Source: Tubiluchus corallicola (lineage: Eukaryota > Animalia > Priapulida). From it: DNA of 64,000 nt. Position 1 is the first letter of the stretch. The number at the start of each line of letters is the position of its first letter. The translations under genes and the position numbers were made by a program. Of this stretch, positions 1 through 64,000 are shown one piece after another. The DNA lies in assembly GCA_030141605.1 (NCBI GenBank), contig JAQGDQ010000686.1:1-64000 (forward strand), given 5' to 3'. The notes below the pieces were generated by a model that did no database searches, was not told the origin of the DNA, and saw only the letters and a program-made list of their open reading frames with translations.

Positions 1-312
1 GAGACTTTGTTGCTCTGTTCACTAAGAACTGCGTGTCATGTATGAAACAAATAAGATTGCCTGGAGCACATTAGTGTCTTTTTATATTTCTGTTACATTA
101 GTTATATGTAGCTTTTGTGGTCAAATGTCAAACGTCACTAAGGTGTCACCATCTGAGCCCTTACACCAGATGTCTACCTTCAAGTACTGTGACTCTAGGT
201 ATTGAGGTTTTTTAGTTATTGAATATCGCGTAAGTGGGAGCTGCGCGATAGCCAGGATGATGGAGTAGCTAGTGCATTATCAAGTTAGATATGGCAGTTA
301 ACTTACACATGT

Positions 313-758
313 ATGATGGCTAATTCTACAGTAAACGCGACCTACAAGCAGAGCAGAAAACTTGCAAATTCTACAAATTGTTTTATACTTGTATGTGTTT
401 ACTGCTTTCGCGATTGCTGGCAACATGTTAATTTGTTGCAGTTTACAAGTACGAGCAGCTGCGAACGGGAATAAATGCTCTGATCGTGTCACTAGCCGTG
501 GCGGATTTGTTGGTCGGCGTAATAATGCCTTTGTCGCCAATTCGTTCGCGACTTGCTAACGAAATTTTAAGACAAGTCCGTCGCTTCACCATAATACCTT
601 CGACAAGTGTGAGCATAATGCATCTATGTGTTATAGCTGCTGAAAGATATTTGGCTGTTTTACATCCCTATAAGTACAACATCTATCTCACAGGGAAGAC
701 GATAGCTGCTTCTATTTGTGTTATTTGGTTTGTGGGATTTGCTGCTGCCTATGTAATC
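313..758 (+). pseudogene. Inverted, frameshifted 5' half-copy (N-terminus to TM4) of family A GPCR A1
   Basis: Starts ATGATGGCTAATTCT at 313. It is the reverse complement of about 2319-2771 with small indels. ORF pieces 362-559 and 486-794 match A1 (SLAVADLL, AERYLAVLHPYKY). Homology stops at ...AAAYVI (758), where the 145-bp array begins. Confidence 0.9.
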
Positions 759-1915
759 AGATTAATCTTTATCTGCACAAGCAGATTTTCTTGAAAGCTG
801 TTCTAAACTTGTTTTTCATTACAGCATGAATAATTGGATTGGCAAAACTATTGCATAAGCCAAGCCAAAGGTAGAAAATAGTTTGCATACACACAAGTAC
901 ATCAGATTAATCTTTATCTGCACAAGCAGATTTTCTTGAAAGCTGTTCTAAACTTGTTTTTCATTACAGCATGAATAATTGGATTGGCAAAACTATTGCA
1001 TAAGCCAAGCCAAAGGTAGAAAATAGTTTGCATACACACAAGTACATCAGATTAATCTTTATCTGCACAAGCAGATTTTCTTGAAAGCTGTTCTAAACTT
1101 GTTTTTCATTACAGCATGAATAATTGGATTGGCAAAACTATTGCATAAGCCAAGCCAAAGGTAGAAAATAGTTTGCATACACACAAGTACATCAGATTAA
1201 TCTTTATCTGCACAAGCAGATTTTCTTGAAAGCTGTTCTAAACTTGTTTTTCATTACAGCATGAATAATTGGATTGGCAAAACTATTGCATAAGCCAAGC
1301 CAAAGGTAGAAAATAGTTTGCATACACACAAGTACATCAGATTAATCTTTATCTGCACAAGCAGATTTTCTTGAAAGCTGTTCTAAACTTGTTTTTCATT
1401 ACAGCATGAATAATTGGATTGGCAAAACTATTGCATAAGCCAAGCCAAAGGTAGAAAATAGTTTGCATACACACAAGTACATCAGGTTAATCTTTATCTG
1501 CACAAGCAGATTTTCTTGAAAGCTGTTCTAAACTTGTTTTTCATTACAGTATGGATAATTGGATTGGTAAAGCTATTGCATAAGCCAAGCCAAAGGTAGA
1601 AGATAGTTTGCATATACACAAGCACATCAGATTAATCTTTATCTGCACAAGCAGATTTTCTTGAAAGCTGTTCTTAACTTGTTATTCACTGCAGCATGGA
1701 TAATTGGATTGGCAAGACTATTGCATAAGCCAAGCCAAAGGTAGAAGATAGTTTGCATACACACAAGTTCGTCAGACTAATCCTTATCTGTACAAGCAGA
1801 TTTTCTTCAATGCTCTTCTAAACTTGTTATTCATTACAGCATGGATAATTGGATTGGCAAAACTATTGCATAAGCCAAGCCAAAGGTAGAAGATAGTTTG
1901 CATACACACAAGTAT
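756..1915 (-). repeat. Tandem array of 8 x 145 bp made from the 3' end of GPCR A1 (TM7, helix 8, stop and 3' flank)
   Basis: Unit starts (atcag/gtcag) at 756, 901, 1046, 1191, 1336, 1481, 1626 and 1771. The minus strand of most units reads LWLGLCNSFANPIIHAVMKNKFRTAFKKICLCR*, matching the A1 C-terminus. Confidence 0.95.
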
Positions 1916-1928
1916 ATCAGATTAATCT

Positions 1929-2771
1929 TTATCTGCACAAGCAGATTTTCTTGAAAGCTGTTCTAAACTTGGTATTCATTACAGCATAGATAATTGGATT
2001 GGCAAAACTGTTGCATAAGCCAAGCCAAAGGCTGAAGATGTTTACGATGTTATCTGCAGGACCTGCTTGTGCAATTATGAAATTAGGTCCCCAGCAAACG
2101 AAGAATACAACAGTGGTTACAAGCAACATCTTTGTTGCTTTCATTTCTGCCACCTTTACACTAGACTGTGGATTTTCTTGATGAATTCTCAACACTTGCC
2201 TCCGTGCAGCCTTCCATATTATTGTGTATAATATTGATAATGCGATTATAGGCAAATAAAAGAACAGAATTTTATCCATTAAAAGTGCTGAAGGAAATCC
2301 TTTGTCATCTAGTATTATGATTACATAGGCAGCAGCAAATCCAACAAACCAAATAACACAAATGAAAGCAGCTATCGTCTTCCGTGTGAGATAGATGTTG
2401 TACTTATAGGGATGTAAAACAGCCAAATATCTTTCAGCAGCTATAACACATAGATGCATTATGCTCACACTTGTCGAAGGCATTATGGTGAAGCGACGGA
2501 CTTGTCTTAAAATTTCGTTAGCAAGTCGCGAACGAATTGGCGACAAAGGCATTATTAATCCGATCAACAAATCCGCCACGGCTAGTGACACGATCAGAGC
2601 ATTTATTCCCGTTCGCAGCTGCTCGTACTTGTAAACTGCGACAAGAATTAACATGTTGCCAGCAATCACTGCGAAAGCAGTGACCACATACAAGTATAAA
2701 ACAATTTGTGGAATTTGCAAGTTTTTCTGCTCTGCTTGTAAGGTCGCGTTTAGTGTAGAATTAGCCATCAT
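1929..2771 (-). CDS. Single-exon class A GPCR, family A (A1), 280 aa
   Basis: Seven hydrophobic segments with GN (TM1), LAVAD (TM2), ERY (TM3), W4.50, FYLP (TM5), CWGP (TM6) and NSFANPIIY (TM7), plus helix 8 with Cys. Confidence 0.95.
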   Translation of the reverse strand: MMANSTLNATLQAEQKNLQIPQIVLYLYVVTAFAVIAGNMLILVAVYKYEQLRTGINALIVSLAVADLLIGLIMPLSPIRSRLANEILRQVRRFTIMPSTSVSIMHLCVIAAERYLAVLHPYKYNIYLTRKTIAAFICVIWFVGFAAAYVIIILDDKGFPSALLMDKILFFYLPIIALSILYTIIWKAARRQVLRIHQENPQSSVKVAEMKATKMLLVTTVVFFVCWGPNFIIAQAGPADNIVNIFSLWLGLCNSFANPIIYAVMNTKFRTAFKKICLCR

Positions 2772-3727
2772 ACATGTGTAAGTTAACTGCCATATCTAAT
2801 TTGATAATGCACTAGCTACTCCATCATCCTGGCTATCATACGCAGCTCCCTACTATGAAATGCCACACAACGTATTTTTCCAGTGTATAAATACCGCATT
2901 TATTATGCTTTTATTAAATGTTTAAAATAGGCCAAGTTTGCATGACTATTGATTAGTTTCTGTTTTAGCCTAATGGAAAAAAAGTGCAGAATTGCACGAA
3001 ATAGAATTTTAAAATTATCATGTGTTATGTTAAGGAAACGTTGTGTTTACAGATTACTTATAGTCTAAATGCAACAGACATGGCATTATTTCTGACTGTC
3101 ATATGATAATGATTCTGTTGCTCTGTTCACTAAAAGCTATGTGCTACATACACACAACAAACAGCATTGTTTGAAGCACATTAGTGTCTGTTTATTTTTC
3201 TTTGCCAACAGACTCTATAAGAAGGTAAATAATTTTTTTCCAAAATTTACTGATTCAGATAAAAAAGAAACTTAGCTTTTAATGTTTATTTATCTGCATA
3301 ATTTATAAAACTGCCATGGTACAAATCTCTTACATTTTAGCATGCCTGACTAGTTATCTCAGCAAGTGTATCATCCAAAAAAAAAATCAAAGATGTTCCA
3401 AGATAACCGATGATAAATAAATTTGTTCCTAGATGACTGAAAAAAGTTAAAAAAAGATTTTGTTTCAAGAATGGTATTGTTGGTAAGTTAGTCTGAATTT
3501 GTCTTTGAATGACATCACAAGAGGTATTGTTCGTCATTGTTTTCACGATACCTGTACATTATTGCTTGCTTTTACACCTGTTATTTATAATCACAGTAAT
3601 GTTTTCCGGTAATAGCTTTGTTTACCAAAGGTTCGGCTATGTGCATTTCGAATTTCGAAGTAAAAACTTTTAAGGACTTTTGTTGATAACACAGTGACTA
3701 GCATATACAAAGTACACCTCTTAGTTT

Positions 3728-4573
3728 TTATCTGAACAAACAGATTTTCTTGAAAGCTTTTCTAAACTTGTTATTCATTGCAGCATAGATGATTGGATTG
3801 GCAAAACTGTTGCAATATCCAAACCAAATGCAGAAGAAACAGTTCAGAGCACTATTTGCTGAATCTGGTTCTGCAATTATGAAAGCAGGCCCCCAGCAAA
3901 CGAAGAATACAACAGTGGTCACAAGTAACATCTTTGTTGCTTTCATTTCTGCCACATTTACACTAGTCTGTGGATTTTCTTGATGAATTCTCAACACTTG
4001 CCTCCGTGCAGCCTTCCATATTATTGTGTACAGTACTGACAGTATGATTAGAGGCAAATAAAAGAACAGAATTTTATCTATTAGAACTACTGAATGAAAT
4101 CCCTTCTTCTCTCGTGTTGTGATTAGACAGGCTGCAGCAAACCCAAGAAACCAAGTAGCACAAATGAAAGTAGCTATCATCCTCCCGGTGATGTAGATGT
4201 TGTACTTATAGGGATGCAAAATAGCCAGATATCTTTCCACAGCTATAATGCATAGATGCATTATGCTCACACTTGTCAAAAGCGTCATGGTGAAGTGACC
4301 GACTTGTCTTAAAATTTCGTTAGCCAAATGCAAACGAATTGGTGACACAGGCATTATTAATCCGATCAACAAATCTGCCACAGCTAGTGACACGATCAGA
4401 GCATTCATTTTTATTCGCAACTGCTCATACTTGTAAACTGCGACAAGAATTAACATGTTACCAGCAATCACTGCGAAGACAGTGAACATGTAAAAGTACA
4501 AAGCAATTTGTAGAATTTGCAAGTTTTTCACCTCTGCTTGTCCAGTCACATTTGCTGTAAAATTATCCATCAT
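3728..4573 (-). CDS. Single-exon class A GPCR, family A (A2), 281 aa
   Basis: Intact ORF with all class A motifs; close paralogue of A1. Confidence 0.95.
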   Translation of the reverse strand: MMDNFTANVTGQAEVKNLQILQIALYFYMFTVFAVIAGNMLILVAVYKYEQLRIKMNALIVSLAVADLLIGLIMPVSPIRLHLANEILRQVGHFTMTLLTSVSIMHLCIIAVERYLAILHPYKYNIYITGRMIATFICATWFLGFAAACLITTREKKGFHSVVLIDKILFFYLPLIILSVLYTIIWKAARRQVLRIHQENPQTSVNVAEMKATKMLLVTTVVFFVCWGPAFIIAEPDSANSALNCFFCIWFGYCNSFANPIIYAAMNNKFRKAFKKICLFR

Positions 4574-5996
4574 ACCATGTACAAGTTAAGAGCCATGTTA
4601 AATTCGATAACGCACTAGTCCATCATCCCAGGTACCTCAAACAGTTCTCTTTTATAAAGTGCCACAGAATGTCTTTTTTAATGTACAAATACCACATTTT
4701 AAATGTTTTTGATGAACGCTTAAGAGAGATCAAGTTAGCATGTCTACGCATTGGACTCTGTTTTAGCCTAATGAAAAAAGCTCTGAGCTGCATGGAACAA
4801 GATCTTAACAATCAGTGGTGTGTTATATACTAAGTGAAGGCTGTGTTTACAGATCACTTACTGCCTATCAAATGCAACAGCCAAAACGACATTTCTATTT
4901 ACCATCAAATAGAGACTTTGTTGCTCTGTTCACTAAGAACTGCGTGTCATGTATGAAACAAATAAGATTGCCTGGAGCACATTAGTGTCTTTTTATATTT
5001 CTGTTACATTAGTTATATGTAGCTTTTGTGGTCAAATGTCAAACGTCACTATGTGTCACCATCTGAGCCCTACACCAGATGTCTACCCTTCAAGTACTGT
5101 GACTCTAGGTATTGAGGTTTTTTAGTTATTGAATATCATAGTGGAGAATAAAAACAAATAAATAAACTGTTTTTGAAAAAGAAGATTTGCATGTATCGCA
5201 GGACCTTAAGGCACACCTGAGTATGCAATAATTTATTACGGATTATCCTAGGCACTAAATCAATTACATAAGAATACCTCATTTGCTTATTAATTACAAC
5301 AGGTGTGCCTTAATACTTTAAACTCGAATACTTTAGATTCGAACTCCAAAAAATCCCAGACGGGTGAAAGAATTCCAGTCTGGCAACTCCTAAACTACTC
5401 GCCTTGTTCTTGTTCTTGCATCTCGCTGGAAACAGCTAATAGCTTAATATCCGCTGTACATTCGACTGATGGTAAACTCATTCAACTGAAAGCCCCATGC
5501 CAAGGGGAAATTTTAAAAGCCCACAAACTGGTAAATGCTTTCACACTTGTCCACTGGACAACATTAAAGGAGAAGCCCACAAAACCAGTAAATGCATTCA
5601 CACTTGTCCATTGGACAACAATAAAGTAGACTACAATTAAGCGAAAACTTGTTTGATGTTTTGAAATTTTTGTATCTTGTCAGTCACCAGAACCAAGAAG
5701 ATACTAAAGAGAACTTCTCAAATGAGTTCGTTCTTTGAGTGACACCACAAGTGTGAATATGTTATTGGTCTTTATTTTCACAATACCTGTATGCTGATGT
5801 ATAATGCCTTTACTGCATTATTTACCGGTAATGCAATTACACCTGTTGTTTCTGATCACAGTAATGTTTTCCCTTAATGACTTTTGCCTGTAAAACATTC
5901 AGCTATTTTGTTTCAGTATCTTTGTAGCCATGATATCGATGTAGTTTTTGTTTGTTAAACAATACTGGCAAATCCATAAGTACATCTCTTTGGTTT

Positions 5997-6827
5997 TTAT
6001 CTGCACAAACAGATTTTCTTGAAAGCTTTTCTAAACTTGCTATTCATTGCTGCATAGATGATTGGATTGGCAAAACTGTTGCAATATCCAAACCAAACCC
6101 AGAAGATATCTGGCGGACCTGGTTGTGCAATTATGAAACTAGGTCCCCAGCAAACGAAGAATACAATAGTGGTCACAAGTAACATCTTTGTTGCTTTCAT
6201 TTCTGACACCTTTACACTAGTCTTTGGATTTTCTTGATGAATTCTCAGCACTTGCCTCCGTGCAGCCTTCCATATTATTGTGTACAGTACTGATAATATG
6301 GTTAGAGGCAAATAAAAGAACAGAATTTTATCTGTTAGAACTACTGAATGAAATCCCTTCTTCTCTAGCATTGTGATTAGAAAGGCTGCAGCAAACCCAA
6401 GAAACCAAGTAGCACAAATGAAAGTAGCTATCATCCTCCCTGTGATGTAGATGTTGTACTTATAGGGATGCAAAATAGCCAGATATCTTTCCACAGCTAT
6501 AATGCATAGATGCATTATGCTCACACTTGTCAAAAGCGTCATGGTGAAGTGACCGACTTGTCTTAAAATTTCGTTAGCCAAATGCAAACGAATTGGTGAC
6601 ACAGGCATTACTAATCCGATCAACAAATCTGTCACAGCTAGTGACACGATCAGAGCATTCATTTTTATTCGCAGCTGCTCGTACTTGTAAACTGCGACAA
6701 GAATTAACGTGTTGCCAGCAATCACTGCGAAGACAATGAACACGTAAAAGTACAAAGCAATTTGCCAAATATGCAAGTATTTCACCTCTGATTGTTCTGT
6801 CACATTTGCAGTAAAATTATCCATCAT
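5997..6827 (-). CDS. Single-exon class A GPCR, family A (A3), 276 aa
   Basis: Intact 7TM ORF; ECL3 shortened by 5 aa relative to A2. Confidence 0.95.
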   Translation of the reverse strand: MMDNFTANVTEQSEVKYLHIWQIALYFYVFIVFAVIAGNTLILVAVYKYEQLRIKMNALIVSLAVTDLLIGLVMPVSPIRLHLANEILRQVGHFTMTLLTSVSIMHLCIIAVERYLAILHPYKYNIYITGRMIATFICATWFLGFAAAFLITMLEKKGFHSVVLTDKILFFYLPLTILSVLYTIIWKAARRQVLRIHQENPKTSVKVSEMKATKMLLVTTIVFFVCWGPSFIIAQPGPPDIFWVWFGYCNSFANPIIYAAMNSKFRKAFKKICLCR

Positions 6828-8260
6828 ACATGCGTAAGTTAAGAGCCATGTTAAATTCGATAATGCACTAGTCCATCATCCTAGGTACCTCAAACAGTTC
6901 TCTTTTATAAAGTGCCACAGAATGTATTTTTCAATGTACAAATACCACATTTTACATGTTTTTGATGAACGTTTAAGAGAGATCAAGTTAGCATGTCTAT
7001 GCAATGGACTCTGTTTTAGCCTAATGAAAAAAGCTCTGAGTTGCATGGAACAGGATTTTAAAAATTAGTGGCGTGCTATATACTAAGTGAAGGCTGTGTT
7101 TACAGATCATTTACTGTCTATCAAATGCAACAAAAATGACGACATTTCTATTTACCATCAAATAGAGTCTTTGTTGCTCTGTTCATTAAAAACCGTGTGT
7201 CACGTATGAAGCAAACAGCATTGTCTGGAGAGCATTAGAGTCTGTTTACTTTTCTGTTGCATTAGTTATACGTAGCTTTTGTGGTCAAATGTCAAACGTC
7301 ACTATGTGTCATCATCTGAGCCCCAACACCAGATGTCTACCCTTCAAGTTTTGTGACTCTAGGTATTGGGTTTTTTTAGTTATTGAGTGTCATAGTGGAG
7401 AATAAAAACAAATAAATAAACTGTTTGTGAAAAAGAAGATTCGCATGCATCGCAGGACCTTAAGGCACACCTGAGTGTGCAATAATTTATTACGGATTAT
7501 CCTAGGCCCTACACCAGATGTCTATCCTTCAAGTTTTGTGACTTTTGGTATTGGGTTTTTTTTAGTTATTGGGTGTCATAGCGAAGAATAAAAACAAATA
7601 AATAAACTGTTTGTGAAAAAGAAGATTTGCATGTATCGCAGGACCTTAAGGCACACATGAGTGTGCAATAATTTATTAAGGATTATCCTAGGCGCTAAAT
7701 CAATTACACAAAAAACCTCATTTGCTTTTTAATTACAGCAGGTGTGCCTTAATACTTTGACTACAATGAATTGTCCTGTCTGGGATTAGACTAGAACAAA
7801 GACTGATCGCAAGAGATTGTCTGGTGATGGCATTAAGCTTACACCTTAAAGATACCTGGTTCAAATCCAGGTTTATAAAAGATTTATTCAAAGTTTTGTT
7901 AAGCTTCAAGTTCAAAAATTTAACGATTATAGTACATTGTTAGGGCAAGCAGAACGTTCAAGTGGTAACTGTGACTACATTCTGGGAGTTTTTTACTAAA
8001 CGAAGGAATAAATAACCCAAAACTGAATGCTGTGCTCTGAAGTTATGAAAAATCACAAAATCTCACCTCGAAGTTTTCAAAGATTCGAACTCCAAAAAAT
8101 CCCAGATGGGTGAAAGAATTCTAGTCTGGCGACTCCTAAACTACTCGCCTTGTTCTTCTTCTTGCTTTACGCTGGAAACAGCTAATAGCTTAATATTCGC
8201 TGCACATTCGACTGACGGTAAACTCATTCAACTGAAAGCCCTGCGTCAGGGGGAAATGTT

Positions 8261-8880
8261 AAAAGCTCACAAACCGGTAAATGCTTTCACACTTGTCCAT
8301 TGGACAACATTAAAGTAGAAGCCCACAAACTGGTAAATGCTTTCACACTTGTCCACTGGACAACATTAAAGTAGAAGCCCACGAACCGGTAAATGCTTTC
8401 ACACTTGTCCATTGGACAACATTAAAGTAGAAGCCCACAAACTGGTAAATGCTTTCACACTTGTCCTTTGGACAACATTAAAGTAGAAGCCCACGAACCG
8501 GTAAATGCTTTCACACTTGTCCATTGGACAACATTAAAGTAGAAGCCCACAAACTGGTAAATGCTTTCACACTTGTCCATTGGACAACATTAAAGTAGAA
8601 GCCCACGAACCGGTAAATGCTTTCACACTTGTCCATTGGACAACATTAAAGTAGAAGCCCACAAACTGGTAAATGCTTTCACACTTGTCCTTTGGACAAC
8701 ATTAAAGTAGAAGCCCACAAGCTGGCAAACGCTTTCACACTTGTTAATTGGACAACATTAAAGTAGAAGCACACAAACCAGTAAATGCTTTCACACTTGT
8801 CCAATGGACAACATTAAAGTAGAAGCCCACAAACTGGCAAACGCTTTCACACTTGTCCATTGGACAACATTTAAGTAGAC
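8261..8880. repeat. 56-bp minisatellite, about 11 copies
   Basis: Unit agaagcccacaaactggtaaatgctttcacacttgtccattggacaacattaaagt; period 56 (8317 to 8373). Only about 2 copies at the paralogous site 5517-5630. Confidence 0.93.
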
Positions 8881-9245
8881 TACGATTAAGCAAAAACTTG
8901 TTTGATGTTTTGAAATTTTTGTATCTTGTCAGTCACCAGAACCAAGAAGATACTAAAGAGAACTTCTCAAATGAGTTCGTTCTTTGAGTGACACCACAAG
9001 TGTGAATATGTTATTGGTCTTTATTTTCACAATACCTGTATGCTGATGTATAATGCCTTTACTGCATTATTTACCGGTAATGCAATTACACCTGTTGTTT
9101 CTGATCACAGTAATGTTTTCCCTTAATGACTTTTGCCTGTAAAACATTCAGCTATTTTGTTTCAGTATCTTTGTAGCCATGATATCGATGTAGTTTTTGT
9201 TTGTTAAACAATACTGGCAAATCCATAAGTACATCTCTTTGGTTT

Positions 9246-10076
9246 TTATCTGCACAAACAGATTTTCTTGAAAGCTTTTCTAAACTTGCTATTCATTGCT
9301 GCATAGATGATTGGATTGGCAAAACTGTTGCAATATCCAAACCAAACCCAGAAGATATCTGGCGGACCTGGTTGTGCAATTATGAAACTAGGTCCCCAGC
9401 AAACGAAGAATACAATAGTGGTCACAAGTAACATCTTTGTTGCTTTCATTTCTGACACCTTTACACTAGTCTTTGGATTTTCTTGATGAATTCTCAGCAC
9501 TTGCCTCCGTGCAGCCTTCCATATTATTGTGTACAGTACTGATAATATGGTTAGAGGCAAATAAAAGAACAGAATTTTATCTGTTAGAACTACTGAATGA
9601 AATCCCTTCTTCTCTAGCATTGTGATTAGAAAGGCTGCAGCAAACCCAAGAAACCAAGTAGCACAAATGAAAGTAGCTATCATCCTCCCTGTGATGTAGA
9701 TGTTGTACTTATAGGGATGCAAAATAGCCAGATATCTTTCCACAGCTATAATGCATAGATGCATTATGCTCACACTTGTCAAAAGCGTCATGGTGAAGTG
9801 ACCGACTTGTCTTAAAATTTCGTTAGCCAAATGCAAACGAATTGGTGACACAGGCATTACTAATCCGATCAACAAATCTGTCACAGCTAGTGACACGATC
9901 AGAGCATTCATTTTTATTCGCAGCTGCTCGTACTTGTAAACTGCGACAAGAATTAACGTGTTGCCAGCAATCACTGCGAAGACAATGAACACGTAAAAGT
10001 ACAAAGCAATTTGCCAAATATGCAAGTATTTCACCTCTGATTGTTCTGTCACATTTGCAGTAAAATTATCCATCAT
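9246..10076 (-). CDS. Single-exon class A GPCR, family A (A4), protein identical to A3
   Basis: 276-aa ORF identical to 5997-6827. Confidence 0.93.
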   Translation of the reverse strand: MMDNFTANVTEQSEVKYLHIWQIALYFYVFIVFAVIAGNTLILVAVYKYEQLRIKMNALIVSLAVTDLLIGLVMPVSPIRLHLANEILRQVGHFTMTLLTSVSIMHLCIIAVERYLAILHPYKYNIYITGRMIATFICATWFLGFAAAFLITMLEKKGFHSVVLTDKILFFYLPLTILSVLYTIIWKAARRQVLRIHQENPKTSVKVSEMKATKMLLVTTIVFFVCWGPSFIIAQPGPPDIFWVWFGYCNSFANPIIYAAMNSKFRKAFKKICLCR

Positions 10077-11509
10077 ACATGCGTAAGTTAAGAGCCATGT
10101 TAAATTCGATAATGCACTAGTCCATCATCCTAGGTACCTCAAACAGTTCTCTTTTATAAAGTGCCACAGAATGTATTTTTCAATGTACAAATACCACATT
10201 TTACATGTTTTTGATGAACGTTTAAGAGAGATCAAGTTAGCATGTCTATGCAATGGACTCTGTTTTAGCCTAATGAAAAAAGCTCTGAGTTGCATGGAAC
10301 AGGATTTTAAAAATTAGTGGCGTGCTATATACTAAGTGAAGGCTGTGTTTACAGATCATTTACTGTCTATCAAATGCAACAAAAATGACGACATTTCTAT
10401 TTACCATCAAATAGAGTCTTTGTTGCTCTGTTCATTAAAAACCGTGTGTCACGTATGAAGCAAACAGCATTGTCTGGAGAGCATTAGAGTCTGTTTACTT
10501 TTCTGTTGCATTAGTTATACGTAGCTTTTGTGGTCAAATGTCAAACGTCACTATGTGTCATCATCTGAGCCCCAACACCAGATGTCTACCCTTCAAGTTT
10601 TGTGACTCTAGGTATTGGGTTTTTTTAGTTATTGAGTGTCATAGTGGAGAATAAAAACAAATAAATAAACTGTTTGTGAAAAAGAAGATTCGCATGCATC
10701 GCAGGACCTTAAGGCACACCTGAGTGTGCAATAATTTATTACGGATTATCCTAGGCCCTACACCAGATGTCTATCCTTCAAGTTTTGTGACTTTTGGTAT
10801 TGGGTTTTTTTTAGTTATTGGGTGTCATAGCGAAGAATAAAAACAAATAAATAAACTGTTTGTGAAAAAGAAGATTTGCATGTATCGCAGGACCTTAAGG
10901 CACACATGAGTGTGCAATAATTTATTAAGGATTATCCTAGGCGCTAAATCAATTACACAAAAAACCTCATTTGCTTTTTAATTACAGCAGGTGTGCCTTA
11001 ATACTTTGACTACAATGAATTGTCCTGTCTGGGATTAGACTAGAACAAAGACTGATCGCAAGAGATTGTCTGGTGATGGCATTAAGCTTACACCTTAAAG
11101 ATACCTGGTTCAAATCCAGGTTTATAAAAGATTTATTCAAAGTTTTGTTAAGCTTCAAGTTCAAAAATTTAACGATTATAGTACATTGTTAGGGCAAGCA
11201 GAACGTTCAAGTGGTAACTGTGACTACATTCTGGGAGTTTTTTACTAAACGAAGGAATAAATAACCCAAAACTGAATGCTGTGCTCTGAAGTTATGAAAA
11301 ATCACAAAATCTCACCTCGAAGTTTTCAAAGATTCGAACTCCAAAAAATCCCAGATGGGTGAAAGAATTCTAGTCTGGCGACTCCTAAACTACTCGCCTT
11401 GTTCTTCTTCTTGCTTTACGCTGGAAACAGCTAATAGCTTAATATTCGCTGCACATTCGACTGACGGTAAACTCATTCAACTGAAAGCCCTGCGTCAGGG
11501 GGAAATGTT

Positions 11510-12129
11510 AAAAGCTCACAAACCGGTAAATGCTTTCACACTTGTCCATTGGACAACATTAAAGTAGAAGCCCACAAACTGGTAAATGCTTTCACACTTG
11601 TCCACTGGACAACATTAAAGTAGAAGCCCACGAACCGGTAAATGCTTTCACACTTGTCCATTGGACAACATTAAAGTAGAAGCCCACAAACTGGTAAATG
11701 CTTTCACACTTGTCCTTTGGACAACATTAAAGTAGAAGCCCACGAACCGGTAAATGCTTTCACACTTGTCCATTGGACAACATTAAAGTAGAAGCCCACA
11801 AACTGGTAAATGCTTTCACACTTGTCCTTTGGACAACATTAAAGTAGAAGCCCACGAACCGGTAAATGCTTTCACACTTGTCCATTGGACAACATTAAAG
11901 TAGAAGCCCACAAACTGGTAAATGCTTTCACACTTGTCCTTTGGACAACATTAAAGTAGAAGCCCACAAGCTGGCAAACGCTTTCACACTTGTTAATTGG
12001 ACAACATTAAAGTAGAAGCACACAAACCAGTAAATGCTTTCACACTTGTCCAATGGACAACATTAAAGTAGAAGCCCACAAACTGGCAAACGCTTTCACA
12101 CTTGTCCATTGGACAACATTTAAGTAGAC
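11510..12129. repeat. 56-bp minisatellite, about 11 copies
   Basis: Duplicate of the 8261-8880 array, with at least one unit variant (ccat versus cctt). Confidence 0.93.
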
Positions 12130-12486
12130 TACGATTAAGCAAAAGCTTGTTTGATGTTTTGAACTTTTTGTATCTTGTCAGTTACCAGAGCCAAGAAGAT
12201 ACTAAAGAGAACCTCTCAAATGAGTTCGTTCTTTGAATGAGATCACAAGTGTGAATATGTTATTGGTCTTTATTTTCACAATACCTGTATGCTGATGTAT
12301 AATGCCTTTACTGCATTATTTACTGCAATTACACCTGTTGTTCCTGATCACAGTAACGTTTCCCTTAATGGCTATGGCTGTAAAACATTCGGCTAATGTG
12401 TTTCAGTTTTTTTGTAGCCATGATATCGATGTATTTTTTGTTGGTTAAACAATACTGGCATATACATAAGTAAATCTCTTTAGTTT

Positions 12487-13332
12487 TTATCTGCACAAAC
12501 AGATTTTTTTGAATGCTTTTCTAAACTTGCTATTCATTGCAGCATAGATCATTGGATTGGCAAAACTGTTGCAATATCCAAACCAAATGCAGAAGAAAAA
12601 ATTCAGAGTGCTATTTGCCGAATCTGGTTTTCTTATTATGAAATTAGGCCCCCAGCAAATGAAGAATACAACAGTGCTCACAAGTAACATCTTTGTTGCT
12701 TTCATTTCTGACACCTTTACACTAGACTGTGGATTTTCTTGCCGAATTCTCAACACTTGCCTCCGTGCAGCCTTCCATATTATTGTGTATAACACTGATA
12801 GTATGATTACAGGCAAATAAAAGAACAGAATTTTATCCATTAGAAACACTGAATGAAATCCTTTCAAGTTTAGTGCCATGATTAAATAGGCTGCAGCAAA
12901 CCCAAGAAGCCAAGTAGCACAAATGAAAGCAGCTATCATCCTCCCTGTGATGTAGATGTTGTACTTATAGGGATGTAAAATAGCCAAATATCTTTCCACA
13001 GCTATAATGCATAGGTGCATTATGCTCACATTTGTCAAAAGCGTCATGGTGAAGCGAATGACATGTCTTAAAATTTCGTTAGCTAGTCTCAAGCGAATTA
13101 CTTGCAAAGGCATTATTTCTCCAACCAACAAATCCACCACGGCTAGTGACACGATCAGAGCATTCATTTTCGTTCGCAGCTGCTCGTACTTGTAAACTGC
13201 GACAAGAATTAACATGTTGCCAGCAATCACAATGAAAGCAGTGACCACAAACAAGTATAAAGCAATTTGCCAAATATGCAAGTTTTTCACCTCTGCTTGT
13301 CCGGTCGCATTTGCAGTAAAATTATCCATCAT
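12487..13332 (-). CDS. Single-exon class A GPCR, family A (A5), 281 aa
   Basis: Intact 7TM ORF; unusual Glu in TM2 (DLLVGEIMP). Confidence 0.95.
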   Translation of the reverse strand: MMDNFTANATGQAEVKNLHIWQIALYLFVVTAFIVIAGNMLILVAVYKYEQLRTKMNALIVSLAVVDLLVGEIMPLQVIRLRLANEILRHVIRFTMTLLTNVSIMHLCIIAVERYLAILHPYKYNIYITGRMIAAFICATWLLGFAAAYLIMALNLKGFHSVFLMDKILFFYLPVIILSVLYTIIWKAARRQVLRIRQENPQSSVKVSEMKATKMLLVSTVVFFICWGPNFIIRKPDSANSTLNFFFCIWFGYCNSFANPMIYAAMNSKFRKAFKKICLCR

Positions 13333-13712
13333 ACACGCATGTTAACTGCCCTCTAATTGTATTTTGCACAGTTCTCTACACACAATATTCCAATATACAA
13401 ATACCACATTTTACATGTTTTTGATGAACATTTAAAGAGAGATCGAGTTTGCATGTCTATGCATTGGATTCTGTTTTAGCCTAACGAAAATAGGTCTGAG
13501 CTGCATAGAACAGGATTTTAACAATTAGTGGTGTATTATATACTAAGTGAAGCCTGCGTTGACAGATCATTTACTGTTTATCAAATGCAACAGCCATGAC
13601 AACATTTCTATTTACCATCAAATAGAGTCTTTGTTGCTCTGTTCACTAGAAAAGGTGTGTCATGTATGAAACAGCATTGTCTGGAGCACATTAGTGTCTG
13701 TTTATTCACTTT

Positions 13713-13889
13713 CAGAGCATTCATTTTCGTTCGCAGCTGCTCGTACTTGTAAACTGCGACAAGAATTAACATGTTGCCAGCTATCACTGCGAAGACAGTG
13801 AACACGTAAAAGTACAAAGCAATTTGTGGAATTTGCAAGTTTTTCACCTCTGCTTGTCCAGTCATATTTGCTGTAAAATTATCCATCAT
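13713..13889 (-). pseudogene. 3'-truncated family A GPCR fragment (N-terminus, TM1, ICL1)
   Basis: MMDNFTANMTGQAEVKNL...YEQLRTKMNAL, then joins the upstream flank of A5. Its own 5' flank (13890-14100) is retained. Confidence 0.88.
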
Positions 13890-14472
13890 ACCATGAACAA
13901 GTTAAGAACCATGTTTAATTCGATAATGCACTAGTCCATCATCCTTGGTGCCTCAAACATTTCTCTTTTATAAAGTGCCACACAATGTATTTTTTAGTCT
14001 ACAAATACCACATTTTACATGTTTTTGATGAACGTTTAAGAGAGATCAAGTTTGCATGTCTACGCATTGGATTCTGTTTTAGCCTAATGAAGAAAAGCTC
14101 TGATGTGCGACTCAGTTAAAGGTGTTAATTCTGCACCACTCTAATTTTTGTTGTTGTTGCTCTTTCGTCACACACGAAGCAAGTTTGCAGCTACCTAGCA
14201 CTTGTCTGACATCATGTGAATATGACGCTACATTCAACGTGAAAGGCTCTTGTCAGGTAAAATTATCAGAGAAATAAAATGAAAGTGTACTGGACAATAC
14301 TAGAGTATATTATAAATAGATTCATGAAGGTGAAGAAACTTTGATCACGATCTTACAAGAAAATAATGGAATGTCTTGAACATTACCACATAGATGTTAC
14401 AGACATTTATGCGCAAACAAATATAAAGAATTTTTAAATCAGATATTAAAAAATTAATGTTTTGTGTTTATA

Positions 14473-14640
14473 AACAATCAGTGCATTGTTTATTTTCCGC
14501 AACTGCATGTACTTGTAAACTGAGATGAGAATTAGCGTGTTGACAGCAATTATAGCCACAGCAGTAAACAGGTACAAACATAAAATAATTCGGTCTCTCT
14601 GATCTGCTTGATCTGTTACATTTACTGAACAATTTAACAT
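14473..14640 (-). pseudogene. 3'-truncated divergent family A GPCR fragment (N-terminus, TM1, ICL1)
   Basis: MLNCSVNVTDQ...LYLFTAVAIIAVNTLILISVYKYMQLRKINNALIV, then homology ends. The N-terminus resembles A10. Confidence 0.85.
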
Positions 14641-16452
14641 TATGTAGGTACGTTAGATGTCTTATTTGATCACTAGTCACTTATCCTGGACACGTTGTGT
14701 AACTCACTAAAATGTCGCAGGTTAATTACTTTTTCACTTCACAGATACTAAGTTCCTACCTGTTTTTAACATACTTAATCAAGTATGCAGGTGTATTCAT
14801 GTTCTTATTAATGGAGCAATTATCAATAGAAAGTGTGTACTTGGTCTTTGTAATAAAGTTGCTATTAGTGAGAATGATATTAGTAAGCATTTAAGTGAAT
14901 GTGATGCATTTTTACTTCCTCCATTAGAAACAAATGGATTGAAGTTCTTTAGTTTTCGGTAAGGCATTGCCGACGTGACTTTTATAGTTTATTCATTCAT
15001 TTACTTTGTATGTCACTAACTAGTCATAATTGTAAATATTTATAACTGTTGTATGCAACTTTTTGTCCTGAATGTATTTTTGTATAATGTATGAACCTAG
15101 AGTTTGCAATAAAACTTAAATCGAATCAAATCAATCTTTATCTGAAAGACTTCAGCTTGGATGAAATGCCTTCAATCGGCACAAATGTCTTACACAGCAT
15201 TTTCGCAATCATGCGAAGCAAAGTATGGACCTCCTTTTCAGGTTCATATATGTCGAATATTAGAATGAACTCACACTCAAATATTTCTTTTATCTAGATA
15301 AAATATTTCAAACATAACATGTGTCAGAAAAATCCTAGAATACCAATCCAAAATAGCAAGTGCACATGTGAAGCCAAGTATGGAGGTCCTTTTCAGGTTC
15401 AAATATGTCGAATATTAGAATGTACTCACACTCAAATGTTTCTTTCATCTAGTTAAATATTTCAAACATAACATGTGTCAGAAAAATCCTAGAATACCGG
15501 TAATCCAACGTAGCAAGTACACGTGCTGCAAAAAGTTCAAAATGGCAAAAATCAAATCTGGCAGCTTGACTCTGCACAATACTCTCACTGTTGGAAAAGT
15601 TCTTTTATCACACTTGAAGTAAGTTAACACCTGACTAGCACAACGTGATACGATGTTACGTTCAACGGGAAAGGCTCATGTCGAGTGAAATTTGGATAGC
15701 ATACAAATCAGTAAGAACCTTGATAGTTTTCCAACATGCAAGTCTAAATATGGTATACATATACAGAGCTTTGCAGCAGGATTAAATAAACATCACTTCT
15801 TATCATGGAATGTTTGTGCAAAAGATGTGTTAACTGAAGGCGCTAGCTCAATAAATGTGATTTGATGGCAGCAACCAAAGTTAAGCTACTTTGAGTTGCT
15901 ATTAAATAGAGGGGTGACTATGAAAGCAGGGCACTTCATCAGCCATGTAATCATACACATCATACTTCAACCAGGTAACAGCAACAATCAGCATGCATAA
16001 TGAAACCACCTAGAGCTAGTATCGAACACAGGTGATCAGGAACCATTTTCTCACAAGTTCAGTTTGTCACAAAGCACACAACATGACCACTCAGCCATGT
16101 AGTTCGTCTGTGTTGACTTAGTGAGAGCTTTCTGAATGGCAACATTAAATATTGAGTAAGACCAGGTGAAAATTTCCCTTTCTTTTCAGTTTTGAAAAAC
16201 TTGACAAAATTTTGAAATTTTTGTTGTTTGTTGGATGCCAGATGTTATAAAAGTTTAACCACAGCATTATAATTTCAAGACAACGATTTTGAAATTCTAT
16301 AGTCTTCTACCTAAAGGCATTTCCTGCTGAACTTAAACTCAGTACAGGCTGACATGCTGTAGTCACTTGCATTTAACGTATTTCGATTTTTTGACATGAT
16401 CTCTTACTGACCAATACACTACTCACTAATCCGTATATATTTCAACTTGGCT

Positions 16453-17301
16453 TCATTTGCACAAACAGATTTTCTTGAAAGCTGCTCTAAACTTGTTGTT
16501 CATTACGGCATAAATGATTGGATTGGCAAAACTGTTGGAGAATCCAAACCAAAGCCTGAGTAAAGTATAATAGTCATTTTTCACAGGACCTAGTTTTGGA
16601 ATTATGAAAACAGGTCCCCAGCAAACGAAGAATACAACAGTGACCACAAGTAACATCTTTGTTGCTTTCATTTCTGACACCTTTACACTAGTTTGTGGAT
16701 TTTCTTGATGAATTCTCAACAGTTGCCTCCGTGCAGCCTTCCATATTATTGTGTATAGTACTGATAGTATGATTAGAGGCAAATAAAAGAACAAAATGTT
16801 ATCCACGAGAACTACTGAATGAAATCCTTTAGGGATGTACAACGCTATGATTAGACAGACTGCAGCAAACACAAGAAACCAAGTAGCACAAATGGAAGCA
16901 GCTATCATCTTCCCGGTAATGTACATGTTGTACTTATAGGGATGTAAAATAGCCAGATACCTTTCTGCAGCTATAACACATAGATGTATTATGCTCACAT
17001 TCATCAGAAATATCATAATGCATTCACCAACTAGAATTAACATTGCGTTATCTTTTTTCAAACGAGGGATTGTTGAAGGCAGCATTAGTCCGACTAATAA
17101 GTCTGCCACAGCTAGCGACACGATCAGTGCATTCGTTTTTGTCCGTAGCTCTACGTACTTATAAACAGCTACTAAAATTAACATGTTGCCAGCAATTATA
17201 GCCACAGCAGTAAACACATACAAGCATAAGATTATTTGTAAAGTAGTAGATGGTTGCTTCTGCACTCCATCCTGTGTCATATTTGCAGTAAAGTTAATCA
17301 T
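16453..17301 (-). CDS. Single-exon class A GPCR, family A (A6), 282 aa
   Basis: Intact 7TM ORF with GN, LAVAD, ERY, FYLP, CWGP and NPIIY. Confidence 0.95.
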   Translation of the reverse strand: MINFTANMTQDGVQKQPSTTLQIILCLYVFTAVAIIAGNMLILVAVYKYVELRTKTNALIVSLAVADLLVGLMLPSTIPRLKKDNAMLILVGECIMIFLMNVSIIHLCVIAAERYLAILHPYKYNMYITGKMIAASICATWFLVFAAVCLIIALYIPKGFHSVVLVDNILFFYLPLIILSVLYTIIWKAARRQLLRIHQENPQTSVKVSEMKATKMLLVVTVVFFVCWGPVFIIPKLGPVKNDYYTLLRLWFGFSNSFANPIIYAVMNNKFRAAFKKICLCK

Positions 17302-17878
17302 TTTGCTTGAAAATATAAAGCCTTATTCAACAGCACATAAATAGCATATCCTGGTGTCTTAGGTAAAAGACACTAAATATTTTTTCGCTATATAAATGTT
17401 ACATTTTCATCAGCTTTGATCAAATGCTGAAAGTAGACCAAATTTGCAAGTCTACTAGTCACAAGTATCAATTCTAGCATAATAAAGAAATGCAGCTAAT
17501 TGTATGGAGTAGATCTTTCACATTACTGCTGTGTCAACCTAACTCAGTACCATGTTTGTGGACCACTTATGTGGAATCAAAGTCAACAGCCAGTCAGCCA
17601 CCTAACAATTGACTTTTGATCTGTCCAACAAAAACTAGGTGCTTTTACACACACAGTTAAGTGACAGCACTATATAGCAAACAGCACCTTACGGAATGCA
17701 TATTCATTTTCTTGGTTGCAATAGGCATACATTGTTATTATTTTTCTTTGCATGGCATGTAATAGTTAGGAAAGTGATTCATGTTGGATACACAGAGGTC
17801 TCTTGTGTATCTTTTCATCATACTATTGACTGCAGCCCATCGTATATATTAATTTCGCTGGTATGTTATATAGTGTGT

Positions 17879-17899
<21 letters not shown>

Positions 17900-17910
<11 letters not shown>

Positions 17911-18612
17911 ATATATATAAGATTCGAGGCTAAAGCTCCAACGACAGCAACATTTGTGGCGATCTACATATCAAAGGAAAGGTCTCGATCTAGTGTGGTC
18001 TCATTGGGGGTTTCTTTTTCGATTTCGACCCACCGGGACGAATAGGGGGCGAAAAACCTCCAAAAATGGCCATTTTTCGCCCATTGCCAAACTTATAGCT
18101 CTTATTTCTGGAGAATGGGAATGGGCTTGGGGTAGTGCTGGCTATGAATAGATAGCCCGTTCAACGGCGGGTGTATCTAGAATTCGTGGGAGGGTCATGG
18201 CGCCCTGCAACGGGCGTTTTCTTGGACCTGTCTCCCGATTTTTGGAAATTTTATTCAAACAGCCTGTAGAAAAAAATCTACTAGCGACTCTCGGAAGGAG
18301 ATACATGGCTCTTTAGAAAGAGGAAAAACAGGGCTACACGATGATGTGGGCTATATTTTAGGACACGTCCACCAAGAGTAGTGCTGACGAGTTAATTAGA
18401 TGTTACATTTTTGGCAATTTTCGCTTAAAAAACTGCTGACGCAAAGCCATTGTTCTGACGTCATCCATTATACTCTGTCTGTAACCTTATAACTTTAATT
18501 CAGTAAAAGCTGCTGCTGGCTTTGCGTCATAAATGAGGACTATGTAGGATGTTTGCATTTTATTGATTATAAGTGTATTTATACGCAAAATTTTTTGCAG
18601 GGCCTTTGCTAG
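17900..18612 (+). mobile_element. Putative non-autonomous Helitron-like insertion
   Basis: Begins in a (TA)n run, is more GC-rich than its flanks, and ends with a short hairpin (gcaaaa-tt-ttttgc, 18585-18598) followed by ggcctttgCTAG and then T. The 5' boundary is uncertain. Confidence 0.5.
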
Positions 18613-18779
18613 TTGATAATTAATTCTTTTGTACTGAACAGTAAACAAAAATAAATAATTAAGTACGAAGATATCTTAGCAATATGGCCTAACATAATTC
18701 CTGAAAGTTTGGCTACTATATCCAGTCAGTCCCCATTTCATGAAAATTTGGCCTTAACATACTATAACATATTTGCCTA

Positions 18780-19945
18780 GAGCAAATGAGACCATGATTA
18801 CATAATAAGCAAAGCACTGTGCATCTATTGTTTTGTTCATGTATGCCTCAAAGGTATTTGACTTAGTGAACTATCGCAAGCTATTATTTAAATTACCACA
18901 AATTACCGTTCCAAAAATTATTGTTTGTGTACTTTCTTTATTTAGAACAGACATTTACTGTTAGATGGGGTCAATGTAATTCCTAAGTCTTTAAAGTAGG
19001 AAACAGTGCCGAACAAGGTGGAATACTAGCTCCTGTTCTTTTTAATTTTTATTTCAGGGAGCTTAGTGTTAAGTTGAGTGAAACACATAAAGGCTGTTGC
19101 ATTGGTGAAAAACATGTTAACAATTTGATGTATGCGGATGATGTGTTTCTGTTGGCAAAACAATAAGTGCTTTACAACAGCTAGTTGATATATATATATA
19201 TATGAAGTATTCTGTCGAATATGACATACAAGTGAATGAGAATAAAACAAAACTAATCTCTGTTAAATCAAGTACCATGTCACAAGTATCGTTTAGCTCA
19301 TTATATGTAAATGATTGTGGTATAGGCTACAATGTTATCAAGAAAAATACTCAGGACATATCAAAACTCCAGGCAACAAAGACAATTTAGACAGTATAAG
19401 GCAAAGTTCTCTGTTTTATTGTATTGCAAACAAACTACTAAATGCATTTAAAAACTGTAGTGATGATGCAAAAAGATATTTGATAAATAGCTACTGTATG
19501 GCTACATGGAGAAACTACAATCTTTATAATATTAAAAAACTAAAGGTAGCATATAATATATTACTGTGTAAAGTTTGTGGAAAACTGTTCGACTTTAGTG
19601 CAAGAAAATTATGCTTCCTACAATTTAAAATACTTCAATTTTATTAGTAGAAAATGTGTATTTAGCCTGTACATATAAGGATAATAAATCAGTAGTAATA
19701 CCATTGTGAATCAGCTTTGTACCAGTGATAATAGGTACATGTCAAGTATGTGCGCTAAATGGTGATCAATCTTTTACACATGATTATTATTTTTATTTTA
19801 TTCATATTCTAGGGTTCAATTAGGTTATAGAAAGTTTAGTATTTTTTGTGTATGTTTGTAAATAGTATTTATAATTTGTGTGTGATTGTATGCATTATAC
19901 TATACACCTTAGTGTGAAATAAAAAGTTAAATTCAAATTAAAAAA
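18780..19945 (+). mobile_element. Degenerate 5'-truncated non-LTR retrotransposon (RT remnant)
   Basis: Broken RT motifs ASKVFDLV (~18845), VRWG, QGGILAPVLFNFY (~19015) and LMYADD (~19125); AT-rich 3' region with aataaa tail; many stops and frameshifts. Confidence 0.8.
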
Positions 19946-20392
19946 ATAAGGGATTCCAGATACCATGGTCGAGAGGATCAAATTGCCATTTTCTTCTTAA
20001 TAGCAAATCATTATCAGAGCTTTGCTTCTGTGCAGAAGATATGACACAAACTGATTCATTCTTTATCATTTTTCTCAGTTCCATGTATTGAGTGCCACCA
20101 CAAGACTCTAATAGAGCTTATTATGATTAGGTTGACGGGGTTGAATTGTGTGTTGAAATTTTACAATGTTCTCTCCTGAAGGCATTTCTTGTTGAACCTA
20201 AATTCACTGCAGGTTGATGTGCTGTAGTTGACTTGTTATAATAAATGTTTCTAGTTGTTCGCAATTTAATTTAATGTTTTCCATTGATGGTTTTGTTCAT
20301 AAAACTTCAAATGTATTTTGATTTGTTTGATAGACACCATCTCTTACTGACCAACATCTACTCACTGATCCGTATATATTTCAACTTTGCCT

Positions 20393-21241
20393 TCATTTGC
20401 ACAAGCAGATTTTCTTGAAAGCTGCTCTAAACTTGTTGTTCATTACGGCATAGATGATTGGATTGGCAAAACTGTTACAGTATCCAAACCAAAGCCTGAG
20501 CAAATTATAGCGGTCATTTTTCAAAGGATCCTTTTTTGTAACTATGAAAGTAGGTCCCCAGCAAACGAAGAATACAACAGTGGTCACAAGTAACATCTTT
20601 GTTGCTTTCATTTCTGCCACCTTTACACTAGTCTGTGGATTTTCTTGATGAATTCTCAACACTTGCCTGCGTGCAGCCTTCCATATTATTGTGTATAGTA
20701 CTGATAGTATGATTATAGGCAAATAAAAGAATAAAATGTTATCCACGAGAAATACTGAACCAAATCTTTTAGTTACATATAGTGCTATGATCAGACTGGC
20801 TGCAGCAAACCCAAGAAACCAAGTAGCGCAAATGAAAGCAGCTATCATCTTCCCTGTGATGTAGCTGTTGTACTTATAGGGATGTAAAACAGCCAGATAC
20901 CTTTCTGCAGCTATTACACATAGATGTATTATGCTCACGTTTGTCAAAAATATTATAACACATTCACGAACTAGAGCTAAAATTGCGTTATCTTTTTTCA
21001 AACGGATGATTTTAGAAGGCAGCATTATTCCGACTAGTAAATCCGCCACGGCTAGCGACACGATCAGTGCATTTGTTTTCGTCTGTAGCTGTATGTACTT
21101 ATAAACAGCTACTAAAACTAACAGGTTGCCAGCAGTTATAGCCACAGCAGTAAACACATACAAGTATAAGAAAATTTGTAAAGTAATATATGGTTGTTTC
21201 TGCACTCCATCCTGTGTCATATTTACTGTAAAATTAATCAT
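20393..21241 (-). CDS. Single-exon class A GPCR, family A (A7), 282 aa
   Basis: Intact 7TM ORF. Confidence 0.95.
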   Translation of the reverse strand: MINFTVNMTQDGVQKQPYITLQIFLYLYVFTAVAITAGNLLVLVAVYKYIQLQTKTNALIVSLAVADLLVGIMLPSKIIRLKKDNAILALVRECVIIFLTNVSIIHLCVIAAERYLAVLHPYKYNSYITGKMIAAFICATWFLGFAAASLIIALYVTKRFGSVFLVDNILFFYLPIIILSVLYTIIWKAARRQVLRIHQENPQTSVKVAEMKATKMLLVTTVVFFVCWGPTFIVTKKDPLKNDRYNLLRLWFGYCNSFANPIIYAVMNNKFRAAFKKICLCK

Positions 21242-22894
21242 TTTGCTTGAATATACAGTGCCTTATTTGATAGTGCATAAATAGCATATCCTGGTGTCTT
21301 GGGTAAACTCTTTACTGTAAAATGACACACACTTGATTTAAAAACACTATTTACTTATTAATTGCTTCACACTTGCTGGATAGTAGACTTAACTGATGTC
21401 ATGCACAATATAAAAGTTTGAATTTTAGATAGCAACATGCTCCACTTTTGCAAAATGTGCAACTCAGTTAAAGGTGCTAACTCTGCACCACTCTCATTTT
21501 TGTTGTTGTTGCTCTTTTATCACACACGAAGCAGGTTTGCAGCTGCCTGCCACTTGTCTGATACGTAGTGAATATGAAGCCACATTCAACATGAAAGTCT
21601 CTTGTCAGGAGTGAGAACTTTCACACTTTTGCAAGTCTAAATATCGGATACAAAGAGCTTTCCATCAGGATTAAACAAAAGATGTTGTTTATCGTGAAAT
21701 GTTTGCACAAGAGACGCATTATCAAAAGGCGTTAGCTCAATAAAATTGATTTTGTGGCATGGGGAACAAGTTTAGTGTGCTTAGTTGACAAAGTTAAGCT
21801 ACTGTGAGTTGCTATTATATAGAGGGGTGACTACTACAAAAGCTGCTTCAGAGCACCTCATCAGCCATGTGATATCATTCATCCAGGTAACAGCAACAAT
21901 CAGCATGGCTAATGAAACCACCCAGAGTGAGTACAGGTTGGTCATAAACTATTTTCTTACAAGTTCAGCTTGTCACAAAGCACACGCTATGACAACTCGA
22001 CTGTTCAGTTTGTATGTATTAACTTTGTGAGAGTTTTCTGATTTGTAACATTAAATATTGAGTAAAGTCAGACAAGTTGAAGGCAACCATAAGCCTCCGT
22101 CATTTGAAAGAGAAATAGATTCGCGAAGATGGTACAAAAATGTGCAGAAACCTTGATCACGATCTTACAAGAAAATGATGGAACATTTTAAACAGTACCA
22201 CATTGATGTTTTATGCACAAACAAAGATAGAGAAATTTTAAATCAGATATTAAAAAATAAATGCCAGAAAAGATTTTGTGTCTATTGTTAAAATTAAAAG
22301 CAATTATTCCAAGTGTCCAACATTTTCACTGCAAAAAGTGGACAAACTTTCTCACTTCTCCAAGAGGGATGCGATCCCAGCACTAAACAACTTTTGCTTT
22401 TACTTCGTCTGCATAAAGCGGCTCTGGGCAGCCATCATACATCCTCTTCCGAGAATTCCAGATACCACAGTCGAGAGGATCAAGTCCCCTTTTTTCCTAG
22501 ATAGCAAATCATTATCAGAGCTTTGTTTCTGTGCAGAAGATATAACATAAACTGATTCATTTCTTTATCATTTTTCTCAGTTCCATGTATTGAGTGCCAC
22601 CTCAAGACTCTAATAGAGCATATTATGATTAGGTTGACGGGGTTGAATTGTGTGTTGAAATTTTACAATGTTCTCTCCTGAAGGCATTTCTTGTTGAACC
22701 TAAATTCACTGCAGGTTGATGTGCTGTAGTTGACTTGTTATAATAAATGTTTCTAGTTGTTTGCAATATAATTTAATGTTTTCCATTGATGGTTTTGTTC
22801 ATAAAACTTCAAATGTATTTTGATTTGTTTGATAGACATGATCTCTTACTGAGCAACATCTACTCACTGATCTGTATATATTTCAACTTTGCCT

Positions 22895-23743
22895 TTATTT
22901 GCACAAACAGATTTTCTTGAAAGCTGCTCTAAACTTGTTGTTCATTACGGCATAGATGATTGGATTGGCAAAACTGTTACAGTATCCAAACCAAAGCCTG
23001 AGCAAATTATAACGGTCATTTTTCAAAGGATCCTCTTTTGTAACTATGAAAGTAGGTCCCCAGCAAACGAAGAATACAACAGTGGTCACAAGTAACATCT
23101 TTGTTGCTTTCATTTCTGCCACATTTACACTAGTCTGTGGATTTTCTTGATGAATTCTCAACACTTGCCTGCGTGCAGCCTTCCATATTATTGTGTATAG
23201 TACTGATAGTATGATTAGAGGCAAATAAAAGAATAAAATGTTATCCACGAGAAATACTGAACCAAATCTTTTAGTTACATATAATGCTATGATCAGACTG
23301 GCTGCAGCAAACCCAAGAAACCAAGTAGCGCAAACGAAAGCAGCTATCATCTTCCCTGTGATGTAGATGTTGTACTTATAGGGATGTAAAACAGCCAGAT
23401 ATCTTTCTGCAGCTATTACACATAGATGTATTATGCTCACGTTTGTCAAAAATATTATAACACATTCACGAACTAGAGCTAAAATTGCGTTATCTTTTTT
23501 CAAACGGATGATTTTAGAAGGCAGCAGTAGTCCAATTAGTAAGTCTGTCACGGCTAGCGACACGATCAGTGCATTCGTTTTTGTCTGTAGCTGTATGTAC
23601 TTATAAACAGCTACTAAAACTAACATGTTACCAGCAATTATAACCACATCAGTAAACACATACAAGCATAAGAAAATGTGTAAAGTAGTAGATGGTTGTT
23701 TCTGAGCTCCATCCTGTGTCATATTTGCAGTAAAGTTAATCAT
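22895..23743 (-). CDS. Single-exon class A GPCR, family A (A8), 282 aa
   Basis: Intact 7TM ORF; body nearly identical to A7, N-terminus like A6. Confidence 0.95.
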   Translation of the reverse strand: MINFTANMTQDGAQKQPSTTLHIFLCLYVFTDVVIIAGNMLVLVAVYKYIQLQTKTNALIVSLAVTDLLIGLLLPSKIIRLKKDNAILALVRECVIIFLTNVSIIHLCVIAAERYLAVLHPYKYNIYITGKMIAAFVCATWFLGFAAASLIIALYVTKRFGSVFLVDNILFFYLPLIILSVLYTIIWKAARRQVLRIHQENPQTSVNVAEMKATKMLLVTTVVFFVCWGPTFIVTKEDPLKNDRYNLLRLWFGYCNSFANPIIYAVMNNKFRAAFKKICLCK

Positions 23744-25469
23744 TTTGCTTGGAAATATAAAGCCTTAATTGATAGTGCATAAATAGCATATCATGGATGT
23801 CCTGGGTAAACTCTTTACTGCAAAACACAACAGACTTTATTCAAAAACACTAAATACCTGTTCACCATGTAAATGTTACATTTTCATCAGCTTTCATTAA
23901 ATGCTTAAAGTAGACCAAATATGCAAGTCTACTAGTCACAAGTATCAATTTGAGCGTGATAGAATTAGTGGTTTGTCAAATGAAGCCAGTACGGTGTTTG
24001 TCGTCACTTAGCAGGCATCAAAGTCAACAGCCAAGGCAAAATGGTCAGTTTACAACTGACTTTGATGCTCTGTCCACCCGCAATTAATTGACAGCAATGT
24101 ATAGCAAACAGGATCATTTAGTGTGCATCAGTTGCATATTTATTTTTCTTTGTTACATTAGGCATGCAATGTTGTTATTTTCTTTGCATGGCGTGTAAAT
24201 AACAGTTACAGAAACGATTAATGTTGGACATATAAAGCTGTGCATCATTAACTTAGGATGTTTTATTTGTAGTTAACTCAGTAAAAGTGTTGTGGAAGAT
24301 AAGGGGAATAACAGAGTGGAGATTATGATGATATAAATTAATGTCAATAAATTTACGTCAAAATACACTTTAGTCTAAACTGAAAGTGCCACCGTTCATG
24401 TTTAAATCTAAAAAGTCACAAATATAAACTTTTGAAATATTACTGCTCGGAATTAGTCCGTATTTCAGCCTGGTCGACTTATTCTGTGCACCGATGAGTT
24501 TACTAACCTTTTTTTTCGTTACGTTTGAAGTAGTTTAATTTTTAACAACTCCCTCGTATTCATCTGACGTCAGGTATGATGTAACAATTAATCTAAAAGA
24601 AACTCAGGTCAGGGGTTGAGTCCTTTTCACACTTGTTAAAACTTTGATGTCAAATATGGAGTAAATCACACAAAAATTTGCCTTGTTTTGTTTCACAGAT
24701 TATCGTGAATTCACAATTTCTTTTTCTTCTAAATGAATGGTCCAGTTGTCCACATTGATGCTAAAGAAATACTAGAAAATCCACCATTCCAAACCCAAAA
24801 TTTCGAACTGCACATTCTCCGAAAAGGTCCATAGACCTAAAGAGATCACTAGCTGCCAACCGTCCTCTATATATTATATATATCTTTCCGATTGTTTCAC
24901 ACTTATCACGCTTGAAGTAGCTTATTACTTGCTTCACACATGCTGGATAATAAACTTAACTGATGACATGCTCAATGTAAAAGTACGAACAAGTCAGTGC
25001 AATAAGGTCAAGGTTCTATGCAAAGAATAGTTGTATTTATTGAAATTCCTGAGAAATATGTCAGGTAATAAAACTGCAAAAAGCATCTCGTGTAATTAAG
25101 TAATTCCTAAAATCTCATTAAATTCGTGATTTTAAAGCTTCTGGTTACATGCCACATGGTAATATACATCTATCTATTGCTCACATGTGTTCATATCAAG
25201 GTTATCATTACACAAAAATTGGTATACAAACTTTTGTTATAAAAAGACAGCGCCCCTGTTTGCTCTAGGTCATTTTTGAAATCATAAACCAAACCTATTG
25301 GCATCGGCACATCAAATTACACAAACTTGGTCCAAGCGCTCGATTTTTACGAATTCCTTCTGCACAAAATAGCAATGACTGTAAAGAATATTTTATCTTC
25401 TATAGTTGTTAACTACATATCCATGTTTTGTTGATCAAAGCACTATTCACATATTCTGCTAATTACCTC

Positions 25470-26304
25470 TTACTTGCACAAACAGATTTTCTTGAAAGCT
25501 TTTCTAAACTTGTTGTTCATTACAGTATAGATGATCGGATTGGCGAAACTGTTACAGTATCCAAACCAAATGCAGAAGAATGAGGCAATATTTGTTGAGT
25601 CTGGTTCTGAAATTATGAAAGTAGGGCCCCAGCCAATGAAGAATACAACAGTGACCACAAGTAACATCTTTGTTGCTTTCATTTCTGCCACGTTTACACT
25701 AGTCTGTGGATTTTCTTGATGAATTCTCAACACTTGCTTCCGTGCAGCCTTCCATATTATTGTGTACAGTGCTGATATTATGATCATAGGCAAATAAAAG
25801 AACAGAATTTTATCCATTAGAACTACTGAACGAAATCCTGTCTTCTCTAGTGCTATGACTAAACAGGTGCCAGCAAACCCAAGAAACCAAATAACAGAAA
25901 CAAAAGTAGCTATCATCTTCCCGGTGATGTAGATGTTGTACTTATAGGGATGTAAAATACCTTTCAACAGCTATTACACACAGATGTATTATGCTCACAT
26001 TTACTGAAAATAACACAACATATCTGGTAACATTTAATATTAATATCATGTTAACCAGACTCAAGAGAATTACTCTCACAGGCAGCATTATTCCGACTAG
26101 TAAATCCGCTACAGCTAGCGACACGATCAGTGCATTCGTTTTCGTCTGTAGCTGTATGTACTTATAAACAGCTACTAAAACTAACAGGTTGCCAGCAGTT
26201 ATAGCCACAGCAGTAAACACATACAAGTATAAGAAAATTTGTAAAGTAATATATGGTTGTTTCTGCACTCCATCCTGTGTCATATTTACTGTAAAATTAA
26301 TCAT
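25470..26304 (-). pseudogene. Family A GPCR (A9) with an 8-bp frameshifting deletion just after ERY
   Basis: Split ORFs 25942-26304 and 25470-25967. Relative to A10, gccagata (plus strand) is deleted between ata microhomologies at ~25958. Confidence 0.9.
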
Positions 26305-27979
26305 TTTGCTTGAATATACAGTGCCTTATTTGATAGTGCATAAATAGCATATCCTGGTGTCTTGGGTAAACTCTTTACTGTAAAATGACACACACTTGAT
26401 TTAAAAACACTATTTACTTATTAATTGCTTCACACTTGCTGGATAGTCGACTTAACTGATATAAAAGTTTGAATTTTAGATAGCAACATGCTCCACTTTT
26501 GCAAAATGTGCAACTCAGTTAAAGGTGTTAACTCTGCATCACTCTCATTTTTGTTGTTGTTGCTCTTTTATCACACATGAAGCAGGTTTGCAGCTGCCTG
26601 CCATTTGTCTGATACGTAGTGAATATGAAGCCACATTCAACATGAAAGGCTCTTGTCAGGAGTGAGAACTTTCACACTTTTGCAAGTCTAAATATCGGAT
26701 ACAAAGAGCTTTCCATCAGGATTAAACAAAAGATGTTGTTTATCGTGAAATGTTTGCACAAGAGACGGATTATCAAAAGGCGTTAGCTCAATAAAATTGA
26801 TTTTGTGGCATGGGGAACAAGTGTAGTGTGCTTAGTTGACAAAGTTAAGCTACTGTGAGTTGCTATTATATAGAGGGGTGACTATTACAAAAGCTGCTTC
26901 AGAGCACCTCATCAGCCATGTGATATCATTCATCCAGGTAACGCAACAATCAGCATGGCTAATGAAACCACCCAGAGTGAGTACAGGTTGGTCATGAACT
27001 ATTTTCTTACAAGTTCAGCTTGTCACAAAGCACACGCCTTGACAACTCGACTGTTCAGTTTGTCTGTATTGACTTTGTGAGAGTTTTCTGATTTGTAACA
27101 TTAAATATTGAGTAAAGTCAGACTAGTTGAAGGCAAGCATCAGCCTCCGTCATTTGAAAGAGAAAGAAAATGAAAGAGTACTGGACAATATTAGAGTATA
27201 TTATAAATAGATTCACGAAGGTGGTGCAACTTTGATCACGATCTTACAAGAAAATAATGGAACGTTTTAAACATTACCACACTGATGTTTTATGCAGAAA
27301 CAAAGATAGAGAAATTTTAAATCAGATATTAAAAAATAAATGCCAGAAAAGATTTTGTGTCCATTGTTAAAATTAAAAGCAATTATTCCAAGTGTCCAAC
27401 ATTTTCACTGCAAAAAGTGGACAAAGTTTCTCACTTCTCCAAAAGGGATTCGATCCCAGCACTAAACAACTTTTGCTTTTACTTCGTCTGCATAAAGTAG
27501 CTCTGGGCAGCCATCATACCACCAGCCATCATTCAAAGAATTCCAAATACCACAGTCGAGAGGATCAAGTCCCCTTTTTTCCTAGATAGCAACTCATTAT
27601 CAAAGCTTTGTTTCTGTGCTGAAGATATGACACAAACTGATTCATTTCTTTATCATTTTTCTCAGTTCCATTTATTGAGTGTCACCACAAGACTCTAATA
27701 GAGCATATTATGATTAGGTTGACGGGGCTGAATTGTGCATCGAAATTTTACAATGTTCTCTCCTGAAGGCATTTCTTGTTGAACTTAAATTCACTGCAGG
27801 TTGATGTGCTGTAGTTGACTTGTTATAATAAATGTTTCTAGTTGTTCGCAATGTAATTTAATGTTTTCCATTGATGGTTTTGTTCATAAAACTTCAAATG
27901 TATTTTGATTTGTTTGATAGACATGATCTCTTACTGACCAACATCTACTCACTGATCCGTATATATTTCAACTTTGCCT

Positions 27980-28822
27980 TCATTTGCACAAACAGATTTT
28001 CTTGAAAGCTGCTCTAAACTTGTTGTTCATTACGGCATAGATGATTGGATTGGCAAAACTGTTACAGTATCCAAACCAAAGCCTGAGCAAATTATAACGG
28101 TCATTTTTCAAAGGATCCTCTTTTGTAACTATGAAAGTAGGTCCCCAGCAAACGAAGAATACAACAGTGGTCACAAGTAACATCTTTGTTGCTTTCATTT
28201 CTGCCACGTTTACACTAGCCTGTGGATTTTCTTGATGAATTCTCAACACTTGCCTGCGCGCAGCCTTCCATATTATTGTGTATAGTACTGATAGTATGAT
28301 TATAGGCAAATAAAAAAACAGAATTTTATCCATTAGAACTACTGAATGAAATTCTTTCCTCTTTAGTGTTGTCAGCAGACAGGCTGCAGCAAACCCAAGA
28401 AACCAAATAACAGAAATAAAAGCAGCTATCGTCTTCCCGGTGATGTAGATGTTATACTTATAGGGATGTAAAATAGCCAGATACCTTTCAACAGCTATTA
28501 CACACAGATGTATTATGCTCACATTTACTGAAAGTACCACAACAAATCCGGCGACATCATTTAATATTAATATCGTGTTAACCAGACTTAAGAGAATTAC
28601 TCTCACAGGCAGCACTATTCCGACTAGTAAATCCGCCACAGCAAGCGACACGATCAGTGCATTCGTTTTCGTTTGCAATTGTGTGTATTTATAAACTGCT
28701 ATCAGAACTAACATGTTGCCAATAATTACAAGCACAGCAGTAAACAGGTACAAAACAACTTGAAGATTTTGCAAGAGTTTCTGCTCTGTTTGATCTGTCA
28801 CATTTATCGAAAAATTAACCAT
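27980..28822 (-). CDS. Single-exon class A GPCR, family A (A10), 280 aa
   Basis: Intact 7TM ORF; C-terminal third essentially identical to A8. Confidence 0.95.
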   Translation of the reverse strand: MVNFSINVTDQTEQKLLQNLQVVLYLFTAVLVIIGNMLVLIAVYKYTQLQTKTNALIVSLAVADLLVGIVLPVRVILLSLVNTILILNDVAGFVVVLSVNVSIIHLCVIAVERYLAILHPYKYNIYITGKTIAAFISVIWFLGFAAACLLTTLKRKEFHSVVLMDKILFFYLPIIILSVLYTIIWKAARRQVLRIHQENPQASVNVAEMKATKMLLVTTVVFFVCWGPTFIVTKEDPLKNDRYNLLRLWFGYCNSFANPIIYAVMNNKFRAAFKKICLCK

Positions 28823-29084
28823 TGCGGAACTTATATTTCTTATTTGTTAGAGCACCAATTGCTTAGCAGTGTATAAAGCAAACTTAGCAGTAAAAATGCA
28901 AAACAGTTTCTCACTATACACACACGTTATCTGCTTTTGGTAAATGGCTATTCTGGCCACTGCAAGCCGGGAGCTCTATAATAAAGTTTCCATAATAACA
29001 CACAGCAAATATCATTACCTGGAACACATTAGTGAGCATTTATTTGCTTGTTTTTCTTATTAGTGGCTATTTGTATGTTTTGGA

Positions 29085-32000
29085 CATATAAACAAGAGAC
29101 AGGGAAAATGGCTCATGTAGGATAAATAGAGGAACAAGAACTGACTCATATAAACGAGGCACAGGGAAAATGGCTCATGTAGGATAAATAGAGCAACAAG
29201 AACTGAGTCATATAAATGAGAGACAGACAAAATGGCTCATGTAGGACAAATAGAGGAACAAGAACTGACTCATATAAATGAGGCACAGACAAATGGCTCA
29301 TGTAGGATAAATAGAGGAACAAGAACTGACTCATATAAATGAGGCACAGGGAAAATGGCTCATGTAGGACAAATAGAGGAACAAGAACTGACTCATATAA
29401 ACGAGAGACAGGGAAAATGGCTCATGTAGGATAAATAGAGGAACAAGAACTGACTCATATAAACGAGAGACAGACAAAATGGCTCATGTAGTATAAATAG
29501 AGGAACAAGAACTGACTCATATAAACGAGAGACAGACAAAATGGCTCATGCAGGACAAATAGAGGAACAAGAACTGACTCATATAAACGAGAGACAGACA
29601 AAATGGCTCATGTAGGATAAATAGAGGAACAAGAACTGACTCATATAAACAAGAGACAGGGAAAATGGCTCATGCAGGATAAATAGAGGAACGAGAACTG
29701 ACTCATATAAACGAGGCACAGGGAAAATGGCTCATGTAGGATAAATAGAGCAACAAGAACTGAGTCATATAAATGAGAGACAGACAAAATGGCTCATGTA
29801 GGACAAATAGAGGAACAAGAACTGACTCATATAAATGAGGCACAGACAAATGGCTCATGTAGGATAAATAGAGGAACAAGAACTGACTCATATAAATGAG
29901 GCACAGGGAAAATGGCTCATGTAGGACAAATAGAGGAACAAGAACTGACTCATATAAACGAGAGAAAAAATGGCTCATGTAGGATAAATAGAGGAACAAG
30001 AACTGACTCATATAAACAAGAGACAGGGAAAATGGCTCATGTAGGATAAATAGAGGAACAAGAACTGACTCATATAAACAAGAGACAGGGAAAATGGCTC
30101 ATGTAGGATAAATAGAGGAACAAGAACTGACTCATATAAACGAGAGACAGGGAAAATGGCTCATGTAGGATAAATAGAGGAACAAGAACTGACTCATATA
30201 AACGAGAGACAGGGAAAATGGCTCATGTAGGATAAATAGAGGAACAAGAACTGACTCATATAAACGAGAGACAGACAAAATGGCTCATGTAGTATAAATA
30301 GAGGAACAAGAACTGACTCATATAAACGAGGCACAGGGAAAATGGCTCATGTAGGACAAATAGACGAACAAGAACTGACTCATATAAATGAGGCACAGGA
30401 AAAATGGCTCATGTAGGATAAATAGAGCAACAAGAACTGACTCATATAAACGAGGCACAGGGAAAATGGCTCATGTAGGATAAATAGAGCAACAAGAACT
30501 GACTCATATAAACGAGAGACAGGGAAAATGGCTCATGTAGGATAAATAGAGCAACAAGAACTGACTCATATAAATGAGGCACAGACAAATGGCTCATGTA
30601 GGATAAATAGAGGAACAAGAACTGAGTCATATAAATGAGAGACAGGGAAAATGGCTCATGTAGGATAAATAGAGCAACAAGAACTGACTCATATAAACGA
30701 GGCACAGGGAAAATGGCTCATGTAGGACAAATAGAGCAACAAGAACTGACTCATATAAACGAGAGACAGGGAAAATGGCTCATGTAGGATAAATAGAGCA
30801 ACAACAACTGACTCATATAAATGAGGCACAGACAAATGGCTCATGTAGGATAAATAGACGAACAAGAACTGAGTCATATAAATGAGAGACAGGGAAAATG
30901 GCTCATGTAGGATAAATAGAGCAACAAGAACTGACTCATATAAACGAGGCACAGGGAAAATGGCTCATGTAGGACAAATAGAGCAACAAGAACTGACTCA
31001 TATAAACGAGAGACAGGGAAAATGGCTCATGTAGGATAAATAGAGCAACAAGAACTGACTCATATAAATGAGAGACAGGGAAAATGGCTCATGTAGGATA
31101 AATAGAGCAACAAGAACTGACTCATATAAATGAGGCACAGACAAATGGCTCATGTAGGATAAATAGAGGAACAAGAACTGAGTCATATAAATGAGAGACA
31201 GGGAAAATGGCTCATGTAGGATAAATAGAGGAACAAGAACTGACTCATATAAACGAGGCACAGGGAAAATGGCTCATGTAGGACAAATAGAGCAACAAGA
31301 ACTGACTCATATAAACGAGGCACAGGGAAAATGGCTCATGTAGGATAAATAGAGCAACAAGAACTGACTCATATAAATGAGGCACAGGAAAATATAGGAT
31401 AATAGAGCAACAAGAACTGATCAATAAACGAGACAGGGAAAATGGCTCATGAGGACAAATAGAGGAACAAGAACTGACTCATATAAATGAGAGACAGACA
31501 AAATGGCTCATGTAGGACAAATAGAGCAACAAGAACTGAGTCATATAAATGAGAGACAGACAAAATGGTGTGGAGAACTGACTATATAAGAGACAGGAAA
31601 ATGGCTCATGTAGGACAAATAGAGGAACAAGAACTGACTCATATAAATGAGAGACAGACAAAATGGCTCATGTAGGACAAATAGAGCAACAAGAACTGAG
31701 TCATATAAACGAGAGACAGACAAAATGGCTCATGTAGGACAAATAGAGCAACAAGAACTGACTCATATAAATGAGGCACAGAGAAAATGGCTCATGTAGG
31801 ATAAATAGAGCAACAAGAACTGACTCATATAAACGAGAGACAGACAAAATGGCTCATGTAGGACAAATAGAGCAACAAGAACTGAGTCATATAAATGAGA
31901 GACAGACAAAATGGCTCATGTAGGACAAATAGAGGAACAAGAACTGACTCATATAAATGAGGCACAGGGAAAATGGCTCATGTAGGATAAATAGAGCAAC

Positions 32001-32324
32001 AAGAACTGAGTCATATAAATGAGAGACAGGGAAAATGGCTCATGTAGGACAAGTAGAGGAACAAGAACTGACTCATATAAACGAGAGACAGACAAATGGG
32101 GGTCGGAGGACAAATAGAGAAACAAGAACTGACTCATATAAACGAGAAACAGACAAAATGGCTCATGTAGGACAAATTGAGGAACAAGAACTGACTCATA
32201 TAAACGAGAAACAGACAAAATGGCTCATGTAGGACAAATAGAGGAACAAGAACTGACTCATATAAATGAGAGACAGGGAAAATGGCTCACGTAAGACAAA
32301 TAGACGAACAAGAACTGACTCATA
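29085..32324. repeat. 62-bp satellite, about 52 copies
   Basis: Unit aaatggctcatgtaggataaatagaggaacaagaactgactcatataaacgagagacaggga; period 62 (29110 to 29172). The ORFs listed here are repeat artefacts. Confidence 0.97.
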
Positions 32325-32705
32325 CTTCTGATGGCATTTTGTGAGAGATAGTTAGGGCACTTATTTTCAAAGCCTCCACACACAAGGAGGACAGGGGGGC
32401 CTGATAGTAAAAAAACAGCATCGATGGCTGCTAAATACCATCGCAATGGAAATTTCAAACTGAGACTACCTCACAATTAAGAAATCTTCCTGTGTTTGAT
32501 CCATAGCATTGTTCGGCCAAGCATGGCAGGAGGTGTTGTTATTTGCAGAAACACAAAAACTGTACCAAGAACTGTGCAACGGGTACGATGATGATCTACA
32601 AAGATCTTACACGTAAAAAGATAGATTCATATATTCCTCACTTTGTCGAGCTAATTAAGCACCCGTCAAAAAGTGCACAGCAAAGAAACAAAATTTTACA
32701 CTTAC

Positions 32706-32826
32706 CTTTCAATATAATGTTGACATTAGCCGTTGTGCCAGCATCATTCCTGATACCTGTGTAGGTAATAATAAGATACGTGTATCGATCAGCGGGATGG
32801 TTGTCTTCAAGAATCGTCACTGAAGC
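32706..32826 (-). CDS. PKD1-like exon: start of cytoplasmic PLAT domain
   Basis: tag|ASVTILEDNHPADRYTYLIITYTGIRNDAGTTANVNIILK g|gtaagt; 121 nt. Confidence 0.9.
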
Positions 32827-35800
32827 CTACGTAACAAAAAAATAGCATTTTCAAACTTTGATGGGTGACCGCCTAGTAATACCAGGTGCTGTAGGCCTGC
32901 GGGATGCCTGCACTATATCTCGACACTAGGTGGAGGAGCTGCGCAAGGAGCCAACGGCTAGAGGACGGAGGAGGTCAAGCGACCCAACGGCCATGTGTAG
33001 AGGAGTAAACCTTCCAAATCAAGAGTGGAGCCCCGAAGGCGGACCAGTACAGCATGTTCACTGACTCCGGCAGCTCCTGCAGCCAACCTGGTGCCAAACA
33101 TATCACTCTGCTTTCCTTTGGACTACACCAGGGAGGAAGAGAGGGGGGGTTTCTGTTGCCTGGGCAACTCAGGATCTCCATACACCTTGCCCAGGCGTGA
33201 GTCCTGGAGAGGCTACTCCAGTGGTTCAAGTCGACGCTGCAGCTGCATTGGCGCACAATCCATTGTCTTCTGAGACAGAAGGATGCCAACAAGACATGAA
33301 GTGCAATGATGCAGGCATTATCACATTAAGACATTTCTAACCAGTAACTTTTAATTCCATTATCAGCAGTGAGCGACACCTAGTGCCCAACTAGTGCTCA
33401 ATATAGCTCAGTATTAAGTGAAAAAATAAGTACTTAAAGGACATAAAAACAGGTTACCTTAAATAGGTTTCAAAAAAATCTTCATAAAAAATATTCGCTT
33501 ATAGCGATTTTATGCATATATCGTACTCGCATCGCCTGTTCCGACCGCGTAATTACATGACGTCACATACGCGCAAAATAAGTCAGGGGAAGAAAAGGAA
33601 ATGTTAAACAGCGTCCCAAAAAAATTCTCCAAGCAAAGTTATATAACACTGCATTTCGCTTACCTGCTTGAAAGACTTATGTAACTACAAAAGAAAATTC
33701 TTAATAGTTTAAAATGTTCAAGCCAATTGGTAATTGCCGTTGACACACCTCCAGCATGCTCCAAAAAACTTACTTTTAACCTTACTGAAAATATATGGTA
33801 ATTTAAGATTTTGTTTTCTTAGTGAAATGTGAGATGAGGTACAAATGTGAGATTATTCCTTTATTTTTATGCAATGTTATGTAAACTTGTTTCAAATGAC
33901 TTATTGCCAAAATGGCTCCATCTAACGATCATTGCGGGAGCTTAAATTTTGAAGTTTTATGCAGCGTTAGTGCAAGCCCCGTGTGCAATAAGACAGCAAG
34001 TAAGTGGTACAAAATTTCAAGATGGATTATTTAAGCTTTACATAATTGAAAGATTTCCTTGTGCTTTAGGTCAAACCACAAGACTGGCACACCCTCGACA
34101 AGCATACCAAACAAACTACAGTGCTCTATGATCAAACAATATATAGCTCGCACTTGCAGCACACTTAGTAATACACATTGTTCATATGGTATGTACATCT
34201 TGTTGTTGGCATCCTTCTGTCTCGGAAGACAATGGAATGTGCGCCAAGAGAGTCAGTTTTCATTTCTGTCGTCATGAGTGCCCTCTGCGAAGATGTAAAA
34301 ATGTAAGTTTTATTGCTATAATCACAGGACAAGCATACCCTTAATTTATCCTGTAAATCTGTCCTCCTTGCCCAAACTGTCAACGCCAAGTACACCACCC
34401 AAGTGAAACTGATGAACAATACGATCACGGGATTCTTAAAAAACGTAGCAAATAGTACGACGTCTTTGATGGGGTTAATTTTGTTCGGTGCGGCTATGAG
34501 AAGTCTGACGGCACCTGCAAAACTGCTCATGTGATAACAGTGACAGTGAAGTCTGCTCATAGACGTCTGTGGACCAACCTGTAACGATAAATATACGAAA
34601 TAAGAGCAGGTTTAAAACCAATCAAAATATTTACAAGAACCACTTGTTTGCGATGCTCAAGAGATTCAAATTCAAATTCAGTTTATTTCACCAGCAAAGT
34701 ACAATAACACAAATAGACATGTACAACGTTTTGTATAATTGGAAAAAAAACAAAAAAAAAATAATTTCAGACTCCCTAGAAATACTATATTAAGGAGTTG
34801 AAGTTTGCCACACGGTACCTAAGAAGGGGACCTTGTTAAGCCACCATGAAATGTGAAATAAAGAATGAAGAAGGTAGATGATGAGAAAAGAAGAGACTAA
34901 AGAAGAGCTATGTTACAGTTAGTAGAAAGAAAACAGAAGGAAAGAAGAAGTCAAAAGAAAACATAATAAGAAAACAATGGCCATGTTCAGGTGGCACACT
35001 GTCCCTTTTCCTAACTGTGAACTCAACTTGCCTGTTGACTTAAATAGGTCGAGCTAGGTCAGTTTCAGCTCGAAACACAGGTATTCTTATTGTAGAAGAT
35101 CCTATTCTTTGTGGTGTAATTCTTTTGTAGAAATCTTATGATGATGAGAAAGATATACATATAATTATTTGTTCATAATTATGCTTAATTAATTTAGTGT
35201 CTGTATGTGTGTAAAGAATGCCGATTGTCTTTTTATATACTGAGCAAATTTTGTCGGCGTGACGGTGTCATTATTTATTAGTTTGAAAACACTCTAAATT
35301 TCCTTCGTAATTTAATTTCCCAGATTAAACGACGACATTTATGAAGCAGATATTGGATGCTGAATTATCATTTTGCGTACTTCAGGAGAGCAAATAAACA
35401 GCCTATGAACCTCGCTGGTATAATTACTTTTACTCAGTTCCTATTTATTTGAAAAAATGCAATTTCGCAGAATGCTTCGATCTTTATAATCGATCATCCT
35501 CAAGTTTTTCAATGCTTAGCATTGAACATGGTCAATCGTATAAAGTCGAAGCATTTAGTGAAGACGTGGGTGTCTTTTTAGCTAAAATTACTTACGCATA
35601 TATAACAGACTTCACATGATTTATTTGTTAGTTGTCCACAAGGCAACGAATGATGATTCAGTGCTATTAAAAAATTAAGAAAGTTGAGGCTTCAGTCACA
35701 GTTAAATAAGGGGGCGCGTAAAGAAATGGTTGCCCCCCCCCATACTGTACAAAAGAAACTTGAAAGAGTAGATAAAGCCCAACGAAACTATTAGAAAGAC

Positions 35801-38800
35801 CATGTAATTGTGAGTAAAGAATATTTATCGTAATGTCTGGTAGACTCATATCTCGATTTGCCAGACCTCACTTTTATGGATCTCTGAAAATTCGGACAAA
35901 ATCTGGTCCGTAAGAAAGCCCCGCATCTACGGACAGGCCGTTGTTTCACGTACTGACTGCTAGGTGGCAGTCTGTCATTTTGTTTGTATGACGTACATCA
36001 GTGTAACCACATGTATATCTCTATATGTAAAAATATAGAGTCAATTATGCTGAGTCATTTGAGTCAATTGCCGACAGTTTTTGTACGCTTTTGCTTAGGA
36101 GAGGCCTGTACTAGTTTTTGAGACAACTAGGTGATTGATTCTACATTACCTTGAGTCTAATACATGGTACCTACAGTATTAGTTTAGTATCGGAAAATAC
36201 GGACATTCGGCAAATTCGTACCGACGCCTCCCCGTTTTTGGCCTGCAAACCGAGATATGACTGCGATGACTGCGTTGTCAATAAATAATGTTATGACAAT
36301 AAATGGGAGCTCCGGGCACCATGAATAGACAAGGACATGACTCATGCTGATTTCTCAAAGGGAATGGAGTCATGACATATTTCTTCTAAACATTGATTGA
36401 TTTTTGATTTCTAACAATAAAAAATGGAAAAAATTAAAAAAAACACGTTAAACGAGAAATATTTTAATGTCTACAATATTAAAATATACTACAGTTGTCT
36501 GCTTGTGATAACTTTTAAATGCAATTTTATGTTCAAATTTAAACTTAATCTCAATAGTTTACACACCTTATTCTGAAATCTTCGTCAAGATAATTGCGCA
36601 TATTACTAATAGCAACATTACTTACAGGGTGGTTGACTTTGGTAACTTTTAGTTTTTTGCCACTCTTTCACCAATCACTTGATCATCATTAACTCAGATA
36701 ATTTCTTCATTTAATAATCTTGTCACTTTGTATCATATTATCATTTCGTGCCCTGTGTTTTTCTTGTAAAAAAGGTGAAAAATAAAGATACTTACTTACT
36801 TACTTACAATGAAGCCATCGTTTCTGCACACCCTGTACAAGTGCATTTTAGTAATTGCATGAACCATGCATACAGAATGAAAATCAATCTTTTAAAACGA
36901 TGGCACATTAGGGGATTACAGCCTTGCTTGAATGTTTTGCTGCTACGATGAAAGAAATTAACATTACCTACCGAGAACAAATCACTTGACTTAAATTCCA
37001 TTAGTATTACATCAGGCCCGATTCATTTAGCTTTAGAATTTATAAAAGCAATGCAACTACCTGACAGCCGGCACTAGACCATTGTTCTGTTGATGTGTTC
37101 CAGTACAAACACTGAGCTCTGTAGACAGATAGGGTAAGATTCAGATGCACTCGGTCGGCTAAAAACACAGCAAACGTGATAGACAATCTTCAATTCAATG
37201 CAAAAATATGTTCTTTGATCTATAGCAAAAAGCACAGGGACTGTATTGAAAGTGTCAACACCACCTCTGCAAATACTGTGCAAATATGAATGGGTCTATC
37301 GTTGATGTTGAAGTTGTTTATTAGAAATTTCAACGTCCAACATGCGTGCCTTCATTAGTCTAGTGTCAGCAAAAAATTTAAGTAGATTCAATTAACGAAA
37401 AGCAACGAACCACAGATGCTATAATGCGTGCAGTGATGGTAAAACATTTGCATTCTGGTGAATTAAATAACTCTAACGGGGCGTTCAAACTGGCGAGTTT
37501 TCTCATCGAGTAACTCGTAAGCAGTTCAGACTAGACAGCAAAACTTGCTACGAGTTACTCTCTGACAGCAAGTGCAAGCTACTCACTACGCACGACTTCC
37601 TATTCACAGCAAGAAGAGTTGAGAGTAACTCACCGAGGCATTCACACTAGGCAGGAAATCAACTCGCAGCAATTGTTGGAGAGTTTGCATTTCTTGTCGA
37701 CAGTAACTCACTGAGGCGTTCACACTAGGCAGTAAGTCAACTCGCAGCAACTGTTGGAAACTTTTCAATACTTGCCAACAGTAACTCACCGAGGCGTTCA
37801 CACTAGCCAGTAAATCAATTCGTAGCAATTGTTGGAAACTTTTCAATACTTGCCAACAGTAACTCACCGAGACGTTCACACTAGGCAGTAAATCGACTTG
37901 CAGCAATTGTTGGAGAGTTTGCATTTCTTGTCGACAGTAACTCACCGAGACGTTCACACTAGGCAATAAATCAACTTGCAGCAATTGTTGGAGAGTTTGC
38001 ATTTCTTGTCGACAGTAACTCACCGAGACGTTCACACTAGGCAATAAATCAACTTGCAGCAACTGTTGGAGACTTTTCAACACTTGCCAACAGTAACTCA
38101 CTGAAGAGTTCACACTAGGCAGTAAATCAACTTGCAGCAATTGTTGGAGAGTTTGCATTTCTTGTCGACAGTAACTCACCGAGAGGTTCACACTAGGCAG
38201 GAAATCAACTCGCAGCAACTGTTGGAGACTTTTCACTACTTGCCAACAGTAATTCACTGAGGCGTTCACACTAGGCAGTAAATCAAAGCAGTTCACACTT
38301 GCTAGTCTGCTGTCAGAGACAAAACTTGGGACAGAAAACTCGCTTATCTGAATGCACCATAAGATCCTCTGCGTACCCATTCATGTTTGTTTAGTATTTG
38401 CTAAAAGTGAATATCAAGTCACTTAAAGGTAAAATGCACACAATTTGACACTGTTGTTAGCAATGGTTGATAAAAGTAAGCATGACACTTGTTACGTATC
38501 AAAAGACTCCAGATTGTTTCCACAGACTTTATTTATTACAAGCAGGCGTAGACTTACAACTTACAACTGTTTGGCCACAAGTTAATTAATTATAAAAAAC
38601 TACTGACAACTCATACGTCTCTTAAACTTTTCTTAAACAGATTAGTTTTAAATCTCCAATCTGCTTTGATGAATTTATTCGTAGATGCTGCCATACTAGA
38701 AAGTTTCCGCTGCTGTCAAACAAGGAAAAATTCCCATTCTAAAACAATGTCAGTATGGTCACAGTCAGAATCACGCCCAGCGTGTTTTGAAGTGTTTAAA

Positions 38801-41800
38801 AGATTTTTTTAGACATCACGAGACGAGATAAAACGCAGTGAAAATATGACACAGACATTTACGCATGCAAATGCTCTACTTTTGCAAACCTTTCGAACGT
38901 TTTTCATTTATCATGAAACTAAATCATATATATCCGAATATCTCAATATGGTATTCTGCAATCAATTCACACCCATTATAACACGACCAACTAGACTTAC
39001 TCACACATCCAAAACACTTATAGATCACATCTACACAAATAACCTAAAAGACTACATCATTCCAGGCATTATACTTTACCAAATCGCTGACCACTTGCCT
39101 ATCTTTTGCATTGTCAAAAATTCAATTAGTAAACGTGCGAACTCAAAAGTAACAATCCGTGACAAGAGTAAATTCAATCAAGACGCTTTCTTAAATGACT
39201 TAACTTATAAACTAAACAACGAATCTTTTGTGACAATGTCAACAAACGAAGCATTTGAAAAATTCATGAATATAATTACAGAAACTGTTAACTACCATGC
39301 CCCGTATAAAACCTTGTCGAGAAAACAAACTAAGACATTTTACAAACCCTGGTTAACTCAAGGTATCCTAACTTCTATCAGAAAAAAAAAGTCAATTATA
39401 CAAAACTCATAAATTATCCGACAGTTTATACAAAAATGAATATTATCGTACATATTGTAATAAACTAAATCGAATAAAAGAACAGTCAAAACGTAACTAT
39501 TACTCAAAAGTGCTCCAAGGAAATAAAAATAATATGCGACTAACATGGAAAACCATAAATGAAATTACAAACTGTAAAGTGAAAAACCATTTTCAACCTA
39601 ACAAGTTAACACAAAATGGTAATGAGTACAATAACCATAAGGATATAAGTGAAATACTAAACCAGTTTTTTAGTAACATAGGTAGCAATATGGCGAGAAA
39701 GATACCATACACTGAACTAAAATTTGATTCTTTTTTGAAGAACCCAGTAAATAGCACATTTTTTATGTACCCTATATTAGAAAATGAAACATGTGTGGAA
39801 ATCAATAAGTTAAACATTAATAAATCTGCAGGTCCAGAGAATATTCCAATTTATTTTTATAAACTAGCTGTCAGCATTATTACACCATACTTAACGACAC
39901 TTTATAATAAATCGATTACTGATGGCATATTTCCTAACATTTTAAAACTAGCGAAAGTAATTCCAATTTATAAGTCTGAATCACCTGAAAATCCCACCAA
40001 CTATAGACCTATATCTTTACTCTCACCGGTTGCCAAAATATTTGAAAAACTCATCTTTATCCGGCTTGACAAATTCATTTCAACAAACAAAATACTATCA
40101 GAACACCAATTTGGTTTCAGGAAAAATCATTCTACTGCCTTAGCTGTATCTGAACTAACCGATAGAATTCTTAATAATATTGACAAAAATGTATTTGTGT
40201 GTGGCATCTTCCTAGATCTGTCCAAGGCTTTTGACACTGTACAACATAATATATTACTCCAAAAAATGAAACATTATGGTATTAGAGGACTATCCCAAAA
40301 TTTCTTTGCATCTTACTTGCACAACAGACAACAGTACACTTCCATTGGAGATACTAGCTCAAATCTAACTACTATAACATGTGGAGTACCACAAGGCTCT
40401 ACTCTAGGCCCGATATTGTTTCTTTTGTACATAAATGATCTTGTAAACTGTTCAAACTTCCACACTAGAATGTTTGCAGATGACACTAATCTATTCTTAA
40501 CAGATACAAAGATAATTAATTTACAAACTTCAGTTAACAGTGAATTGCATAAGATTAATCAGTGGATGAAAGCTAACAAACTGTCTATTAACTATAAAAA
40601 GACAAAATACATGCTGATTACGCCTGGCCGCAAAACAGACGCATATGAAAATTTCCAGATTTCAATGAATAATCAAATATTAACTAGGTCTAAAGAAATT
40701 AAATACCTCGGTATGTTCATTGATGATAACTTAACATGGTCTACACAAACAAAACACATAACCTACAAAATTAGCAAAATCAAGGGCATAATTGCGAGGA
40801 TAAGACACTACGTAAATACAGATGTAATAAAACTAATATACCATGCTTTGGTTTATTCTTATCTTCACTATGGGATTCTTTCCTGGGGCACTGCATCTTC
40901 AAATACTTTAAAACCGATACAAACTCATCAAAACATTATAGTTAAGCTGATGACATTTTCTGGTAGACGGGAACATGCAACGCCATCCTACATTAAATTG
41001 GGCCTCTTAAAACTGAATGATATCTACAAACTCGAGCTTGCAAAATTTGTATACAAATTTAAGAATAACTTACTACCAGAATTGTTTCTAAATTACTATA
41101 CGCCAGCATCCGATATTCACAGTTACAACACTAGGTTTTCTACTAACAGTTCTTTCTTTATCGAACGATTTAATACATCTAAGGGTCAAACGTCGTTAAA
41201 ATATCAGGGATCAGTATTATGGAACTCTCTACCTGCTCATATAACTTCTTTACCTCTGCATTCGCTAAAAAAACAGTACGCTAAGGCACTTCTTGAAGCT
41301 TACAAATAAATCAGTTTTTTGTCTGTTAGATGTACATTCTTATGGTAACTTTTGCTTAAAAACATTTTTATGAGGTGCAAACTCACTTTTTCGCTGCTGT
41401 ATTTTTGTTTTTGTATTTCTGTACGTTTGTGTATTTATTAGATGTATTTATCAGAAACAATTGTAAGGTATTTTGCTTAGTAGTTCGTAAATTTGTCATG
41501 GTTTTTGATTTTTGTCTTTTGCTGTTGTATTTTTGTTTTTTGTATTTCTGCACGTTTATGTATTTTTTAATATAGCTGTGTCTACTGTCCTTAGCGTCCT
41601 TTTGTTTACTGTCCTTTGAGAAGGGTGGTTGACTCGATAACCTTTGGTTTTTCGCCACCCTTTCTCCTATGTTTGTTTGTATTTTTGTGTATTTTATTGT
41701 CAAATTATTGTATATGGAGGAAAATAAATTACTATTACTATTACTATTACTGTTTTTCGAAATGCGATGTTTTGGACATGAATACATCTTCATTACTGGT

Positions 41801-44800
41801 CGATTTTGCCACCATGAACACAACAGAAAGTGGGGTTACATTTTTAGCAAAGTCTGTAATTTCAATAAAAGTTCTGCTGCTAATACTATTAGGTATTACT
41901 ATAATAGTTGGAAACTTATTAGTTCTGATTGCAGTTTGTAAGATTCCTCGTTTACAAACTAAAACAAATGTTCTTGTTGCATCTCTTGCTGTAACTGATT
42001 TACTTGTTGGTTTATCAATGCCTGCAGAAGTGACCTCATTATTGTATCCAGCTGTGTTGTCAAACCAAGTGTTTGTATTCGTGCTGTACATATTTGAAGT
42101 TGGAATGGTGAATGCAAGCATATTACACTTGTGTCTGATAGCAGTTGAAAGACATGTGGCTGTTGTTCATCCATTCAAGTATCACACCAACGTGAGAAAA
42201 GAAACCATTGTTGCTGCACTTTCCATTACTTGGATTTTTGCTTTAACTGAGGCAGTTATTTATGTTATTTTCAAATACATTTTGAATGTACAAAGTCTAT
42301 TAATCGTTGATGTTACTGTAGCATTTTATTTACCAGTGCTAACGATTCTTGTGCTCTATGCCCTAATTTGGAGAACTGCAAGAAGGCACATCTTACAGAT
42401 ACATAGTCAAATTCAAGGAAGCCAGGCAAATGTGATGGAGATGAAAGCAACAAAAAGTTTAGCCATTGTTACCTTTGCTTTTCTGGTGTGTTGGGGTCCC
42501 TTTTCTCTGTATCAGACAGTTTGTTATATATTGTTTTACGAAGAGAATCAGGAAGTAACTCAGTTTTTATATGTATTTGGATTTATCAACAGTGCCATTA
42601 ATCCAATCGTGTATGCACTGTCTAGCACTGATTTTAGATGGGCTGTCAAAAAAATGTTGCTTTCACGTGAATTGTAAAACTTAATGCGAAAAACTTTCAC
42701 GTGAATTGCTTTCCGTTAATTATAGCTGAGTTAATAGCACGAAACTGAGAAACCGCACAAGTGAGCAAAATTCTTCAAATAGAGCACACAATTGACCACG
42801 TTTTTTGAAGCCAACATCCAAGTAATGTTCCAAAGATGTGCTAAAAAATTGAGCAACATTTTATGTGTAATAGATCGTCAGATTAATGAGCTTGATATAA
42901 TGAAGCAGCCAAATAGTTTACACACACTTAGCAACATATTTAAGTTGAACACACAGTGTCCATTTATAATAGTCTAAGGTTATAATGTTGTATGCATGTT
43001 ATACAAATGTTATATATATTGCACCATTGTGAGAACGAATGACATTATGCTGCATCATTGTGAAAATGAATGACATTATAACGCATCATTGTGAAAATGA
43101 ATGACATTATAACGCATCATTGTGAGAATGAATGACATTATATAGCATCACTGTGAGAATGAATGACATTGTACTGCATCATTGTGAGAATAAATGACAT
43201 TATACTGCATCATTGTGAGAATAAATGACATTATATTGCATCACTGTAAGAATAAATGACATTATATTGCATCATTGTGAGAATGAATAACATCATACTG
43301 CATCATTGCAAGAATAAATGACATTATACTGCATCATTGTGAAAATGAATGACATTATATTGCATCATTGTGAGAGTAAATGACATTATACTGCATCATT
43401 GTAAGAATGAATGACATTATATTGCATCATTGTGAGAATGAATGACATTATATAGCATCACTGTGAGAATGAATGACATTGTACTGCATCATTTTGAGAA
43501 TGAATGACATTATACTGCATCACTGTGAGAATGAATGACATTATACTGTATCATTGTGAAAATGAATGACATTATACTGTATCATGTGAAAATGATCATA
43601 CGTAGTTTGCTTGTATTTCAGACAGTGATTTCCTTGTAAATGTGTTTTCAGATTTTCGATTGCAGTGAAAATACGACAAGGACATTTACGAATGCAAATG
43701 CTCTACTTTTGCAAACCTTTCGAACGTTTTTCCAAATGCGATGTTGTGAACATGAATACATCTTCGTTACTGGTCGATTTTGCCACAATGAACACAACAG
43801 AATGTGGGGTTACATTTTTAGCAAAGTCTGTGATTTCAATAAAAGTTCTGCTGCTAATACTATTAGGCATTGCTATAATAGCTGGAAACTTATTAGTTCT
43901 GATTGCAGTTTGTAAGATTCCTCGTTTACAAACTAAAACAAATGTTCTTGTTGCATCTCTTGCTGTAACTGATTTACTTGTTGGTTTATCAATGCCTGCA
44001 GAAGTGACCACAGTGTTGTATCCAGCTGTGTTGTCAAACCAAGTGTTTGTATTGGTACTGTTCATAGTTGAAGATGGGATAGTGAATGCAAGTGCATTAA
44101 ACTTGTGTCTGATAGCAGCTGAAAGATATGTGGTTGTTGTTCATCCATTCAAGTATCACAAAATCGTGAGAAAAGAAACCATAGTTGCTGCACTTTCCAT
44201 TACTTGGATTTTTGCTTTAACTGTGGCAGCGGTTTGTGTTATTTTCTTTTTTGTTTTCAATAAACGTGGTCTGTTAGTCGTTGATGCCACTTTAACATTT
44301 TATTTACCGATGTTTGCGATTTTTGTACTGTATGTGCTAATTTGGAGAACTGCAAGAAGGCACGTCTTGCAGATACACAGCCAAGGTCTAGAAAGCCAGG
44401 CAAACATGATGCAAATGAAAGCAACAAAAACTTTAGCCATTGTTACCTTTACTTTTCTGGTATGTTGGGGTCCCTTTTCTCTGTATCAGACAGTTTGTTA
44501 TATATTGTCTTACGAACCTAAATATGATATAGTTCAGGCTTTATATATAATTGGATTTATCAACAGTGCCATTAATCCAATCGTGTATGCACTGTCTAGC
44601 ACTGATTTTAGATGGGCTTTCAAAAAAATGTTGCTTTCACGTGAATTGTAAAACTTAATGCGAAAAACTTTCACGTGAATTGCTTTCACTTAATGATAAC
44701 TGCGTTAATAGCATGAAACTGAGAAACCGCACGAGTCAGCAAAATTCTTCAAATAGAGCACACAATTGACCAAGTTTTTTGAAGCGAACATCCAAGTAAT

Positions 44801-47800
44801 GTTCCAAAGATGTGCTACAAAATTGAGTATCATTTTATGTGTAACAGATCGTCAGATTAATGAGCTTGATATAATGAAGCAGCCAAACAGTTTACACACA
44901 CTTAGTAACACATTTAAGTTGATCAAACAATGTCTAATTATAATAGTCTCAGGTTATATTGTTGTATGCATGTTTACTAAAACATTATTCTGGCTCGGCA
45001 TATCCACAGAACTAATCTTCCATGTTGCACAGTAGTTGCGTTACATCTTTCTGCGTGTGCACTTAGCGTTTATAAAGAGAAGGTTTGTTATCATAGCTAT
45101 TATGCTTTTTAATGTATATAACATCATGCTGAATCAATACTGCGTGAGAATGATAATTTTATCGTTTATATGTGTTGTGTTTGTTTCTAGCAACCTTGCA
45201 GATGGTACCATGCATGGCCATTTTTAGATTTGCCATAGCTGGCTTTGTAGTGAGACGTTACATAAACAGTCGCGGTTGGTAACTTGTTCTGTTTTCTTGT
45301 AGTAAAAATTTGTAGTTCTCTACACTTGCTTGAAGGTCTGACTTTTATTGACGACACATAAAAACTTCTCTGATCATGAACTCGACTTCGTTTTTGGTTG
45401 CAGTAATTGTTTTGAATTAAATTCAAACTTAGTTTACATAGGTGTGGAATGTTTATTGTATACATTTATGAAGTACATACAGCCAGCCGGAAATCAGACG
45501 TCATACACTTGCAGTTTAAGCTAGAGCAAATTTATGGCTGCCGTCTAACAATACACGCTGCACTTACCTAATTGCTGAAATGCTTTCGTGAATCAAAGTA
45601 AACTTGCATAGCAAACGGGTATTTGTTCTGCAAATGTACTTTGTGGTTATAAAATCCCTATGAATAGAAATGCAGCTAGGATGATCCTAGCTGTTGTGCT
45701 TTTTAATATAAATGACATTATACTGCATCATTATGAGAATGAATCACTTATACTGCATCATTGTGAACATGAATGATATTATACTGCATCATTGTGAGAA
45801 TGAATGACATTAGACTGCATCATTATGAGAATGAATGACATTATATTGCATCATTATGAGAATGAGTGACATTATACTGCATCACTGTGAACATGAATGA
45901 CATTATACTGCATCATTGTGAGAATGAATGACATTATATGGTATCATTGTGAGAGTAAATGACATTATACTGCATCATTGTGAGAATGAATGACATTATA
46001 TTGCATCATTGTGAGAATAAATGACATTATATTGCATCATTGTGAGAACGAATGACATTATACTGCATCATTGTGAGAATGAATGACATTATGATGCATC
46101 ATTGTGAGAATGAATGACATTATATTGCATCATTGTGAGAATGAATGACATTATACTGCATCATTGTGAAAATGAATGACATTATACTGTATCATTGTGA
46201 AAATGAATGACATTATACTGTATCTTTGTGAAAATGATCATACATAGTTTGCTTGTATTTCTGACAGTGATTTCCTTGTAAATGCGTTTTCAGATTTTCG
46301 ATTGCAGTGAAAATATGACACAGACATTTACGCATGCAAATGTTCTACTTTTGCAAACCTTTCGAACGTTTTTCGAAATGCAATGTTGTGAACATGAATA
46401 GATCTTCGTTACTGGGTGATTTTGCTACCATGAACACAACAGATAGTGGGGTTACATTTTTAGCAAAGTCTGTGATTTCAATAAAAGTTCTGCTGCTAAT
46501 ACTATTAGGTATTGCTATAATAGTTGGAAACTTATTAGTTCTGATTGCAGTTTGTAAGATTCCTCGTTTGCAAACTAAAACAAATGTTCTTGTTGCGTCT
46601 CTTGCTGTAACTGATTTACTTGTTGGTTTATCAACACCAGCAGAAGTGACCACAGTGTTTTATCCAGCTGTGCTGTCAAACCAAGTGTTTGTATCGGTGC
46701 TGAACATTTTTGAAATAGGAATGGTGAATGCAAGTGCATTAAACTTGTGTCTGATAGCAGCTGAAAGATATGCGGCTGTTGTTCATCCTTTCAAGTATCA
46801 CACCATCGTGAGAAAAGAAACCATTGTTGCTGCACTTTCCATTACTTGGATTTTTGCTTTAACTGTGGCAGCACTTTGTGTTATTTTCACGTTCATTTTC
46901 AATAAACATGGACTGTTAATCGTCGATGCTACTTTAGCATTTTATTTACCGATGTTTACGATTTTTGTACTGTATGTCCTAATTTGGAGAACTGCAAGAA
47001 GGCACGTCTTGCAGATACACAGTCAAGGTCTAGAAAGCCAGGCAAACGTGATACAAATGAAAGCAACAAAAACTTTAGCCATTGTTACCTTTGCTTTTCT
47101 GGTATGTTGGGGTCCGTTTTCTCTGTATCAGACAGTTTGTCATATATTGTCTTATGAAGAGAATGATGAAATAAATAAGTTTTTATATGTATTTGGATTT
47201 ATCAACAGTGCCATTAATCCAATCGTGTATGCACTGTCTAGCACTGATTTTAGATGGGCTTTCAAAAAAATGTTGCTTTCACGTGAATTGTAAAACTTAA
47301 TGCGAAAAACTTTCACGTGAATTGCTTTCATTTAATGATAACTGCGTTAATAGCATGAAACTGAGAAACCCCACAAGTGAGCAAAATTCTTCAAATAGAG
47401 CACACATTGACCAAGTTTTTTGAAGCGGACATCCAAGTAATGTTCCAAAGATGTGCTACAAAATTGAGTATCATTTTATGTGTAATAGATCGTCAGATTA
47501 ATGAGCTTGATATAATGAAGCAGCCAAATAGTTTACACACACTTAGCAACATATTTAAGTTGAGCAAACAATGTCCAATTATAATAGTCTAAGGTTATAG
47601 TGTTGTACGCATGTTTACTAAAACATTATTCTGGCTCGGCATATCAACAGAACTAATCTTCCATGTTGCACAGTAGTTGCGTTACATCTTTCTGCATGTG
47701 CACTTAGCGTTTAGAAAGAGAAGGTTTGTTATCATAGCTATTATGCTTTTTAATGTATATAACATCATGCTGAATCAATACTGCGTGAGAATGATAATTT

Positions 47801-50800
47801 TATCATTTATACGTGTTGTGTTTGTTTCTAGCAACCTTGCAGATGGTACCATGCATGGCCATTTTCAGATTTGCTATAGCTGGCTTTGTAGTGAGATGTA
47901 ACATAAACAGTCGCAGTTGGTAACTTGTTCTGTTTTTGTAGTAAAAATTTGTAGTTCTCTAGACTTGCTTGAAGGTCTGACTTTTATTGATGACACATAA
48001 AAACTTCTCTGATCATGAACTCGACTTCGTTTTTGATTGATTTTACTGCAGTAAATTTAACGGAAGACGAGGCTTCGCGATTATGAGCATTGCTATAACT
48101 GTCGGAAACTTGTTAGTTCTGATGGCAGTTTGTAAGATTTCTCGTCTGCAAACTAAAACAAATGCTCTCATTGCATCACTTGCAGTAACTGACTTGTTGG
48201 TTTATCAATGCCAGTAGAGATTACTGCAGTGTTGTATTTGGTTCTGAAATCAAATGCAGTATTTGTAGCGGTGCAGCAGGTATTTGAATTGGGATTGATA
48301 TATGCAAGCATGTTTCACCTGTGTCTGATAGCAGCTGAAAGATACATAGCTGTTGTTCATCCATTCAAATATCACAGCATCATGAGAAAAGAAGCCATTG
48401 TTGCTGCACTTTGCATTACATGGATTGTTGCTTTCATTGAGGCAATTATTAATGATATCATCAGAATCATCTTCAAAGCACAGAGTCTTTTGATTCTTGA
48501 TGATATTTTAGCATTTTATTTACCATGTTCTCGATTGTTATACTGTATGTTCTAATTTGGAAAACTGCAAGAAGGCACGTTTTACAGATACACAGTCAGT
48601 ATCAGGGAAGCCAGGCAAACGTGATGCAAATGAAAGCAACAAAAACTTTAGCCATTGTTACCTTTGCTTTTCTAGTATGTTGGGGACCTGAGTATGTGTA
48701 TGAGACGTTTTGTTACATATTTTCTTATGAAGAGGAACATACTAGTACGATATCGATGCCATTTGCACTTGGATTAACCAACAGTGCCGTTAATCTAATC
48801 ATATACGCATTTTCTAATACTGACTTCAAAATGGCTTTCAAGGAAATTTTGTTTTGACAAACAGTGTCAGAAAATTGCATTAATCACATGCAACTAACAT
48901 TCCTAACATAGAGCATACATGTAAACAGCATTTTTGAATAGGAATAGATGATCAAACGCATTTTTCAGGCAAGTGGTTATTATATGTGCTTAGCAACCAT
49001 TTAAGCAATGTTGAGACTGTCTCGATTAATGGTGACTAGTTGCAGTACTTTAGTTCTTAGCAGTTCCGTTTGGGGTTTGCAGTGTCCCGAATCATGTAAT
49101 AAGCTACTGACAAGATAAATAGCAATGCCAAATTTTGTAACGATGTAAACTGACTTGTTAATAAATGCATTACAGATAAATAAATATTTAAATGATGTGA
49201 ACTGTAGTAATGTCAAAATGCAGACACTAGATTTAACAATTTTTGTATATAATGCCAAATAATGAGATTTTTCACCACCTACAATGAAGGTAGTGATCGT
49301 TTTTTGTTTAAACGTACTTATTTGTTTCCATTATCATCTGTAAAGCAGTTATGCTACTTGACCAAAGATTTTTCTCAATGTATTGCAAACATAAACCAGT
49401 TTTGTACCCAACTAACTAGAGAAAAACTGTCTAAACAATTTGTTGATACATTAAATAAGAGTCTGTTATTGTGTTTAAACTATATATTGTATGCACTGTT
49501 GTATCTATCTTTATTGTATTGATAGTGGTATAATATATTGATATTGAACATGTTGTTACAATTGGTTTTTTATCGTGTTCAATGAAATGTTTGCAGTACG
49601 TAATGTTTTACCAGTCTATTCTGATCAGAAATGAAAAGAAATGAAAGGAAGTTTGCACAGGTGTGGTAATACGTACACATTTCAGACACCTAACTGTTGA
49701 AGCATTAAAGTAGTCTTTGGACAATAGTTTAACAGGTGGGATAATATGTACACATCACATGCATTAACTGTGGAAGTGCTCTTTCACATGGCACTTCGTT
49801 TTTATGATTGGACAGTTGTTTCCTAGGTGCTGTAGGACGTGTTATGACTCGTGTATTTCACAAATATCTCAGACTTAAATCTGCAGGCCTATGTGTAATC
49901 TTTACCTGTGTACATAATTTTTTAATCTATTAAGCTTATAATTGGTTTTAACCACTAGCTCTCATTTATCTTTTATCATTTGCTGTGTCCAACTAACTTT
50001 ATGGACATTTTCATGTGTGAAATAAAATTGAAATTTAATTCAAAACTTACGTAGGTGTGGTAATGTTTATTGTATGCATCTACGAAGTCATCCAGCCAGA
50101 AATCAGATGTCATACACCTACTGTCTAAGCTAGAGAAAATTTATTGCCACCGTCTAACAATACATATTGCTCTTGCCTAATAGCTGAAATGTTTTCGTGA
50201 TCCAAAGTAAACTTACAAAGTAAAGAGCAATTGTTCTGCCGATGTGCTTTGTGTCTATAAAATTCTATGGCTAAAAACATTTTCATTGTGGCTTGTTAAT
50301 ATAAATGACATTATATTGGATCATTGTGAGAATGACTGTGTATAGTTTGATTGTATTTCTGATAATGCTTTTCTTGTAAATGTATTTCCCATTTGCCATT
50401 GCAATGAAAATACAACACGGACATTTGCTAAAGTCAACTGAATGCTCGGCTACCTGTTCATTCTGTCTTTCATGACAGGTGTGTTTATCAATGAAAATGC
50501 TCTGCTTTTGCAAACCTTTCTGACTTTTTTCGAATGCGATGCTATGAACATGAATACGTCTTCATTTTTGGTTGATTTTGCTACTATGAATACAACAGAA
50601 AACGGGGTTACATATTTAGCAAAGTCTGTGACATCAATAAAAGTTCTGCTGTTCCTCTTATTGGGTATTTCTATAATAGGTGGAAACTTTTTAGTACTGT
50701 TTGCAATTTGTAAGTTTCCTCGTTTACAAACTAAAACAAATGTTCTTGTTGCTTCACTTGCTGTAACTGATTTACTTGTTGGCTTATCTACGTCAGCAGA

Positions 50801-53800
50801 AGTGACCACAGTGTTGTATCCAGCTGTGGCATTAAACCAAGTGTTTGTATTGGTGCAGTACATATTTTTACTAGGAATGATGACTGCAAGTACACTAAAC
50901 TTGTGTCTCATAGCAGCTGAAAGATATGTGGCTGTTGTTCATCCTTTCAAGTATCAAACCATCGTGAGAAAAGAAGCCATTGTTGCAGCACTTTGTATTT
51001 CTTGGACTTTTGCTTTAACTGAGACAGTTATTTATGTTATTTTCGTATACATTTTGAATGCACAAAGTCTATTTTTCGTTGATGTTACTGTAACATTTTA
51101 TTTACCAGTGCTAACAATTCTTGTGCTCTATGCCCTAATTTGGAAAACTGCAAGAAGGCATGTCTTACAGATACACAGTCAAGGTCTAGAAAGCCAGGCA
51201 AACGTGATACAAATGAAAGCAACAAAAACATTAGCCGTTGTTACATTTGCTTTTCTGGCATGTTGTGGTCCCATTTCTCTGTATCAGACAGTTTGTTATA
51301 TATTGCCTTATGAAGAGAATCTTGAAGTAACTCATTTTTTACTTGCATTCGTATGCACCAATAGTGCCATTAATCCAATCGTGTATGCACTGTCTAGCAC
51401 AGATTTTAGATGGGCTTTCAAAAAAATTTTGTTTTCGCATCAAATGTCTTGTAACTGCGTTAATAGCATAAAACTGAGAAACCGCACAAGTGAGCAAAAT
51501 TCTTCAAATAGAGCACACAATTGACCAAGTTCCTCAAAACGACCATTCCGGGAGCATAATGTTCCAGAAATGTGCTACACATCTAAGCAGCGCTTTCGTG
51601 TAGTAACCGATTGAAGATTAAAGAGCTGGAAATAAGTAACACAACTGAACAACAATCATGAAATGGAGAACAACCAAACAACAAGCCTGAAGCAGAGCAC
51701 ACAACTAAATAATAAGCCTGAAGCAGAGCACACAACTTAACAAGCCTGAAGCAGAGCACACAACTGAACAACAAGCCTGAAGCGGAGCACACAACTGAAC
51801 AACAAGCCTGAAGCAGAGCACACAACTTAACAAGCCTGAAGCGGAGCACACAACTGAACAACAAGCCTGAAGCGGAGCACACAACTGAACAACAAGCCTG
51901 AAGCAGAGCACACAACTGAACAACAAGCCTGGAGTGGAGCACACAACTGAACAACAAGCCTGAAGCAGAGCACACAACTGAACAAGCCTGAAGCGGAGCA
52001 CACAACTGAACAAGCCTGAAGCGGAGCACACAACCAAACAACAAGCCTGAAGCAGAGCACACAACTGAACAAGCCTGAAGCGGAGCACACAACTGAACAA
52101 CAAGCCTGGAGTGGAGCACACAACTGAACAACAAGCCTGAAGCGGAGCACACAACTGAACAATAAACCTGAAGCAGAGCACACAACTGAACAAGCCTGAA
52201 GCGGAGCACACAACTGAACAACAAGCCTGAAGCAGAGCACACAACTGAACAATAAACCTGAAGCGGAGCAAACAACTGAACAATAAACCTGAAGCGGAGC
52301 ACACAACTGAACAACAAGCCTGAAGCGGAGCACACAACTGAACAAGCCTGAAGCGGAGCACACAACTGAACAACAAGCCTGAAGCAGAGCACACAACTGA
52401 ACAAGCCTGAAGCGGAGCACACAACCAAACAACAAGCCTGAAGTGGAGCACACAACTGAACAATAAACTAGAAGTGGAGCACACAACCAAACAACAAGCC
52501 TGAAGCGGAGCACACAACCAAACAACAAGCCTGAAGTGGAGCACACAACTGAACAACAAGCCTGGAGTGGAGCACACAACTGAACAACAAGCCTAGAAGC
52601 AGAGCACACAACTGAAGATCAAGCCTGAAGCGGAGCACACAACCAAACAACAAGCCTGAAGCGGAGCACACAACTGAACAACAAGCCTGAAGCAGAGCAC
52701 ACAACTGAACAACAAGCATCTGAGGTGGAGCCCACAACGGAACAACATTTTATTTTTGGTGTGTATTCAACTGCCGAATAAATACACTATTTACTGTAAA
52801 TGGTAATTTTTTATGATTTATAATTTTCTTTTAATGTTAGAATTAATATTTTTAATATATTTTTAAACATTTTGTGATTTTTGCCAAATTTATCAAATCT
52901 ATACATTACTGTACAATATGTACTACGCATGTGCAAAAATGCTTTAGACGGAGTACCGCAAAACAGTGAAACAGCGAAAATACCTCGATAAATATTTTAC
53001 ATTAATATTTTTGAAAACCCGCAAAACAGCGAGTCCGCGATAAACGAACCGCGACGTAGCGAGGGAACATTGTACAAAAAAAACATAAGTGTAGAGGTGC
53101 ATCACTTGTTCACACGGGCCCGACTTGCAACCATTTTGTCTTACGGCCAATTTGCTGGAACCGACCGTGGTCATAATTCAACGCCAACCTGTATACAAGC
53201 AGTTAAATAAAGCAAATCTTATATGCCAAACCAGGAATTTTTAATATAATAGATAAGGGGACAGAGAAAAAGAAACAAAAAGAAAAAGCTAAAATACCAT
53301 ACTAGATGTTCTGAATGTAAAAGGGAAACAGGCAAGCGTCCGAGTGTCATTCGGCTGACCGCTGTTATACCATTCCATATATGGACAAGTGAACTGTTGG
53401 CTCGTGCTGAACACATCTACCTAGTGATAGTGAAAAATAGTCAGTTACAAAAGCATCACATTACAAACCCATTTATAATAAGCAAATTAAAGGACAAGTA
53501 AACACTCATAAATATAATTTGAAATTTTGTGTTGCTTACATGTAGCCTTTCTACGCACAGAACTTGTATTAGCAACAACGCTGTATAAAACTTGTAAATT
53601 TAAATTCCCACAGCCATTTTGATGTTCACTCGTGCAAAACAAGTTTAGATAGTATTATGCGAAGTTTAAAAAAATAATTAGAGTAATACTAGGACACTCT
53701 TTGCTAACTAAGCAAAAGTATTCATTACTTTATACTGTCAATAAGATCAACAATGCATTATTGTGAATCAGTGGTGCACACTGGGGTGGTAATACCGTGA

Positions 53801-56314
53801 CATTTTACCAGGTGGCACGGACATATCAAAAATTTTCTTTTCCGATTAATTAGGTCTTTCAAACAGGTAAAGTAATGCTAAGTAATATAACCGTGCATGG
53901 AAAGTTTTTTGGGATATACATTAAAATTCCCGTTTCTTCCCTTTAAAAACAAAGAACAAAAACAGGTTTTGCTTGCAATTTTAACAACATCCTTATCACA
54001 AAACAGTCAAAAAAATCTACACCAACAAACTGCTGATAACTTAAATTTAACTATTGAAATATCTTCGTGTCATCAGTTTGCTTTATAGGGAATAATACGG
54101 GTCAATTCTCTGTTGAACAGTGTCAAACTTCCACCATTCATATTGTGAGAACCACTATTTTGCAGTTGCATTACTAAAGTTGGCAGATAAACAGTCACCA
54201 GCAGGGAGTCCTACAGAAAACGGAATTACCTTTTTCACTATTGGCAAAGAATCAGTTATCCCATTTCCATGCCATATGCTTACGCTCCGTACGAGTCCCA
54301 GGTATTTCAATTCAAATTTAAACTCGGCGACTCTGCAGCAGACAAACATACATTGAAATCACACACAAAGGAATTATATAGGAAAAGGAATGGTGGTGGG
54401 GAAAGTGAATTCTTAAAATAAAAATAACTGTCAGCACCCTCTTATGTATAATGTAAGCATCTGTATGACGTGTATAATATGTATGAAAATTTGAGTCTTT
54501 AACCCTTTCACTACGTTGCTTTTTAACAAAGCCGCACTGGCTTTTGCACATTTGACAATAACTTCTTGTGGTGTGTTACTAAAACAGAATCTTGTAAATA
54601 AATAAATGCGTGCATGCATGAGTGCATAAATGTGTGCACGGATGTATGTGCATGTGTATAAATAACAAAATATTCAATATTAGTGTTTAATAACAAATGG
54701 CTATTAGTTTTATTTATACACATGCACACACATCTGTGCACACATATATGCACTCATGCATGCACACACACGCACACCCAAACAAATAACCACATACTTA
54801 ACATTTAGAAGCCAATTTTCACAAAAGTCATATTACTAATCCATAATACGCAATTATTTTATAAGAATGCAGAACAAGTGACTAAACATGTTTCACCAAC
54901 TATCAACAAGCAATTTTGCATAAGAACACGCTATACAGTACAGTATATGGAATGCACCTTGCTTCAGACACTGATTGGCCGGTTAGCGTTACTTGTTGCA
55001 AAGCAACCCCATCCCACGGCTGTTAAACTTTTCTACAATGTTTTACATGACCATAGAAGTGAAATAAGCAGACCTGAGTGACTGCGCTTAGTGCTGATCT
55101 TGGGCGGCAGTCTACAGCCTTCCATCCGTTGCATTAAAACATAGGCGACAGTGTCCCACCTTCCGTAGTGGGTTAATAATAGGAATTGATCGTGTACTCA
55201 GCTGACAACGCGAACCAAGACGTACTTACAGACAAATGCACGAACGCAAAGAAATTAGAAAAAGACGGACAGAATTGAACAGAATTGTTAATATTAGGTT
55301 CAGGCAACAGACACTAATGAATTTTAAAATGCAAAAACTATTTGTGGTGCACTTCATGTTCTTGTTTACGCATTTTTTGTTTAGAACGGATATTGCTTTA
55401 AATATGTTACTGTTTATACTTTAATGGTGTCACACAAGTTATGTCTAGCCTAGCTTATACTAACAATGTCATCGTAAATGACAATCATGCAGCAAAAAAA
55501 ATTACGTCTAAAAAGCTTTAAACAGCCTAAATGTAAAGCTGTGCAAACTGTACTTACTCTCCAGGGACAAAACCTTGTCCATCGGGATTAAGCGTGAGCA
55601 CGGAAGTGTTGCCATGGTAACCGTGTAACATCACGGAAATATTGGTGCTGTTACTGCTTTCGTTGAAGGTGTGGATTACAAGGCGATAAACAGCTGATGC
55701 TACAAAATAAGAACTGCAGCTTGCAAAAATTTACTTGCTACATAATGATATTTTTAATCTAACTAAACGTTGTGTAGAAAGTGTTTAGAATGATTCATGA
55801 AGGAGAAAATTAATTCTAAAAAGAAAACTGGATGATTGTGTAAACACGAGTTCAGAGTAAAGAATGCTCTAAAATACTGAAAACTACAATAGCTTTTTTT
55901 ATATCAAAGCTTACACTAAATAATAATTACCTCGGATACTCAAATTTTGTTAAACTTTCAAAGCTACGCGCGGCTCAGTGAATCTACTAAGATTGGCAAT
56001 GGGACTTTTTTTTCATGCGCGTGGCTGACAAATAGAAGGCGGTACCATGATAAGCATGATCATGAACTACAGTGTTAGTTTCTGATGTCATATGATGTAG
56101 AGCGCATTTTCGTGACATCATGGGTTTAAACAGTAACACTTATGCAAATGTGCTTGACGCGTAAGGGAAGATGCCTGCTATTGCAAAAACTGTGGTTACT
56201 TTTTGATGCAAGCAATAGCTGTGTTCTGGAGAGGGAGAGAGAGGGAGAGAAGAAGAGAAAGGGAGGAAGAGAAAGAGAGGGGAGAGAGAAAGAGGAGAGA
56301 GTCGGGAGAGATAG

Positions 56315-56385
<71 letters not shown>

Positions 56386-58915
56386 GAGGGAGAGAGATAG
56401 AGAAAGAAGACAGAGAGAAAAAGTGAGAAAGAGTAAGAGTGAGAGAGTGACAAAGAACTTTTGTTGGTGTAGTGAAGGACGAGAAAAGCTATGAGAAGCC
56501 AAGCAGCTCAGTTAGTAAATAATAAAACTCTTATACAACTACTCATATACCAGAATTGATCACATTAGAATTGTACAGTTTGGACACATCATCACAATCC
56601 ACTGATCGGTTCTGGCAATGTTCCAGCCAGCGAGTATAGCAGGGCTGTCTCTGTATACACGAGTTGGCTCTACATCTGCTCGAATTTGAAAAACATGAAA
56701 TGTCCGCACGGCTGTCACCACAGCGACTCTTGACTTTGACAAAGCACTTCTCAGCTTCCGCTCGGCATGACAACTGTGCCTTGTAACAGGAGGGAATAAG
56801 GTAACCGTTTTCATTAATCATCACACCCAAATGGTACATCGTCTGAGTGTCATTATCATTGTGAATGGTAAGGATGTTCTCCAGTTCAGGACACTTCTGA
56901 AGATTTGGAATTTCGTGAATGTCATCTCCTTCTATTATATCATCTATAGATGGTTTGAATTCTCTGATAACCACCTAAAAATAATATCAATGTTATAGGG
57001 AAAATAAGTGTGCACACCACTTGGCTTTGAGACTACAGTTTTACCATTGTTCCTACCACTGTTGTTTGGAAAACTGCTCTTGTTTGCTTACAAGTGCTTG
57101 TTCTTATATGTTATTTAATCGTAAATCGTTTCGCTTTTTATGCCAAAATTTTTGAATGTTTGAAGTTGTTGGACGAAGAATGTGAACAGCCTAACAAGTA
57201 TAACAAGTATTTAAGGAAGCGTCAGTATGTCTTTATATTCTTTTCAGTATGAATGCTGATTGGACTACATGTAAAACTCAGATGTTCTTAGGCTAAAGAT
57301 TAATGATTGTACCGAGTTGTAATCACCACAGGAAATGTGAAATCACTCTGAACTCATGTCTAATGTCTCCTTAAACTGTGGATTTATGAAAGACCTATGT
57401 TTGCTGGTTGTTTTTTTTACACTAATTTTACTATTCAGTTTCTTTTATTAGTAAATCAGTAATTGTTAATAACAATAACACATTTATTGACGATTTACAA
57501 GCCATGCAATTGTCTATAGTATGGCTAGCATCTTGCCCAATTGGCCATGTAATTAGCTAAAGTAGGCTTCTTTCATAGATGTATATATAACATAGTAATT
57601 TTTGTGTGGCAAAAGGCCTAGCTAGCCAGAAGCCACATGATGCTGACAATCGCTACGTTGCTCCTTTGCTTATTATCGAGGATGACCATGGGCACAGTAT
57701 AATTAGGTATGTCTAAAGTCTTTCTGTATTAGAACTAACGTATACATTTAAAGTAATCATGTCGTAATTTAGTCATATTGTAATGTCTTTCCTATTTACT
57801 AAAATGTAGGTCTCATATAATAGACTTTTATTCCTAAACATGTACTAATTACTCTTGTTTCATCATCATTGTAAATATCATCATTGTAAAAATGTAATAT
57901 TCATCAATAATTATGCGAATATTTTAATTACTTGTTCTTTTTTTAGATATAAAAGTAAAAGTAAATACATTTTGCTACAAATTAAACTCAATTCAGTATT
58001 TGTTTGCATCGAAAATTGCGAACATAATTGAATTCGGGGCATTCAGTTGCCCAGGTTTTGCTCTCCCGCCTACTTGTACAGAAATTCAAACTTTTTACAT
58101 TCAGTTGAAAAGTTAAAAACATTCAACTACATCGTTAAAATGAGATAAAATATATAAATTATTTCGAAGAATAAAAATCAACCATTCATCATAATCAAAT
58201 CAAGCGTTTTTCACAACTTACTTTTAGAGGAATGTCGCCAGCATGCAGCTTGAGAATGACATGAGCATGAGGATCTACTATTAAACTGTAAACTGAAAAT
58301 TCGCTGATGTTTTCCGCAAATAATATATCAATATCTGCACCTAAAACAAGATTTGAAAAATGAACACAAGCACAGCAAGTACCACACCTGATCTTATGAA
58401 CGTATCAGAACAAGCAAATTTGTAAAAATTAGAAAAAAATGTTTAATGCAATAAGACCTTTTTAAAATACCTGATATGTGCAAAAAGTATTCCAAGGGGT
58501 CTGTTAATTGTATATTATCGGAGGCTTGTTGATTTTCATGTTCACTAATAGATAGGCTGATTACAGGAGTGGTGACCAAACTTGAAGTGTTACCCCACAC
58601 GTATGGATTCTCCTTCATATAGTATGTCTGAAAAATAATTACTTGGTTTCAACTGGAGGTACACAGATTAAGACACATAGATCCGCTAAGCACTGAAATA
58701 ACGATGTCAGTAGTATCTGTTTGACACATTAAAGAGTTTTAAAGTTCACGCCATTCCAGTATCATATCAGTACACAAATAATCTCAAAGTACTAATTTAA
58801 ATTCAGAAAATGTGTGAAATAACCTTTAGAGAAAACACTTCATCGTGGTCAGTCACTAGTGCTTGTGCTGAAGGCAAGTTGAAGTGGTCCGTATCCGTCA
58901 TCGGTATATCCGAAT
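32706..58915 (-). CDS. Spliced polycystin-1-like (PKD1L/REJ family) gene, partial; 10 exons recognised
   Basis: Exons 58915-58824, 58627-58471, 58340-58222, 56974-56551, 55699-55558, 54332-54230, 53420-53303, 37158-37061, 34578-34339 and 32826-32706. All are AG/GT bounded, open and phase-compatible in order (1614 nt). They encode NPYVW (GAIN), the GPS CLYW...WSSAGCQVGP...CHCYHMSSF, TM1 ...VWARRTD and PLAT YTG...AGTTANV. Confidence 0.85.
32855..33295 (+). mobile_element. Putative SINE: 5S rRNA-derived head with a GC-rich, RTE-like body and tail
   Basis: gatgggtgaccgcctagtaataccaggtgctgtaggc (32860-32896) resembles the 3' third of metazoan 5S rRNA. It is followed by a ~400-bp GC-rich body ending ggcgcacaatccattgtcttctgagacagaaggatgccaacaa. 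The same 3' end occurs inverted at 34199-34247. Confidence 0.6.
34199..34247 (-). mobile_element. Isolated 3'-end fragment of the same SINE/RTE-like family
   Basis: Reverse complement ttggcgcacattccattgtcttccgagacagaaggatgccaacaacaag matches 33248-33294. Confidence 0.6.
34339..34578 (-). CDS. PKD1-like exon: second half of GPS plus TM1
   Basis: cag|VGPQTSMSRLHCHCYHMSSFAGAVRLLIAAPNKINPIKDVVLFATFFKNPVIVLFISFTWVVYLALTVWARRTDLQDKLR|gtatgc; 240 nt, phase 0-0. Confidence 0.93.
34664..35320 (-). mobile_element. Degenerate LINE 3' fragment
   Basis: Minus strand ends aataaactgaatttgaatttgaat, a tandem-repeat tail typical of CR1/L2-group LINEs, preceded by a T-rich UTR-like stretch. No intact ORF. 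Confidence 0.45.
35844..36262. mobile_element. MITE-like element with ~23-bp imperfect terminal inverted repeats
   Basis: Left end actcatatctcgatttgccagacc; right end reverse complement agtcatatctcggtttgcaggcc. No clear TSD. Confidence 0.65.
37061..37158 (-). CDS. PKD1-like exon: first half of GPS (missed by the ORF track)
   Basis: ttttag|xDRVHLNLTLSVYRAQCLYWNTSTEQWSSAGCQ|gtagtt; 98 nt, phase 1-0, joins in frame to VGPQTS. Confidence 0.92.
37477..38359. mobile_element. MITE-like element (possibly PIF/Harbinger-type) with an internal 78-bp tandem array of about 8.5 copies
   Basis: Imperfect TIRs ggggcgttcaaactggcgagttttct and ggtgcattcagataagcgagttttct (rc), with TAA on both flanks. Period-78 repeat at 37625-38285 explains the repetitive 258-aa ORF. 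Confidence 0.65.
38906..41751 (+). mobile_element. 5'-truncated CR1/L2-group LINE with RT, (TTACTA)n tail and 7-bp TSD
   Basis: Endonuclease C-terminal motifs (PTR, TLIDHI, ADHLP) and a 599-aa RT ORF (YRPISLL, QFGFR, DLSKAFD, GVPQGS, FADD). Tail aataaattactattacta...; gtttttc duplicated at 38899-38905 and 41752-41758. Confidence 0.95.
39510..41309 (+). CDS. LINE ORF2 reverse transcriptase portion
   Basis: Uninterrupted RT domain; separated from the upstream part by a frameshift near the poly-A run at ~39385. Confidence 0.9.
   Translation: MLQGNKNNMRLTWKTINEITNCKVKNHFQPNKLTQNGNEYNNHKDISEILNQFFSNIGSNMARKIPYTELKFDSFLKNPVNSTFFMYPILENETCVEINKLNINKSAGPENIPIYFYKLAVSIITPYLTTLYNKSITDGIFPNILKLAKVIPIYKSESPENPTNYRPISLLSPVAKIFEKLIFIRLDKFISTNKILSEHQFGFRKNHSTALAVSELTDRILNNIDKNVFVCGIFLDLSKAFDTVQHNILLQKMKHYGIRGLSQNFFASYLHNRQQYTSIGDTSSNLTTITCGVPQGSTLGPILFLLYINDLVNCSNFHTRMFADDTNLFLTDTKIINLQTSVNSELHKINQWMKANKLSINYKKTKYMLITPGRKTDAYENFQISMNNQILTRSKEIKYLGMFIDDNLTWSTQTKHITYKISKIKGIIARIRHYVNTDVIKLIYHALVYSYLHYGILSWGTASSNTLKPIQTHQNIIVKLMTFSGRREHATPSYIKLGLLKLNDIYKLELAKFVYKFKNNLLPELFLNYYTPASDIHSYNTRFSTNSSFFIERFNTSKGQTSLKYQGSVLWNSLPAHITSLPLHSLKKQYAKALLEAYK
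41778..42677 (+). CDS. Single-exon class A GPCR, family B (B1), 299 aa
   Basis: Conserved start MNTSSLLVDF; GN, LAVTD, ERH, FYLP, CWGP, NSAINPIVY. The upstream extension in the ORF track is LINE 3' UTR. Confidence 0.93.
   Translation: MNTSSLLVDFATMNTTESGVTFLAKSVISIKVLLLILLGITIIVGNLLVLIAVCKIPRLQTKTNVLVASLAVTDLLVGLSMPAEVTSLLYPAVLSNQVFVFVLYIFEVGMVNASILHLCLIAVERHVAVVHPFKYHTNVRKETIVAALSITWIFALTEAVIYVIFKYILNVQSLLIVDVTVAFYLPVLTILVLYALIWRTARRHILQIHSQIQGSQANVMEMKATKSLAIVTFAFLVCWGPFSLYQTVCYILFYEENQEVTQFLYVFGFINSAINPIVYALSSTDFRWAVKKMLLSREL
43023..43597. repeat. 31-bp minisatellite, about 18 copies, upstream of B2
   Basis: Unit atcattgtgagaatgaatgacattatactgc. Confidence 0.93.
43752..44651 (+). CDS. 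Single-exon class A GPCR, family B (B2), 299 aa
   Basis: Intact 7TM ORF; start chosen by conservation across paralogues. Confidence 0.94.
   Translation: MNTSSLLVDFATMNTTECGVTFLAKSVISIKVLLLILLGIAIIAGNLLVLIAVCKIPRLQTKTNVLVASLAVTDLLVGLSMPAEVTTVLYPAVLSNQVFVLVLFIVEDGIVNASALNLCLIAAERYVVVVHPFKYHKIVRKETIVAALSITWIFALTVAAVCVIFFFVFNKRGLLVVDATLTFYLPMFAIFVLYVLIWRTARRHVLQIHSQGLESQANMMQMKATKTLAIVTFTFLVCWGPFSLYQTVCYILSYEPKYDIVQALYIIGFINSAINPIVYALSSTDFRWAFKKMLLSREL
45708..46240. repeat. 31-bp minisatellite, about 17 copies, upstream of B3
   Basis: Same unit as 43023-43597. Confidence 0.93.
46394..47293 (+). CDS. Single-exon class A GPCR, family B (B3), 299 aa
   Basis: Intact 7TM ORF; tandem duplicate of B2 at +2642. 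Confidence 0.94.
   Translation: MNRSSLLGDFATMNTTDSGVTFLAKSVISIKVLLLILLGIAIIVGNLLVLIAVCKIPRLQTKTNVLVASLAVTDLLVGLSTPAEVTTVFYPAVLSNQVFVSVLNIFEIGMVNASALNLCLIAAERYAAVVHPFKYHTIVRKETIVAALSITWIFALTVAALCVIFTFIFNKHGLLIVDATLAFYLPMFTIFVLYVLIWRTARRHVLQIHSQGLESQANVIQMKATKTLAIVTFAFLVCWGPFSLYQTVCHILSYEENDEINKFLYVFGFINSAINPIVYALSSTDFRWAFKKMLLSREL
48015..48857 (+). pseudogene. Family B GPCR pseudogene (B4)
   Basis: Starts MNSTSFLIDF at 48015. Deletion before TM1 and frameshifts at ~48192 and ~48524; ORF pieces 48208-48555 and 48525-48857. Confidence 0.9.
50550..51524 (+). CDS. Single-exon class A GPCR, family B (B5), with W6.48C and C-terminal extension
   Basis: Intact ORF. CCGP replaces CWGP, and the frame runs on into sequence that is 3' flank in B1-B3. 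Alternative ATG at 50544. Confidence 0.88.
   Translation: MNTSSFLVDFATMNTTENGVTYLAKSVTSIKVLLFLLLGISIIGGNFLVLFAICKFPRLQTKTNVLVASLAVTDLLVGLSTSAEVTTVLYPAVALNQVFVLVQYIFLLGMMTASTLNLCLIAAERYVAVVHPFKYQTIVRKEAIVAALCISWTFALTETVIYVIFVYILNAQSLFFVDVTVTFYLPVLTILVLYALIWKTARRHVLQIHSQGLESQANVIQMKATKTLAVVTFAFLACCGPISLYQTVCYILPYEENLEVTHFLLAFVCTNSAINPIVYALSSTDFRWAFKKILFSHQMSCNCVNSIKLRNRTSEQNSSNRAHN
51640..52745. repeat. 31/28-bp minisatellite, about 36 copies
   Basis: Unit aactgaacaacaagcctgaagcggagcacac, with a 28-bp variant lacking one aac. The overlapping Cys/Leu-rich ORFs are repeat artefacts. Confidence 0.95.
52750..53072. mobile_element. Possible Tc1/pogo (Tigger-like) non-autonomous element end
   Basis: Reverse complement of the right end reads ta|caatgttccctcgctacgtcgcggttcgtttatcgcggactcgc, resembling pogo-type termini. 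The other terminus was not found. Confidence 0.4.
53303..53420 (-). CDS. PKD1-like exon: end of extra PLAT-like domain
   Basis: tag|VDVFSTSQQFTCPYMEWYNSGQPNDTRTLACFPFTFRTS a|gtatgg; 118 nt, phase 0-1. An alternative donor after 53298 is possible. Confidence 0.7.
54230..54332 (-). CDS. PKD1-like exon: middle of extra PLAT-like domain
   Basis: cag|(E)VAEFKFELKYLGLVRSVSIWHGNGITDSLPIVKK|gtaatt; 103 nt, phase 2-0; LGxxxxxxIWH PLAT signature. Confidence 0.8.
55558..55699 (-). CDS. PKD1-like exon: start of extra PLAT-like domain (missed by the ORF track)
   Basis: ttttgtag|ASAVYRLVIHTFNESSNSTNISVMLHGYHGNTSVLTLNPDGQGFVPG ga|gtaagt; 142 nt, phase 1-2. Confidence 0.8.
56228..56448. repeat. (GA)n/(GATA)n microsatellite
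   Basis: Direct reading; explains the Ser/Leu low-complexity ORFs. Confidence 0.95.
56551..56974 (-). CDS. PKD1-like exon: cysteine-rich extracellular insert
   Basis: tttttag|VVIREFKPS...SCYKAQLSCRAEAEKC...CGDSRADISC...CRANSC...CYTRWLEHC...C...INS g|gtatat; 424 nt, open, phase 0-1. Confidence 0.75.
58222..58340 (-). CDS. PKD1-like exon (GAIN region)
   Basis: ttttag|GADIDILFAENISEFSVYSLIVDPHAHVILKLHAGDIPLK|gtaagt; 119 nt, phase 1-0. Confidence 0.72.
58471..58627 (-). CDS. PKD1-like exon (GAIN region, NPYxW motif)
   Basis: tttttcag|TYYMKENPYVWGNTSSLVTTPVISLSISEHENQQASDNIQLTDPLEYFLHIS g|gtattt; 157 nt, phase 0-1. Confidence 0.85.
58824..58915 (-). CDS. PKD1-like exon (GAIN region)
   Basis: ctttag|xSDIPMTDTDHFNLPSAQALVTDHDEVFSLK|gttatt; 92 nt, phase 1-0. 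Confidence 0.7.
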
Positions 58916-59679
58916 CTAAAGTACAAACAATACATACAATACAATTCCTCCAAACTACTAAGTTACTACTAAGTGGACAATTGACTTATTTGCCTAGGTA
59001 TCTTGACAATATTTACAGATTGTCCAGCTATGTCATTAATTTTTGTTTCTTTTGCCTTACATTTCCACATGTGTGTATATAATTAACCTGTTTATAAAGA
59101 TATTGAATCTCTCATTTTAAAGCCTTATGCTGGGAGCATCTTTTGTCAACTGCGTTTCAGTGATAAAAGCAAATGTACCACGGGTCACATCTACTAAGCA
59201 CGACTTAAACTCTTTCTGATATTCTGCCGTGATTTTGTGGAATAAAGTGCCATACTTCATACGCAATCCTTCTAGTTATGGTATGTTTCAAAAGATGATA
59301 AACTAGTAGAAAGATGACGAATGTAAATGCATTGAATGTCACACAAGACCTTCGAAATGTGATCTTAACTCGATTAGTTATAGGCATCCATTATGTTGAT
59401 GTTAGTATTTAAGTTAACATTGTGTATATGATTTTAATGTCTGCTAGAGTCAAAAGTGTTTCATTATAGTTGCAAAACTGTGGAATCTTTTTACCACTTA
59501 AGCACTATTTTGTATCAGTAGATTAGCTTTCTAATATGAGTCGGCTTAATAGCTCATGAAGTTAGATTTGATTTGATTTGAGTGAAAGAATCGTCCATTT
59601 CAGTTTCACAGTTCATCATTTGACGGCACTGGCTATCAGTATTAATTTATTTACTGGATGTTGCTGAACAGCCACACAG

Positions 59680-59830
59680 ATTTTTTTGCTCTTGGATTCA
59701 CCAGCTGTGGCATTAATCCAATCATTAAGCCGACAGTAAAATAGCTTTCAAATATTTTTTATTATTATTCTATAACAATGTTAACTGAGCACACAAGTGA
59801 GCAACATTTGTGAAGTGGAACACAACACTG
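59680..59830 (+). pseudogene. Relic of a family B GPCR 3' end (TM7 plus 3' flank)
   Basis: tttgctcttggattcaccagctgtggcattaatccaatcatt reads FALGFTSCGINPII. It is followed by cacaagtgagcaa, a motif found downstream of B1, B3 and B5. Confidence 0.55.
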
Positions 59831-60199
59831 AGCAACGAGATTGAAATAAAGCACGCAACAAAATAACATTCTTGAAGTGGAAACCACAAAAGACCGGCAA
59901 TAGCAGAACATGCAATTTAGCAACATTTTCAAATGTGAGCAACGTTTTCACCTAATGTCCAGCACAATTTTCTAATACAACTGAACTAGATACTTAGAAT
60001 CAAGCACACAACTTAAGCAACGTACTCAAACAGAGAAACTGGATGCTTTGGATGATTGGAAACTGGATCTGATTAACGACAAACCATGACTCCCATCAAC
60101 TTTTAACGTCAAGTTTCTGAATAAAATCTAGCCTCATTAATATGCCTCAATTCTCTCTGATTTTGCTGCCTTTGAAACAAACAATTAAGATGATAAAGA

Positions 60200-60508
60200 C
60201 CCAGATTTATATTACCCGCAAATGACTCAGCCCTATCCTGTGACCACAAAATTTTACGTTTCTTCACATCTAGATGTGTATGTCTACACAAATGATCTCA
60301 TTAGTGCAATAAAAACAGGCATTATTAACTACAAAGTTGCAGACCATTTACCTATATTTGCACTTACAAAGTACCTTAATCCATATAAAAGCTAGCATTT
60401 AGCTATCAAATGCTCTACTAAACATTTTAATCTTGACCTGGAACAGCAATTACAGCATCGCATAGATTTCATCAATAATGACATTAATTCTCAGGTTTCC
60501 CAGTTTCA

Positions 60509-60550
<42 letters not shown>

Positions 60551-63050
60551 CAATACTGAACAAACAGGCTCCTCTAAAGAAACTATCCAGATAGGAAACC
60601 GATACCCTTTATAAGCCATGGATCACACCGGCAATTTTTAAATCCATAAAAACAAGAAGCTGCATGTACAATTCATATAAACTTTCAAACTCAATATTAA
60701 AACAAACACAGTATAAGAAATTCGCTAATACACTAAACCACATCAAGGAAAAGTCCAAAAAAAGGATAACATAGAAAAATCTTTCTCAAAAATAAAAACA
60801 GTGCAAAAATACATGGAACTTAGTTAACAATAAAAACAGTGCAAAAATACATGGAAGTTAGTTAACAATAAAAACAGTGCAAAAAATACATGGAACTTAG
60901 TTAACAATAAAAACAGTGCAAAAATACTGGAACTTAGTTAACAATAAAAACAGGCAAAAAATGGAACTTAGAACAAAAAAACAGTGCAAAAATACGTGGA
61001 ACTTAGTTAACAATAAAAACAGTGCAAAAATACATGGAACTTAGTTAACAATAAAAACAGTGCAAAAAATACATGGAACTTAGTTAACAATAAAAACAGT
61101 GCAAAAATACGTGGAACTTAGTTAACAATAAAAACAGTGCAAAAATACATGGAACTTAGTTAACAATAAAAACAGTGCAAAAATACGTGGAACTTAGTTA
61201 ACAATAAAAACAGTGCAAAAAATACGTGGAACTTAGTTAACAATAAAAACAGTGCAAAAATACGTGGAACTTAGTTAACAATAAAAACAGTGCAAAAATA
61301 CGTGGAACTTAGTTAACAATAAAAACAGTGCAAAAATACATGGAACTTAGTTAACAATAAAAACAGTGCAAAAATACATGGAACTTAGTTAACAGTCCAA
61401 TAAACAATAAAACCACAAATCAAGTCAAACCAATAAACATAAAGCCTAAGTGCTCAATGATAACAAATCCAACTGAAACATCATCTATTATCAACAACTT
61501 CTATCAAGCAGAAGGCATAAACATGGGACGAAAAATAATCACCACAAATGTTACACCTTGTGGCTACTTGACTACTGAAAATGAAAAGTCTATTTTCTTA
61601 GACCCTATTAACGAACAAGAAGTGCCTGATTTACTCTCTCAACTAAAAACTGGTAAATCACCAGGATTCTATTGCAAAATTTCCTCTGGAATGATCTCTC
61701 CTCACTATAGCCTATTCAATAGACATTTATCACAAGGAGAATTCCCAAACACATTAAACATTGCTAAACTAATCCCACTTTATAAAACACACTCACCATA
61801 CAATCCATCTAACTATCTCCCTATATCAATATTACTTGCCCTAGCTAAACTTCTTGAAAACATTATTTATAAGTGACTTAACAAATTCGCATAAAATATT
61901 TTGTCTAAATTCCAGTTTGGATTCCAAACAACTTACTCGACAGCTATAGCTACCACAGAAATAATAACTAACGCATCTTGATAAAAAATTGTGCACATGT
62001 GGCATATTTCTAGACTTGTCGAAGGCCATTGACACCGTCCAGCAAAGCATACTAATAGATAAACTTGGACACTATGGTATCTGCACTATTGTCCTAAAAC
62101 TATTCAATGATATTTAGCAGACCGACAACACTAAACACTTTTTAAGAACACAACATTAAACTTAACTACAGTGATTTGTGGAATACTGCAAGGATCAACA
62201 TTAGTCTCTCCACTATTTCTGTGATACATTAATGATTTACTACGTTCATAATTTCAACAGCAGATTATTTGCGGATGATACTAACTTATTCCAAATTGAC
62301 AATAATATTAAGAATTTACAAAACAATGCTAATATTAAGCTAAAGAAAGTAGAAAATTGGATGCAGGCTAGTTTATTGTCTATTAATTCTAAAACTAAAT
62401 TTATGATCATAAGGCCAAACATAACTAACACACCAACTCTCTGAGCATCATTATGGGTAATATCAAGTTACAAGAAACAAACTCTATAAAATGCATTGGG
62501 TAAAACATAGACTCAAAATTAACCTAGAAAACAACAATAACAATGATAAATAGCAAAATATTCAAATATGTAGCAAACTTTTACAAAATGAGACATTACT
62601 TAAGCACAGAATTATTGATAATGACTTACTACACATTAGTATACCCATACTTATACTATTGCATAATTTCTTGGGGCACTGCTAATCAGAAAACTATAAA
62701 ACCCCTAATAACCAGAGTAAACAAAATAATTAAATCGATTACCTTCCCCGACTACAGAGATCATGTAATGCCATCATATGCTCAATTTCAACTATTAAAA
62801 ATTCACGACATAAACAAACCAGAATTCCTTAAATTTATGTATACAGCTAGTAACCACCTGCTCCCCGAACTGTATGAAAATTACTTTAGTAAAATCAATA
62901 CGTAAGCTACTAGAGCTGCAGATAGAGGAAAATCAAGAAAGATTCCACTCAAACAAGGGATTCGGAACAATCAAGCACTTAGGCACAAAATTTTGGAACT
63001 CTTTTTTTCCATGAGATTAGAATAGAACCGCCAAATCACTACGATCAATT
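60200..63050 (+). mobile_element. Degenerate CR1/L2-group LINE
   Basis: Fragmented ORF2 with ADHLPIF, KPWIT, NYLPISIL, CGIFLDLSKA, LFADDTNLF and YCIISWGTA; many stops; related to the 38906-41751 element. Confidence 0.9.
60791..61394. repeat. 38-bp minisatellite, about 16 copies, inside the LINE ORF2
   Basis: Unit aacaataaaaacagtgcaaaaatacatggaacttagtt; period 38 (60799 to 60837). Confidence 0.93.
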
Positions 63051-63575
63051 GTTAGGCTATTTATCAACACGCATGTGCTAAGCTGATCCCTACGCCTTAT
63101 TACTTTTATTATTGAAATATAATTTGATGATGAGTGTAAATAGGTAAGGTAAGGCTACTGTGTATGCCTAATTGTGAATGTGTTTGCTTGACCAAGGTAA
63201 ACGTGCACAGCATGCATGCAGTCCTTCAGCTGTATTAAGTAATTGACCAGCAGGTAGCTAGGCATTTACACAATGTTTGCAGTAGGAATGTTGCTACAAC
63301 ACATCATGGTAATACTATTCTTTAATGCCAATAACATTTTAACAACCTCGCGTAATGAGAACGACTGTGGGAAGCAGATATAGCAGTGTTTGTGGTTCTG
63401 ACTGAATTTCACTTTGCTAAATTGATTAGATTTGCCATAACTTGTCTTAGCTGTTGCTAAAATAGAAAGTCGGTGGTTTTTGTACCTTTATCTTCTGCGA
63501 CTATAGCGTTTTAACCAATAGTGGCACCTCAGTTTGCATGAAGTTCTGACTTGATACACAGAACATAAACCTGAC

Positions 63576-64000
63576 ATGGATATGAATTCATCTTTGGGTG
63601 ACTTTGTTGAAGTAACCTGGGACATTGTTTTGGCAAAGCCAGTAGCAATTGTGCTGCTGATGATGTTACTGGGCTCAGCTATAACTGCAGGAAATCTGTT
63701 AGTGCTGATTGCAATTTACAAAGTTCCTCGTTTGCAAACTAAAACAAATGCTCTTATAGCATCGCTTGCGGTGACTGATTTACTTGTTGGTTTATCTACA
63801 CCGGCAGAAGTGGCAGCAGAGTTACATCCACCTATTAGATCAAACCAAGCATTTGTAATCGTACAGTACACATTTGAAAATGGAATGATAAATGCAAGTA
63901 TTTACCATCTATGCCTGATAGCTGCTGAAAGATACCTAGCTGTTGTTCATCCATTCAAGTATCACACCATCATGAGAAAAGAAACCATTGTTGCTGCACT
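63576..64000 (+). CDS. Family B GPCR (B6), 5' part, runs off the window end
   Basis: Open frame MDMNSSLGDF...AGNLLVLIAIYKVPRLQTKTNALIASLAVTDLLVGLSTP...QYTFENGMINASIYHLCLIAAERYLAVVHPFKYH...; absent from the ORF track because there is no stop in the window. Confidence 0.9.
   Translation, partial: MDMNSSLGDFVEVTWDIVLAKPVAIVLLMMLLGSAITAGNLLVLIAIYKVPRLQTKTNALIASLAVTDLLVGLSTPAEVAAELHPPIRSNQAFVIVQYTFENGMINASIYHLCLIAAERYLAVVHPFKYHTIMRKETIVAA

Follow-up and report, generated by a model that had tools for sequence, protein, structure and literature searches.

The question raised by this 64-kb window (the whole stretch of DNA that was analysed) is whether its tandem receptor genes could form a repertoire of amine chemoreceptors, as an earlier note had proposed on account of an invariant aspartate at position 5.42, and where that aspartate came from. 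The window holds at least 16 tandem receptor genes in two families, A (A1-A10) and B (B1-B6), each a class A GPCR gene with a single coding exon and a product of 276–324 aa (276-282 aa in family A). Thirteen of the ORFs are intact, counting both members of the A3/A4 pair, two genes are frameshifted and one is cut by the window end; fragments and chimeras are also present (Table 1). This agrees with the intronless birth-and-death array that the note had suggested, and evolution of the array by birth-and-death is supported. The repeat unit carrying A3 and A4 is either a recent duplicate or an assembly echo. B-like sequences that are not in the window occur in the sequencing reads, so the whole A/B repertoire is probably larger than what is described here.

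Table 1. Receptor genes and gene-derived sequences in the 64-kb window.
Feature	Position	Strand	Codons and remarks
A1, intact single-exon GPCR, I3.32	1929..2768	-	D5.42 codon 2274-2276
A2, intact, M3.32	3728..4573	-	D5.42 codon 4076-4078
A3, intact	5997..6827	-	D5.42 codon 6330-6332
A4, CDS identical to A3	9246..10076	-	3.25-kb unit 99.5% identical
A5, intact	12487..13332	-	D5.42 codon 12835-12837
A6, intact	16453..17301	-	D5.42 codon 16801-16803
A7, intact	20393..21241	-	D5.42 codon 20741-20743
A8, intact	22895..23743	-	D5.42 codon 23243-23245
A9, frameshift near 25960, directly past the ERY motif	25470..26304	-	D5.42 retained, 25812-25814
A10, intact, chimeric look (C-terminal part common to A8)	27980..28822	-	D5.42 codon 28328-28330
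B1, intact	41778..42677	+	E2.60 42027-42029, E3.32 42096-42098, D5.42 42309-42311
B2, intact; E2.60, E3.32, D3.33	43752..44651	+	D5.42 44283-44285
B3, intact; E2.60, E3.32	46394..47293	+	D5.42 46925-46927
B4, frameshifts near 48195 and 48525	48074..48854	+	E3.32, D5.42 and D5.43 retained
B5, intact ORF, L3.32, degenerate toggle motif CCGP	50550..51524	+	E2.60 and D5.42 (51081-51083) retained
B6, truncated in ICL2/TM4 by window end	63576..64000	+	E2.60, E3.32
A1-like gene fragment, inverted, TM1 end to TM4	432..791	+	
145-bp tandem repeat, 8.8 copies, derived from TM7/H8 end of an A gene	756..2031	-	
A-type 5' fragments, two (13704-13886, 14473-14640)	13704..14640	-	

The products of both families are class A (rhodopsin-like) GPCRs with a 7TM fold. 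Pfam 7tm_1 was matched at E about 1e-35 to 1e-37 by all four receptor ORFs tested, and the class A marks N1.50, D2.50, E/DRY, W4.50, P5.50, CWxP and NPxxY are present, the exception being CCGP in B5. The model of B1 (pLDDT 72) superposes on beta1AR with a TM-score of 0.82, Z of 32 and rmsd of 2.1 A; a single-sequence model of A6 was poor (pLDDT 55) and was set aside. On the extracellular side the receptors are reduced. Cys3.25 is absent, being replaced by R, I, A, L, N or V in every one of the 17 copies and fragments that include TM3, and W4.50 and P5.50 are just 33-34 residues apart in the window copies versus about 51 in relatives (50-52 in TAAR rows), i.e., there is no ECL2 lid. ECL3 of family A is short as well, with P6.50 to P7.50 spanning down to 26 residues. 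The missing Cys3.25-ECL2 disulfide and lid, to which the earlier note made no reference, also fit larger ligands. The C-termini of the window copies read NPxxY..xNxKF in family A and ..STDF in family B.

Numbering of every copy was anchored on R3.50 and P5.50, and the register is backed by gap-free alignments of positions 5.42-5.50 to histamine H2, TAAR13e and beta1-adrenoceptor chains, as well as by the B1 model, where the TM5 helix runs from 173 to 210 and D178 (5.42) is its sixth residue. In that model the helix begins five residues before D178, which rules out a role for D5.42 as a helix cap in B1. Asp5.42 is found in 15/15 TM5-bearing copies in the window, encoded by GAT every time: 10/10 in family A (A1-A10, including the frameshifted A9) and 5/5 in the family B copies with TM5 (B1-B5, including the frameshifted B4). 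Position 3.32 is I, M or V in all ten family A copies (11/11 with the inverted fragment at 432-791), and Glu in five of the six family B copies (B1, B2, B3, B4 and B6), with Leu in B5. Both residue patterns are thus as first described. The invariance of Asp5.42 is, however, not genome-wide, because Gly takes its place in a B-like copy outside the window (GAT>GGT, position 42310 A>G). Contigs with 42310 A>G from two samples numbered one in X1, one in X2, two in X4 and none in X3; the Gly5.42 copy may be intact, and may be a paralog or an allele.

Of the 131 inner-half positions in the 12 distinct intact proteins, 56 are invariant, versus two of 77 in the outer half (V3.27 and D5.42), which makes D5.42 the sole invariant polar site of the outer half. 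By a Poisson estimate with a mean of 3.17 changes, about three invariant outer sites are expected, and one such site is unsurprising by itself. Within the families, 5.42 would stay free of amino-acid change with a probability of about 0.055 under neutral evolution and 0.01 if it changed as fast as the pocket, figures that leave out the deep A-B branch, along which 5.42 is likewise unchanged. An acid at 5.42 was present in 18 of 189 non-window rows, hence it is no rarity. A4 (identical to A3), A9, B4 and B6 were excluded from trees, site counts and dN/dS.

The pocket around Asp5.42 was subject to a different regime from the inner half, which is under purifying selection (dN/dS of 0.24 in A and 0.41 in B). 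For a 24-site pocket list, based on typical class A pockets and drawn up after the per-site change counts were seen, dN/dS was 1.37 (95% CI 0.9-2.1) in family A and 2.19 (1.4-3.5) in family B, where the values are pairwise counts with kappa assumed to be 2, from non-independent pairs with gene conversion visible. Relaxed or diversifying selection on the pocket is supported. Positions 3.28, 3.29, 3.33, 6.51, 7.35 and 7.36 have each changed 6-7 times and D5.42 not once. A conserved inner half with a fast pocket is a chemoreceptor-like pattern; in family A, outer non-pocket sites (1.24) are as fast as the pocket, so relaxation fits as well as positive selection.

The canonical aminergic set, Asp3.32, Trp7.40 and Tyr7.43 in one protein, is absent from A and B copies. 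The signature is instead divided between the families, with Trp7.40 (10/10), Tyr7.43 (8/10) and Asp5.42 in family A, and the acid at 3.32 plus Asp5.42 in family B, in which Trp7.40 and Tyr7.43 occur in none of the four intact copies. The two pockets also differ in charge. Family A pockets contain 1-4 Lys/Arg against 1-2 acids, including Arg in TM2 (10/10), Lys5.43 (7/10) and Arg or His at 3.28/3.29 (8/10), while family B pockets have almost no basic residues and a third acid, Glu2.60, in 6/6 copies; the earlier note had mentioned neither the basic residues of A nor this third acid. Family A had been read as 5.42-only monoamine sensors and family B as having a two-acid site for diamines. The former do lack an acid at 3.32, but their basic residues weaken the monoamine reading and are at odds with a simple monoamine cup; the pocket of the latter is indeed acidic, but with Glu2.60 and neither Trp7.40 nor Tyr7.43 it does not reproduce the two-acid site of TAAR13c.

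Families A and B are monophyletic (support 99/91) and in the careful tree group with the Priapulus proteins P0001/P0244, P0347 and P0294 (93/98), the same neighbourhood being recovered in other trees; this link has 30-35% identity, long branches and an unstarred bootstrap of 93. P0001/P0244 was the nearest group in all six trees, and in the free trees A+B fell outside the TAAR and H2 clades. For the IQ-TREE runs, 67 and 34 rows were picked by hand from about 220, and the first tree excluded 14 fused or partial proteins. The AU test rejected a grouping with H2-like proteins (p 0.018; four unnamed rows picked by motif) and with clade III-like TAARs (p 0.015), both labels being our own, by motif and tree position. 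Groupings with all TAARs (p 0.10) and with short-ECL2 Asp3.32 receptors (p 0.099) were not rejected. The phylogeny called for in the earlier note sets the array apart from H2 and clade III more firmly than from TAARs as a whole. P0001 has C3.25, D3.32, D5.42, W7.40 and Y7.43, and P0347, the other sister, has Thr5.42. Given that the nearest relative in all trees already combines Asp3.32, Asp5.42, Trp7.40 and Tyr7.43, Asp5.42 was likely inherited, and the independent origin once suggested for it is probably not correct.

Close relatives were not found among 5.8 billion proteins, the best matches being 30-36% identical, and no match to a single receptor stood out above about 187 bits when a profile was run against 1.84 billion representatives. 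When the profile was widened, P0001/P0244 were its sole close members, followed by canonical amine receptors. A metagenome scan yielded 16 loci at 25-63% local identity, three of which had a usable ORF, and none fell within the A+B clade. An embedding search retrieved mostly cnidarian clusters, with melanocortin clusters at rank 2-3.

The explanation that we favour, to which we would give an even chance, is a tandem birth-and-death array likely derived from an orphan amine-type receptor with Asp3.32 and Asp5.42, likely chemosensory, where Asp5.42 would anchor the amine of the ligand while neighbouring pocket residues diversify. Since an acid that binds amines in fish smell receptors is kept while other predicted pocket residues change fast, the array is likely an independently expanded chemosensory repertoire. 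Family B, with Glu2.60, Glu3.32 and Asp5.42, would then take di- or polycations (e.g., diamines, spermidine, or Arg/Lys-rich small molecules), and family A, with Asp5.42 predicted to face Arg, His and Lys of TM2, TM3 and TM5, may prefer ligands with an amine plus acidic or polar groups over plain monoamines. The short ICL3, as in H2 and beta1 constructs, might suggest Gs-type coupling. It is possible, if rather doubtful, that the array is an invertebrate-built TAAR-like system for smelling amines, i.e., a lidless minimal array from a two-aspartate receptor, with an Asp5.42 anchor, one three-acid family for polyamines and one of mixed charge, in a repeat of the teleost clade III path of losing 3.32 and keeping 5.42.

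It is unlikely that the array encodes internal receptors or ones for surveillance, whether neuromodulatory, immune or peptide-sensing, with an open pocket of the melanocortin kind whose acids bind peptide Arg/Lys or a metal ion. Immune receptors, too, undergo birth-and-death with diversifying pockets, which counts for this reading, as do the embedding ranks of the melanocortin clusters. Melanocortin receptors, per the available text of 10.1101/2021.06.20.449193, have no TM3-ECL2 disulfide, a very short ECL2 and Glu2.60; the window copies resemble them in the first two features and family B in the third, and E2.60 is present in P0087 as well. Nevertheless, family B lacks the D3.25/D3.29 calcium site, Pro5.50 is present, A+B did not group with MC1R in the trees (one MC1R row), and the family appears to descend from an amine-type receptor. 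The model of the earlier note, with monoamine sensors in A, two-acid diamine sensors in B and an independently gained Asp5.42, is improbable: its residues parallel clade III TAARs and TAAR13c, the clade III-like and H2-like groupings were rejected, and P0347 without an acid at 5.42 makes a separate gain possible, but the two aspartates of the nearest relative, the basic A pockets, and the third acid and missing Tyr7.43 in B all speak against it. Very doubtful is a structural Asp5.42 that takes the place of the lost disulfide or determines basal activity through a salt bridge or hydrogen bond (to Arg/His3.29, Lys5.43 or Asn/Ser3.37), with ligands unrelated to amines, for although basic residues surround it in A, no copy retains the disulfide and 3.37 is polar (Asn/Ser/Thr) in 12/12 intact proteins, the basic partners vary among copies and are missing in B, yet Asp persists, and the Priapulus relative combines it with Cys3.25.

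Vertebrate TAARs and lamprey TARLLs are described cases of an amine receptor turned chemoreceptor. If true, an independent parallel to them outside the TAAR clade would test the repeatability of the Asp5.42 route, with sister families of opposite pocket charge as a ready natural experiment and family A as near-minimal class A scaffolds (small, with short ECL3 and no disulfide). Lineage-specific GPCR arrays are common in invertebrates, and the role is read from sequence, so the array remains a good candidate rather than a discovery.

Our analysis suggests that the closest reading is likely a TAAR-parallel array, independently expanded. Similar to teleost TAARs (clade III with Asp5.42 only; TAAR13 with Asp3.32 and Asp5.42) and lamprey TARLLs, the genes are single-exon, tandem, class A and amine-receptor-related, carry Asp5.42, in some together with an acid at 3.32, and are about 25-36% identical to them. 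Unlike TAARs, the window copies lack Cys3.25 and the ECL2 lid and have Pro at 2.58 rather than 2.59, family B has Glu rather than Asp at 3.32 plus Glu2.60, and family A has a basic pocket. Also missing is NSxxNPxx[YH]xxx[YF]xWF, which we take to be the TAAR C-terminal fingerprint and which matches the named TAAR P0121 row. In the accessible portion of PMC11526382, TAARs are described as vertebrate, and chemoreceptors as having arisen repeatedly from neurotransmitter receptors; zebrafish TAAR mutagenesis, in the available text of PMC4695389, has Asp5.42 anchoring the amine alone or with Asp3.32, and that of PMC8890504 holds that acid count does not reliably predict TAAR ligand class. Orphan class A expansions proposed as sensory (sea urchin surreal-GPCRs, echinoderm OR-like receptors and a cnidarian-specific monoamine-like clade) are likewise lineage-specific, the surreal-GPCRs being compared by description only, and the available parts of PMC7042368 and PMC10244343 describe no retained Asp5.42 for them. 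The echinoderm OR-like motif LxxPxYxxxxxLxxxDxxxxxxxxP, as given in the part of PMC7042368 available, is missing in the window copies, which have no Pro or Tyr in those places and a Pro one residue earlier. Histamine H2 is the best solved-structure match of A6 (E 1e-29) and agrees in TM5 (LVDxxxxFYLP) and ICL3 length, but differs by its Asp3.32, Cys3.25 and complete ECL2. The Priapulus caudatus proteins P0001 and P0244 (P0001 bears the name "beta-2 adrenergic receptor-like", an automatic label for an orphan receptor) differ in having Cys3.25, a full ECL2 (W4.50-P5.50 of 51 aa) and no known expansion. They share with the window copies D5.42 and an EMKAT motif before TM6, with family B the acid at 3.32, and with family A W7.40 and Y7.43.

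In the window, which is animal DNA of ~36% GC, single-exon class A GPCR genes form two arrays, family A (copies A1 to A10) and family B (B1 to B6), alongside receptor gene fragments and an inverted piece. All four receptor ORFs tested matched Pfam 7tm_1, the two families are ~37-41% identical to each other, and a model of B1 (pLDDT 72) superposed on beta1AR with a TM-score of 0.82 and a Z of 32. A3 and A4 are identical in coding sequence, and the 3.25-kb units carrying them represent either a very recent duplication or an uncollapsed haplotype. A9 and A10 are chimeras formed by unequal crossover or gene conversion. B5, judging from its sequence, may be decaying or altered in activation.

Features of the receptor arrays and surrounding elements
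Feature	Position	Strand	Remarks
Inverted gene fragment	432-791		adjoins 145-bp minisatellite
Minisatellite, 145-bp unit	756-2031		8.8 copies, 96% matches; derived from TM7/H8 (3') end of an A gene
Family A array	1.9-28.8 kb	minus	nine intact ORFs, one frameshifted copy
A3/A4 units	5514-12012		3.25-kb unit present twice, 99.5% identity (16 mismatches, 1 gap)
A9, A10	25470-28822		A9 A7-like at start, then A10-like; A10 end A8-like
Family B array	41.8-64 kb	plus	four intact copies, one copy frameshifted twice, one truncated at window end
B5	50550-51524		frame open; CCGP replaces CWGP; Leu3.32; tail 25 residues longer
Polycystin-1-like spliced exons	58397-58648, 55557-55730, 34168-34611, 32641-32826	minus	GPS motif plus first TM; PLAT-like segments
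LINE retrotransposon	38813-41309	plus	RVT_1 (E 6e-35); directly upstream of B1
Decayed copy related to that LINE	60.2-63.0 kb	plus	upstream of B6
Large minisatellites (62, 78, 31, 38 bp units)	29085-32324, 37624-38286, 43015-46237, 51639-52747, 60791-61394		generate long spurious ORFs

The polycystin-1-like exons have GT/AG ends, and the gene's only Pfam match was a sub-threshold GPS (E 0.059). Two of these exons flank B1-B5, which run antisense to them and may thus be intron-nested. No later exons were detected by motif in the window, so the A array may be intronic too, or the gene truncated.

The Asp5.42 pattern in the arrays is a real feature. With numbering anchored on R3.50 and P5.50, the claim of the earlier note that every copy including TM5 has Asp5.42 held in 15 of 15, as did its assignments at 3.32, where family A is hydrophobic (I/M/V, 10/10) and family B has Glu (5/6; Leu in B5). 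The TM5 register is gap-free in alignment to H2, TAAR13e and beta1AR, and D178 of the B1 model lies six residues into the TM5 helix. Among 12 distinct intact proteins, 56 of 131 inner-half positions are invariant; in the outer half, only V3.27 and D5.42 are (2/77). A Poisson count predicts about three unchanging outer sites in any case; what is informative is the identity of the site, a charged residue at a position known as an anchor. The chance of 5.42 staying unchanged within families is ~0.055 at the neutral rate and 0.01 at the pocket rate, and Asp5.42 is also unchanged over the deep A-B split. When contigs from four runs (two samples) were placed on the B1 TM5 stretch, the four difference rows listed included GAT>GGT at the 5.42 codon. 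This change appeared in three of the runs and in both samples, and at least one B-like copy or allele therefore carries Gly5.42. None of three loose contig ends matched the window at <=2 mismatches, indicating that further B-like sequences exist.

Beyond these positions, Cys3.25 is absent from all copies, and the W4.50-P5.50 span is 33-34 residues, versus 50-52 in TAAR, H2-like and Priapulus rows; together, these mean that the copies have neither the ECL2 lid nor its disulfide. ECL1 and the TM6-TM7 link are also shortened in family A. The TM2 proline is at 2.58. Positions 2.60 and 2.63 presumably point into the pocket, as in class A structures. The melanocortin E2.60 site, as described in 10.1101/2021.06.20.449193, supports this orientation. 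All six family B copies have Glu2.60 (B4 numbered from its proline), which brings that family to three acids; all ten family A copies have an outer TM2 Arg (2.63 in eight, 2.60 in two), with Lys5.43 in 7/10 and Arg/His at 3.28 or 3.29 in 8/10. Over 24 pocket positions, family A has 1-2 acids and 1-4 Lys/Arg, and family B 2-4 acids and 0-1 Lys/Arg. The aminergic signature is divided: family A retains W7.40 (10/10) and Y7.43 (8/10), and family B the 3.32 acid without W7.40/Y7.43.

Within-family pairwise dN over gene-wide dS was 0.24 (A) and 0.41 (B) in the inner half, 1.37 (0.9-2.1) and 2.19 (1.4-3.5) at pocket sites, and 1.24 and 0.91 at other outer sites, crude values given an assumed kappa, non-independent pairs and evident gene conversion in A9 and A10. 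The outer-inner contrast was set before counting; the pocket list was drawn up after the invariant-site count. The combination seen here, of a stable coupling face and a variable pocket with tandem duplication and frequent gene loss, characterizes chemoreceptor repertoires, and also immune receptor repertoires.

The most likely reading, to which we give an even chance, is that the receptors are chemosensory, with Asp5.42 holding an amine, a role assigned to it by mutagenesis in zebrafish TAARs (PMC4695389). It is unlikely that the genes encode internal or surveillance receptors whose pocket is open in the manner of melanocortin receptors. Under the chemosensory reading, the acidic pocket of family B would suit di-/polyamines or other polycations, and the mixed pocket of family A ligands that combine an amine with an anionic or polar group. 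The earlier note's scheme of monoamines for A and diamines for B appears quite unlikely. As reported in PMC8890504, the number of acids does not determine ligand class in TAARs; diamines can elicit responses in the absence of Asp5.42, and some receptors with Asp5.43 are monoamine-only. Family B also lacks the Tyr near 7.43 that is required in mouse TAAR7e (PMC13382630). A structural role for Asp5.42 is improbable.

Protein database, profile and metagenome searches recovered no close homolog. In six trees, A and B formed one clade beside P0001, a Priapulus caudatus 'beta-2 adrenergic receptor-like' orphan, and its relative P0244 (group support 93/98 in the careful tree), with the comparison proteins P0347 and often P0294 nearby. 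In the tree check against TAAR and H2 that the earlier note proposed, the AU test rejected clade III-like TAAR (p 0.015) and H2-like (p 0.018) groupings of the window proteins; groupings with all TAARs (p 0.10) and with short-ECL2 Asp3.32 receptors (p 0.099) were not rejected. Given long branches, placement beside Priapulus is probable rather than settled. P0001 carries C3.25, D3.32, D5.42, W7.40 and Y7.43; P0347 has Thr at 5.42, and an acid occurs there in 18 of 189 other rows. P0256, in a separate clade, has a short ECL2, no Cys3.25, Asp3.32 and Glu5.42, possibly another two-acid pocket. In the simplest history, Asp5.42 would be inherited from a two-acid ancestor; the ECL2 lid would then have been lost, after which family A would have lost its acid at 3.32 and family B changed Asp to Glu there.

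A comparable two-step model has been outlined for clade III TAARs (PMC8890504). Among the open-access papers searched, none reported an invertebrate array with Asp5.42, and mention of Asp5.42 came from vertebrate TAAR work; relatives could sit in supplementary GPCR trees of genome papers. Orphan rhodopsin GPCR expansions are described in echinoderms (PMC7042368) and cnidarians (PMC10244343). By the sequence features tested, the window receptors are not TAARs. They may nevertheless work like TAARs, and it is possible, if doubtful, that the array is a TAAR-parallel system.
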